Below the pieces are notes generated by a model. That model was given only the letters and a program-made list of their open reading frames with translations, had not been told where the DNA came from and ran no database searches. From positions 42,874,430 through 42,938,429 of the forward strand of contig NC_090399.1 in the NCBI RefSeq assembly GCF_036365525.1: a DNA stretch of 64,000 bases, written 5' to 3'. The translations under genes were made by a program, and so were the position numbers. Below are positions 1-64,000 of the stretch, one piece after another. Source of the DNA: Heterodontus francisci. Lineage: Eukaryota. Within the stretch, counting starts at the first letter, position 1, and every line of letters starts with the position of its first letter.

Positions 1-3000
1 AAAAACACCAGCCCCACACAGAGAGAGACATCAGGACATGAACCCCAAAGCACCAACCCGTCACAGAGAAACATCAGGACATGAACCCCAAAATACCAAC
101 CCCACACAGAGAGAGACATCAGGAAATGAACCCCAAAACACCAACCCCACGCAGAGAGTCATCAGGACATGAACCCCAAAACACCAACCCCACACAGAGA
201 GACATCAGGACATGAACCCAAAAACACCAGCCCCACACAGAGAGAGACATCAGGACATGAACCCCAAAGCACCAACCCTTCACAGAGAAACATCAGGACA
301 TGAACCCCAAAATACCAACCCCACACAGAGAGAGACATCAGGAAATGAACCCCAAAACACCAACCCCACGCAGAGAGTCATCAGGACATGAACCCCAAAA
401 CACCAACCCCACACAGAGAGACATCAGGACATGAACCCCAAAACACCAACCCCACACAGAGAGACATCAGGACATGAAGCCCAAAACACCAACCCCACAC
501 AGAGAGACATCAGGACATGAACCCCAAAACACCAACCCCACACAGAGAGACATCAGGACATGAACCCCAAAACACCAACCCCACACAGAGAGACATCAGG
601 ACATGAACCCCAAAACACCAACCCCACGCAGAGAGTCATCAGGACATGAACCCCAAAACACCAACCCCACGCAGAGAGTCATCAGGACATGAACCCCAAA
701 GCACCAACCCCTCACAGAGAAACATCAGGACATGAACCCCAAAATACCAACCCCACACAGAGAGAGACATCAGGACATGAACCCCAAAACACCAACACCA
801 CGCAGAGAGACATCAGGACATGAACCCCAAAACACCAACCCCACACAGAGAGACATCAGGACATGAACCCCAAAACACCAACCCCACACAAAGAGACATC
901 AGGACATGAACTCCAAAACACCAACCCCACACAGAGAGACATCAGGATATGAACCCCAAAACACAAACCCCACACAGAGAGACATCAGGACATGAACTCC
1001 AAAACACCAACCCCACACAGAGAGACATCTGGACATGAACCCCAAAACACCAACCCCACACATCGAGACACATCAAGACATGAACCCCAAAACACCAACC
1101 CCACACAGAGAGAGACATCAGGACATGAACCCCAAAACACCAACCCCACACAGAGAAACATCAGGACATGAAACCCAAAACACCAACCCCACTTAGAGCG
1201 AGACATCAGGACATGAACCCCAAAACACCAACCCCACACAGAGAGACACATCAGGACATGAACCCCAAAACACCAACCCCACTTAGAGCGAGACATCAGG
1301 ACATGAACCCCAAAACACCAACCCCACACAGAGAGACACATCAGGACATGAACCCCAAAACACCAACCCCACAGAGAGAAAGACATCAGGACATGAACCC
1401 CAAAACACCAACCCCACACAGAGAAACATCAGGACATGAACCCCAAAACACCAACCCCACACAGAGAAACAACAGGACATGAAACCCAAAACACCAACCC
1501 CACTTAGAGCGAGACATCAGGACATGAACCCCAAAACACCAACCCCACACAGAGAGAAACATCAGGACATGAACCCCAAAACACCAACCCCACACAGAGA
1601 GACACATCAGGACATGAACCCCAAAACACCAACCCCACAGAGAGAGACATCAGGACATGAACCCCAAAACACTAACCCCACACAGAGAGAAACATCAAGA
1701 CATGAACCCCAAAACACCAACCCCACATATCGAGACACATCAGGACATGAACCCCAAAACACCAACCCCACACAGAGACACATCAGGACATGAACCCCAA
1801 AACACCAACACAAGAGAGACATCAGGACATGAACCCCAAAACACCAACCCCACTTAGAGCGAGACATCAGGACATGAACCCCAAAACACCAACCCCACTG
1901 AGAGCGAGACATCAGGACATGAACCCCAAAACACTAACCCCACACAGAGAGAAACATCAGGACATGAACCCCAAAACACCAACCCCACACAGAGAGACAC
2001 ATCAGGACATGAACCCCAAAACACCAACCCCACAGAGAGAGACATCAGGACATGAACCCCAAAACACTAACCCCACACAGAGAGAAACATCAAGACATGA
2101 ACCCCAAAACACCAACCCCACATATCGAGACACATCAGGACATGAACCCCAAAACACCAACCCCACACAGAGACACATCAGGACATGAACCCCAAAACAC
2201 CAACCCCACACAGAGAGACATCAGGATATGAACCCAAAACACCAGCCCCACTTAGAGCGAGACATCAGGACATGAACCCCAAAACACCAACCCCACTTAG
2301 AGCGAGACATCAGGACATGAACCCCAAAACACCAACCCCACACAGAGAGACACATCAGGACATGAACCCCAAAACACCAACCCCACAGAGAGAGACATCA
2401 GGACATGAACCCCAAAACACTAACCCCACACAGAGAGAAACATCAAGACATGAACCCCAAAACACCAACCCCACATATCGAGACACATCAGGACATGAAC
2501 CCCAAAACACCAACCCCACACAGAGACACATCAGGACATGAACCCCAAAACACCAACACAAGAGAGACATCAGGACATGAACCCCAAAACACCAACCCCA
2601 CTTAGAGCGAGACATCAGGACATGAACCCCAAAACACCAACCCCACTGAGAGCGAGACATCAGGACATGAAACCCAAAACACTAACCCCACACAGAGAGA
2701 AACATCAGGACATGAACCCCAAAACACCAACCCCACACAGAGAGACACATCAGGACATGAACCCCAAAACACCATCCCCACAGAGAGAGACATCAGGACA
2801 TGAACCCCAAAACACTAACCCCACACAGAGAGAAACATCAAGACATGAACCCCAAAACACCAACCCCACATATCGAGACACATCAGGACATGAACCCCAA
2901 AACACCAACCCCACACAGAGACACATCAGGACATGAACCCCAAAACACCAACCCCACACAGAGAGACATCAGGATATGAACCCAAAACACCAACCCCACT

Positions 3001-6000
3001 TAGAGCGAGACATCAGGACATGAACCCAAAACACCAACCCCACTTAGAGCGAGACATCAGGACATGAACCCCAAAACACCAACCCCACACAGAGAGACAC
3101 ATCAGGACATGAAACCCAAAACACCAACACAAGAGAGACATCAGGACATGAACCCCAAAACACCAACCCCACACAGAGAGAGACGTCAGGACATGAACCC
3201 CAAAACACCAACACAAGAGAGACATCAGGACATGAACCCCAAAACACCAACCCCACACAGAGACACATCAGGACATGAACCCCAAAACACCAACCCCACA
3301 AAAAGACATCAGGACATAAACCCCAAAACACCAACCCTACACAGAGAGACATCAGGACATGAACCCCAAAACACCAACCCCACATAGGGAGACATCAGAA
3401 CATGAACCCAAAAACACCAGCCCCACACAGAGAGAGACATCAGGACATGAACCCCAAAGCACCAACCCCTCACAGAGAAACATCAGGACATGAACCCCAA
3501 AATACTAACCTCACACAGAGAGAGACATCAGGACATGAACCCCAAAACACCAACCCCACGCAGAGAGTCATCAGGACATGAACCCCAAAACACCAACCCC
3601 ACACAGAGAGACATCAGGACATGAACCCCAAAACACCAACCCCACACAGAGAGACATCAGGACATGAACCCCAAAACACCAACCCCACACAGAGAGACAT
3701 CAGGACATGAACCCCAAAACACCAACCCCACACAGAGAGAGATCAGGACATGAACCCCAAAACACCAACCCCACGCAGAGAGTCATCAGGACATGAACCC
3801 CAAAACACCAACCCCACGCAGAGAGTCATCAGGACATGAACCCCAAAGCACCAACCCCTCACAGAGAAACATCAGGACATGAACCCCAAAATACCAACCC
3901 CACACAGAGAGAGACATCAGGACATGAACCCCAAAACACCAACCCCACGCAGAGAGACATCAGGACATGAACCCCAAAACACCAACCCCACACAGAGAGA
4001 CATCAGGACATGAACCCCAAAACACAAACCCCACACAGAGAGACATCAGGACATGAACTCCAAAACACCAACCCCACACAGAGAGACATCAGGACATGAA
4101 CCCCAAAACACCAACCCCACACATCGAGACACATCAAGACATGAACCCCAAAACACCAACCCCACACAGAGAGAGACATCAGGACATGAACCCCAAAACA
4201 CCAACCCCACACAGAGAGACACATCAGGACATGAACCCCAAAACACCAACCCCACTTAGAGCGAGACATCAGGACATGAACCCCAAAACACCAACCCCAC
4301 ACAGAGAGACACATCAGGACATGAACCCCAAAACACCAACCCCACAGAGAGAAAGACATCAGGACATGAACCCCAAAAAACCAACCCCACACAGAGAAAC
4401 ATCAGGACATGAACCCCAAAACACCAACCCCACACAGAGAAACATCAGGACATGAACCCCAAAACACCAACCCCACACAGAGAAACATCAGGACATGAAA
4501 CCCAAAACACCAACCCCACTTAGAGCGAGACATCAGGACATGAACCCCAAAACACCAACCCCACACAGAGAGAAACATCAGGACATGAACCCCAAAACAC
4601 CAACCCCACACAGAGAGACACATCAGGACATGAACCCCAAAACACCATCCCCACAGAGAGAGACATCAGGACATGAACCCCAAAACACTAACCCCACACA
4701 GAGAGAAACATCAAGACATGAACCCCAAAACACCAACCCCACATATCGAGACACATCAGGACATGAACCCCAAAACACCAACCCCACACAGAGACACATC
4801 AGGACATGAACCCCAAAACACCAACCCCACACAGAGAGACATCAGGATATGAACCCAAAACACCAACCCCACTTAGAGCGAGACATCAGGACATGAACCC
4901 AAAACACCAACCCCACTTAGAGCGAGACATCAGGACATGAACCCCAAAACACCAACCCCACACAGAGAGACACATCAGGACATGAAACCCAAAACACCAA
5001 CACAAGAGAGACATCAGGACATGAACCCCAAAACACCAACCCCACACAGAGAGAGACGTCAGGACATGAACCCCAAAACACCAACACAAGAGAGACATCA
5101 GGACATGAACCCCAAAACACCAACCCCACACAGAGACACATCAGGACATGAACCCCAAAACACCAACCCCACAAAAAGACATCAGGACATAAACCCCAAA
5201 ACACCAACCCTACACAGAGAGACATCAGGACATGAACCCCAAAACACCAACCCCACATAGGGAGACATCAGAACATGAACCCAAAAACACCAGCCCCACA
5301 CAGAGAGAGACATCAGGACATGAACCCCAAAGCACCAACCCCTCACAGAGAAACATCAGGACATGAACCCCAAAATACTAACCTCACACAGAGAGAGACA
5401 TCAGGACATGAACCCCAAAACACCAACCCCACGCAGAGAGTCATCAGGACATGAACCCCAAAACACCAACCCCACACAGAGAGACATCAGGACATGAACC
5501 CCAAAACACCAACCCCACACAGAGAGACATCAGGACATGAACCCCAAAACACCAACCCCACACAGAGAGACATCAGGACATGAACCCCAAAACACCAACC
5601 CCACACAGAGAGAGATCAGGACATGAACCCCAAAACACCAACCCCACGCAGAGAGTCATCAGGACATGAACCCCAAAACACCAACCCCACGCAGAGAGTC
5701 ATCAGGACATGAACCCCAAAGCACCAACCCCTCACAGAGAAACATCAGGACATGAACCCCAAAATACCAACCCCACACAGAGAGAGACATCAGGACATGA
5801 ACCCCAAAACACCAACCCCACGCAGAGAGACATCAGGACATGAACCCCAAAACACCAACCCCACACAGAGAGACATCAGGACATGAACCCCAAAACACAA
5901 ACCCCACACAGAGAGACATCAGGACATGAACTCCAAAACACCAACCCCACACAGAGAGACATCAGGACATGAACCCCAAAACACCAACCCCACACATCGA

Positions 6001-9000
6001 GACACATCAAGACATGAACCCCAAAACACCAACCCCACACAGAGAGAGACATCAGGACATGAACCCCAAAACACCAACCCCACACAGAGAGACACATCAG
6101 GACATGAACCCCAAAACACCAACCCCACTTAGAGCGAGACATCAGGACATGAACCCCAAAACACCAACCCCACACAGAGAGACACATCAGGACATGAACC
6201 CCAAAACACCAACCCCACAGAGAGAAAGACATCAGGACATGAACCCCAAAAAACCAACCCCACACAGAGAAACATCAGGACATGAACCCCAAAACACCAA
6301 CCCCACACAGAGAAACATCAGGACATGAACCCCAAAACACCAACCCCACACAGAGAAACATCAGGACATGAAACCCAAAACACCAACCCCACTTAGAGCG
6401 AGACATCAGGACATGAACCCCAAAACACCAACCCCACACAGAGAGAAACATCAGGACATGAAGCCCAAAACACCAACCCCACACAGAGAGACACATCAGG
6501 ACATGAACCCCAAAACACCAACCCCACAGAGAGAGACATCAGGACATGAACCCCAAAACACTAACCCCACACAGAGAGAAACATCAAGACATGAACCCCA
6601 AAACACCAACCCCACATATCGAGACACATCAGGACATGAACCCCAAAACACCAACCCCACACAGAGACACATCAGGACATGAACCCCAAAACACCAACAC
6701 AAGAGAGACATCAGGACATGAACCCCAAAACACCAACCCCACTTAGAGCGAGACATCAGGACATGAACCCCAAAACACCAACCCCACTTAGAGCGAGACA
6801 TCAGGACATGAACCCCAAAACACTAACCCCACACAGAGAGAAACATCAGGACATGAACCCCAAAACACCAACCCCACACAGAGAGACACATCAGGACATG
6901 AACCCCAAAACACCAACCCCACAGAGAGAGACATCAGGACATGAACCCCAAAACACTAACCCCACACAGAGAGAAACATCAAGACATGAACCCCAAAACA
7001 CCAACCCCACACACAGAGAAACATCAGGACATGAACCCTAAAACACTAACCCCACACACGGAGACACATCAGGACATGAACTCCAAAACACCAACACAAG
7101 AGAGACATCAGGACATGAACCCCAAAACACCAACCCCACACAGATGAGACATCAGGACATGAACCCCAAAACACCAACCCCACACAGAGAGACATCAGGA
7201 CATGAACCCCAAAACACCAACCCCACCCAGAGAGACATCAGGACATGAACCCCAAAACACCAACACAAGAGAGACATCAGGATATGAACCCCAACACACC
7301 AACATCACTCGGAGAGACATCAGGATATGAACCCCAAAACACCAACACAAGAGAGACATCAGGACATGAACCCCAAAACACCAACACAAGAGAGACATCA
7401 GGACATGAACCCCAAAACACCAACACAAGAGACACATCAGGACATGAACCCCAAAACACCAACCCCACACAGAGAGGCATCAGGACATGAACCCCAAAAC
7501 ACCAACACAAGAGAGACATCAGGACATGAACCCCAAAACACCAACCCCACACAGAGAGGCATCAGGACATGAACCCCAAAACACCAACACAAGAGAGACA
7601 TCAGGACATGAACCCCAAAACACCAACACAAGAGAGACATCAGGACATGAACCCCAAAACACCAACCCCACGCAGAGAGGCATCAGGACATGAACCCCAA
7701 AACACCAACCCCACGCAGAGAGGCATCAGGACATGAACCCCAAAACACCAACCCCACACAGAGACACATCAGGACATGAACCCCAAAACACCAACCCCAC
7801 ACAGAGACACATCAGGACATGAACCCCAAAACACCAACCCCACACAGAGACACATCAGGACATGAACCCCAAAACACCAACCCCACACAGAGACACATCA
7901 GGACATGAACCCCAAAACACCAACCCCACACAGAGACACATCAGGACATGAACCCCAAAACACCAACACCGCACAGAGACACATCAGGACATGAACCCCA
8001 AAACACCAACACAAGAGAAACATCAGGACATGAACCCCAAAACACCAACCCCACACAGAGCGGCATCAGGACATGAACCCCAAAACACCAACACAAGAGA
8101 GACATCAGGACATGAACCCGAAAACACCAACACCGCACAGAGACACATCAGGACATGAACCCCAAAACACCAACACAAGAGAAACATCAGGACATGAACC
8201 CAAAACACCAACCCCACACATCGAGACACATCAGGACATGAACCCCAAAACACCAACACAAGAGAGACATCAGGACATGAACCCCAAAACACCAACCGCA
8301 CACAGAGAGACATCAGGACATGAACCCCAAAACACCAACACAAGAGAGACATCAGGACATGAACCCCAAAACACCAACACAACAGAGACATCAGGACATG
8401 AACCCAAAAACACCAGCCCCACACAGAGAGAGACATCAGGACATGAACCCCAAAGCACCAACCCGTCACAGAGAAACATCAGGACATGAACCCCAAAATA
8501 CCAACCCCACACAGAGAGAGACATCAGGACATGAACCCCAAAACACCAACCCACACAGAGAGGCATCAGGACATGAACCCCAAAACACCAACACAAGAGA
8601 GACATCAGGACATGAACCCCAAAACACCAACCCCACACAGAGAGGCATCAGGACATGAACCCCAAAACACCAACACAAGAGAGACATCAGGACATGAACC
8701 CCAAAACACCAACACCACGCAAAGAGGCATCAGGACATGAACCCCAAAACACCAACACAAGAGAGACATCAGGACATGAACCCCAAAACACCAACCCCAC
8801 ACAGAGAGGCATCAGGACATGAACCCCAAAACACCAACACAAGAGACACATCAGGACATGAACCCCAAAACACCAACCCCACACAGAGACACATCAGGAC
8901 ATGAACCCCAAAACACCAACACCACACAGAGAGGCATCAGGACATGAACCCCAAAACACCAACACAAGAGAGACATCAGGACATGAACCCCAAAACACCA

Positions 9001-12000
9001 ACACCACACAGAGAGGCATCAGGACATGAACCCCAAAACACCAACACAAGAGAGACATCAGGACATGAACCCCAAAACACCAACCCCACACAGAGAGGCA
9101 TCAGGACATGAACCCCAAAACACCAACACAAGAGACACATCAGGACATAAACACCAAAACACCAACCCCACACAGAGACACATCAGGACATGAACCCCAA
9201 CACACCAACCCCACAGAGACACATCAGGATATGAACACCAAAACACCAACCCCACACAGAGAGACATCAGTACATGAACCCCAAAACACCAACCCCACCC
9301 AGAGAGACATCAAGACATGAACCCCAAAACACCAACCCCACACAGAGACACATGAGGACATGAACCCCAAAACACCAACCCCACACAGAGAGAGACATCA
9401 GGATATGAACCCCAACACACCAACATCGCACAGAGAGACATCAGGATATGAACCCCAAAACACCAACCCCACCCAGAGATACATCAGGACATGAACCCCA
9501 AAACACCAACCCCACAGAAAAACATCAGGACGTGAACCCCAAATCACCAACACCACACAGAGAAACATCAGGACATGAACCCCAAAACACCAACCCCACA
9601 GAGAGAAAGACATCAGGACATGAACCCCAAAACACCAACCCCACAGAAAAACATCAGGACGGAACCCCAAAACACCAACCCCACAGAGAGAAAGACATCA
9701 GGACATGAACCCCAAAACACTAACCCCACACAGAGACACATCAGGACATGAACCCCAAAACACTAACCCCACACAGAGAGACATCAGGACATGAACCCCA
9801 AAACACCAACCCCACACAGAGACACACATCAGGACATGAAACCCAAAACACCAACCCCACGGAGAGAGACATCAGGACATGAACCCCAAAACACCAACCC
9901 CACACAGAGAGACATCAGGACATGAACCCCAAAACACCAACCCCACACAGAGAGACATCAGGACATGAACCCCAAAACACCAACCCCACACAGAGAGACA
10001 TCAGGACATGAACCCCAAAACACTAACCCCACACAGAGAGACATCAGGACATGAACCCCAAAACACTAACCCCACACAGAGAGACATCAGGACATGAACC
10101 CCAAAACACCAACCCCACACAGAGAGACGTCAGGACATGAACCCCAAAACACCAACCCCACACAGAGAGACATCAGGACATGAACCCCAAAACACTAACC
10201 CCACACAGAGACACACATCAGGACATGAAACCCAAAACACTAACCCCACACAGAGACACATCAGGACATGAACCCCAAAACACCAACCCCACAGAGAGAC
10301 ACATCAGGACATGAACCCCAAAACACCAACCCCACACAGAGAGACACATCAGGACATGAACCCCAAAACACCAACCCCACACAGAGAGACATCAGGACAT
10401 GAACCCCAAAACACCAAACCCACACAGAGAGACATCAGGACATGAACCCCAAAACACCAACCCCAGATAGACACATCAGGACATGAACCCCAAAACACCA
10501 ACCCCACACAGAGGCACATCAGGACATGAACCCCAAAACACCAACCCCACAGAAAAACATCAGGACATGAACCCCAAAACACCAACCCCACAGAGAGACA
10601 CATCAGGACATGAACCCCAAAACACCAACCCCAGATAGACACATCAGGACATGAACCCCAAAACACCAACCCCACAGAAAAACATCAGGACATGAACCCC
10701 AAAACACTAACCCCACACAGAGACACACATCAGGACATGAAACCCAAAACACTAACCCCACACAGAGAGACATCAGGACATGAACCCCAAAACACTAACC
10801 CCACACAGAGACACACATCAGGACATGAAACCCAAAACACTAACCCCACACAGAGAGACACATCAGGACATGAACCCCAAAACACCAACCCCACAGAGAG
10901 ACACATCAGGACATGAACCCCAAAACACCAACCCCACACAGAGAGACACATCAGGACATGAACCCCAAAACACCAACCCCACACAGAGAGACATCAGGAC
11001 ATAAACACCAAACCCACACAGAGAGACATCAGGACATGAACCCCAAAACACCAACCCCAGATAGACACATCAGGACATGAACCCCAAAACACCAACCCCA
11101 CACAGAGGCACATCAGGACATGAACCCCAAAACACCAACCCCACAGAAAAACATCAGGACATGAACCCCAAAACACCAACCCCACAGAGAGACACATCAG
11201 GACATGAACCCCAAAACACCAACCCCAGATAGACACATCAGGACATGAACCCCAAAACACCAACCCCACAGAAAAACATCAGGACATGAACCCCAAAACA
11301 CCAACACCACTCGGAGACACATCAGGACATGAACCCCAAAACCCAACCCCACAGAAAGACATCTGGACATGATGCCCAAAACACCAACCCCACACAGAGT
11401 CATCAGGACATGAACCCCAAAACACCAACCCCACACAGAGACACATTAGTTCATGAACCCCAAAACACCAACCCCACGGAGAGACATCAGTTCATGAACC
11501 CCAAAACACCAACCCCACGGAAAGACATCAGGACATGAACCCCAAAACACCAACACAAGAGAGACATCAGGACATGAACCCCAAAACACCAACCCCACAC
11601 AGAGAGACATCAGGACATGAACCCCAAAACACCAAACCCACACAGAGAGAGACATCAGGACATGAACCCCAAAACACAAACCCCACACAGAGAGAGACAT
11701 CAGGACATGAACCCCAAAACACCAACACCACACAGAGAGACATCAGGACATGAACCCCAAAACACCAACCCCACACAGAGAGCCATCAGGACATGAACCC
11801 CAAAACACCAACCACACACAGAGAGAGACATCAGGACATGAACCCCAAAACACCAACACCACACAGAGAGACATCAGGACATGAACCCCAAAACACCAAC
11901 CCCACACAGAGAGCCATCAGGACATGAACCCCAAAACACAAACCCCACACAGAGAGAGACATCAGGACATGAACCCCAAAACACCAACCCCACAGAAAGA

Positions 12001-15000
12001 CATCAGGACGTGAACCCCAAAACACCAACACCTCACAGAGAAACATCAGGACGTGAACCCCAAAACACCAACCCCACACAGAGAAACATCAGGACATGAA
12101 CCCCAAAACACCAACCCCACACAGAGAAACATCAGGACATGAACCCCAAAACACCAACCCCATACAGAGACATCAGGACATGAACCCCAAAACACCAACC
12201 CCACACAGAGAAACATCAGGACATGAACCCCAAAACACCAACACCTCACAGAGAGACATCAGGACGTGAACCCCAAAACACCAACATCACACATCGAGAC
12301 ACATCAGGACATGAACCCCAAAACACCAACCCCACACAGAGAAACATCAGGACATGAACCCCAAAACACCAACCCCACACAGAGAAACATCAGGACATGA
12401 ACCCCAAAACACCAACCCCACACAGAGAAACATCAGGACATGAACCCCAAAACACCAACCCCACACAGAGAAACATCAGGACATGAACCCCAAAACACCA
12501 ACCCCACACAGAGAAACATCAGGACATGAACCCCAAAACACCAACCCCACACAGAGAGACATCAGGACATGAACCCCAAAACACCAACCCCACACATCGA
12601 GACACATCAGGACATGAATCCCAAAACGCCAACCCCACATATCGAGACACATCAGGACATGAACCCCAAACCACTAACCCCACACAGAGAGACACATCAG
12701 GACATGAACCCCAAAACACCAACCCCACACAGAGACACATCAGGATATGAACCCCAAAACACCAACCCCACGCAGAGACACATCAGGGAATGAACCCCAA
12801 AACACCAACACGAGAGAGACATCAGGACATGAACCCCAAAACACCAACCCCACCAGAGAGACATCAGGATATGAACCCCAAAACACCAACCCCACGCAGA
12901 GTCATCAGGACATGAACCCCAAAACACCAACCCCACACAGAGACACATCAGTTCATGAACCCCAAAACACCAACCCCACGGAAAGACATCAGGACGTGAA
13001 CCCCAAAACACCAACACAAGAGAGACATCAGGACATGAACCCCAAAATGCCAACCACACACAGAGAGACACATCAGGACATGAACACCAAAACACCAACA
13101 ACACACAGAGAGACATCAGGATATGAACCCAAAACACCAACACTACAGAGATAAAGACATCAGGACATGAACCCCAAAACACCAACACAAGAGAAACATC
13201 AGGACATGAACCCCAAAACACCAACCCCACACAGAGAGGCATCAGGACATGAACCCCAAAACACCAACACAAGAGAGACACATCAGGACTTGAACCCCAA
13301 AACACCAACACAAGAGAAACATCAGGACATGAACCCAAAACACCAACCCCACACATCGAGACACATCAGGACATGAACCCCAAAACACCAACACAAGAGA
13401 GACATCAGGACATGAACCCCAAAACACCAACCCCACACAGAGAGACATCAGGACATGAAGCCCAAAACACCAACACAAGAGAGACATCAGGACATGAACC
13501 CCAAAACACCAACACAAGAGAGACATCAGGACAAGAACCCCAAAACACCAACACAAGAGAGACATCAGGACATGAACCCCAAAACACCAACCCCACACAG
13601 AGAGACATCAGGACATGAACCCCAAAACACCAACACAAGAGAGACATCAGGACATGAACCCCAAAACACCAACCCCACGCAGAGAGGCATCAGGACATGA
13701 ACCCCAAAACACCAACACAAGAGAGACATCAGGACATGAACCCCAAAACACCAACCCCACACAGAGAGGCATCAGGACATGAACCCCAAAACACCAACAC
13801 AAGAGAGACATCAGGACATGAACCCCAAAACACCAACCCCACACAGAGAGGCATCAGGACATGAACCCCAAAACACCAACACAAGAGAGACATCAGGACA
13901 TGAACCCCAAAACACCAACACAAGAGACACATCAGGACATGAATCCCAAAACGCCAACCCCACATATCGAGACACATCAGGACATGAACCCCAAAACACT
14001 AACCCCACACAGAGAGACACATCAGGACATGAACCCCAAAACACCAACCCCACACAGAGAGACATCAGGATCTGAACCCCAAAACACCAACCCCACGCAG
14101 AGACACATCAGGGCATGAACCCCAAAACACCAACACGAGAGAGACATCAGGACATGAACCCCAAAACACCTACCCCACCAGAGAGACATCAGGATATGAA
14201 CCCCAAAACACCAACCCCACAAAGAGAGACACATCAGGACATGAACCCCAAAACACCAACCCCACCAGAGAGACATCAGGATATGAACCCCAAAACACCA
14301 ACCCCACGCAGAGAGACATCAGGACGTGAACCCCAAAACACCAACATCACACATCGAGACACATCAGGACATGAACCCCAAAACACCAACCCCACCAGAG
14401 AGACATCAGGATATGAACCCCAAAACACCAACCCCACAAAGAGAGACACATCAGGACATGAACCCCAAAACACCAACCCCACCAGAGAGACATCAGGATA
14501 TGAACCCCAAAACACCAACCCCACGCAGAGAGACATCAGGATATGAACCCCAAAACACCAACACCACTCGGAGACACATCAGGACATGAACCCCAAAACC
14601 CAACCCCACAGAAAGACATCTGGACATGAACCCCAAAACACCAACCCCACGCAGAGGCATCAGGACATGAACCCCAAAACACCAACCCCACACAGAGACA
14701 CATCAGCTCATGAACCCCAAAACACCAACCCCACGGAAAGACATCAGGACGTGAACCCCAAAACACCAACACAAGAGAGACATCAGGACATGAACCCCAA
14801 AACGCCAACCACACACAGAGAGACACATCAGGACATGAACCCCAAAACACCAACAACACACAGAGAGACATCAGGATATGAACCCAAAACACCAACACTA
14901 CAGAGAGAAAGACATCAGGACATGAACCCCAAAACACCAACACAAGAGAAACATCAGGACATGAACCCCAAAACACCAACCCCACACAGAGAGGCATCAG

Positions 15001-18000
15001 GACATGAACCCCAAAACACCAACACAAGAGAGACATCAGGACATGAACCCGAAAACACCAACACCGCACAGAGACACATCAGGACTTGAACCCCAAAACA
15101 CCAACACAAGAGAAACATCAGGACATGAACCCAAAACACCAACCCCACACATCAACACACATCAGGACATGAACCCCAAAACACCAACACAAGAGAGACA
15201 TCAGGACATGAACCCCAAAACACCAACCCCACACAGAGAGACATCAGGACATGAACCCCAAAACACCAACACAAGAGAGACATCAGGACATGAACCCCAA
15301 AACACCAACACAAGAGAGACATCAGGACATGAACCCCAAAACACCAACACAAGAGAGACATCAGGACATGAACCCCAAAACACCAACCCCACACAGAGAC
15401 ATCAGGACATGAACCCCAAAACACCAACACAAGAGAGACATCAGGACATGAACCCCAAAACACCAACCCCACGCAGAGAGGCATCAGGACATGAACCCCA
15501 AAACACCAACACAAGAGAGACATCAGGACATGAACCCCAAAACACCAACCCCACACAGAGAGGCATCAGGACATGAACCCCAAAACACCAACAACACACA
15601 GAGAGACATCAGGATATGAACCCAAAACACCAACACTACAGAGAGAAAGACATCAGGACATGAACCCCAAAACACCAACACAAGAGAAACATCAGGACAT
15701 GAACCCCAAAACACCAACCCCACACAGAGAGGCATCAGGACATGAACCCCAAAACACCAACACAAGAGAGACATCAGGACATGAACCCCAAAACACCAAC
15801 CACACACAGAGACACATCAGGATATGAACCCCAAAACACCAACCCCACGCAGAGACACATCAGGGAATGAACCCCAAAACACCAACACGAGAGAGACATC
15901 AGGACATGAACCCCAAAACACCAACCCCACCAGAGAGACATCAGGATATGAACCCCAAAACACCAACCCCACGCAGAGTCATCAGGACATGAACCCCAAA
16001 ACACCAACCCCACACAGAGACACATCAGTTCATGAACCCCAAAACACCAACCCCACGGAAAGACATCAGGACGTGAACCCCAAAACACCAACACAAGAGA
16101 GACATCAGGACATGAACCCCAAAATGCCAACCACACACAGAGAGACACATCAGGACATGAACACCAAAACACCAACAACACACAGAGAGACATCAGGATA
16201 TGAACCCAAAACACCAACACTACAGAGATAAAGACATCAGGACATGAACCCCAAAACACCAACACAAGAGAAACATCAGGACATGAACCCCAAAACACCA
16301 ACCCCACACAGAGAGGCATCAGGACATGAACCCCAAAACACCAACACAAGAGAGACACATCAGGACTTGAACCCCAAAACACCAACACAAGAGAAACATC
16401 AGGACATGAACCCAAAACACCAACCCCACACATCGAGACACATCAGGACATGAACCCCAAAACACCAACACAAGAGAGACATCAGGACATGAACCCCAAA
16501 ACACCAACCCCACACAGAGAGACATCAGGACATGAAGCCCAAAACACCAACACAAGAGAGACATCAGGACATGAACCCCAAAACACCAACACAAGAGAGA
16601 CATCAGGACAAGAACCCCAAAACACCAACACAAGAGAGACATCAGGACATGAACCCCAAAACACCAACCCCACACAGAGAGACATCAGGACATGAACCCC
16701 AAAACACCAACACAAGAGAGACATCAGGACATGAACCCCAAAACACCAACCCCACGCAGAGAGGCATCAGGACATGAACCCCAAAACACCAACACAAGAG
16801 AGACATCAGGACATGAACCCCAAAACACCAACCCCACACAGAGAGGCATCAGGACATGAACCCCAAAACACCAACACAAGAGACACATCAGGACATGAAT
16901 CCCAAAACGCCAACCCCACATATCGAGACACATCAGGACATGAACCCCAAAACACTAACCCCACACAGAGAGACACATCAGGACATGAACCCCAAAACAC
17001 CAACCCCACACAGAGAGACATCAGGATCTGAACCCCAAAACACCAACCCCACGCAGAGACACATCAGGGCATGAACCCCAAAACACCAACACGAGAGAGA
17101 CATCAGGACATGAACCCCAAAACACCTACCCCACCAGAGAGACATCAGGATATGAACCCCAAAACACCAACCCCACAAAGAGAGACACATCAGGACATGA
17201 ACCCCAAAACACCAACCCCACCAGAGAGACATCAGGATATGAACCCCAAAACACCAACCCCACGCAGAGAGACATCAGGACGTGAACCCCAAAACACCAA
17301 CATCACACATCGAGACACATCAGGACATGAACCCCAAAACACCAACCCCACCAGAGAGACATCAGGATATGAACCCCAAAACACCAACCCCACAAAGAGA
17401 GACACATCAGGACATGAACCCCAAAACACCAACCCCACCAGAGAGACATCAGGATATGAACCCCAAAACACCAACCCCACGCAGAGAGACATCAGGATAT
17501 GAACCCCAAAACACCAACACCACTCGGAGACACATCAGGACATGAACCCCAAAACCCAACCCCACAGAAAGACATCTGGACATGAACCCCAAAACACCAA
17601 CCCCACGCAGAGGCATCAGGACATGAACCCCAAAACACCAACCCCACACAGAGACACATCAGCTCATGAACCCCAAAACACCAACCCCACGGAAAGACAT
17701 CAGGACGTGAACCCCAAAACACCAACACAAGAGAGACATCAGGACATGAACCCCAAAACGCCAACCACACACAGAGAGACACATCAGGACATGAACCCCA
17801 AAACACCAACAACACACAGAGAGACATCAGGATATGAACCCAAAACACCAACACTACAGAGAGAAAGACATCAGGACATGAACCCCAAAACACCAACACA
17901 AGAGAAACATCAGGACATGAACCCCAAAACACCAACCCCACACAGAGAGGCATCAGGACATGAACCCCAAAACACCAACACAAGAGAGACATCAGGACAT

Positions 18001-21000
18001 GAACCCGAAAACACCAACACCGCACAGAGACACATCAGGACTTGAACCCCAAAACACCAACACAAGAGAAACATCAGGACATGAACCCAAAACACCAACC
18101 CCACACATCAACACACATCAGGACATGAACCCCAAAACACCAACACAAGAGAGACATCAGGACATGAACCCCAAAACACCAACCCCACACAGAGAGACAT
18201 CAGGACATGAACCCCAAAACACCAACACAAGAGAGACATCAGGACATGAACCCCAAAACACCAACACAAGAGAGACATCAGGACATGAACCCCAAAACAC
18301 CAACACAAGAGAGACATCAGGACATGAACCCCAAAACACCAACCCCACACAGAGACATCAGGACATGAACCCCAAAACACCAACACAAGAGAGACATCAG
18401 GACATGAACCCCAAAACACCAACCCCACGCAGAGAGGCATCAGGACATGAACCCCAAAACACCAACACAAGAGAGACATCAGGACATGAACCCCAAAACA
18501 CCAACCCCACACAGAGAGGCATCAGGACATGAACCCCAAAACACCAACAACACACAGAGAGACATCAGGATATGAACCCAAAACACCAACACTACAGAGA
18601 GAAAGACATCAGGACATGAACCCCAAAACACCAACACAAGAGAAACATCAGGACATGAACCCCAAAACACCAACCCCACACAGAGAGGCATCAGGACATG
18701 AACCCCAAAACACCAACACAAGAGAGACATCAGGACATGAACCCGAAAACACCAACACCGCACAGAGACACATCAGGACTTGAACCCCAAAACACCAACA
18801 CAAGAGAAACATCAGGACATGAACCCAAAACACCAACCCCACACATCAACACACATCAGGACATGAACCCCAAAACACCAACACAAGAGAGACATCAGGA
18901 CATGAACCCCAAAACACCAACCCCACACAGAGAGACATCAGGACATGAACCCCAAAACACCAACACAAGAGAGACATCAGGACATGAACCCCAAAACACC
19001 AACACAAGAGAGACATCAGGACATGAACCCCAAAACACCAACACAAGAGAGACATCAGGACATGAACCCCAAAACACCAACACAAGAGAGACATCAGGAC
19101 AAGAACCCCAAAACACCAACACAAGAGAGACATCAGGACATGAACCCCAAAACACCAACCCCACACAGAGAGACATCAGGACATGAACCCCAAAACACCA
19201 ACACAAGAGAGACATCAGGACATGAACCCCAAAACACCAACCCCACGCAGAGAGGCATCAGGACATGAACCCCAAAACACCAACACAAGAGAGACATCAG
19301 GACATGAACCCCAAAACACCAACCCCACACAGAGAGGCATCAGGACATGAACCCCAAAACACCAACACAAGAGACACATCAGGACATGAATCCCAAAACG
19401 CCAACCCCACATATCGAGACACATCAGGACATGAACCCCAAAACACTAACCCCACACAGAGAGACACATCAGGACATGAACCCCAAAACACCAACCCCAC
19501 ACAGAGAGACATCAGGATCTGAACCCCAAAACACCAACCCCACGCAGAGACACATCAGGGCATGAACCCCAAAACACCAACACGAGAGAGACATCAGGAC
19601 ATGAACCCCAAAACACCTACCCCACCAGAGAGACATCAGGATATGAACCCCAAAACACCAACCCCACAAAGAGAGACACATCAGGACATGAACCCCAAAA
19701 CACCAACCCCACCAGAGAGACATCAGGATATGAACCCCAAAACACCAACCCCACGCAGAGAGACATCAGGACGTGAACCCCAAAACACCAACATCACACA
19801 TCGAGACACATCAGGACATGAACCCCAAAACACCAACCCCACCAGAGAGACATCAGGATATGAACCCCAAAACACCAACCCCACAAAGAGAGACACATCA
19901 GGACATGAACCCCAAAACACCAACCCCACCAGAGAGACATCAGGATATGAACCCCAAAACACCAACCCCACGCAGAGAGACATCAGGATATGAACCCCAA
20001 AACACCAACACCACTCGGAGACACATCAGGACATGAACCCCAAAACCCAACCCCACAGAAAGACATCTGGACATGAACCCCAAAACACCAACCCCACGCA
20101 GAGGCATCAGGACATGAACCCCAAAACACCAACCCCACACAGAGACACATCAGCTCATGAACCCCAAAACACCAACCCCACGGAAAGACATCAGGACGTG
20201 AACCCCAAAACACCAACACAAGAGAGACATCAGGACATGAACCCCAAAACGCCAACCACACACAGAGAGACACATCAGGACATGAACCCCAAAACACCAA
20301 CAACACACAGAGAGACATCAGGATATGAACCCAAAACACCAACACTACAGAGAGAAAGACATCAGGACATGAACCCCAAAACACCAACACAAGAGAAACA
20401 TCAGGACATGAACCCCAAAACACCAACCCCACACAGAGAGGCATCAGGACATGAACCCCAAAACACCAACACAAGAGAGACATCAGGACATGAACCCGAA
20501 AACACCAACACCGCACAGAGACACATCAGGACTTGAACCCCAAAACACCAACACAAGAGAAACATCAGGACATGAACCCAAAACACCAACCCCACACATC
20601 AACACACATCAGGACATGAACCCCAAAACACCAACACAAGAGAGACATCAGGACATGAACCCCAAAACACCAACCCCACACAGAGAGACATCAGGACATG
20701 AACCCCAAAACACCAACACAAGAGAGACATCAGGACATGAACCCCAAAACACCAACACAAGAGAGACATCAGGACATGAACCCCAAAACACCAACACAAG
20801 AGAGACATCAGGACATGAACCCCAAAACACCAACCCCACACAGAGACATCAGGACATGAACCCCAAAACACCAACACAAGAGAGACATCAGGACATGAAC
20901 CCCAAAACACCAACCCCACGCAGAGAGGCATCAGGACATGAACCCCAAAACACCAACACAAGAGAGACATCAGGACATGAACCCCAAAACACCAACCCCA

Positions 21001-24000
21001 CACAGAGAGGCATCAGGACATGAACCCCAAAACACCAACAACACACAGAGAGACATCAGGATATGAACCCAAAACACCAACACTACAGAGAGAAAGACAT
21101 CAGGACATGAACCCCAAAACACCAACACAAGAGAAACATCAGGACATGAACCCCAAAACACCAACCCCACACAGAGAGGCATCAGGACATGAACCCCAAA
21201 ACACCAACACAAGAGAGACATCAGGACATGAACCCGAAAACACCAACACCGCACAGAGACACATCAGGACTTGAACCCCAAAACACCAACACAAGAGAAA
21301 CATCAGGACATGAACCCAAAACACCAACCCCACACATCAACACACATCAGGACATGAACCCCAAAACACCAACACAAGAGAGACATCAGGACATGAACCC
21401 CAAAACACCAACCCCACACAGAGAGACATCAGGACATGAACCCCAAAACACCAACACAAGAGAGACATCAGGACATGAACCCCAAAACACCAACACAAGA
21501 GAGACATCAGGACATGAACCCCAAAACACCAACACAAGAGAGACATCAGGACATGAACCCCAAAACACCAACCCCACACAGAGACATCAGGACATGAACC
21601 CCAAAACACCAACACAAGAGAGACATCAGGACATGAACCCCAAAACACCAACCCCACGCAGAGAGGCATCAGGACATGAACCCCAAAACACCAACACAAG
21701 AGAGACATCAGGACATGAACCCCAAAACACCAACCCCACACAGAGAGGCATCGGGACATGAACCCCAAAACACCAACACAAGAGAGACATCAGGACATGA
21801 ACCCCAAAACACCAACCCCACACAGAGAGGCATCAGGACATGAACCCCAAAACACCAACACAAGAGAGACATCAGGACATGAACCCCAAAACACCAACAC
21901 AAGAGAGACATCAGGACATGAACCCCAAAACACCAACCCCACGCAGAGAGGCATCAGGACATGAACCCCAAAACACCAACCCCACACATCGAGACACATC
22001 AGGACATGAATCCCAAAACGCCAACCCCACATATCGAGACACATCAGGACATGAACCCCAAAACACCAACCCCACGCAGAGACACATCAGGGCATGAACC
22101 CCAAAACACCAACACGAGAGAGACATCAGGACATGAACCCCAAAACACCAACCCCACCAGAGAGACATCAGGATATGAACCCCAAAACACCAACCCCACA
22201 AAGAGAGACACATCAGGACATGAACCCCAAAACACCAACCCCACCAGAGAGACATCAGGATATGAACCCCAAAACACCAACCCCACGCAGAGAGACATCA
22301 GGATATGAACCCCAAAACACCAACACCACTCGGAGACACATCAGGACATGAACCCCAAAACCCAAACCCACAGAAAGACATCTGGACATGAACCCCAAAA
22401 CACCAACCCCACGCAGAGTCATCAGGACATGAACCCCAAAACACCAACCCCACACAGAGACACATCAGTTCATGAACCCCAAAACACCAACCCCACGGAA
22501 AGACATCAGGACGTGAACCCCAAAACACCAACACAAGAGAGACATCAGGACATGAAACCCAAAACGCCAACCACACACAGAGAGACACATCAGGACATGA
22601 ACCCCAAAACACCAACACCACACAGAGAGACATCAGGATATGAACCCAAAACACCAACACTACAGAGAGAAAGACATCAGGACATGAACCCCAAAACACC
22701 AACACAAGAGAGACATCAGGACATGAACCCCAAAACACCAACCCCACAGAGAGACACATCAGGACATGAACCCCAAAACACTAACCCCACACAGAGAGAC
22801 ATCAGGACATGAACCCCAAAACACCAACCCCACACAGAGACACATGAGGACATGAACCCCAAAACACCAACCCCACACAGAGAGAGACATCAGGATATGA
22901 ACCCCAACACACCAACATCGCACAGAGAGACATCAGGATATGAACCCCAAAACACCAACCCCACCCAGAGACACATCAGGACATGAACCCCAAAACACCA
23001 ACCCCACAGAAAAACATCAGGACGTGAACCCCAAATCACCAACACCACACAGAGAAACATCAGGACATGAACCCCAAAACACCAACCCCACAGAGAGAAA
23101 GACATCAGGACATGAACCCCAAAACACCAACCCCACAGAAAAACATCAGGACGGAACCCCAAAACACCAACCCCACAGAGAGAAAGACATCAGGACATGA
23201 ACCCCAAAACACCAACACCACACATCGAGACACATCAGGACATGAACCCCAAAACACCAACCCCACAGAGAGACACATCAGGACATGAACCCCAAAACAC
23301 TAACCCCACACAGAGAGACATCAGGACATGAACCCCAAAACACCAACCCCACACAGAGACACACATCAGGACATGAAACCCAAAACACCAACCCCACGGA
23401 GAGAGACATCAGGACATGAACCCCAAAACACCAACCCCACACAGAGAGACATCAGGACATGAACCCCAAAACACCAACCCCACACAGAGACACACATCAG
23501 GACATGAAACCCAAAACACTAACCCCACACAGAGAGACACATCAGGACATGAACCCCAAAACACCAACCCCACAGAGAGACACATCAGGACATGAACCCC
23601 AAAACACCTACCCCACACAGAGAGACACATCAGGACATGAACCCCAAAACACCAACCCCACACAGAGAGACATCAGGACATGAACCCCAAAACACCAAAC
23701 CCACACAGAGAGACATCAGGACATGAACCCCAGAACACCAACCCCAGATAGACACATCAGGACATGAACCCCAAAACACCAACCCCACACAGAGACACAT
23801 CAGGACATGAACCCCAAAACACCAACCCCACAGAAAAACATCAGGACATGAACCCCAAAACACCAACCCCACAGAGAGACACATCAGGACATGAACCCCA
23901 AAACACCAACCCCAGATAGACACATCAGGACATGAACCCCAAAACACCAACCCCACAGAAAAACATCAGGACATGAACCCCAAAACACCAACCCCACAAA

Positions 24001-27000
24001 GAGAGACACATCAGGACATGAACCCCAAAACACCAACCCCACCAGAGAGACATCAGGATATGAACCCCAAAACACCAACACCACTCGGAGACACATCAGG
24101 ACATGAACTGCAAAACCCAACCCCACAGAAAGACATCTGGACATGATGCCCAAAACACCAACCCCACACAGAGTCATCAGGACATGAACCCCAAAACACC
24201 AACCCCACACAGAGACACATTAGTTCATGAACCCCAAAACACCAACCCCACGGAGAGACATCAGTTCATGAACCCCAAAACACCAACCCCACGGAAAGAC
24301 ATCAGGACATGAACCCCAAAACACCAACACAAGAGAGACATCAGGACATGAACCCCAAAACACCAACCCCACACAGAGAGACATCAGGACATGAACCCCA
24401 AAACACCAAACCCACACAGAGAGAGACATCAGGACATGAACCCCAAAACACAAACCCCACACAGAGAGAGACATCAGGACATGAACCCCAAAACACCAAC
24501 CACACACAGAGAGAGACATCAGGACATGAACCCCAAAACACCAACACCACACAGAGAGACATCAGGACATGAACCCCAAAACACCAACTCCACACAGAGA
24601 GCCATCAGGACATGAACCCCAAAACACAAACCCCACACAGAGAGAGACATCAGGACATGAACCCCAAAACACCAACCCCACAGAAAGACATCAGGACGTG
24701 AACCCCAAAACACCAACACCTCACAGAGAAACATCAGGACGTGAACCCCAAAACACCAACCCCACACAGAGAAACATCAGGACATGAACCCCAAAACACC
24801 AACCCCACACAGAGAAACATCAGGACATGAACCCCAAAACACCAACCCCACACAGAGACATCAGGACATGAACCCCAAAACACCAACCCCACACAGAGAA
24901 ACATCAGGACATGAACCCCAAAACACCAACATCACACATCGAGACACATCAGGACATGAACCCCAAAACACTAACCCCACACAGAGAGACACATCAGGAC
25001 ATGAACCCCAAAACACCAACCCCACACAGAGACACATCAGGATATGAACCCCAAAACACCAACCCCACGCAGAGACACATCAGGGCATGAACCCCAAAAC
25101 ACCAACACGAGAGAGACATCAGGACATGAAACCCAAAACACCAACCCCACCAGAGAGACATCAGGATATGAACCCCAAAACACCAACCCCACAAAGAGAG
25201 ACACATCAGGACATGAACCCCAAAACACCAACCCCACCAGAGAGACATCAGGATATGAACCCCAAAACACCAACCCCACGCAGAGAGACATCAGGATATG
25301 AACCCCAAAACACCAACACCACTCGGAGACACATCAGGACATGAACCCCAAAACCCAAACCCACAGAAAGACATCTGGACATGAACCCCAAAACACCAAC
25401 CCCACGCAGAGTCATCAGGACATGAACCCCAAAACACCAACCCCACACAGAGACACATCAGTTCATGAACCCCAAAACACCAACCCCACGGAAAGACATC
25501 AGGACGTGAACCCCAAAACACCAACACAAGAGAGACATCAGGACATGAACCCCAAAACGCCAACCACACACAGAGAGACACATCAGGATATGAACCCAAA
25601 ACACCAACACTACAGAGATAAAGACATCAGGACATGAACCCCAAAACACCAACACAAGAGAAACATCAGGACATAAACCCCAAAACACCAACCCCACACA
25701 GAGAGGCATCAGGACATGAACCCCAAAACACCAACACAAGAGAGACACATCAGGACTTGAACCCCAAAACACCAACACAAGAGAAACATCAGGACATGAA
25801 CCCAAAACACCAACCCCACACATCGAGACACATCAGGACATGAACCCCAAAACACCAACACAAGAGAGACATCAGGACATGAACCCCAAAACACCAACCC
25901 CACACAGAGAGACATCAGGACATGAACCCCAAAACACCAACACAAGAGAGACATCAGGACATGAACCCCAAAACACCAACACAAGAGAGACATCAGGACA
26001 AGAACCCCAAAACACCAACACAAGAGAGACATCAGGACATGAACCCCAAAACACCAACCCCACACAGAGAGACATCAGGACATGAACCCCAAAACACCAA
26101 CACAAGAGAGACATCAGGACATGAACCCCAAAACACCAACCCCACGCAGAGAGGCATCAGGACATGAACCCCAAAACACCAACACAAGAGAGACATCAGG
26201 ACATGAACACCAAAACACCAACCCCACACAGAGAGGCATCAGGACATGAACCCCAAAACACCAACACAAGAGAGACATCAGGACATGAACCCCAAAACAC
26301 CAACCCCACACAGAGAGGCATCAGGACATGAACCCCAAAACACCAACACAAGAGAGACATCAGGACATGAACCCCAAAACACCAACACAAGAGAGACATC
26401 AGGACATGAACCCCAAAACACCAACACAAGAGACACATCAGGACATGAATCCCAAAACGCCAACCCCACATATCGAGACACATCAGGACATGAACCCCAA
26501 AACACTAACCCCACACAGAGAGACACATCAGGACATGAACCCCAAAACACCAACCCCACACAGAGAGACATCAGGATATGAACCCCAAAACACCAACCCC
26601 ACGCAGAGACACATCAGGGCATGAACCCCAAAACACCAACACGAGAGAGACATCAGGACATGAACCCCAAAACACCTACCCCACCAGAGAGACATCAGGA
26701 TATGAACCCCAAAACACCAACCCCACAAAGAGAGACACATCAGGACATGAACCCCAAAACACCAACCCCACCAGAGAGACATCAGGATATGAACCCCAAA
26801 ACAACAACCCCACGCGGAGAGACATCAGGACGTGAACCCCAAAACACCAACATCACACATCGAGACACATCAGGACATGAACCCCAAAACACCAACCCCA
26901 CCAGAGAGACATCAGGATATGAACCCCAAAACACCAACCCCACAAAGAGAGACACATCAGGACATGAACCCCAAAACACCAACCCCACCAGAGAGACATC

Positions 27001-30000
27001 AGGATCTGAACCCCAAAACACCAACCCCACGCAGAGAGACATCAGGATATGAACCCCAAAACACCAACACCACTCGGAGACACATCAGGACATGAACCCC
27101 AAAACCCAACCCCACAGAAAGACATCTGGACATGAACCCCAAAACACCAACCCCACGCAGAGTCATCAGGACATGAACCCCAAAACACCAACCCCACACA
27201 GAGACACATCAGCTCATGAACCCCAAAACACCAACCCCACGGAAAGACATCAGGACGTGAACCCCAAAACACCAACACAAGAGAGACATCAGGACATGAA
27301 CCCCAAAACGCCAACCACACACAGAGAGACACATCAGGACATGAACCCCAAAACACCAACAACACACAGAGAGACATCAGGATATGAACCCAAAACACCA
27401 ACACTACAGAGAGAAAGACATCAGGACATGAACCCCAAAACACCAACACAAGAGAAACATCAGGACATGAACCCCAAAACACCAACCCCACACAGAGAGG
27501 CATCAGGACATGAACCCCAAAACACCAACACAAGAGAGACATCAGGACATGAACCCCAAAACACCAACACAAGAGAGACATCAGGACATGAACCCGAAAA
27601 CACCAACACCGCACAGAGACACATCAGGACTTGAACCCCAAAACACCAACACAAAAGAAACATCAGGACATGAACCCAAAACACCAACCGCACACATCAA
27701 GACACATCAGGACATGAACCCCAAAACACCAACACAAGAGAGACATCAGGACATGAACCCCAAAACACCAACCCCACACAGAGAGACATCAGGACATGAA
27801 CCCCAAAACACCAACACAAGAGAGACATCAGGACATGAACCCCAAAACACCAACACAAGAGAGACATCAGGACATGAACCCCAAAACACCAACACAAGAG
27901 AGACATCAGGACATGAACCCCAAAACACCAACCCCACACAGAGAGACATCAGGACATGAACCCCAAAACACCAACACAAGAGAGACATCAGGACATGAAC
28001 CCCAAAACACCAACCCCACGCAGAGAGGCATCAGGACATGAACCCCAAAACACCAACACAAGAGAGACATCAGGACATGAACCCCAAAACAACAACCCCA
28101 CACAGAGAGGCATCAGGACATGAACCCCAAAACACCAACACAAGAGAGACATCAGGACATGAACCCCAAAACACCAACCCCACACAGAGAGGCATCAGGA
28201 CATGAACCCCAAAACACCAACACAAGAGAGACATCAGGACATGAACCCCAAAACACCAACACAAGAGAGACATCAGGACATGAACCCCAAAACACCAACC
28301 CCACGCAGAGAGGCATCAGGACATGAACCCCAAAACACCAACCCCACACATCGAGACACATCAGGACATGAATCCCAAAACGCCAACCCCACATATCGAG
28401 ACACATCAGGACATGAACCCCAAAACACTAACCCCACACAGAGAGACACATCAGGACATGAACCCCAAAACACCAACCCCACACAGAGACACATCAGGGC
28501 ATGAACCCCAAAACACCAACACGAGAGAGACATCAGGACATGAACCCCAAAACACCTACCCCACCAGAGAGACATCAGGATATGAACCCCAAAACACCAA
28601 CCCCACAAAGAGAGACACATCAGGACATGAACCCCAAAACACCAACCCCACCAGAGAGACATCAGGATATGAACCCCAAAACACCAACCCCACGCAGAGA
28701 GACATCAGGATATGAACCCCAAAACACCAACACCACTCGGAGACACATCAGGACATGAACCCCAAAACCCAAACCCACAGAAAGACATCTGGACATGAAC
28801 CCCAAAACACCAACCCCACGCAGAGTCATCAGGACATGAACCCCAAAACACCAACCCCACACAGAGACACATCAGTTCATGAACCCCAAAACACCAACCC
28901 CACGGAAAGACATCAGGACGTGAACCCCAAAACACCAACACAAGAGAGACATCAGGACATGAAACCCAAAACGCCAACCACACACAGAGAGACACATCAG
29001 GACATGAACCCCAAAACACCAACACCACACAGAGAGACATCAGGATATGAACCCAAAACACCAACACTACAGAGAGAAAGACATCAGGACATGAACCCCA
29101 AAACACCAACACAAGAGAGACATCAGGACATGAACCCCAAAACACCAACACCGCACAGAGACACATCAGGACTTGAACCCCAAAACACCAACACAAGAGA
29201 AACATCAGGACATGAACCCAAAACACCAACCCCACACATCGAGACACATCAGGACATGAACCCCAAAACACCAACACAAGAGAGACATCAGGACATGAAC
29301 CCCAAAACACCAACCCCACACAGAGAGACATCAGGACATGAACCCCAAAACACCAACACAAGAGAGACATCAGGACATGAACCCCAAAACACCAACATAA
29401 GAGAGACATCAGGACATGAACCCCAAAACACCAACACAAGAGAGACATCAGGACAAGAACCCCAAAACACCAACACAAGAGAGACATCAGGACATGAACC
29501 CCAAAACACCAACCCCACACAGAGAGACATCAGGACATGAACCCCAAAACACCAACACAAGAGAGACATCAGGACATGAACCCCAAAACACCAACCCCAC
29601 GCAGAGAGGCATCAGGACATGAACCCCAAAACACCAACACAAGAGAGACATCAGGACATGAACCCCAAAACACCAACCCCACACAGAGAGGCATCAGGAC
29701 ATGAACCCCAAAACACCAACACAAGAGAGACATCAGGACATGAACCCCAAAACACCAACCCCACACAGAGAGGCATCAGGACATGAACCCCAAAACACCA
29801 ACACAAGAGAGACATCAGGACATGAACCCCAAAACACCAACACAAGAGAGACATCAGGACATGAACCCCAAAACACCAACCCCACGCAGAGAGGCATCAG
29901 GACATGAACCCCAAAACACCAACACAAGAGAGACATCAGGACATGAACCCCAAAACACCAACCCCACACATCGAGACACATCAGGACATGAACCCCAAAA

Positions 30001-33000
30001 CACCAACCCCACACAGAGACACATCAGGACATGAACCCCAAAACACCAACCCCACACAGAGACACATCAGGACATGAACCCCAAAACACCAACCCCACAC
30101 ATCGAGACACATCAGGACATGAACCCCAAAACACCAACCCCGCACAGAGACACATCAGGACATGAACCCCAAAACACCAACCCCACACAGAGACACATCA
30201 GGACATGAACCCCAAAACACCAACACCGCACAGAGACACATCAGGACATGAACCCCAAAACACCAACACCGCACAGAGACACATCAGGACATGAACCCCA
30301 AAACACCAACACAAGAGAGACATCAGGACATGAACCCCAAAACACCAACCCCACACAGAGAGGCATCAGGACATGAACCCCAAAACACCAACACAAGAGA
30401 CACATCAGGACATGAACCCCAAAACACCAACCCCACACAGAGACACATCAGGACATGAACCCCAAAACACCAACACCACACAGAGAGACATCAGGATATG
30501 AACCCCAAAACACCAACCCCACACAGAGACACATCAGGACATGAACCCCAACACACCAACCCCACAGAGACACATCAGGATATGAACACCAAAACACCAA
30601 CCCCACACAGAGAGACATCAGTACATGAACCCCAAAACACCAACCCCACCCAGAGAGACATCAAGACATGAACCCCAAAACACCAACCCCACACAGAGAC
30701 ACATGAGGACATGAACCCCAAAACACCAACCCCACACAGAGAGAGACCTCAGGATATGAACCCCAACACACCAACCTCGCACAGAGAGACATCAGGATAT
30801 GAACCCCAAAACACCAACCCCACCCAGAGACACATCAGGACATGAACCCCAAAACACCAACCCCACAGAAAAACATCAGGACGTGAACCCCAAATCACCA
30901 ACACCACACAGAGAAACATCAGGACATGAACCCCAAAACACCAACCCCACAGAGAGAAAGACATCAGGACATGAACCCCAAAACACCAACCCCACAGAAA
31001 AACATCAGGACGTGAACCCCAAAACACCAACCCCACAGAGAGAAAGACATCAGGACATGAACCCCAAAACACCAACACCACACATCGAGACACATCAGGA
31101 CATGAACCCCAAAACACCAACCCCACAGAGAGACACATCAGGACATGAACCCCAAAACACTAACCCCACACAGAGAGACATCAGGACATGAACCCCAAAA
31201 CACCAACCCCACACAGAGACACACATCAGGACATGAAACCCAAAACACCAACCCCACGGAGAGAGACATCAGGACATGAACCCCAAAACACCAACCTCAC
31301 ACAGAGAGACATCAGGACATGAACCCCAAAACACCAACCCCACACAGAGAGACATCAGGACATGAACCCCAAAACACCAACCCCACACAGAGAGACATCA
31401 GGACATGAACCCCAAAACACTAACCCCACACAGAGAGACATCAGGACATGAACCCCAAAACACTAACCCCACACAGAGAGACATCAGGACATGAACCCCA
31501 AAACACCAACCCCACACAGAGAGACATCAGGACATGAACCCCAAAACACCAACCCCACACAGAGAGACATCAGGACATGAACCCCAAAACACTAACCCCA
31601 CACAGAGACACACATCAGGACATGAAACCCAAAACACTAACCCCACACAGAGAGACACATCAGGACATGAACCCCTAAACACCAACCCCACAGAGAGACA
31701 CATCAGGACATGAACTCCAAAACACCAACCCCACACAGAGAGACATCAGGACATGAACCCCAAAACACCAACCCCACACAGAGAGACATCAGGATATGAA
31801 CCCAAAACACCAAGCCCACACAGAGACACATCAGGACATGAACCCCAAAACACCAACCCCAGATAGACACATCAGGACATGAACCCCAAAACACCAACCC
31901 CACACAGAGACACATCAGGACATGAACCCCAAAACACCAACCCCACAGAAAAACATCAGGACATGAACCCCAAAACACCAACCCCACAGAGAGACACATC
32001 AGGACATGAACCCCAAAACACCAACCCCAGATAGACACATCAGGACATGAACCCCAAAACACCAACCCCACAGAAAAACATCAGGACATGAACCCCAAAA
32101 CACCAACCCCACAAAGAGAGACACATCAGGACATGAACCCCAAAACACCAACCCCACCAGAGAGACATCAGGATATGAACCTCAAAACACCAACACCACT
32201 CGGAGACACATCAGGACATGAACCCCAAAACCCAAGCCCACAGAAAGACATCTGGACATGATGCCCAAAACACCAACCCCACGCAGAGTCATCAGGACAT
32301 GAACCCCAAAACACCAACCCCACGGAGAGACATCAGTTCATGAACCCCAAAACACCAACCCCACGGAAAGACATCAGGACATGAACCCCAAAACACCAAC
32401 ACAAGAGAGACATCAGGACATGAACCCCAAAACACCAACCCCACACAGAGAGACATCAGGACATGAACCCCAAAACACCAACCCCACACAGAGAGACATC
32501 AGGACATGAACCCCAAAACACTAACCCCACACAGAGACACACATCAGGACATGAAACCCAAAACACTAACCCCACACAGAGAGACACATCAGGACATGAA
32601 CCCCTAAACACCAACCCTACAGAGAGACACATCAGGACATGAACTCCAAAACACCAACCCCACACAGAGAGACATCAGGACATGAACCCCAAAACACCAA
32701 CCCCACACAGAGAGACATCAGGATATGAACCCAAAACACCAAGCCCACACAGAGACACATCAGGACATGAACCCCAAAACACCAACCCCAGATAGACACA
32801 TCAGGACATGAACCCCAAAACACCAACCCCACACAGAGACACATCAGGACATGAACCCCAAAACACCAACCCCACAGAAAAACATCAGGACATGAACCCC
32901 AAAACACCAACCCCACAGAGAGACACATCAGGACATGAACCCCAAAACACCAACCCCAGATAGACACATCAGGACATGAACCCCAAAACACCAACCCCAC

Positions 33001-36000
33001 AGAAAAACATCAGGACATGAACCCCAAAACACCAACCCCACAAAGAGAGACACATCAGGACATGAACCCCAAAACACCAACCCCACCAGAGAGACATCAG
33101 GATATGAACCTCAAAACACCAACACCACTCGGAGACACATCAGGACATGAACCCCAAAACCCAAGCCCACAGAAAGACATCTGGACATGATGCCCAAAAC
33201 ACCAACCCCACGCAGAGTCATCAGGACATGAACCCCAAAACACCAACCCCACGGAGAGACATCAGTTCATGAACCCCAAAACACCAACCCCACGGAAAGA
33301 CATCAGGACATGAACCCCAAAACACCAACACAAGAGAGACATCAGGACATGAACCCCAAAACACCAACCCCACACAGAGAGACATCAGGACATGAACCCC
33401 AAAACACCAAACCCACACAGAGAGAGACATCAGGACATGAACCCCAAAACACCAACACCACACAGAGAGACATCAGGACATGAACCCCAAAACACCAACC
33501 CCACACAGAGAGAGACATCAGGACATGAACCCCAAAACACCAACCCCACAGAAAGACATCAGGACGTGAACCCCAAAACACCAACATCTCACAGAGAAAC
33601 ATCAGGACGTGAACCCCAAAACACCAACCCCACACAGAGAAACATCAGGACATGAACCCCAAAACACCAACCCCACACAGAGAGACATCAGGACATGAAC
33701 CCCAAAACACCAACCCCACACAGAGAGACATCAGGACATGAACCCCAAAACACCAACCCCACACAGAGAAACATCAGGACATGAACCCCAAAACACCAAC
33801 CCCACACAGAGAAACATCAGGACATGAACCCCAAAACACCAACCCCACACAGAGAGACATCAGGACATGAACCCCAAAACACTAACCCCACACAGAGAGA
33901 CACATCAGGACGTGAACCCCAAAACACCAACATCACACATCGAGACACATCAGGACATGAACCCCAAAACACCAACCCCACACAGAGAAACATCAGGACA
34001 TGAACCCCAAAACACCAACCCCACACAGAGAAACATCAGGACATGAACCCCAAAACACCAACCCCACACAGAGAAACATCAGGACATGACTCCCAAAACA
34101 CCAACCCCACACAGAGAAACATCAGGACATGAACCCCAAAACACCAACCCCACACAGAGAAACATCAGGACATGAACCCAAAAACACCAACCCCACACAG
34201 AGAAACATCAGGACATGAACCCCAAAACACCAACCCCACACAGAGAAACATCAGGACATGAACCCCAAAACACCAACCCCACACAGAGAGACATCAGGAC
34301 ATGAACCCCAAAACACCAACCCCACACATCGAGACACATCAGGACATGAATCCCAAAACGCCAACCCCACATATCGAGACACATCAGGACATGAACCCCA
34401 AAACACTAACCCCACACAGAGAGACACATCAGGACATGAACCCCAAAACACCAACCCCACACAGAGAGACATCAGGATATGAACCCCAAAACACCAACCC
34501 CACGCAGAGACACATCAGGGCATGAACCCCAAAACACCAACACGAGAGAGACATCAGGACATGAACCCCAAAACACCAACCCCACCAGAGAGACATCAGG
34601 ATATGAACCCCAAAACACCAACCCCACAAAGAGAGACACATCAGGACATGAACCCCAAAACACCAACCCCACCAGAGAGACATCAGGATATGAACCCCAA
34701 AACACCAACCCCACGCAGAGAGACATCAGGATATGAACCCCAAAACACCAACACCACTCGGAGACACATCAGGACATGAACCCCAAAACCCAACCCCACA
34801 GAAAGACATCTGGACATGAACCCCAAAACACCAACCCCACGCAGAGTCATCAGGACATGAACCCCAAAACACCAACCCCACACAGAGACACATCAGTTCA
34901 TGAACCCCAAAACACCAACCCCACCAGAGAGACATCAGGATATGAACCCCAAAACACCAACCCCACGCAGAGACACATCAGGACATGAACCCCAAAACAC
35001 CAACACGAGAGAGACATCAGGACATGAACCCCAAAACACCAACCCCACCAGAGAGACATCAGGATATGTACCCCAAAACACCAACCCCACGCAGAGACAC
35101 ATCAGGACATGAACCCCAAAACACCAACCCCACCAGAGAGACATCAGGATATGAACCCCAAAACACCAACACCACTCGGAGACACATCAGGACATGAACC
35201 CCAAAACCCAACCCCACAGAAAGACATCTGGACATGAACCCCAAAACACCAACCCCACACAGAGAGACACATCAGGACATGAACCCCAAAACACCAACCC
35301 CACACAGAGAGACATCAGGATATGAACCCCAAAACACCAACCCCACGCAGAGACACATCAGGACATGAACCCCAAAACACCAACACGAGAGAGACATCAG
35401 GACATGAACCCCAAAACACCAACCCCACCAGAGAGACATCAGGATATGAACCCCAAAACACCAACACCACTCGGAGACACATCAGGACATGAACCCCAAA
35501 ACCCAACCCCACAGAAAGACATCTGGACATGAACCCCAAAACACCAACCCCACACAGAGAGACACATCAGGACATGAACCCCAAAACACCAACCCCACAG
35601 AAAGACATCAGGACGTGAACCCCAAAACACCAACACCTCACAGAGAGACATCAGGACATGAACCCCAAAACACAAACCCCACACAGAGAGAGACATCAGG
35701 ACATGAACCCCAAAACACAAACCCCACACAGAGAGAGACATCAGGACATGAACGCCAAAACACCAACACCTCACAGAGAGACATCAGGACATGAACCCCA
35801 AAACACAAACCCCACACAGAGAGAGACATCAGGACATGAAACCCAAAACACAAACCCCACACAGAGAGAGACATCAGGACATGAACCCCAAAACACCAAC
35901 ACCTCACAGAGAGACATCAGGACATGAACCCCAAAACACCAAACCCACACATAGAGAAAGACATCAAGACATGAAACCCAAAACACCAACCCCACACACA

Positions 36001-36095
36001 CACACAGATATCAGGACATGAACCCCAAAATACCAACCCCAGAGAGAGACAGCAGTACATGAACCCCCAAAAAAAGAACCAAACAGAGAGAAAGA
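1..36095. repeat. Large tandem satellite, 39-45 bp unit (consensus CATCAGGACATGAACCCCAAAACACCAAC + CCCACACAGAGAGA), about 850 copies, open at the left window edge
   Basis: The constant 29-nt core recurs without interruption, followed by a 10-16 nt tail drawn from a limited set (ACAAGAGAGA, CCCACACAGAGAGA, CCCACTTAGAGCGAGA, CCCACATATCGAGACA, CCCACAGAAAAA, CCCACCAGAGAGA). The last units degenerate at about 35,940-36,095. Copy number is estimated as length divided by mean unit size. Confidence 0.99.
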
Positions 36096-36279
36096 GGCAC
36101 TGATATCCCACAACCTCCCTTCCCAACCCCTGACAATGCTCTAAAAGCCTGTGATCTCCCAGATCTCACACTGAATTCCAATCAGGGACTCTGTGAACTC
36201 ATGTCTCACCCGTTCTTCCTCCAGTCCCCCCACAATCTAACCCGATTTGTTACCTGGAACTTGCTGCACTCACCTTTCA

Positions 36280-36318
36280 TTACATTAAAGGCGCTATATA
36301 AATATAAATTGTTGTTGT
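36280..36318 (+). mobile_element. Isolated SINE/L2-type 3' tail remnant
   Basis: TACATTAAAGGCGCTATATAAATATAAATTGTTGTTGT resembles the AAGGCGCTATATAAATGCAAGTTGTTGTTG tail of elasmobranch Deu/Sac-type SINEs (recalled). Confidence 0.45.
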
Positions 36319-36454
36319 AATCTGTGCGCCCTGCTCCTGTAGCACCATCTACTGTACGGTGAGGTCTCTGGAGCTCCTCAGAGCTCAACATTTGAGTGTG
36401 GACTGTTAACACTGTGTGAGGTGGGGGAGCTCCTGAATTTAACCCAGAGCATTT

Positions 36455-37350
36455 TATATCGAAGTTTGCTGTCGACACGAAGTTGGGTAACTCAGTAAAT
36501 TGTGTAGACAGGAGACAGGAAGTTACAAAGAGACACTGACAGATTAAATGAGCGGGCAAAACTAGGGCAGATGGAGTTCACTGTGGGAAATATGAGATCA
36601 TCCACTTTGGGTCTAAGAAAGATAAATGGGTATATTTTCCATCCGGTGGGAAACTTGAACCTGGGGAGAGCAAATGGAGAAATCATTACAGACCAGTGGA
36701 CAGGGACAATAAGGATTTGGAAGGCTGGCCTTTATCTCGGGGGGACTGCAATACAAAGGGGTGGAAGTTATGTTCCAGTTTATATAAAGCTCTGGTCAGA
36801 CTCCATTTGGAGTAACTGTGTTCAGTTCTGGGCCCCGGACCTCAGGAAGGATAGAATGGCCTTGGGGAGAGAGCAACACAGATTCACCAGAATGATCCTG
36901 GGGTTTAGAGGGTTAAATTATGAGGACATGTTGTTTAGACTCAGCTTGTATTCTCTCCATTATGGAAGATTGAAGGTGATGTGATCGAGGTGTTTAAAAT
37001 GTTACAAGGATTTGATAGAATCAATATGAAGAAACGATTTCCCCGAGTGGGAGAATCAAGAACGAGGAGACATAATCTTAAAATTAGAGCCAGACTGTTC
37101 TGGAGTGAAATCAGGAAGCACTTCTTCACACAAAGAGCAGTGGAAACCTGGAACTCTCTCCCCCAAAAGTCTGTGGATACAGGGGATCAATTGCAGCTTT
37201 CAGAGCTGAGATAGACTTTTGTTGGGTCAGTGTCTCGACGGAGATTGAGCAAACGTAGGAAAATGGAGTTGAGACATAGATCAACCATGATCTAATTGAA
37301 TAGTGGAACAGGCTCAAGGGGCTGAATACCCTACCCCTGTTCTTATGTTC
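36455..37350 (+). mobile_element. CR1 LINE 3' fragment (RT C-terminus + 3'UTR), degenerate
   Basis: Starts at an ISKFA(V)DTKLG-like motif; ORF pieces CVQFWAPDLRKDRMAL...FTRMI and IEVFKMLQGFDR...RKHFFTQRAVETWNSLP; ends in a TTCTTATGTTC tail. Confidence 0.92.
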
Positions 37351-37498
37351 CTCTCTCTCCATCCCCATATCCCTGTCCCTCAGTCCACTGCCCACACCCT
37401 GCTCCCACCATGGTCTCTCCTTCTCCAGCCCCAGTACCGAGCCTGCTACCATCTCCCTCAGACTCCATTATCCACTGAGCAAGGGGAAATGCTCCAGT

Positions 37499-38870
37499 AA
37501 AAAGAGAAAATGCTGGAAATACTCAGGTCAGGTAATATCTGTGGAGAAAGAAAGAGAGTTAACGTTTCCGGTTGATGACATTTGATCAGAACTGGGAAAA
37601 GTTATAAATGTCATTAAGGTTTTAAGCAAGTGAACAGGGGGAGGGTGGGAAAAGAATAACAGGGAAGATGGAAGGCAGGGGAGATTAAATCACGAAAGGG
37701 TTGATGGTGGAAGGCCAAAGGGAGTGGTAATAGGACAAGTAAAGAAACAAAAGAGGAGTCTAGAGGTGTAAATGACGGAATCATGAACAGCTGCTTCCGA
37801 AACCAAAAACAATCGAAAAACGAGTTAAAATCAAAAGCTGCAAAAAAAAGGGAAACAAAAAAGGGGCCAGAGATGACAATCTGAAATTGTTGAACTCAAT
37901 GTTGAGTTCGAAAGACTGTAAAGTGCCTCATTGAAACATGAGGTTCAGTTCCTCGAGCTTAAATTGAGCTTCATTGGAACAGGAGGCCGAGGACAGAGAG
38001 GTCAGAGTGGGAGCAAAGCGTAAAGTTACAATGGAAGGCCACCGGAAGCTGGGAAATTGCAGATTGAACAGAGGTGTTGCGCAAAGCAATCACCCAATCT
38101 GTATTTTATCTCCCAAATGTAGAGCAGACTGCATCATGAGCAGTGAATACAGGAGACTAAATTGAAAGTACATGTAAATTGCTGTTTTACCTGGAAGGAA
38201 TGTTTGTGGCCTTGGACAGTGAGAAGAGAGCAGGTAAAAGGGCAGGTGTTGCATCTCATGCGCTTGCAATGGAAAGGGGCTGTGGAAAGGGGAGAGGCTG
38301 TTGGGGGTGATTGAGAAGTGGACCAGGGTGTCGTAGAGGGAAATGTCCCTTTGGAATGTTGAAATGGGAGGGGGAAGATGTGTTTGGTGGTCGTATCACG
38401 CTGGAGGTGGTTCAAATGGCCAAGGATGAATACGGAGGCTGGTGGGGTGGAAGGTGGGGACAAGAGGAACCTCATCATGGTTCTGGGAGGGAGGGGAAGG
38501 GGTGAAGGCAGATGTGCGGGAAATGGGACGGACATGATCAAGAGCCCCCTTGAACTATGGTGGGGGGACTCCTTCGTTGAGGAGAAAGGAAGACATATCG
38601 GAAGCACTGGTATGAAAGGGTGCATCGTCAGAACAGATATGATGGAGATGGAGAAACTGGGAGAATAGACTGGAGTCCTTACAGGAAGCAGAGTGTGAGG
38701 AAGAGTAGTCGAGTTAGCTGAAAGAATCAGTAGGTTTATCGTGAATATAAGCTGATTGTCTCCATTCCTGGATGTCGGCTGAGAGGTCAAGGAAGAGAAG
38801 GGAAGAGTTGGAGATGCAACATGTGAAGGTGAGTGAAAGGTGGAAATTGGAAACTGATGCAATTTTCCAG
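37499..38870 (-). mobile_element. Penelope-like element 3' part (RT C-terminus, GIY-YIG remnant, pseudo-LTR)
   Basis: Minus ORF 38134-38862 ends CKRMRCNTCPFT...VKQQFTCTFNLVSCIHCS, typical of the PLE linker and GIY-YIG start. The terminal repeat at 37,499-37,600 carries a degenerate hammerhead core. Confidence 0.85.
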
Positions 38871-38914
38871 ATCAGTGTGATATCAGAAAATGGCACCAAT
38901 ACACTTTGTTTCCA

Positions 38915-39766
38915 ATTTCCACTGAGGAAAGGTCACAGACCTGAAATGTTAACTCAGTTTCTCTCTCTCCACAGATGCTGCCCGACCAGCTGTGTATTTC
39001 CAGAACTGTTTTAATTTCAGGTTTCCAGCATCTGCATTATCTTTTATTTTATTTCAGTGATTTACTTGTACCTCTTTCAATCAAGTATATTATATTCACT
39101 GCTCACAATGCGATCTCCTCTGCATTGTGGAGAAAGCAGATTGGGTGACCGCTTTGTGAAACACCTCCATTCAGTCCACAAGAGTGACCCAAGCTTCTCG
39201 TTCCCTGTTATTTTAATTCTCCACCTTGCTCTCACTCTGACATCTCTGTCCTCAGCCTCATACACTGTTTCAATGAAGCTCGAGGAACAGAACCTCATCT
39301 TTCAATGAGGCAGTTTACAGCTTCCAGAATCATTGAGTTCAACTATTTCAGAATGTAATCCCTTCCTCCATTTTGTTTCCTACTTCTTTGCGGATTTCAG
39401 TTTTACTTTTGTTTTTATCCTTTTTCTTTGCTTTAGAAGGGCAGGTTTTCATGATTCTGCCAATCACACCTCCTCTTTACTTGTGCCATTACCACTCCCT
39501 TTGGCCTTGCAGCAACAACTCTTTTTTTTTCCATTTAACCCCTTCTCCCGTTCACCCGATACAGACCTTCCCTTTTGTTCTTTTTCCAACCTTCCCCCTT
39601 TCACCTCTTTAAACCTGATTGCATTTCTAACTTTTCCCGGTTCTGACAAAAGGTCATCGACCTGAAACGTTAACACTTTCTCCACAGATGGTGCCAGAAC
39701 TGCTGAGTATTTCCAGAATTTTCTATTTTTATTCAGATTTCCAGCAACCACAGTATTTTGCTTTTG
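38915..39766 (+). mobile_element. Penelope-like element: pseudo-LTR, GIY-YIG remnant, pseudo-LTR (opposite orientation to the adjacent copy)
   Basis: GESRLGDRFVKHLHSVHK remnant flanked by two similar repeats (38,922-39,050 and 39,643-39,766), each starting CTGA..AAAGGTCA..GACCTGAAA(C/T)GTTAAC. Confidence 0.85.
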
Positions 39767-39773
39767 TGCTGAG

Positions 39774-40759
39774 GCCCCAGTACCCAGTCTAGCACAGCCC
39801 CGATCACACCCCATTACTCACTGATCGAGGGTTAATGCCCCAGTACCCAGTCTGGCACTGTCCCTCTCACACCCCATTACTCACTGATCGAGAGTTAATG
39901 CCCCAGTACCCAGCCTGGCACTGTCCCTCTCACACCCATTACTCACTGACCGAGGGTTAATTTCCCAGTACCCAGCCTGGCACTGTCCCTCTCACACCCA
40001 TTACTCACTGACCGAGGGTTAATGCCCCAGTACCCAGTCTGGCACTGTCCCTCCCACAACCCATTACTCACTGACCGAGGGTTAATGGCCCAGTACCCAG
40101 TCTGGCACTGTCCCTTTCACACCCCATTACTCACTGACCGAAGGTAAATGCCCCAGTACCCAGTCTAGCACTGTCCCTCTCACACCCCATTGCTCACTGA
40201 CCGAGGGTTAATGCCCCAGTACCCAGTCTGGCACTGTCCCTCTCACACCCCATTACTCACTGACCGAGGATTAATGCCCCAGTACCCAGCCTGGCACTGT
40301 CCCTCTCACAACTCATTACTCACTGATCGAGGGTTAATGCCCCAGTACCCAGTCTGGCACTGTCCCTCTCACACCCCATTACTCACTGACCGAGGATTAA
40401 TGCCCCAGTACCCAGCCTGGCACTGTCCCTCTCACAACTCATTACTCCCTGATCGAGGGTTAATGCCCCAGTACCCAGTCTGGCACTGTCCCTCTCACAC
40501 CCCATTACTCACTGACCGAGGATTAATGCCCCAGTACCCAGCCTGGCACTGTCCCTCTCACAACTCATTACTCCCTGATCGAGGGTTAATGCCCCAGTAC
40601 CCAGTCTGGAACTGTCCCTCTCACACCCCATTACTCACTGACCGAGGATTAATGCCCCAGTACCCAGCCTGGCACTGTCCCTCTCACAACTCATTACTCC
40701 CTGATCGAGGGTTAATGGCCCAGTACCCAGTCTAGCACTGTCCCTCTCACACCCCATTA
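39774..40759. repeat. 63-bp minisatellite, distal block (about 15.5 copies)
   Basis: Unit TTACTCACTGACCGAGGGTTAATGCCCCAGTACCCAGTCTGGCACTGTCCCTCTCACACCCCA, giving the 21-aa periodicity in the ORF track. A diverged copy lies at about 37,428-37,499 beyond the Penelope insertions. Confidence 0.97.
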
Positions 40760-43700
40760 AGAACATAAGAAATAGGAGCAGGAGTAGGCCATTCAGCCCC
40801 TCAAGCCTACCCTGCCAATCATTAAGATCATGGCTGATCGGCCCCAGACCTCAACTCCTCTTTCGTGCCAGCTCCTCTTAGCCCTCAACTCCCCAATATT
40901 TCAAAAATCTATCTACCTCCTCTTTAAATACTTTCAGTGATCTAGCCTCCACAACTTTCTGGGCGAGAGAATTCCAGACATTCACTACCCTGAGAGAAGA
41001 AATTCCTTCGCATCTCAGTTTTAAATGAGTGTCCCCTTATTCTGTAACTATGTCCCCTAGTTTGAGATTCCCCCACTGGTGGAAACATCTTCTCAACATC
41101 TACCCTGTCAAGCCCCCTCAGTATCTCGTACCTTTCAATAAGATCACCCCTCATTCTTCGAAACTCTAATGAAAAAAGGCCTAACCTGTTTAGCCGTTCT
41201 TGATAAGTCAATCCCTTCATCCCAGGAATCAGCCTCGTGAATCTCTTTTGAACTGCCTCCAATGCCAGTATATCCTTTCTGAAATATGGGGACCAAAACT
41301 GTACGCAGTACTCCAGGTGCGACCTCACCAACACCCTGTACAGTTGTAACAAGATTTCCCTATTTTTAAACTCTAACCCCCGAGCAATAAAGGCCAAAAT
41401 TCCATTTGCCTTCTTAATTACTTGCTGCACCTGCATGCTAACTTTGTGTTTCATGCACAAGAACACTCAGATCCCTCTGTGCTGAACTTTATTGAAGTCT
41501 TTCTCCATTTAAATAATAGTCTGCCTTTTGATCTCACACTTCCCCACATTAAACTCCATCTGTCAAGTTTTTGCCCATTCACTCAACCTATCTATATCCC
41601 CCTTCAGATTCCTTATGTCCTCATCACAATGTGCCCTCCCACCTATTTTTGTATCAGCAGCAAATTTGGATACATTACACTCTGCTCCCTCCTCCATGTC
41701 ATTAATATAAATAAATAATTGAGTCCCCAAGCCTGATCCTTGTGGCACTCCACTAGTTATGTATTTCTAACCTGAAAAAGACCCATTAATCCCGAATCTG
41801 TCGTCTGTGAGTTAACCAATCCTCAATCTATGCTGATACATTACCCACAATACCGTGAGCTCCTATCTTGTGCAATAATCTTTTATGTGGCACCTTATCA
41901 AATGCCTTCTGGAAATCTAAATACACTCCATCTACTGGTTCCTGTTTATCAACTCTGCTTGTTATAACCTCAAAAGAATTCTCGCAAATTTGTCAAACAT
42001 GATTTCCCTTTCATAAAACCATGTTGACTCTGTTTGATTGCATTAAGCTTTTCTAAACATCCTGTTATTTCTTCCTTAATAATGGACTCCAGCATTTTCC
42101 CAATGACCGATGTTAAGCTGACTGGCCTATAGTTTCCTGCTTTTTGTCTCCCTCCCTTCCTGAACAGGGGCATCACATTAGTGGTTTTCCAATCTGCTGG
42201 GACAATCCCGGAATCCAGTGAGTTCCGGAATATTTCGACCAATGCCTCCATTATCTCTGCAGCCACTTCCTTTAAAACCCTTGGATGTCGGCCATCAGGT
42301 CCTAGTGACTTGTTTGCCTTTACTCCCATTAGTTTGTCAAATACTTTGTCACTCGTGATAGAGACTGTTACAAGATCTTTCCTCCCATTAGCTCCTTGCT
42401 TATCTGATATCTGTGGGATGTTTATAGTGTCCTCCGCCGTGAAGACCGATGCAATATATTGGTTTAAATTATCTGCCATTTCCCTGTTCCCCGTTGTCAA
42501 TTCTCCAGTCGCATCCTCCAAGGGTCCCACGCTCACTTTAGCTACTCTCTTTTTTATATACCCATAGAAGCTCTTGCTGTTTGTTTTTATATTTCTTGCC
42601 AATTTACTTTCATAATCAGTTGTCTCCTTCTTTATTAGCTTTTTAGTCATCCGCTGCTAGTTCCCAAAAAATTCCCAATCCTCTGGCCTACCATTAGTTT
42701 TTGCCGCTTTGTATGCCTTAGTTTTTGATTGGATACTCTCCTTGACCGCCTTTGTTAACCACGGGTAGTTCATCCTTCTCATCGAGTCCTGCTTTTTGAC
42801 CGGGATAGATTTTTGCTGAGCGTTATGAAATATCTGCTGAAATGTCTGCCACTGCTCATCCACTGACCTTCCCCTTGGACTATTTTCCCAGCCTGCTTGA
42901 GACAACTCTTTCTTCATACCTCCGTAATTGCCCTTGTTTAAGTTGAAGACACTGGTTTGTGACCCGAGTTGCTCGCCCTCAAACTGAATTTGAAATTCTA
43001 CCATGTTGTGATTGCTACCCCCTCGAGGATCCTTAACTACCATATCTCTTATTAATCCTACCTCATTACACATTACTAGATCGAAAATAGCCTGTTCCCT
43101 GGTAGGTTCTGCAATGGATTGTTCTAAGTAACAATCCCTGATGCACTCTACAAATTCGTCTTCCATGTTACCTCTGCCAATCAATATGCAGATTAAAATC
43201 ACCCATGACAATTGTCGTGCCCTTCTTACATGCCTCCATTATTTCCTGATTTATATTTTGTCTGACAATGAGGCAACTCTTCGGGGGGCCTATAGACGAC
43301 AGCCACCCGTGACCTCTTCCCCTTGCTATTCCTGATTTCAACCCAAACTGATTCCACATCACGATCTATTGCACCTATATCACTACTCACCACTGCACTG
43401 ATACCTTACTTTATTAACAAAGCTACCCCACCTCCTTTTCCTTTTTGCCTATTTTTCTGGAATACCCTTGAATATTGAGTTCCCAGTCTTTGTCACCCTG
43501 CAACCACGTCTCTGTAATAGCTATCAAATCATATTCATTTATTTCGATATGTGCCATCAACTCATCTATCTTGTTACAAATGCTGCGTGCATTCAGATAA
43601 AGAGCTTTAAGCTTTGACTTTTTACCATTATTACTCATTCTGGTTCTAATTTCTGCTAAACTCTTCTGCTTATATTTTCTGCCCCTTCCTGTCACACTTA

Positions 43701-43801
43701 GATTACCGTTCGCCTCTTCACTACCCTGGAACTCTGCTCTCTCGTTTCTTTTAGATTTTTTAAACTTCCCTTCAATTGAACCCTCCCCCCAACTAATTAG
43801 T
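40760..43801 (-). mobile_element. CR1 LINE spanning nearly all of ORF2 (APE endonuclease + RT), frameshifted, 5'-truncated
   Basis: ORF pieces LYLNARSICNK..IAITETWL, IVMGDFN, EPTREQAIFDLV..SNHNMV, GNYRPVSLTSVIGKMLE..QHGFMKGKSCLTN, PQGS..SKFAADTKIGG, LEYCVQFWSP..; 3' tail CCTATTTCTTATGTTCT. Inserted inside a 63-bp unit with TTA at both junctions (40,757-40,759 and 43,802-43,804). Confidence 0.96.
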
Positions 43802-44624
43802 TTACTCACTGACCGAGGGTTAATGCCCCAATACCCAGTCTGGCACAGCCCCTCTCACACCCCATCACTCACTGACTGAGGGTTAATGCCCCAATACCCA
43901 GTCTGGCACTGTCCCTCTCACACCCCATTACTCACTGACCGAGGGTGAATGCCCCAATACCCAGTCTGGCACTGTCCCTCTCACACCCCATCACTCACTG
44001 ACTGAGGGTTAATGCCCCAATACCCAGTCTGGCACTGTCCCTCTCACACCCCATTACTCACTGAGGGTTAATGCCCCAGTACCCAGTCTGGCACTGCCCC
44101 TCTCACACCCCATTACTCACTGACCGAGGGTTAATGCCCCAATACCCAGTCTGGCACTGTCCCTCTCACACCCCATTACTCACTGACCGAGGGTTAATGC
44201 CCCAGTACCCAGTCTGGCACTGTCCCTCTCACACCCCATTACTCACTGACTGAGGGTTAATGCCCCAGTACCCAGTCTGGCACTATCCCTGTCACACCCC
44301 AGCACTCACTTACTGAGGGTTAATGTCCCAATACCCAGTCTGGCACTGTCCCTCTCACAACCCATTACTCACTGACTGAGGGTTAATGCCCCAATACCCA
44401 GCCTGGCACTGTCCCTCTCACACCCCATTACTCACTGACCGAGGGTTAATGCCCCAGTCCCCAGTCTGGCACTGTCCCTCTCACACCCCATCACTCACTG
44501 ACCGAGGGTTAATGCCCCAATACCCAGTCTGGCACTGTCCCTCTCACACCCCATCACTCACTGACCGAGGGTTAATGCCCCAATACCCAGTTTGACACTG
44601 TCCCTCTCACACTCCATTACTCAC
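43802..44624. repeat. 63-bp minisatellite, proximal block (about 13 copies), abutting the splice donor of the leader exon
   Basis: Same unit as 39,774-40,759. The terminal copy ends ...ACTCCATTACTCAC, i.e. minus-strand GTGAGTAATGGAGT, the intron start. Confidence 0.97.
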
Positions 44625-44673
44625 CTGCAGAGACCCCTCCACACAGAAGGACCAGCACTATCAGTCCAATCAT
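44625..44673 (-). CDS. Signal-peptide (leader) exon, probably of an MHC class I heavy-chain gene: MIGLIVLVLLCGGVSA-G|
   Basis: Minus strand GCAACA ATG ATT GGA CTG ATA GTG CTG GTC CTT CTG TGT GGA GGG GTC TCT GCA G|GTGAGT. A at -3, hydrophobic core, V-S-A cleavage motif, consensus phase-1 donor. Resembles shark class I leaders as recalled and sits under an SXY-type promoter. Too short for the ORF track. Lineage cannot be assigned. Confidence 0.75.
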
Positions 44674-44771
44674 TGTTGCTTCCCTCGACAAGCTGAAAGG
44701 AGCAGTTTGTGGGAAATCCTTTTCCAAAAAACCTTTGCTTCTCAGTCTGTGAGCTGTGTCCTGTACTGATG

Positions 44772-44904
44772 ATATTAAACTCTGTTCCAGTTTCCTCAGA
44801 CTGATTGGTTTGACATAAGTTAATGTCCAATCAGAATTAAAACAAACTATGAATCATCAGGCTCCAGGCGGAATAGTTTCAGACAGTTTGATTCGGGGAT
44901 CCCC
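44772..44904 (-). promoter_or_regulatory. MHC-type proximal promoter: kappaB-like site, X1/X2, Y box, CCAAT box, TATA-like element
   Basis: Minus-strand order: GGGGATCCCC (44,895-44,904); X1-like CCTGGAGCCTGATG (44,855-44,868; 9/14 to HLA-DRA X1 CCTAGCAACAGATG); overlapping X2-like TGATTCA; 20-nt spacer; Y box CTGATTGGAC (44,825-44,834); AACCAATCAG (44,801-44,810); TTTAATAT (44,772-44,779), about 100 nt above the ATG. Confidence 0.72.
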
Positions 44905-45009
44905 AACAAACTTAACAAATATCGTGAACTATCCAAATCAGAGAAATACTGATAGTTACATCACCAGTTGTCAGGGAGGATAAACGTTTGCTACAAAAAG
45001 TGAGAAGAT

Positions 45010-45286
45010 TATTACGAACAGGAGGTGGTCAGTCAGCTCTTCGGGCCTGTTACACTATTCAAATAGATCATTGCTGATCCTGTATCTTAATTCCATTTTC
45101 CTGGCTCTGCTCCATATCCCTTGATACCGTTATCCAATAATATTCAATTAATCTTAGTCTGAAACGCTCCAATTGTCCCACCTTTCACAACTATTTTGAG
45201 GAGAGAGTTCCAAATGTTTATTACCCTTGTTGTGAAAATGTGCTTCCTGACTTCCTTCCTAAACAGCATAGCTCGAATTTTAAGAT
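45010..45286 (-). mobile_element. Old CR1 3' fragment
   Basis: Reverse complement resembles CR1 terminal sequence (RKEVRKHIFTTRV..IWNSL-like, then a 3'UTR with CAGGCCCGAAGAGCTGA). Confidence 0.6.
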
Positions 45287-47480
45287 GATAGATTCATAGA
45301 GTCATTCATGTCATAGGAGGAGGCCATTCGCCCCATTGAGTCCATGCCAGCTCTCCACGGAGCAATTCAGTCAATCCCACTTTTCCACTTGATCCCCGTT
45401 GTCCTGCAAATGTTTAGTTCAGTTTAGAGATACAGCACTGAAACAGGCCCTTCGGCCCACCGAGTCTGTGCCGACCATCAACCAACCATTTGTACTAATC
45501 CTACACTAATTCCATATTCCTACCACATCCTCACCTATCCCTATATTCGCCTACCACCTACCTATACTAGGGGCAATTTATAATGGCCAATTTACCTATC
45601 ACCTGCAAGTCTTTTGGCTTGTGGGAGGAAACCGGAGCACCCGGAGAAAACCCACGCAGACACAGGGAGAACTTGCAAACTCCACACAGGCAGTACCCGG
45701 AATTGAACCCGGGTCCCTGGAGCTGTGAGGCTGCAGTGCTAACCACTGCGCCACTGTGCCACCCCAGGAAGGAAACGTATTTCCTTCAACTGCCCATCCA
45801 TTTTCCACCACCCTCATGGGCAGTGAGTTCCAAGTCATTACCACTCAATGCGTAAAAAAAATTCTTCCTCACATTCCCCCTGCATCATTTCCCCAAAGCT
45901 TTCAATCTGTGTCCCCCTAGTCCTTGTTCGATTAGTTAATGGAAACAAATTTTCCTTGTCTACCTTATCAAAGCTTGTCATAATCTTATACACTTCTATT
46001 AAATCTCCCCTCAATCTCCTTTGTTTTAAGGAGAATAACCCCAGCTTTCTCAACCTAAACTGATAACTAAAATCCTCCATCCCTGGAACAATTCTGGTAA
46101 ATCTCCTCTGCACCGTCTCAAGGATTCTTACATCCTTCCCGAAGTGTGGTGACCAGAACTGGATGCAATTCTCCAATTGGGGCGTCACCAGAGCTTTGTA
46201 AAGGTTCAGCATAACTTCCATGCTTGTGTACTCAATGCCTCTGTTTATGAAGCCCAAGATCCCATCTGCTTTGCGAACCACTCTCTCAATATGTCCTTCC
46301 AAGGTTGATGCACATGCACCCCCAGATCCCTCTCTTCCTTCACATTCTTTAGAACTGTGCCATTAAGTATATATTGCCTCACCCTATCCCTGCAGCCAAA
46401 ATATATCACCTAACACTTATCTGTATTAAATTCTATCTGCCACCTGTCTGCCCATTCTGCTAGCCTATGTCCTTTTGCAGGCAGTTTATATCATCCTCAC
46501 TGTTTGCCACTCCTCTAAGTTTGGTATCAGTGGCAAATTTGGAAATTCTACTCTGTATTCCAAGATCCAAGTCATTTATCTATAGCAAAAAAAGCAGTGG
46601 TTCCAGCACTGACCCTTGGGGAACATCACTGTCTACCATCCTCCAGTCTGAAAAACAGCCATTTACCACCACTCACTGTTCTCTGTACTTAAGCCAATTT
46701 TCTATCCCATTAGACTCCAACCCTCCTATTCCATGAGCCTCAATTTTGTTAACCACAATTTTTTGCGGTACCTTATCAAACATTTTCTTAAAATCCATAT
46801 AAATAACATCCATCGCATTCCCTTCATCAACTTTCTCTGTTACTTGATCCAAAAATTCAATTTGATTAGTTAAGCATGATCTGCCTTTTACAAATCCATG
46901 CTGCTTCTCCTTAATTCACTCAAACCTCTCCAAGTGCCTGTTGATTTTTACCCTGATCATTGTTTCTAAAACCTTACCCACCACTGATGTTAAACTAACT
47001 GGCCTGTAGATGCTCAGACTGTCCTTACACCCTTTCTTGAATAAGGATGCCACATTTGACACTCTCTAATCCTCTGGCACCTGCCCCATATCCAGGGAAG
47101 ATTGGAAGATTATGGCAAGCCCTTCCACTAGCTCCACCCCCATTTTCTTTCGCAAACTGGGATGCAACCAGTGATTTATCTACCCAAAGCATCACCAGCC
47201 TTTTTCGTAACCCTCCCTCTCTATTTTTACCCTATCTATTGCCCCTCCTCTGATATTTTGTCAGATTCTACTTCCTTAGTAGCCAACAATACAAAGTATT
47301 CATTAAGTATTCTAGCCTTGCCCTGTGCCATTAGGCCCTTAATAGGCCCCACTCCATCTCTTACTACCCGCTTACTAGTTCCATGAAGATTTTTGGGTTC
47401 CCTTTTATGTTGACAGTCTTTCTATTCTCATATTCTCTCTTTGCCAGTCTTATTTTCCTCCTCACCACCCCTCTCAATTA
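45287..47480 (-). mobile_element. CR1 LINE, RT-containing 3' half, degenerate, interrupted by an HE1 SINE
   Basis: ORF 45838-46302 GILGFINRGIEY..NLYKALVTPQLENCIQFWSPHF..LRGDLIEVYKIM; upstream reverse-strand VPQGSVLEPLLF and ISKFATDTKL; 3' tail (CTATGA)-like at 45,287-45,310. Confidence 0.92.
45413..45764 (-). mobile_element. HE1-type tRNA-derived V-SINE, full length
   Basis: Minus strand GGGTGGCACAGTGGCGCAGTGG (A box)...GGTTCAATTCC (B box), V-core GTGTCTGCGTGGGTTTTCTCCGGGTGCTCCGGTTTCCTCCCAC, LINE-derived tail GGCCGAAGGGCCTGTTTCAGTGCTGTATCTCTAAACTGAACTAAA. Confidence 0.93.
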
Positions 47481-47487
47481 ATTGCAT

Positions 47488-48047
47488 TGGGCTTCTCTTT
47501 TATCCTCCCCTCCCATCTCACTGTGCTCTCACTTTCTGAGCTGCTCTTTTATCCTCCTCACCAGTCTCACTGTGCTCTCACTCTCCGAGCTGCTCTTTTA
47601 TCCTCCTCACCAGTCTCACTGCGCTCTCACTCTCCGAGCTGCTTTTCTATCCTCCCCGCCAGTCTCACCGTGCTCTCACTCTCCAAACTGCTCTATTATC
47701 CGCCTCCCGCCGGTCTCACTGTGCTCTCGCTCACCGAGCTCCTCTTTTATCCTCCTCGCCGGTCTCACTGTGCTCTCACTCTCCAGGGCTGCTCTTTTAT
47801 CCTCCCCGCCAGTCTCAGTGTGCTCTCACTCTCCAGGGCTGCTGTTTTATCCTCCCCGCCAGTCTCAGTGTGCTCTCACTCTCCAGGGCTGCTCTTTTAT
47901 CCTCCCCGCCAGTCTCAGTGTGCTCTCACTCTCCAGGGCTGCTCTTTTATCCTCCCCGCCAGTCTCAGTGTGCTCTCACTCTCTGAGCTGCTCTTTTATC
48001 CTCCCCGCCAGTCTCACTCTCCGAGCTGCTCTTTTATCCTCCCCGCT
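47488..48047. repeat. 49-50 bp pyrimidine-rich minisatellite (about 11 copies)
   Basis: Unit GCTGCTCTTTTATCCTCCCCGCCAGTCTCAGTGTGCTCTCACTCTCCAGG, near-exact 50-bp period at about 47,770-47,985. Confidence 0.95.
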
Positions 48048-48079
48048 GATATTTTCCTTGCTCTCAATTTCTCCACCAC

Positions 48080-48830
48080 AGGAAATAGTTGCCCTGTATT
48101 AACACTGTCAAATCCTTTTAACATTATAAATATCTCAATCAGATCATCCCTCAACCTTCTATACAAGGGGACTACAAGCCGAGTGTATGTAACCTCCCTT
48201 TATGCTCTGGTATCATTCTGGTCAATCTGCACTGCATCCCCTCCAAGAACAATATATCCTTGCTGAGGGGCGGTGCCCAGAACTGAACACAGTTCCTCTA
48301 GGTGGGGTCTGACCAAGGCTCCGTCCACCTGAATCATCACTTCCTCCACTTTGCATTCCAGCTCCCTCGAGATAAAGGCCAACATTTCATTAAACAGACT
48401 GGTGAAATGGGCAGATCCACAACAGATACAATTTAATGCAGAGAACTGTTTGAAGTGATGCATTTTGGAAGGAAGAATGAGGAGAGGCAATATAAACTAA
48501 ATGGCACAATTTTAGAGAGGATGCAAGGATGGAGAGAGCTGGTGTGTGTATGTACACAAATCACTGAAGGTGACAGGACAAGGTGAGAAGTCTGTTAAAA
48601 TGCATTTCAGATCCTTGGCTTTATAAGTAGAGACACAGAGTACAAAAACAAGGAAGTTATGAAGTTATGATAAACCTTTATAAATCACTGGTTCGACCCC
48701 AGCTGGAATATCGTGTTCAATCCTGGGCACCAGACTTTGGGAATGATGTCATGGTCTTGGAGAGGGTACAGAGGAGATTTACTGGAATGGGACCAGGGAT
48801 GAGGGAGTTCAGTTAATATGAAGAGACTAT
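48080..48830. mobile_element. Two back-to-back degenerate CR1 RT fragments (minus about 48,080-48,390; plus about 48,390-48,830)
   Basis: Minus: MLAFISRELECK..ALVRPHLE. Plus: AAACAGACTGGTGAAATGGGCA..GAAGTGATGCATTTTGGAAGG and AAACCTTTATAAATCACTGGTTCGACCCCAGCTGGAATAT (LYKSLVRPQLEY). Confidence 0.75.
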
Positions 48831-49099
48831 TCAGTATCCATGGATTATGGATGTTTTTTTCAGATGTGTGTGATTTATTTAATGTTATGTTGAATTGTGC
48901 AGTGCCCCGACTGAACCAATGTGGTTCCAACAACCAATGGGAGGGAATTATTTGGCTTTGAAATTGGGTGACAGATTTAATTGGTCAATAACCTCTCATT
49001 GTAATTTCTATTAGATTGTTCACTTTTAGTCAGTCAGATATCTGAATAGTAACTGAGCAGCTGACTGGTTACTTGAGGCAATACTGAATACTACACTTT

Positions 49100-49345
49100 G
49101 GAGGGTTGAGGAGCTAAAGGGATACACATGGGGAAGGGGGGTAGGTGGAAAAAACAGACACCAGGGGTGGGGGGCTGGGGGAGAGGACACTCAATGGAGG
49201 GGAGGGGAGACACTCGGTGGGGTGTGGGGGTGGGGAGGTGGGAGAGACAACCGGAGAAGGGGGAAAAGTGACACAGAGCTGGGGGGGGGGGGGGGAGAGA
49301 CGCTTGGGGTGAGGGGAGGGGAGGGGACATGTTGAGAGGGCCCGA
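49100..49345 (+). repeat. G-rich low-complexity tract with many G3+ runs including a long poly-G
   Basis: Directly visible, e.g. GGGGTGGGGGGCTGGGGGAGAGG and a poly-G run at about 49,281-49,296. Confidence 0.85.
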
Positions 49346-49409
49346 CACCACAAGGTGCAACACACTGAGGAGCTGTGATATTCTGAAGTGTAAGACTTTG
49401 ATTTTGACT

Positions 49410-49930
49410 CTGGGGTGAGAGTCACTGGGGTGTGATGTTGGGGTGTGATGTTGGGGTGTGATGTTGGGGTGTAACTGCTGGGGTGAGACTCGCTGGGGTG
49501 AGACTCGCTGGGGTGAGACTCGCTGGGGTGAGACTCGCTGGGGTGAGACTCGCTGGGGTGAGAGTCGCTGGGGTGAGAGTCGCCGGGGTGAGACACGCTG
49601 CGGTGTGATGTTGGGGTGTGACTCGCTGGGGTGTGACTCGCTGGGGTGAGAGTCGCTGGGGTGAGAGTCGCTGGGGTGAGAGTCGCTGGGGTGAGAGTCG
49701 CTGGGGTGAGAGTCGCTGGGGTGAGAGTCGCTGGGGTGAGACACGCTGGGGTGTGATGTTGGGGTGTGACTCGCTGGGGTGAGTCTCGCTGGGGTGAGAG
49801 TCGCTGGGGTGAGAGTCGCTGGGGTGAGTCTCGCTGGGGTGAGTCTCGCTGGGGTGAGTCTCGCTGGGGTGAGAGTCGCTGGGGTGTGACTCGCTGGGGT
49901 GAGTCTCGCTGGGGTGTGACCCTCTGGGGC
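49410..49930 (+). repeat. 15-bp (GCTGGGGTGAGAGTC) / 13-bp (GTTGGGGTGTGAT) G-tract minisatellite, about 35 copies
   Basis: GGGG recurs every 13-15 nt with variants GAGAG, GAGAC, GAGTC and GTGAC. Confidence 0.96.
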
Positions 49931-50683
49931 ATGAGGGTGAATACAGAATCTGCTTTTGGGAGATGATTCTGGGCCTTGCTGGTACAGTTGTGGCTCTCAC
50001 TCTGAGTGTCACTGACTTGCTCAATGTGGGGGTTTTATTAGAAGTGAAAGTGGAGGAAACAGTCTCTTCTCGGAAGAAGCTGGACTGCAGCCAGTGACCG
50101 GGCTCTGCACTGTGACTGGGAATGTGTAACAGAATCGTGCTGTCCTCACTGGCAGGATTCAGACCCTGATACTCAGCTAGCTGAAGCGATGTTTCTCTTT
50201 AAAACAACAGCAACTAAACACTTCAAATAATTCACAGGCTGCTTGGCCTTGGAAGAAGTCCTGGGGACATGAACCATGCTGTATAGACGAGAATTTGATC
50301 AACAACTTTCCAAAAAGTTAGTTCAGGGACTTTCCAACAGTGATAAAGATAAGGTAGAGGGCAGCAAGCAAACAACTATATGGGTGGGCCCAGGGGGAGC
50401 AACCACGGAGTGGAACGGGATAGTGTACAGGGTCAAAGTGTACAGTCCGTAGTTTGACCACAGTATTTCAGGGCAGTGAAATCCCTGAAAGAACTTTCTT
50501 CACAGTCTCATTCCCAGCCTTTACCCCATTCAGCCATCACCCCATTTCCCCCACTCAGTAATAAACACTAATTGTGGAAATAAACCACAAACCTGGTAAA
50601 ATACTGTACACACAGAAATATACCGTACATCCAATAATAAACACAACACCCAAAAGTATACAGTGCACTCAGTAATAAACCAT

Positions 50684-51233
50684 CTTCTCCTTCTTCTTCT
50701 TCTTTGGCCTCCTTGTGTTGGGAGACAATGGGTAAGCGCCTGGAGGTGGTCAGTGGTTTGTGGAGCAGCGCCTGGAGTGGCTATAAAGGCCAATTCTAGA
50801 GTGACAGACTCTTCCACAGGTGCTGCAGATAAAATTGGTTGACGGGGCTGTTACACAGTTGGTTCTCTCCTTGCGCTTCTGTCTTTTTTCCTGCCAACTG
50901 CTAAGTCTCTTCGACTCGTCACACTTTAGCCCCGCCTTTATGGCTGCCCGCCAGCTCTGGCGATCTCAAACAACTGACTCCCACGACTTGTGATCAATGT
51001 CACAGGACTTCATGTCGCGTTTGCAGATGTCTTTAAAGCGGAGACATGGACGGCCGGTGGGTCTGATACCAGTGGCGAGCTCGCTGTACGATGTGTCCTT
51101 GGGTATTCTGCCATCTTCCATGCGGCTCACATGGCCAAGCCATCTCAAGCGCCGCTGACTCAGTAGTGTGTATACGCTGGGGATGTTGGCCGTCTCGAGG
51201 ACTTCTGTGTTGGAGATACGGTCCTGCCACCTG
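50684..51233 (-). mobile_element. RTE-clade LINE 3' fragment with target-site duplication
   Basis: WQDRISNTEVL..RRLRWLGHVSRMEDGRIPK..GRPCLRFKD; C-terminal CSTCGRVCHSRIGLYSH; (GAA)n tail; ATAAACCAT at 50,675-50,683 and 51,234-51,242. Confidence 0.9.
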
Positions 51234-51407
51234 ATAAACCATACATGCAATTATAAATTATAGACCCAGTGATTAAACCGCACACCCAGTGACAAACTGC
51301 ACCCTCTCCGTAATAAACCATGCAAGTAATAAACCAGACCCTCCGTAATAAACCTACAGAAGTAATAAACCAGACCCTCCATAATAAACCACACAATTAA
51401 TAAACCA

Positions 51408-54040
51408 TGATGATGGTATCTGTCCGTCTCTGGAGACAATGGACTTTGTCCAGGGTGTGTGTCATTTCTGAATTGAACAGCATCTGTTGTGGCTGTAGAG
51501 GCTGACTCGTGAGTGGCATTCCCTTACACAGCTGGCACAGATGAACAACATTGGCCCAAGGTTTGTTTCTGTTTTTTTTCCTTCTGCCGGCCTCTCTTTT
51601 CTGCCATCATTTATTTTGTCTTCTGCTTTTTCCACACTCTTCCTGACTGCCTTTCTCCAGACACTCCAGTCAGTGTAGTATAATGGCCTGAAAGGGTTAA
51701 TGTTTGAGACAGTGAGAGTAAACCACTCCCATGCCAGTGATGAGGATGTAATGGTCACATGGGTATTAGGCTGGGAAGATGCTAGAAGCAGCACGAGGTG
51801 TGTTGGCTAGACAGGCTTGTGGAGAGTGTAAATAGTTATACGTTTATAATAAACAAGTTATTCATTAACCCTGCAAAGACTCTGAAACTTCTGTTAACAA
51901 CATTCAATCCAGGCTACAACAATACCCAAGAGTCAGCAGCAAGGACTTCCCACACATCGACTCTGATCCCCGTCAATTTGAGGTCTAGCTTTCAGACATC
52001 CTTGTATTGCAGACATGGATGAACTGTTGGTCTCGGCTGATAGCACGCTCGCTGTAGAGCATGTCTTTGTGTATGCAGCCATCAACCATCACTCATTCAG
52101 CTCACATGACCCAGCCAACGGATTTGCCGCTGACACAAGAGGACAAACATGCTGGGGATCCCTATACACCGGTATACTTCTGTATTCGACACACTGTCCT
52201 GCCAGGAGATGCCCAATATCTGTCTGAGGCAGCAGAGCTGGAAGCTATTCAGCCACTTTTCTTGGCTTGCATAAGTTGTCCTTGTTTCGTTACTATAAAG
52301 GAGGGTGCTGAGAACACAAGCCTGGTACACGCAGAGCTTTGTATTGTCGGTTAGTTTGCTGTCGGTCCACACTCACCTTCTCAACTTTAACATGACAGCT
52401 GCGGCCTTGGCAATGCTGATGCTGATTTCGGCATCAAAGGGGCAGGTTGCTGGTGATTGTTGATCCAAGGTATGTGAAGCTGTCAATGACCTCCAGAGTG
52501 AGGTTGTCCATGTTGATGGAAGATGGAGTCTCCATGTCCTGGCACATAACTTTTGTCTTCCTGACACTGATCGTCAGTCTAAACTCCTTGCAGGCCCGGG
52601 AGAACTGATCTACAAGTTTCTGTAAGTGAATGTCATTATGGGATGTCAGCGCAGTGTCATCAGCAAACAGCAATACACAGACTAGGACTTCATGCACTTT
52701 GATCTTGGTGCGCAGTCTTGCCAAGTTGACCAGCTTACCATCAGCTCTGGCATGGAGGTAGATGCCCTCATTTGAGTCGCCAAAAGCGTACAATAGCAGC
52801 AAGGAGAAGAATATGCCAAAGAGAGTTGGCGCCAGGATACAGCCCTGCTTTACCCCACTGCTGACTGTGAAAGTGTCTGATGTTGCTCCATTGTAACTGA
52901 TGGAATTGTGCATGTTCTCATAGAAAGAAGAAGTAACACCCAGGAGTCCAGGAGCACAGCCTATTTTCCACAGCAGTTTGAAGAGTGCGTCTCTGCTGAC
53001 AAGATGGAAGGTCTTGGTGAGGTCTATGAAGGAAATGTCGAGCGGTCTGTGCTGTTCATGGCACTTCTCCTGTAATTGCCGAAGTGAGAAAATCATGTTG
53101 ACTGTTGACCTGCCAACTCTGAAGCTGCACTGAGACTCAGGATAGATGTGTAATGCCGGGGTCTGCAATCTGGTCAGAGTAACTGGTCACAGTAATTGTT
53201 GCAGTCACTGTGATCCCCGTTAGTTTTGTACAAGGTGACAATGTATGCATGATGCATATCTTGAGGCACAGATCTTTCCTTCCAACAGAGACACAAGAGT
53301 TCATGGAGATGTTACAGAAGCGCGGGTTTTCCGATCTCTTTTCTTCCATGCAATGAGTGCAGAGTTATAGATGGTGACATGCAGATGATCCCATTTTGAC
53401 ACCGCACTCTGGTTTTGGGCATTGTTATCTGAAAGAGTCTGATCGAGGATGTTGAGGAACTCTTGGGTCCTGTTTGGGTCAGTGGTACAGCAAGTGTTGA
53501 TCCGAGGACGACCTTTCTTCTTGAATTGGTATCATTTCCTTGGCTGAAACCTGACCTTGCTACACATCAGAGAGTGGTCAGTGTCACAGTCAGCACTGTG
53601 ATAGCTGTGAGTGATGAGGACACTATTGAGGGTGGTACGTCTGGTGATAAGGTCTAGCTGGTGCCAGTGGCCTGATCTCGGATGTCTCCAGGACACCTTG
53701 TGACACGGCTTGACCTGGAAGGAGCTGCTCATCACACACAGTCCATGGTGACAGCATAACTCCAGCAACCTCTGTCCATGTTCGTTCATCTTGCTAATCC
53801 CCTGGTACCTCTGCACATTGGCCAAGCTGTGTAGTTGGTACCCACCCTTGTGTTGAAGTTCTCTAGAAATACAGGTGCTGGGAATTCTGCTGATGGCAGC
53901 ATCAATTATCTCACAGATCTGATACTTGCCATCGTGAGTGGAGGTGAGTGTCAGGAAATTGATGTACATGTGGTTAACTGGGCTCACGCTTGTTGACAAC
54001 TGAAGAGTAAGAAGTCTCTCTCAGCCTTCTGTGGGCTCAA
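51408..54040 (-). mobile_element. RTE-clade LINE, endonuclease to 3' end, degenerate and internally deleted
   Basis: KMNEHGQRLLELC..KVSWRHPRSGHWHQLD..ADCDTDH (EN); PESQCSFRVGRST..FIDLTK..GVKQGCILAPTLF..LLFADD..FTYLGS (RT); CASCVRECHSRVSLYSH; (TCA)n tail. Confidence 0.93.
51674..51930 (+). mobile_element. Short solo-LTR-like insertion within the RTE LINE
   Basis: Interrupts contiguous RTE sequence; starts TGTAGT, contains AATAAA; AGTCAG repeated at 51,668-51,673 and 51,931-51,936. The 3' CA end is not clean. Confidence 0.55.
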
Positions 54041-55230
54041 TCATCGCACATCAGTGGTGTCATATGTCCACATACTATGCACCTCTAAAGTGTTTCCACA
54101 TGCTACCTCACAGAGAGGTCAAGGGGCACCAAATGCTTTGGGGTGTTGTAGCAAGCGTGAAGTCTTGATGTTAGGATGCAGCAAAGATGGAAAGCTGCAG
54201 TGAGTGAAGGAATAAAACTGTGCAAGAATTGCTGCCTTCTCTGAGGCTTGAAGTCAGGCCCTTCAGATTCTGAGACCGACACTCTGTCTACTGCATGTGT
54301 TCAAAAGGCCATGTGACCAAGTAGCACAGCTTGCACGATAGTCCAAACCATAATGCAAAGTTTGCATAAATCTGCGAGCCAGACAGGAGTCAAAGCTATC
54401 AGCTCCCGATCCATAGTCAGACGTGTTACCCAGGCTGTGGAGCCTGGTGGCTCACAGTCCACAGAACTGCGGCATTAATAAGTAGACAAAGCCCCGAGTG
54501 GCTAAAGGAGCATGGTGAAAAATCAGTGAGGTTTGCTGCTTTCCTTTGATATCTCATCTGGTAGAGTGGAGGACTCCAGAGGAAAACAAAGCAAAGTTAT
54601 CCTGAAATCGCTGGTTCATTTCCGGCTCGAAGGAGTGTATGCCATTTTGGAGTAAGTGTGTATTGGCAGCAATTAGCTGAAGGCTGCACTCTGAACTTGA
54701 CGAATAGAGATGTACTAGAAATGTAAACAACCCAAATGTAAACAGAACAGGGAAGGAAAGCATAGAAAAGAATAAAGTGAGGGAGGACTTTGATGGTAAA
54801 GAAATGCATAGAATTATAGAACAGGAGTCTAAAAGATGGTTGAACATAAAGTGATAGAAAATCCTATTAAAAATAAGTTAAAATATCTGTGGTGCAATGC
54901 CCACAGTATCTGTAATAAAACAGGTGAGCTGGAGGCAATCGTGTATTGGGAGGAACCAGATGTAGTTGGGATGAGTGAGACATGGCAACTGAAAATTCAG
55001 GGACTGGGAATTAAACATTGCAGGGTATAACATATTTAGAAATGATAGAGAGGGAAAAAAGGAAGGTGGAGTACTTACATTGATTAGGAATAGCATAATG
55101 GCAGCAGAAAAAAAGGGATGCAGCTATTTGCAAGACAGAATTAGAATTCATATGGATAAAGATAAAAGATAACAAATGATCAATCTACAGACCCCCACCT
55201 AATATTGGAAGGGAGATGTAGGAAGAAATA

Positions 55231-56267
55231 TGGTTACGACCAAGGCGGGAGAAATGCACTGTTAATTCAGTCCCACTTCTCCATGGGTCACAGCACATCA
55301 ATAAGTTTTTTCCACCAACCGAAGAATAGCCAATTAGATTCTATTTGTCCCCCAGAATAAAGCGCACCAACCAGGTTTCTTTAAACAACAACAACACTAA
55401 CTATTTTTTTAAAAAGTCTTTACCACTAATGAGATAAATCTATATATATGAAAGCTCCTTATTTCCCTAATCCTCATGTACACACATACATTAAAAAAAA
55501 CAGTTAAGTGGGAAAAAAAGGTTTTGGTTTGTTAGGAATAGAATGAATAATAAATCAGTTTGTCACGTTCTGGTAGGGTATTCTTCAGTTAGGTGAGGTG
55601 TCCCAGAGTCGCATAGTCAGACGCCACAGGAAGACTCTCCAGGCGAGGTTGATGAGCAGTCTACAATGGATAGGCATTCAAGGCATTTCAGCTACAGCAG
55701 ACATCACATAGGTTTTTCAGCAGGAGCGTAGCAGCAGCTCTGCTTTGGACGCACAGCAGCAGGTTCCAGGATTTCCCAAAACACAGGAGGAAACAGGAAC
55801 CACACAGGATGCAGGAATTCTTCAGAGACAGGAGGCAATAGGAATCTGCCAGCTTTCAAATACAGGGTTTCTTTTCACTGGATGCAAGTTTCCTTTTCAG
55901 AGAGTGGTATTTTCTGGGTCTTCCACTTTGATTTCCAGGCAGGTCAGAAACCAAATTTCAAATGCCTGCTCTTTGTCCAACTCACTGGTTTTAAAAGAGT
56001 CCAAAGTGAAAGTAAATCTTCCTGAGCTGATCACATGACCAGACACAGTGTCTCCCCTGTCATTTACAGTGTTGCTCTGAGGAGTTCAAAGACCCCTGAC
56101 TGGCTTCCTTGAAACTGCTTGCTTTCCTATTCTTGTATACAAGTCAACATCGAAAAATTTCAGATATTTGCAGGTGTCCATGTCTACCGAAAATCCTTTT
56201 TTTCAGTTTTTATTTTAAAACACACAGAATTCTAAGATTTTAGTACAAAAATAAAACCTCTTGTAAA
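55231..56267. mobile_element. Probable solo LTR (about 1.04 kb)
   Basis: Non-coding block interrupting the CR1; ends (T)GGTTACGACC ... CTTGTAAA resemble degenerate TGTTACG..CGTAACA termini; AATAT on both sides. Confidence 0.5.
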
Positions 56268-56271
56268 AATA

Positions 56272-56796
56272 TTCATACCACACATTAGAAGTGACGTTAA
56301 GGCATTAGAGAGAGTGCATTAGAGTCACGAGAATGGTTCCAGGGATGAGGAACTTCAGTTCTGTGGATAGTTTGGAGAAACTGGAGCTGTTCTCCTTGGA
56401 GAAGAGGAGATTTGATAGAGGTGTTCAAAATCATGAGGGGTCTGAACAGACTAGATTGGGAGAAACTGTTTCCATAACTGTTCCCATTCGCAGAAAGATT
56501 CAGAACCAGAGGACAATGATTTAAGACAATTGGCAAAAAAAAAACCAATGGTGACATGGGGAAAACCTGTTTTATATACAGCAAATGGTTAGGATCTGGA
56601 GTGCACTACCTGAGAGTGTGATGGAGGCAGATTTAATTGAGGCTTTCAAAACAGAACTGGATAATTATCTGAAGAGAAAAACAATCAGGACTATGGGGAA
56701 AAGATGGGGAGTGGGACCAGGTGAGTTGCTCTTGTAGAAAACCGATACGGCAGGCTGAATGGCCTCCTTCTGCGCTGTAACCATTCTATGATTCTG
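56272..56796 (+). mobile_element. CR1 3' fragment
   Basis: MVPGMRNFSSVDSLEKLELFSLEKRR; ends GCTGAATGGCCTCCTTCTGCGCTGTAACCATTCTATGATTCT, a CR1 (ATTCTRTG)n tail. Confidence 0.88.
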
Positions 56797-57357
56797 TAAT
56801 TCTAATAATCGTGGGTGATTTCAACAAAACAGATATTAGTTGGACGGGAGAGGTAGGTAAAGGGGAGAAGGGAATGGAGTTCCTACAATGTGTACAGGAC
56901 TCCTTTCTAACCCAATATGTAAAAAGCCCAACAAGGGAAGATCGCTCTTGGATCTAGTAATGGGGAATGAACTAGAACAGATAAGAGAAGTAAAAACAGA
57001 GGAACATCTAGGCAGTAGTGACCATAATATAACACACTTTAAGATGATGGTAGAAAAAGACTATAAGTATGACCTGGTTAACAGATTGGAGTAAAGCTGA
57101 TTTTGAGGGACTGAGAATAGAACTTGGGAAAATAAAATGGGAAAAAATATTGGCAAACGATGATGCAGATTCCAGAACAACAATGGGAAACATTGTTCAA
57201 TAGAGTGCAGGAAAATATATTCTGCTAGAAGAAAAGATCAAACTAAACACTCGTGAGACTCTATGGATGAATAAAGAAATAGGGAACAATTGAGGGTTAG
57301 CAAAGAAGCATACATTAAGTACATAGACAACAGAGGAGTGCATGATAAGAAAAAATG

Positions 57358-57632
57358 ATCTGGAATTGAAAGCTAGTCTCAGTCATGGCACCATGACTAT
57401 CATCAATTGTCATAAAAGCCCATGTGGTTCACTAATGTCTGTTAGGAAAGGAAATCTGCCGTCCTTACCTGGTCTGACCGACATGTGACTCCAGACCCAC
57501 AGCAATGTGGTTGGCTCTTAACTACCCTCTGAAATGGCCTAGCAAGCCATTCAGTTGTCAAGGGAAATTAGGGATGGGCAACAAATTCTGACCTTGCCAG
57601 CAATGCCCACATCCCAATAAAGAATTTTAAAA
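57358..57632 (+). mobile_element. Elasmobranch SINE 3' half (family name not verified)
   Basis: GGTTCACTAATGTC..GGAAATCTGCCGTCCTTACCTGGTCTG..GTGACTCCAGACCCACAGCAATGTGGTTG and tail TTAGGGATGGGCAA..GCCCACATCCCA then A-rich; recalled as a common shark interspersed repeat. Confidence 0.65.
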
Positions 57633-57719
57633 AAGTAAAAAAAACAAAAATTAGGAAAGCACAGAGGAACTCTGAAATTAAATTATCAAAGAACAAAACA
57701 AAATAGTAAAATATTGTAA

Positions 57720-58189
57720 AATACTGACCCTCCGACAGTGCAGCGCTCCCTCACTACTGACCCTCCGACAGTGCAGCGCTCCCTCACTACTGACCCTCCG
57801 ACAGTGCAGCGCTCCCTCACTACTGACCCTACGACAGTGCTGCTCTCCCTCAGTACTGACCCTCCAACAGTGCAGCGCTCTCTCAATACTGACCCTCCGA
57901 CAGTGGAACGCTCCCTCAGTACTGACCCTCCTACAGTGCAGCACTCCATCAGTAGTGACCCTCTGACAGTGCTGCTCTCCCTCAGTACTGACCCTCCGAC
58001 AGTGCAGCGCTCCCTCAGTACTGACCCTCCGACAGTGCAGCGCTCCCTCAGTACTGCCCCTCCGACAGTGCAGCGCTCCCTCGGTACTGATCCTCCGACA
58101 ATGCAGCTCTTCGTCAGTACTGACCCTCTGACAGTGCAGCACTCCATCAGTAGTGACCCACTGACAGTGCTGCACTCCCTCAGTACTGC
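57720..58189. repeat. 33-bp minisatellite (about 14 copies)
   Basis: Unit CAGTACTGACCCTCCGACAGTGCAGCGCTCCCT; 11-aa periodicity in the ORF track. Confidence 0.96.
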
Positions 58190-58284
58190 CTGTAATGAGG
58201 TCTTTTTATGTTGTCTGATGCAAATTTAATGAGATGCGTGGAGTCCAGGTTGTTGAAGAGCTCCACTAGACGCTATATAATGGA

Positions 58285-58409
58285 ATCTAAATACTGCAGA
58301 TGCTGGAATCTGAAATAGGAAACAAATTGCTGGAAATACTTAGCAGGTCTGGTAGCATCTGTGGAGAGAGGTGCTGAGTTAACGTTTCAGGTCTGTGACC
58401 TTTCATCAG
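58285..58409 (-). mobile_element. Penelope pseudo-LTR fragment with an intact minimal hammerhead core, inserted in the Gypsy LTR
   Basis: Minus strand 58,409-58,378 reads CTGATGA-A-AGGTC-ACA-GACCT-GAAAC-GTTAAC, followed by the same tail as the other PLE ends. Confidence 0.8.
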
Positions 58410-60529
58410 CTTATTACTGCTAACTTATTATACAGTACAGAACTCACTATTTACAGAACTTGCCTCTACTTGTTACAGCAGCAGTGAGACGAGCATGTAG
58501 TCACATGACTACATCCTGGCACTTAGCTCATGAGCATACCAAGATCTTAAAAGGACACTCTTAAAGACAATCACACAGCATCCCCTTCTTTCCAAAGTCT
58601 CGTGTGCTAGAATGAAAAAAAAAGAAACACTAGATAGCATCAAAATTAGTATATAGAAGGATCGAGAAAAATTTACAAGTATACAGCCGCACAAGTCTAT
58701 GTTTCGTTTTGGTGATTTGACAACTCTTGCTCGGAGAATGTGTGTCTCGGGTGTTGAGTTTCTTAATGAAGTTTCTCCATCTCTGCATTCAGTTTCTGAT
58801 GCTCTGCCTTCAGCCTGCTGACGTACTCTGTTGCTTTATTCAAGATCACCACTTTTGAGGCCTTGTCAATCTTGGAGAGTTCCGGCACCTCATCTTGAAG
58901 ATCTAACAGACAATGCTTCAACTCATTCCTCCTCTGCCTCTTGAGGGCATTGTGTGTCCTTCACCTCTCCTCATCCTCTGTGTCTGAAGCTTCAGGCTTA
59001 AGGTTGAGGAGCAGTTGAGGGAGGAGTACTTGGTCTTATGGAGATACCTGCCCGCTCTGGCTTGTTGTGGTACTGTAAGTTCTCTAGAGAGCAAAAGTGA
59101 AGGCACGGCATAGTTGTGCTATTGCTGGGTTTCCAGACTGCACCATTTGATGCTGGTCAGTCTGTGAGCGGGTTCCGGTCCTTGGAGATTTCCCCTTGGT
59201 CTCTTCTGCTGTAATGGTTACCTTAGTGACCTCATGGATGGTTATAATGTTGAGGTCCTTATACATTGGTAGTCCAACCTCTGCTTGCCTGCTCGTGTTA
59301 ACTAGGTAGAACATTTGTGGTTCCATGCTGACTTGGCATAGCTGCATTGCATTGTTAGTGTGATACTGCAAGGGAATGGATGACCTGTTGTATGCAGATA
59401 ACCTGGCAGTTGTCAGTTGTATCATTGATTTCCAGTGACTCCAGAACATATCTTTCATGATTCGGACTGGTAGTATATTTGCACGAGCTTCGGTGTCAAT
59501 CTTGACCCAGAGTGTATGTTTGTCAGCTTTCTTTGGGCACATGATGTTAAATGGAGCAAAAGTTGTTTGACTTCATCAACATGATGTGTTAGGTTCACAA
59601 TGTGGAACGCTTTCTCATCTTCTGTTTGAGAACGTCTTCTCTCAGAGTCTGGTCTCAGGTTTGTTTTGCTGTGGACTTCGTGTATCAGCTTGCATTTACT
59701 CAAGACTTTGGCATGTTCCTTGCTGCTGTTGCCCTGTTTTCTGTTTGCTTGTGTTCTACCGTGACTTCTGGCTGTGTCTCTGGAGCCAGAATTATTGCAT
59801 AGGTGTACCCAGTGTCCTTTTGCTACACGCCTTGCACAGGTCTCAAAATGCAGGACAACTTCACCATGAATAGGACCAACCACACTTACCACACAGCTTG
59901 TTTGCTCTTTTCAACCTGGTTATTGGTCTGATACTGTTGGCTACAGCTAGTGCTTGCAGGTCCTGTTGTTCAGCTACAATGGCTTCATATTTCCTGCCAT
60001 CTTGCAGCAGTGCATCAATTCTGTGACCTTTCTTTTTCCCGATGAGGTCTTTCTGAAATGCTTCAATGGGTATTCATATGAGCATCAGCTCCATTATTCG
60101 GTCAGACAGCTCAGTTTCTGAGAAGTCGCATTTATTGCCCTTACTACGGCATCTACTAATGAACTGGTCTATTGATTCCTGTGGCTGTTGCCTGTAGGAT
60201 ATCAATTCCAGGTGGTGAATTTGAAAATTCACTCTTAATCGGAGTTGATCATCCAGCACCATCCATATCTTTGCGGGATATTTCTGGTCCTCTTCAGGTA
60301 AGCCAGAGTTATTGATTCTGTGTAATCCATCAGTTCTGACTGTTAGAAGCATTTTTACAGCCTGTTTTTCTGGTACTACAATTATTTGGTCTTTAAAGCC
60401 TAATGACATTCCTTTTTGGAACAGTTTGAATTCTGATAGGATACCCAGGTCTTTCCAGTTTGTGCTGCAAAATTTGGTATCCATAGTTCTACTGCTGTTT
60501 TGCTTTAAGACAAGCTTCTATGATTCTGT

Positions 60530-60954
60530 CAGCAGGTCTGGCAGCATCTGTGGAAAGAGAAGCAGAGTTAACGTTTCGGGTCAGTGACCCTTCTTCGGAA
60601 CTGACAAATATTAGAAAAGTTGTTCAATATTCAGTGTATTTACACCTAATCTGTACTAATGCTTTGTCTTTCAACACACCATTAACATATTGTTTGCCTT
60701 TGCTCCGTGACCTTTTGGTCAGCTATGTGGCCTGGTCCAATCTGCACCTTCTCCTTTGTTATCTCTTGCCCCACCCCCACCTCACTTGCTTATAATCTGT
60801 GACTTTTCTAATATTTGTCAGTTCCGAAGAAGGGTCACTGACCCGAAACGTTAACACTGCTTCTCTTTCCACAGATGCTGCCAGACCTGCTGAGTGATTC
60901 CAGCATTTCTTGTTTTTGTTTCAGATTTCCAGCATCCGCAGTATTTTGCTTTTA
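60530..60954 (+). mobile_element. Young non-autonomous Penelope-derived fold-back element with a 14-bp TSD
   Basis: 91-bp inverted arms at 60,530-60,620 and 60,802-60,892 (1 mismatch); TTCTATGATTCTGT at 60,516-60,529 and TTCTACGATTCTGT at 60,955-60,968. Confidence 0.88.
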
Positions 60955-61059
60955 TTCTACGATTCTGTACTGCTTTCCTTTAAAAAAAAGTCTTGGCTGC
61001 TTTGATTGACAGGAGCAGGCGTTTAGCAGTGCTTGTCTGTTTATGTAGCTTCTGGCACT

Positions 61060-64000
61060 CTATTCTGTCTGTTGAAGAACATTTGTTGCTTTTAAATGAA
61101 CTTTTTGATTTATTGCAGAAAGTGGGATTGAAGGTGAACCTGAAAAAGACTCAGTTGGTGCAGAGTGAAGTCACCTCCTTGAGGGTAAAAATCTCTGCTC
61201 CAGGACTCAGTCCGGATCAGTATAAGGTCAAAGTTATTCCGAGACTCCCATTGCTTGTATCGATGACGGCATTGCCATCCTTTTTGGGATTGGTAGGATA
61301 TCGGAGAAGTTTTATCCTGAACTTTGCAGATTTGGCCGAGCCACTGTATGAATTATTGAAAGGTGATGAGGAAGATATTCGGCCAGCATGGGGGTGATAG
61401 TCACACAGAATCAGTGAATGTCTGAAAACAGGCAACAATGCAGACTACTGCCCTTATCACCCCAGACTCCAGCAGGCCTTTCCATCTGGAAGTTGGTTCA
61501 AACCCTTCCAGCCTGACAGCAGTTTTAAGTCAGCAACAGCAGATAGACGCACGTTGTGCCCTGTATTTTGAGAGAGGCAGGAAATATGTACTCAGCCTGT
61601 GAACGTCACCTTCTGGGCAGTCAATCACTTTACTTACATCACCGGACCACAGAAAGTGATTTTATATTCATCGCACATGCTCCTTAATCTTCTATTAAAA
61701 CCAAGTGATACGAAGGTGTCTTCTCAATGGATCATCAAATAGACACTTGAGTTACTGCAGCGAGACTTGGACATCACCCCCACATGAACAACTCTTTTTG
61801 CCCTGATGCTTGTGTACGAGCGAAGTCCACACCAGTGTCTATTACCTGTGTTGGAGATGGAATTAAACCCGGTAAAAGCCTGCACTATTCTGGAGGCCCG
61901 AAATGTGTACTTGTACGGCTCGTCCTATTACACTGACGGCCACCCCAAAACCGGGTGTGTCATAGTTGACATGGACACTCCTGATTGGACAATGGGAGTC
62001 CAAGTTCCTGTCCATTCATCTCAACAATCAGAGCTGATAGCTGTCATCCTCACCGTCCACTATACAGCATCAAAAGCAACTAATATTGGGTCTGATAGTG
62101 GTTACGTCTGCAATGCAGTTATGGTCTTACCCCTGTACCATAAAAATGATTGTTGTTTATCTGATGGTAAATCTTTATTACATTCTGGTCTCCTCTGTAA
62201 GCTATGGGAAGTGCTCCGGGAACGAGTCACCCTCTGTCATTAGGAAAGGTAACAGCCCATCGGAAATAGTTGGGACAAGGGATCAAATTTGGGAAGATGT
62301 GGTAAATCAAGGCAAGAGAGAAAGGGATTAATATGGGAAATGATAATCTGACTATGACAGGAAAGATTCATCACCAAACACCCAGGGTAACAATACAGCC
62401 GACTGACTTGCTCCAGAATCCGCAGAGAATGGATTCCCAGTCCCAGGGTAGGTGATGGATAAATCCAGATCCCAGGCACCTGTTGTAGCTGTTGTTACGA
62501 AAATAAAAACCATCAATTTGACAGAACTCCAAACTTTGTTCACTCCATTTGCTCAGGTTATAGAATGGCACAAACAGGGGTGTCCAGTATCACAGCCCCC
62601 CTGGTGGGCAAACTCCACAGTGATTCAACACCATGATAAAGAAAGCCCCTCCCTATTAATGATTAAAATAAGGTTGATTCATTGGTAGTTTACATTCCTC
62701 CCCACCTTAAAGAGGAAATGTTAGTACTCTTTCATTCTCACCCAATGGCTGGACATTACTCAGCCGATACTACATCACAAAAGCTAACTTGCGCCTGTCG
62801 GTGGCCAGAAATGGAGCAGCATGTAGAGCAATATGTCAATAGATGTAGACCATGTTTGCAAGTTAATCCTCCTTCCTGTTCGAATCGCGCCCTACTCCGG
62901 TCACAACCTCCTCCTAATGGCCCGTGGACACACTTACAGATTGATTTTATTGGTCCCTTTACAAAGTCTCAGGGAAACTATGAGTTTGGTCTTGTGGTGG
63001 TGGACCAATTTACAAAATGGATGGAGGCCTTCCCAACCAGGAATAATAAAGTACATACGGCCACACAATTCCTTTTGCGTGAGGTGTTCTGTCGGTAGGG
63101 AATACCGAGACAGGTGGTTAGCGATCAGGGTCCACACTTTACAGGGGACATTTTTACTGCCCTGCAGGACATGCTCCAAATAAGGCAGAAATTGCACATT
63201 ACACACCACCCGCAATCATCAGGGATTGTGGAAAGGAGTAATCGTACTTTGAAAACCAGAACACCCCACTCAATTGGCTGACATGAAGCCTCTATGTTTG
63301 ATGACAATATGTTCCACCCGTCATAAGGCAATAGGGATAAGTCCATATGAGGCTATGACTGGGAGACAAATGCAGATACCGGGACAATAACTCTGGGGAA
63401 TAGAACGTCATTAAAACTACAGCCATGTCGTCAGAAGTGGTTGCAGACAATGATAGACCACGTGGAATAAGTGAACAGACTGGTGGCAGAAAACCTGGGA
63501 AGGTCACAAAATCAAGTTAAACAATGTTTTGACGAGAAAGTCAAACCATTTGAATATGGGGTTGCAGATCAAGTAAAATAACAACATTTCTCCCCTAAAA
63601 AAAACACCTTTTGATGTGAAATGGGTCAGTCCCCAGACCATAACTGATAAATTAAACCCAGCTGTAAACTATTGAATGTGCCACACGGTCCAAAAAAAGA
63701 ACCAAAGTTAAGGTGATTCCATATTAATCAGATGGAAACTGTTAAGGATTAAGATGTTACATTTGCTCTACCTACAGGTGAGAATGTGGACCTGCATGCT
63801 TGAATTAATACTTGGAAAGACAGTGAACACAATAAACACAACAATAACATTCAGGACACCATTATTCACTGTACTCTGGACAAAGCAGGTGAATGTGCTC
63901 CACTTTGCAATTTATGGATCAGAACCTCAGATTTTTGGTGGACATAAAGTTAATGAGTCACAATGACTCTTACAAGACATACGAGGAGGATCTCCCAGTT
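61060..64000 (+). mobile_element. Degenerate endogenous retrovirus-like pol (RT end, tether, separate RNase H, integrase) and possible env start
   Basis: RT: GLKVNLKKTQL..SFLGLVGYRRSFILNFADLAEPLYELLK. Tether: PDSSRPFHLEV..YSACERHL. RNase H: LYGSSY..SSQQSELIAV..NIGSDSGY. IN: HSHPMAGH..CRPC..WTHLQIDFIGP..VVVDQFTKWMEAFP..SDQGPHF..HHPQSSGIVERSNRTLK. Multiple stops and frameshifts. Confidence 0.88.

What the first reader, a model, noticed from the sequence alone, without database searches (positions are those of the whole stretch)
1..44624. Putative intron 1 is at least 44.6 kb and about 80% satellite, or the leader exon is orphaned
Seen: between the donor and the window edge I find only minisatellite, LINE/PLE, under 0.5 kb of unique sequence (36,095-36,455) and the 36-kb array. 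No HSLRYF-like alpha1 exon or other ~270-nt exon is apparent. Inference: either Pol II transcribes through at least 36 kb of tandem repeat before exon 2, so array length could tune or silence this copy, or the expansion has separated the promoter and leader from the gene body.
Basis: partly seen in the sequence, partly recalled or inferred. Interest (0 to 1): 0.7.

Follow-up and report, generated by a model that had tools for sequence, protein, structure and literature searches.

The report
Shark MHC gene, 58-kb repeat intron
The missing exons of this horn shark immune gene (MHC class I) lie just beyond a 58,000-base tandem repeat that fills 87% of its first intron, so the gene is intact rather than orphaned, and the repeat, built from the intron's own likely splicing signal, is likely transcribed and spliced out as a tolerated passenger.

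Summary
The leader exon is not orphaned. Exon 2 (alpha1) starts 22.2 kb left of the window, right where the array ends; seven exons splice in frame to a complete 344-aa class I heavy chain. Intron 1 is 66,815 bp, 87% one 43-bp array (58.2 kb, about 1,350 units). The unit is the intron's own branch-point/pyrimidine stretch without the AG. An older database protein (AAC60348.1) has this leader joined to this copy's domains, and 4 of 4 probable RNA runs hold its exon 2-3 junction; no run showed a leader-exon 2 contig specific to this copy. A 99%-identical neighbour has 51 kb of array; a paralogue with the same proximal promoter has 0.84 kb. The unit sits at 21 of 26 class I acceptors surveyed and expanded separately to 54 kb in another class I gene and 99 kb before a TAP-like exon. 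AG-creating variants are not purged. Silencing is contradicted; tuning is untested. The gene is a nonclassical, UBA-like class I. This scan has already noted similar satellite introns in this and other genomes. Verdict: real, an extreme variant of known splice-site minisatellites, modest interest.

The parts
44784..44904 (-). Class I promoter motifs (kB-like GGGGATCCCC 44,904-44,895; ISRE-like 44,882-44,875 and 44,795-44,784; X/X2-like 44,868-44,850; Y box CTGATTGG 44,834-44,827); motif names are recalled consensus
   Evidence: positions; identical in copies A, B and C over the 345 bases above the donor
44674..44770 (-). Likely 5' UTR; probable-RNA contigs cover about 44,624-44,770
   Evidence: contigs cannot show a true start site
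44625..44673 (-). Exon 1 coding part, leader peptide MIGLIVLVLLCGGVSA+G, 49 nt, phase 1
   Evidence: loose ends at 44,624 are exon-2 sequence
1..44624 (-). In-window part of intron 1. The intron goes on 22,191 bases left of position 1 (whole intron G000:C29:42,919,053-42,852,239, 66,815 bp). Beyond it, all outside the window on the minus strand of C29: exon 2 alpha1 42,852,238-42,851,978 (261 nt); exon 3 alpha2 42,844,628-42,844,356 (273 nt); exon 4 alpha3 42,843,718-42,843,455 (264 nt); exon 5 transmembrane 42,835,091 (or 42,835,094)-42,834,984; exon 6 42,834,291-42,834,259; exon 7 42,833,892-42,833,846 (to the stop)
   Evidence: exon 2-3 junction in 4 of 4 runs
43802..44624 (-). 63-bp minisatellite starting at the donor; units repeat GTGAGT (23 CAGTGAGT sites in the two 63-bp arrays and the DNA between them)
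40760..43801 (-). Decayed LINE (reverse transcriptase remnant) between the two 63-bp arrays
   Evidence: RVT_1, E 7.9e-07, just under the curated cut-off
39774..40759 (-). Second 63-bp minisatellite block
36073..39773 (.). Retroelement-like fragments and short unique intron sequence; aligns to intron 1 of paralogue C at about 91%
   Evidence: no Pfam family for the frames tested here
1..36072 (-). In-window part of the 43-bp array (units mostly 39-45 bp; branch-point-like CCTGAT, pyrimidine tract, G/T runs; no AG in the consensus). It continues without gap or N to G000:C29:42,852,256; whole array 58,246 bp; its last unit holds the branch-point-like A 23 bases before the intron end

Best explanation
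This is an intact MHC class I gene, likely nonclassical, whose 66.8-kb first intron is 87% a tandem amplification of the intron's own likely branch-point/pyrimidine stretch, which is likely transcribed end to end and spliced out as a tolerated passenger. Shown: gene structure, reading frame, array size and position, make-up of the unit, and its presence at most class I intron-1 acceptors. Inferred: (1) the last unit supplies the working branch point 23 bases before the intron end; (2) upstream units rarely compete because the founding unit has no AG, no poly(A) hexamer and no strong donor, so the 17 accidental decoy acceptors have no donor to define an exon with; (3) the array grew by unequal exchange of multi-kb blocks after this lineage split from paralogue C and before the duplication that made copies A and B, and is still drifting in length; (4) the cost is extra transcription time, not silencing.
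For: Only 17 bases lie between the array's last called base and exon 2, which is in frame with the leader. Seven exons with GT/AG ends translate exactly to database proteins XP_067865801.1 and XP_067865803.1. AAC60348.1 carries the leader and matches copy A at both positions where A and B differ, with 1 difference in 345 aa from the assembly (tree 100/89). A contig with 0 mismatches joins the A/B-specific end of exon 2 to A/B exon 3 in 4 of 4 probable RNA runs; the donor at 44,624 is joined to exon-2 sequence. Array, sense strand: 3.6 AG/kb against 83 in the rest of the intron and about 21 expected from composition; 0 AATAAA or ATTAAA; 0 GTRAGT; 4 GT sites at 7 of 9 donor matches and none higher; CpG 419 against 2,851 expected. 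The unit is at 21 of 26 alpha1 acceptors surveyed, from 1 unit to about 1,350. Exact internal duplications up to 2.5 kb in A and 4.0 kb in B, and collinear A-B blocks with stepwise offsets; 98.9% of array A is covered by 100-mers shared with B, 0% with J, and 0% of array C by 100-mers shared with A. No deficit of AG-creating variants in A or B (10-11 per 1,000 site-copies against 5-17 for other changes to A). Context: 15 of 20 spot samples across the class Ia region are more than half tandem repeat.
Against: No laid contig carries the A/B-specific bases in the 5' 89 bases of exon 2, so the leader-to-exon 2 junction of this copy was not seen directly in the runs. The runs are only guessed to be RNA, are one sample and one study, and are not tied to the sequenced animal; the array length in the animal behind AAC60348.1 is unknown, and that it is a cDNA is recalled. 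An expressed allele could carry a short array. Exons 1-3 of A and B encode the same residues, so the runs cannot tell which copy is expressed. In array J, AG-creating variants are rarer than the other changes (2.6-2.9 against 7-20 per 1,000), which would fit selection, but the copies are not independent. Branch-point use was not measured.
Confidence: 0.78

Rival explanations
1. Array length is a regulatory dial: the same promoter gives less, later or differently spliced mRNA as the array grows (elongation time, R-loops on the G-rich strand, or sequestering of branch-point and pyrimidine-tract binding proteins).
For: Copies A, B and C have the same 345 bases above the donor but arrays of 58.2, 51.4 and 0.84 kb; nine closely similar paralogues of another clade vary from 2.7 to 14.5 kb; separate expansions to 54 kb (gene J) and about 99 kb (before a TAP-like first coding exon) hit antigen-presentation genes. 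Human tandem repeats can change splicing (PMC10078293, passages).
Against: A/B-type spliced contigs are present in 4 of 4 runs. No purge of AG, low CpG, no canonical G-quadruplex motif. Repeats of many unrelated kinds fill the class Ia region, so repeated expansion needs no function.
Confidence: 0.12
2. The assembled long-array copies are silent or poorly spliced and the transcripts come from an unassembled short-array allele or copy.
For: No copy-specific leader junction in the runs; RNA and DNA are not tied to one haplotype.
Against: Only two alpha1 exons of this type were found in the assembly and both have giant arrays; both reading frames are intact and AAC60348.1 differs from A at 1 of 345 residues; the short-intron paralogue C shows the same gap in run X1, so the gap is uninformative.
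Confidence: 0.06
3. Assembly artefact: the array is misjoined or mis-sized, or copies A and B are two haplotypes placed in tandem.
For: A and B flanks are mostly 98-99.6% identical over about 90 kb of aligned blocks at an offset of 391-398 kb; long arrays are hard to size.
Against: No N in the region. Both array ends are collinear in A and B, and both flanks are the homologous intron and exon in paralogue C. All 227 genome-wide exact matches of a 50-mer of this variant are accounted for by A (117) and B (110), so the likeliest misjoin would be an A/B chimera with the same layout. 264 distinct unit types give anchors. The neighbouring genes E and F in the two blocks differ clearly.
Confidence: 0.04
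4. The leader and promoter are orphaned from the gene body.
For: Only that no exon lies inside the window.
Against: Exon 2 follows the array directly and in frame; the full gene is intact; the same layout holds in copy B.
Confidence: 0.01

Closest known systems
Horn shark class I protein AAC60348.1 / O19480 (recalled: cDNA clone Hefr-19 of Bartl et al. 1997; paper seen only as a reference-list entry) and RefSeq models XP_067865801.1 / XP_067865803.1
   Same: Same gene: 344 of 345 residues for AAC60348.1, exact match for the RefSeq models.
   Different: The protein records say nothing about the intron; I found no paper describing the array.
Shark nonclassical class I, UBA lineage (PMC10751288 and PMC12562908, passages read)
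   Same: Multicopy, far from the TAP/proteasome class Ia region, groups 100/100 with nurse shark O19479 and apart from 6LUP and O19481.
   Different: That O19479 is UBA is recalled; the rxrb flank was not tested.
Splice-site minisatellites: human F7 intron 7 37-bp VNTR, IFI6 (6-16) intron 2, CBS intron 13, LMNB2, PDGF (PMC1557585, abstract and passages)
   Same: An intronic tandem repeat made from the gene's own splice signal, with decoy copies that mostly stay unused. The 63-bp arrays here are of this donor type.
   Different: The 43-bp array is acceptor-side, repeats branch point and pyrimidine tract but not the AG, and has about 1,350 units against 5-25 in the human cases.
Gigantic introns of Drosophila Y genes (PMC11207136, abstract only; satellite content recalled)
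   Same: An essential step is transcription through long repeat DNA inside an intron.
   Different: Those genes exceed 4 Mb; this intron is 67 kb, lies in an MHC gene, and its repeat derives from the splice signal.
Long, repeat-rich intron 2 of teleost class I genes (PMC3684511, passages)
   Same: Large repeat-rich intron next to the alpha1 exon of a class I gene.
   Different: There it lies between alpha1 and alpha2 and is linked to exon shuffling; here it lies between leader and alpha1 and is one tandem array.

Membership tests
MHC class I heavy chain | Leader, alpha1, alpha2, alpha3 (C1 Ig), transmembrane and cytoplasmic exons in one open frame | tested here: met
MHC class I heavy chain | alpha1/alpha2 homologous to solved class I structures | tested here: met
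   PF00129 over cut-off; best PDB match of alpha1 6LUP, E 6.7e-28
Classical class Ia (UAA) | Eight peptide-end anchoring residues (Y7, Y59, R84, T143, K146, W147, Y159, Y171; list recalled) | tested here: not met
   5 of 8 kept; Y59A, T143I, K146N against 6LUP (alignment)
Classical class Ia (UAA) | Tight linkage to TAP and immunoproteasome genes | tested here: not met
   ABC-membrane hits at 65.1-65.7 Mb and a proteasome hit at 65.9 Mb of the contig; this gene is at 42.9 Mb
Classical class Ia (UAA) | High allelic polymorphism | not testable with these tools
   one assembly and one older sequence only
Shark class Ib, UBA lineage | Clade with nurse shark UBA, apart from UAA | tested here: met
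   100/100 clade of 20 of 40 rows that includes O19479 and excludes 6LUP and O19481; the UBA label for O19479 is recalled
Shark class Ib, UBA lineage | Multicopy cluster away from the class Ia region | tested here: met
   copies A-G at 32.2-42.9 Mb
Shark class Ib, UBA lineage | Flanked by c4 and rxrb | tested here: inconclusive
   complement-type TED hits at 30.9, 31.8 and 46.1 Mb, not typed as C4; rxrb not searched
Splice-site minisatellite (F7 intron 7 type) | First unit spans the exon-intron boundary and reiterates the donor | tested here: not met
   43-bp array is acceptor-side and stops short of the AG; the separate 63-bp arrays do reiterate GTGAGT
Splice-site minisatellite (F7 intron 7 type) | Unit derived from the gene's own splice signal | tested here: met
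   a single unit forms the acceptor region in paralogues E, F and the 40.3-Mb copy
Splice-site minisatellite (F7 intron 7 type) | Decoy sites stay unused | tested here: inconclusive
Splice-site minisatellite (F7 intron 7 type) | Length polymorphism between individuals | not testable with these tools
   varies between paralogues; no second genome held
Gigantic introns (Drosophila Y type) | Hundreds of kb to Mb in size | tested here: not met
   66.8 kb
Gigantic introns (Drosophila Y type) | Dependence of transcription on co-transcriptional splicing | not testable with these tools
   needs perturbation experiments

The most novel reading that the evidence does not exclude
The AG-less branch-point unit is a splice-neutral, self-amplifying satellite of the shark MHC that has moved between antigen-presentation genes (class I intron 1 in two clades and the first coding exon of a TAP-like gene) and whose length, from 1 unit to about 99 kb, works as a heritable dial on the level or timing of expression from otherwise identical interferon-type promoters.
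Probability: 0.12. Interest if true: 0.72.

Novelty: new variant of a known kind. Interest (0 to 1): 0.35.

Why it matters
It shows that a vertebrate immune gene can carry about 1,350 copies of its own branch-point/pyrimidine stretch in front of the real acceptor and stay intact, far beyond the 5-25 units of the human splice-site minisatellites. Copies A, B and C give a ready natural experiment: the same proximal promoter and leader with 58, 51 and 0.84 kb of array, so the effect of intronic satellite length on expression and splicing can be tested directly. It also warns that shark class I genes may be split or missed in short-read assemblies and genomic PCR. The gene itself is known and the simplest reading is neutral, so the surprise is moderate.

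Tried and rejected
Selection against AG in the array: not supported in A or B, mixed in J and the H copies; the low AG content comes from the founding unit. Copy-specific leader-exon 2 junction: not seen; no laid contig had the A/B bases in the 5' 89 bases of exon 2, but paralogue C shows the same gap in run X1, so the gap was not used either way. No RNA holder was listed as on record. Contig depths were not used to rank copies. Both read-laying runs went on exons, so intron retention and decoy use inside the array remain untested. Repeat confined to class I intron 1: rejected; 2,046 of 3,196 genome-wide matches of a 26-base core lie in the class I regions I held, and a further array lies before a TAP-like exon. 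Canonical G-quadruplex motif: 0 in A and J. PLE identity of 37.5-39.8 kb: no Pfam support. The C1-set search scored only 150 of 626 candidates and did not list this gene's alpha3; it was found by motif scan instead. The papers defining shark class Ib lineages (Almeida 2020, 2021; Ohta 2002; Bartl 1997) were not read, so lineage names rest on two other papers and recall; their figures and supplements may describe intron sizes. Literature searches for this array found nothing; most subscription papers are not searched. One alpha1 match of 27 (53.4 Mb) was not surveyed. No other shark genome was available, so conservation across species is untested. The look-up of earlier notes near this window returned none.
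Full report
Observation. The window holds a class I promoter and leader exon on the minus strand (MIGLIVLVLLCGGVSA, 44,673-44,625, donor CAG|GTGAGT), two 63-bp arrays, retroelement remnants and a 43-bp array from 36,072 to the window edge, which is 80.8% of positions 1-44,624. A PF00129 search of the genome finds no alpha1 or alpha2 exon inside the window.

Where the gene goes. The window is G000:C29:42,874,430-42,938,429, and the same search finds alpha1 and alpha2 exons 22 and 30 kb to its left on the same strand. The fetched DNA has no N, and the array continues without a break to 42,852,256, for 58,246 bp and about 1,350 units. Exon 2 starts at 42,852,238 after TTTTTCAG. Intron 1 is 66,815 bp and 87.2% array. 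Seven exons of 49, 261, 273, 264, 108, 33 and 47 coding bases with GT/AG ends translate exactly to XP_067865801.1, and with a tandem acceptor to XP_067865803.1. The leader is therefore not orphaned. The named proteins are from Heterodontus francisci.

Expression. AAC60348.1, an older database protein, has the leader joined to these domains, differs from copy A at 1 of 345 residues and shares both residues that separate A from its neighbour B. That it is a 1997 cDNA is recalled; I saw that paper only as a reference entry. Four runs guessed to be RNA, one sample and one study, each hold a contig with no mismatch that joins the A/B-specific end of exon 2 to A/B exon 3, and contigs at the donor continue into exon-2 sequence. 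Against this: no laid contig carries the A/B bases in the first 89 bases of exon 2, so this copy's own leader junction was not seen. Paralogue C, with a short intron, has the same gap in run X1, so the gap says nothing. The array length in the animals behind these sequences is unknown.

Paralogues. A DNA search with promoter and leader finds a 100% copy (B) 398 kb away and a 99% copy (C) 10 Mb away. B has a 51.4-kb array in a 60,170-bp intron; C has 0.84 kb in 14,522 bp; D about 0.8 kb at the acceptor in 11,668 bp. A, B and C are identical over the 345 bases above the donor. I surveyed 26 of the 27 alpha1 matches: 21 have the unit at the acceptor, as a single unit in three, 2-32 unit hits in six, 2.7-14.5 kb in nine closely similar genes of another clade, and 51-58 kb in A, B and gene J at 66.5 Mb; 5 do not. 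The three genes at 66.3-67.0 Mb that sit outside the starred nonclassical clades, beside O19481 and 6LUP, are among those that lack it. J lies in a different clade, has a different unit and shares no 100-mer with A, so its 54-kb array is a separate expansion.

What the unit is. On the sense strand it reads as a branch-point-like CCTGAT, a CT tract and G/T runs. The last unit places that A 23 bases before the intron end, inside the usual 19-37 range quoted in PMC10078293 (passages). The array has 3.6 AG per kb against 83 in the rest of the intron, no AATAAA or ATTAAA, no GTRAGT, 17 decoy acceptors among 92 YAG sites, and CpG at 15% of expectation; 4 GT sites reach 7 of 9 donor matches and none more, while the real donors score 9 and 8 (the real donors scored by hand). 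I infer that decoy acceptors fail for lack of a partner donor and that nothing obvious in the array stops transcription. AG-creating variants are not under-represented in A or B, so this is a property of the founding unit and not evidence of selection; J shows a deficit and the H copies are mixed, with non-independent copies throughout.

How it grew. The arrays contain near-exact internal duplications up to 2.5 kb (A) and 4.0 kb (B), and A and B are collinear from end to end with stepwise offsets; 98.9% of A is covered by 100-mers shared with B, and none of C's 100-mers are in A. I infer expansion by unequal exchange after the split from C and before the A/B duplication, with 6.8 kb of drift since. 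In C a 2.5-kb dispersed repeat splits the small array in two.

Artefact check. All 227 exact matches of a 50-mer are in A (117) and B (110), both ends are collinear, and both flanks match C. A misjoin to another locus is unlikely. A and B could be two haplotypes in tandem (flanks mostly 98-99.6% identical), though the neighbouring genes E and F differ; the conclusion about the intron holds either way.

Gene family. The protein keeps 5 of 8 recalled peptide-anchoring residues, lies about 23 Mb from the TAP-like and proteasome hits, between complement-type hits at 31.8 and 46.1 Mb, and groups 100/100 with nurse shark O19479, apart from 6LUP and O19481, in a tree of ectodomains from 40 of the 130 proteins held. 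This fits the multicopy UBA class Ib cluster described in PMC10751288 and PMC12562908 (passages); the UBA label for O19479 is recalled.

Comparison and novelty. It works like the human splice-site minisatellites (PMC1557585, abstract and passages) but is acceptor-side, lacks the AG and has about 50 to 270 times as many units; it is far smaller than the Drosophila Y introns (PMC11207136, abstract). Simple repeats in a nurse shark class I gene and large shark genes have been mentioned before (PMC1513397, passages), as have long repeat-rich class I introns in fish (PMC3684511, passages). Searches found no paper on this array. Context lowers the surprise: 15 of 20 spot samples across the class Ia region are mostly tandem repeat, and the scan lists 9 findings with the words MHC, class, intron, satellite and shark in at least 4 genomes, 8 of them shown (unchecked notes except where stated).

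Verdict. Real feature, intact and probably expressed gene, most likely a tolerated passenger array; a regulatory role is open and testable. New variant of a known kind, interest 0.35.

Noticed in passing
G000:C29:65,681,500-65,780,170 (-); L112-L115, L123-L125: About 99 kb of the J-type 43/45-bp unit ends in TTTCAG directly before a TAP-like first coding exon, so the class I acceptor unit also sits in a non-class I gene; what lies upstream (promoter, UTR exon) was not found.
   Followed up: partly
G000:C29:66,469,296-66,528,138 (+); L081-L086, L073: Class I gene J (protein P0101, another clade) has a 58.8-kb intron 1 with a 54-kb array of a related unit, 0.8 AG per kb: an independent expansion.
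   Followed up: partly
G000:C29:57.4-62.8 Mb, C815, C1655; L068-L070, L087-L098: Nine closely similar class I genes carry 2.7-14.5 kb of the array; a length series behind one leader type.
   Followed up: partly
window 39,774-40,759 and 43,802-44,624: The 63-bp minisatellite starts at the exon 1 donor and repeats GTGAGT (23 CAGTGAGT sites); a LINE remnant splits it in two.
   Followed up: partly
G000:C29:42,843,870-42,844,366; L024: A 32-bp repeat copies the end of exon 3 and its donor into intron 3; other short arrays sit near the exon 2 donor, the exon 3 acceptor and exon 6.
   Followed up: no
G000:C29:42.40-42.55 Mb against 42.79-42.94 Mb: Tandem block with an offset of 391-398 kb at mostly 98-99.6% identity holding copies A and B; a recent duplication or two haplotypes. 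A third, inverted copy of the neighbouring gene lies at 40.3 Mb.
   Followed up: partly
G000:C29:42,835,092-42,835,094; L024: Tandem acceptor (CAGCAG) at the transmembrane exon gives isoforms with or without one alanine; AAC60348.1 has the longer form.
   Followed up: yes
G000:C29:65.0-65.9 Mb; L101-L120: 15 of 20 spot samples of 1.5 kb in the TAP/proteasome region are mostly tandem repeat, of several unrelated units.
   Followed up: no
window 60,984-63,180 (+): Broken reading frames that by eye resemble the reverse transcriptase, RNase H and integrase of an LTR retrotransposon.
   Followed up: no
window 47,491-48,018; 49,410-49,929; 57,722-58,188: Further minisatellites (49, 15 and 33 bp) upstream of the promoter, shared with copy B.
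   Followed up: no
G000:C29:42,970,721-42,971,080 and 42,577,194-42,578,328 (+): Promoter/leader-like pieces in the opposite orientation about 52-56 kb upstream of copies A and B, one with a short-period repeat made from a promoter segment.
   Followed up: no

What the first reader, a model, noticed from the sequence alone, without database searches (positions are those of the whole stretch)
44625..44904. Hidden MHC-type first exon with a well-preserved SXY/kappaB promoter in a sea of repeats
Seen: a 16-aa signal peptide exon with a phase-1 GTGAGT donor. Upstream on the same strand lie GGGGATCCCC, an X1-like 14-mer, X2-like TGATTCA, exactly 20 nt to CTGATTGG, a second CCAAT and a TATA-like element. 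Known: RFX (X1), CREB/ATF (X2) and NF-Y (Y), with about two helical turns between X and Y, define MHC I/II and B2M promoters (NLRC5/CIITA enhanceosome). An upstream kappaB enhancer A and a downstream CCAAT are class I features. Inference: this is the 5' end of a cartilaginous-fish MHC class I gene whose X1-Y block looks strikingly like HLA-DRA's, informative about the ancestral MHC enhanceosome. A clear S box and ISRE were not identified.
Basis: partly seen in the sequence, partly recalled or inferred. Interest (0 to 1): 0.8.

Follow-up and report, generated by a model that had tools for sequence, protein, structure and literature searches.

The report
Probable shark MHC class I gene start
A 380-base unique island between repeats holds a dense cluster of promoter motifs and a 16-residue signal-peptide exon; together they most likely start a horn-shark MHC class I-type gene, but the rest of the gene lies outside the window, so the identity is inferred, and this scan has already noted similar gene starts in this genome.

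Summary
The sequence features are real. On the minus strand, ATG 44673 opens MIGLIVLVLLCGGVSA plus one base (phase 1), followed by CAG|GTGAGT. Upstream, within 231 nt, lie GGGGATCCCC, TGATTCA, CTGATTGG, CCAATCAG and TTTAATA. I also found a one-mismatch ISRE-like element.

The cluster is far beyond chance. This is the only convincing leader-like exon in the window, and the only 300-bp stretch with at least 3 of 4 motif classes. The island is unique between a LINE tail and a minisatellite.

Two details fail. The X2-Y spacer is 15 nt (22 start-to-start), not 20. The "X1" box is weak: 9/14 to the HLA-DRA X1, with the RFX half-site not kept. No S box was found.

No alpha1 or other domain exon lies in the 44.6 kb downstream. 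That stretch holds a minisatellite, a LINE, other repeats and a 36-kb satellite.

Class I identity therefore rests on promoter architecture and on unverified scan notes: many class I genes with giant satellite introns on this chromosome, and an equivalent promoter-leader island (s1-872046) that a follow-up agent reported as transcribed, spliced and already annotated.

Verdict: a probable ordinary class I gene start, a new member of a known kind, of modest interest.

The parts
44895..44904 (-). Palindromic kappaB-type site GGGGATCCCC (enhancer A-like), -231..-222 from the ATG
   Evidence: It is one of only 3 distinct GGGRNWYYCC sites in the 27.9-kb non-satellite part.
44875..44880 (-). GAAACT IRF half-site, in the position where class I promoters carry the ISRE. 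It is not a full ISRE.
   Evidence: About 0.7 GAAACT per kb occur in the background, so it is weak on its own.
44855..44868 (-). X1-like 14-mer CCTGGAGCCTGATG. A weak candidate RFX site.
   Evidence: It shares 9/14 positions with the HLA-DRA X1 as printed in PMC4806502. The RFX half-site is not conserved.
44850..44856 (-). X2-like TGATTCA, a TRE/CRE-like heptamer overlapping X1 by two bases as in HLA-DRA
44827..44834 (-). Y box CTGATTGG, an inverted extended CCAAT and NF-Y-type site. It lies 15 nt after X2.
   Evidence: (pattern expected 0.00 times by chance).
44801..44808 (-). Forward CCAATCAG box, the exact reverse complement of the Y box, 18 nt downstream of it
44784..44794 (-). ISRE-like GAAACTGGAAC, one mismatch to GAAANNGAAAC, between the CCAAT box and the TATA-like element
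   Evidence: It is 1 of 3 GAAANNGRAAC matches in 27.9 kb, counting both strands.
44773..44779 (-). TATA-like TTTAATA, -106..-100 from the ATG. The inferred transcription start is near 44750-44742.
   Evidence: The start site is inferred, not shown.
44625..44673 (-). Coding part of exon 1: ATG, then MIGLIVLVLLCGGVSA, plus the first base (G) of the next codon. Phase 1. V-S-A fits the -3/-1 rule for signal-peptide cleavage.
44619..44624 (-). 5' splice site CAG|GTGAGT (consensus)
44633..45012 (-). Unique island holding the promoter and exon 1. It is bounded upstream by a LINE 3' tail and downstream by the minisatellite.
   Evidence: BLAST of the island against the window gives only a self-match for 44633-45012.
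2..44624 (-). Presumed intron 1, at least 44.6 kb. It holds a 63-bp minisatellite (43802-44624 and 39774-40759), a LINE inserted in that array (about 40760-43801), mixed repeats (36.1-39.8 kb) and a 43-bp satellite (2-36072).
   Evidence: That it is an intron is inferred.

Best explanation
The stretch 44625-45012 (minus strand) is the proximal promoter and first exon of an MHC class I-type gene, probably one of the multicopy non-classical class I genes of the horn shark.

Proposed mechanism (inferred): NF-Y binds the inverted Y box and the forward CCAAT box. A bZIP factor (CREB/ATF or AP-1) binds TGATTCA, 15 nt upstream of Y. An RFX-type complex may bind the weak X1-like sequence cooperatively. 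NF-kappaB and IRF factors use GGGGATCCCC and the GAAACT / GAAACTGGAAC elements for inducible expression.

Transcription would start about 25-30 nt after TTTAATA, giving a first exon of about 120-125 nt. That exon encodes only the signal peptide and ends in phase 1 with a G. It would splice across an intron of at least 44.6 kb, filled with repeats and satellite, to an alpha1 exon beyond the window's start.

Shown: the motifs, their order and spacing, the open leader, the donor, the uniqueness of the island and its non-random nature. Inferred: factor binding, the transcription start, splicing, and class I identity.
For: - All elements and the leader/donor are read directly from the sequence.
- The X2-15-Y pattern is expected 0.00 times by chance.
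- Two of the four CCAATCAG 8-mers and one of the three kappaB consensus sites in 27.9 kb fall within 100 nt here.
- This is the only convincing leader-like exon in the window.
- This is the only 300-bp stretch with at least 3 of 4 motif classes.
- The island is unique, not a repeat copy.
- There is no upstream ATG in the presumed 5' UTR.
- The layout (enhancer A, then the SXY module, then CCAAT and TATA, within about 200 nt of the ATG) matches published descriptions of HLA class I promoters (PMC3987962; PMC7281430). The literature stresses fixed X-Y spacing (PMC4374748; PMC4381081).
- Elasmobranch class Ib genes are multicopy and MHC-linked (PMC10751288; PMC12562908).
- Scan notes, not checked by me, place expressed class I genes with giant satellite introns on this chromosome. 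They also describe an equivalent SXY-plus-leader island that a follow-up agent reported as the transcribed, spliced and already annotated first exon of a class I gene.
- Weak hint of transcription: small runs X1-X3 (137-160 million letters) hold 23-37% of the sampled words of 44560-44960. That is about the share a 120-170-nt exon would give.
Against: - No alpha1, alpha2 or alpha3 exon, and no Pfam domain, occurs in any open frame of 80 aa or more downstream within the window. The link to a class I body is therefore unseen.
- No S box was found, although published work names it as the NLRC5-specific determinant.
- X1 is weak.
- There is no canonical ISRE at the canonical place.
- The word search with the 78-aa open frame around the leader found nothing, though the length filter makes that uninformative for full-length proteins.
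- RNA evidence could not be obtained.
- Phase-1 leader exons are shared by many immunoglobulin-superfamily genes. Double CCAAT, kappaB and TRE motifs are not exclusive to the MHC.
Confidence: 0.6

Rival explanations
1. An orphan or pseudogene 5' end. This would be a genuine class I-type promoter and leader exon whose gene body has been lost or cut off by satellite expansion and LINE insertions, so that no productive mRNA is made.
For: - There is no coding exon in the 44.6 kb downstream.
- The presumed intron begins at once with 13 donor-bearing minisatellite units and holds a LINE and a satellite of at least 36 kb.
- Scan notes list several isolated 'hidden' leader exons, and class I parts in odd orientations, in this genome.
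Against: - The ATG, open leader, consensus donor, both 8-mer NF-Y sites and the palindromic kappaB site are all intact.
- Notes, unchecked by me, report that expressed class I genes in this genome tolerate satellite introns of more than 57-60 kb.
- Partial word shares in small runs are compatible with transcription.
Confidence: 0.2
2. The first exon and promoter of another gene with a phase-1 leader, such as MHC class II, W-category, beta2-microglobulin or a B7/butyrophilin-like immunoglobulin-superfamily gene.
For: - Phase-1 signal-peptide exons are general to the immunoglobulin superfamily (established knowledge).
- X-Y modules also drive class II and B2M genes.
- Notes describe B7-like promoter-leader cassettes elsewhere in this genome.
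- No class I exon is seen here.
Against: - An upstream kappaB palindrome, a second forward CCAAT and a TATA-like box after Y form the class I layout.
- The exon ends exactly at the predicted signal cleavage site, as in class I. Class II first exons carry extra mature residues (established knowledge).
- beta2m is not listed among the multicopy genes in elasmobranchs (it is named only as a conserved flanking gene), whereas class Ib genes are multicopy.
- There is no V or C1 exon within 8 kb.
Confidence: 0.12
3. A chance or transposon-derived motif cluster, for example a solo LTR with CCAAT and TATA boxes and a downstream donor, that is not a cellular gene start.
For: - The surroundings are LINEs, LTR-retroelement fragments and satellites.
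- The motif tests are post hoc.
Against: - The island has no second copy in the window.
- The composite pattern is expected 0.00 times.
- Leader-like exons are about 1 per 56 kb of strand, yet one sits exactly downstream of the only motif-dense stretch.
Confidence: 0.05

Closest known systems
Mammalian MHC class I proximal promoter (enhancer A / ISRE / SXY module / CCAAT / TATA) with a leader-only exon 1
   Same: - The order is the same: kappaB palindrome, X-like, X2-like heptamer, inverted CCAAT (Y), forward CCAAT, TATA-like.
- All elements lie within about 230 nt of the ATG.
- The leader exon ends in phase 1 with a G.
   Different: - There is no recognisable S box, which is the NLRC5 determinant.
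- X1 is weak.
- The ISRE-like element has one mismatch and lies between CCAAT and TATA, not between enhancer A and S.
- X2 is TRE-like (TGATTCA) rather than CRE-like.
- Intron 1 is at least 44.6 kb, against about 130 bp in HLA class I genes (the HLA figure is from my own knowledge, not a tool result).
HLA-DRA X1-X2-Y block
   Same: - X1 and X2 overlap by two bases.
- Y is CTGATTGG.
- The X2-to-Y register is kept. The DRA X1/X2 letters were checked in PMC4806502. The DRA spacer length comes from my own knowledge only.
   Different: - X1 matches 9/14 and X2 5/7.
- The central RFX half-site is not kept, so 'strikingly like DRA' is an overstatement.
- DRA has no upstream kappaB palindrome and no second forward CCAAT.
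Earlier finding s1-872046 in this genome (SXY-type promoter plus phase-1 leader exon in an island between LINEs)
   Same: It has the same kind of island on the same chromosome, with a giant satellite-filled first intron. Its follow-up reports it as transcribed, spliced and already annotated as a class I first exon.
   Different: It is a different locus, 23.5 Mb away. I could not compare the sequences (a search by sequence was blank) and did not check its claims.
Elasmobranch multicopy non-classical class I lineages (UBA, UEA)
   Same: They are multicopy and MHC-linked (PMC10751288; PMC12562908). A note places a UBA-type gene 0.54 Mb from this window.
   Different: The lineage cannot be assigned from a 16-residue leader.

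Membership tests
MHC class I gene (5' end) | Exon 1 encodes only the signal peptide and ends in phase 1 | tested here: met
   44673-44625 is 16 codons plus G. VSA fits the -3/-1 rule. The donor is CAG|GTGAGT.
MHC class I gene (5' end) | Exon 1 splices to an alpha1 (MHC_I) exon, followed by alpha2 and alpha3 | not testable with these tools
Sequence outside the window is not readable.
MHC class I/II SXY enhanceosome promoter | Y box (inverted CCAAT, NF-Y) | tested here: met
   CTGATTGG at 44834-44827.
MHC class I/II SXY enhanceosome promoter | X2 box (CREB/ATF heptamer) adjoining X1, at a fixed distance from Y | tested here: met
   TGATTCA lies at 44856-44850, 15 nt before Y (22 nt start-to-start), and the pattern is expected 0.00 times by chance. 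The literature gives X-Y as 20-22 bp, but its box definitions are in figures that are not held. The heptamer is TRE-like, not a perfect CRE.
MHC class I/II SXY enhanceosome promoter | X1 box recognisable as an RFX site | tested here: inconclusive
   CCTGGAGCCTGATG shares 9/14 positions with the DRA X1. The half-site is not conserved, and no position weight matrix was available.
MHC class I/II SXY enhanceosome promoter | S (W) box about 16 bp upstream of X | tested here: not met
   The 26 nt between the kappaB palindrome and X1 (GAATCAAACTGTCTGAAACTATTCCG) show no S-like sequence that I could recognise. No published shark S consensus is known to me.
MHC class I promoter, class I-specific features | Enhancer A kappaB site upstream of SXY | tested here: met
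   GGGGATCCCC at 44904-44895 fits GGGRNWYYCC.
MHC class I promoter, class I-specific features | ISRE next to enhancer A | tested here: not met
   Only a GAAACT half-site lies there (44880-44875). A one-mismatch ISRE-like element lies elsewhere, at 44794-44784.
MHC class I promoter, class I-specific features | Forward CCAAT and TATA downstream of Y | tested here: met
   CCAATCAG at 44808-44801 and TTTAATA at 44779-44773.
MHC class I gene (5' end) | Transcribed in immune tissues | not testable with these tools
   Only partial word shares in coded runs are available.

The most novel reading that the evidence does not exclude
This may be a functional shark class I promoter that lacks the S box and a canonical ISRE. 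Instead it would combine a class II-like X2-Y register with a kappaB palindrome and two opposed, perfect NF-Y sites. If so, the X-Y core with its fixed spacing would predate the class I/class II split, while the S box (NLRC5 specificity) and the enhancer A-adjacent ISRE would be later additions, or would be dispensable in this non-classical lineage.
Probability: 0.12. Interest if true: 0.5.

Novelty: new member of a known kind. Interest (0 to 1): 0.3.

Why it matters
If this leader is confirmed to splice to a class I body, it adds one more promoter to a set of shark class I promoters. Aligned together, those promoters could show which enhanceosome elements (kappaB, X2, Y, CCAAT, spacing) are conserved from cartilaginous fish to mammals, and which (S box, ISRE position) are not.

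My literature searches found no paper that analyses SXY modules in sharks. A systematic comparison would therefore be new, but this single locus by itself is not.

It also illustrates how small first exons in this genome are isolated by introns of tens of kilobases filled with satellite. That matters for annotation.

Tried and rejected
2. **Word search.** I searched with the 78-aa stop-free frame around the leader, hoping for partial transcript-derived proteins. There were 2 candidates and none scored. The length filter excludes full-length class I proteins, so this says little.
3. **Big representative-protein search.** I did not run it. Only 17 real residues would match an annotated protein, which is too few for significance, and the search was flagged as costly.
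4. **Metagenome scan.** The X2-Y-CCAAT pattern gave 0 hits.
5. **The search of earlier findings by sequence.** Both the island and the satellite gave blanks.
6. **Full-text search for pieces of the leader peptide.** This gave 0 papers.
7. **Shark class I papers.** The two Almeida et al. papers are not held.
8. **A possible distal second X-Y module at 44975-44930.** It reads CCTGACAACTGG-TGATGTAA-14 nt-CTGATTTGG. Its alignment to the proximal module scored below the shuffle mean (17 against 19.2 ± 3.2). I rejected it as unsupported.
9. **Homology between exon 1 and the minisatellite unit beyond the donor.** This was not significant: 128 of 500 shuffles scored as high.
10. **Spliced model.** None was built or searched, because only one exon is visible.

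Full report
**What is there**

Read on the minus strand (coordinates checked), the stretch 44904-44619 holds these elements in order:

| Element | Coordinates | Position from the ATG |
|---|---|---|
| GGGGATCCCC | 44904-44895 | -231..-222 |
| GAAACT half-site | 44880-44875 | -207..-202 |
| CCTGGAGCCTGATG ('X1-like') | 44868-44855 | -195..-182 |
| TGATTCA ('X2-like', overlaps X1 by two bases) | 44856-44850 | -183..-177 |
| CTGATTGG (inverted CCAAT, 'Y'), after a 15-nt spacer | 44834-44827 | -161..-154 |
| CCAATCAG (exact reverse complement of Y), after 18 nt | 44808-44801 | -135..-128 |
| GAAACTGGAAC (one mismatch to GAAANNGAAAC) | 44794-44784 | -122..-112 |
| TTTAATA | 44779-44773 | -106..-100 |
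| ATG | 44673 | +1 |

- The 99 nt between TTTAATA and the ATG contain no other ATG.
- The ATG has an A at -3.
- The reading frame gives MIGLIVLVLLCGGVSA plus one G and ends at 44625 before CAG|GTGAGT. The exon is therefore phase 1, and V-S-A fits the -3/-1 rule for signal-peptide cleavage.

The distance from TGATTCA to CTGATTGG is 15 nt (22 start-to-start, 18 to the ATTGG pentamer), not 20.

**Is it more than chance?**

- The exact TGATTCA-N15-CTGATTGG pattern occurs once and is expected 0.00 times in shuffles.
- In the 27.9-kb non-satellite part of the window, counting both strands, there are four CCAATCAG 8-mers. Two of them sit here, 26 nt apart and in opposite orientation. One of the three distinct kappaB-consensus sites is also here.
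- A mechanical scan of both strands for ATG, an open frame, a hydrophobic core of at least 8 of 9 residues and a GTRAGT donor found two candidates in the whole window. This one is the only convincing one.
- Sliding a 300-bp frame over the non-satellite part, only this place has three or four of the four motif classes (kappaB, 8-mer NF-Y, TRE, ISRE-like). Everywhere else has at most two.
- The island 44633-45012 has no other copy in the window. It is bounded upstream by a LINE 3' tail (45013 onward, similar to 37259-37345) and downstream by a minisatellite.

These tests were designed after seeing the motifs. Even so, the margin is large enough that I treat the island as a real promoter plus leader exon, not a chance or transposon artefact.

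**What lies downstream**

- The donor is the first base of a 63-bp minisatellite (43802-44624, 13 copies). Every unit of it carries GTGAGT.
- A LINE with reverse-transcriptase frames on the minus strand interrupts the array at about 40760-43801. The array resumes at 39774-40759.
- Then come 3.7 kb of mixed repeats, then a 43-bp satellite of about 850 copies from 36072 to the window's start. It has extreme strand asymmetry.
- All stop-free frames of 80 aa or more on the minus strand between 36.1 and 39.8 kb gave no Pfam match.

So no alpha1 or any other domain exon follows within 44.6 kb. If the exon is used, intron 1 is at least 44.6 kb long.

**What gene is it?**

The published layout of HLA class I proximal promoters is enhancer A with an ISRE, then the SXY module, then CCAAT and TATA. 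All of this lies within about 200 nt of the start codon (PMC3987962; PMC7281430). Strict spacing between the boxes is required (PMC4374748; PMC4381081).

The shark island reproduces these features:
- the order of the elements;
- the compactness;
- the Y box;
- the second CCAAT;
- the kappaB palindrome;
- an X2-Y register of about two helical turns.

It does not reproduce these:
- an S box, which Ludigs et al. identify as the NLRC5-specific determinant;
- a canonical ISRE beside the kappaB site;
- a good X1. The X1-like 14-mer shares only 9/14 positions with the HLA-DRA X1 as printed in a probe list (PMC4806502), and it loses the central half-site.

The leader exon ends exactly at the predicted cleavage site and contributes a G to the next codon. 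That is the class I arrangement (my own knowledge), but it is not unique to class I.

Context favours class I:
- Elasmobranch non-classical class I genes are multicopy and MHC-linked (PMC10751288; PMC12562908).
- This scan's notes name the genome as horn shark. I have not checked them. They report a UBA-type class I gene 0.54 Mb away, and class I genes with satellite introns of more than 57-60 kb.
- The notes also list several other 'hidden class I-like promoter plus leader' islands. A follow-up agent reported one of them (s1-872046) as the transcribed, spliced and already annotated first exon of a class I gene.

So the scan has found this kind of thing before on other DNA.

**What I could not do**

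- **RNA test.** The look-up of sequencing runs returned small runs that hold 23-37% of the sampled words of 44560-44960. That is about what an exon of 120-170 nt would give. No splice junction was therefore observed, and the word shares cannot be assigned to the exon.
- **Protein search.** The leader is too short. The 78-aa stop-free frame found nothing.
- **Other searches.** A metagenome pattern scan and a literature search for the peptide were blank.
- **Spliced model.** None was built, because only one exon is visible.

**Verdict**

| Reading | Probability |
|---|---|
| Proximal promoter and signal-peptide exon of a horn-shark MHC class I-type gene, followed by a giant repeat-filled first intron | about 0.6 |
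| Same origin, but now an orphan or pseudogene | about 0.2 |
| First exon of another SXY-regulated or immunoglobulin-superfamily gene | about 0.12 |
| Chance or transposon-derived | about 0.05 |

The claim of a 'well-preserved SXY' that is 'strikingly like HLA-DRA' is overstated. Only Y, the X2-Y register and the general order are well kept.

This is a new member of a known kind and of modest interest. Its value would come from a joint alignment of all such promoters in this genome, not from this locus alone.

Noticed in passing
window 43802-44624 and 39774-40759: A 63-bp minisatellite (13.1 + 15.7 copies, 91-93% matches) starts exactly at the exon 1 donor. Every unit carries TCA|GTGAGT, giving about 28 potential decoy 5' splice sites on the transcribed strand. 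Exon 1 itself is not homologous to the unit beyond the donor. The array is split by a LINE insertion.
   Followed up: partly
window 2-36072: A 43-bp satellite (about 850 copies, 88% matches, with an 82-bp higher-order period) fills more than half the window. Its strand asymmetry is extreme: AT skew about +0.77 and GC skew about -0.43 on the + strand. It would lie inside the presumed first intron.
   Followed up: no
window 44930-44975 (minus): An upstream arrangement, CCTGACAACTGG-TGATGTAA-14 nt-CTGATTTGG, mimics an X1-X2-Y module with the same 22-nt start-to-start register, but its CCAAT is broken. Its alignment to the proximal module is not above shuffles.
   Followed up: yes
window 44709-44717 (minus): GGATTTCCC, a kappaB-like 9-mer lacking the first G, lies inside the presumed 5' UTR.
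   Followed up: no
window 47491-48018, 49410-49929, 57722-58188: Three further tandem arrays, with periods of 49/100, 15 and 33 bp, lie upstream of the island. The 15-bp array gives long open frames of PQR/SHPSE-type repeats on the minus strand, which are probably non-coding.
   Followed up: no
window 59000-63200: Fragments of an LTR retroelement lie here: a reverse-transcriptase tail at 60993-61394 (+) and integrase H2C2 and core domains at 62682-63095 (+). LINE reverse-transcriptase fragments lie at 41973-42650 (-) and 52437-53168 (-).
   Followed up: partly
   Followed up: no
window 44560-44960: Runs of organisms C and D and a coral metatranscriptome each hold about 9% (about 3) of the sampled 31-mers of this stretch. 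It is unknown which part is shared. It may be a repeat or low-complexity piece.
   Followed up: no
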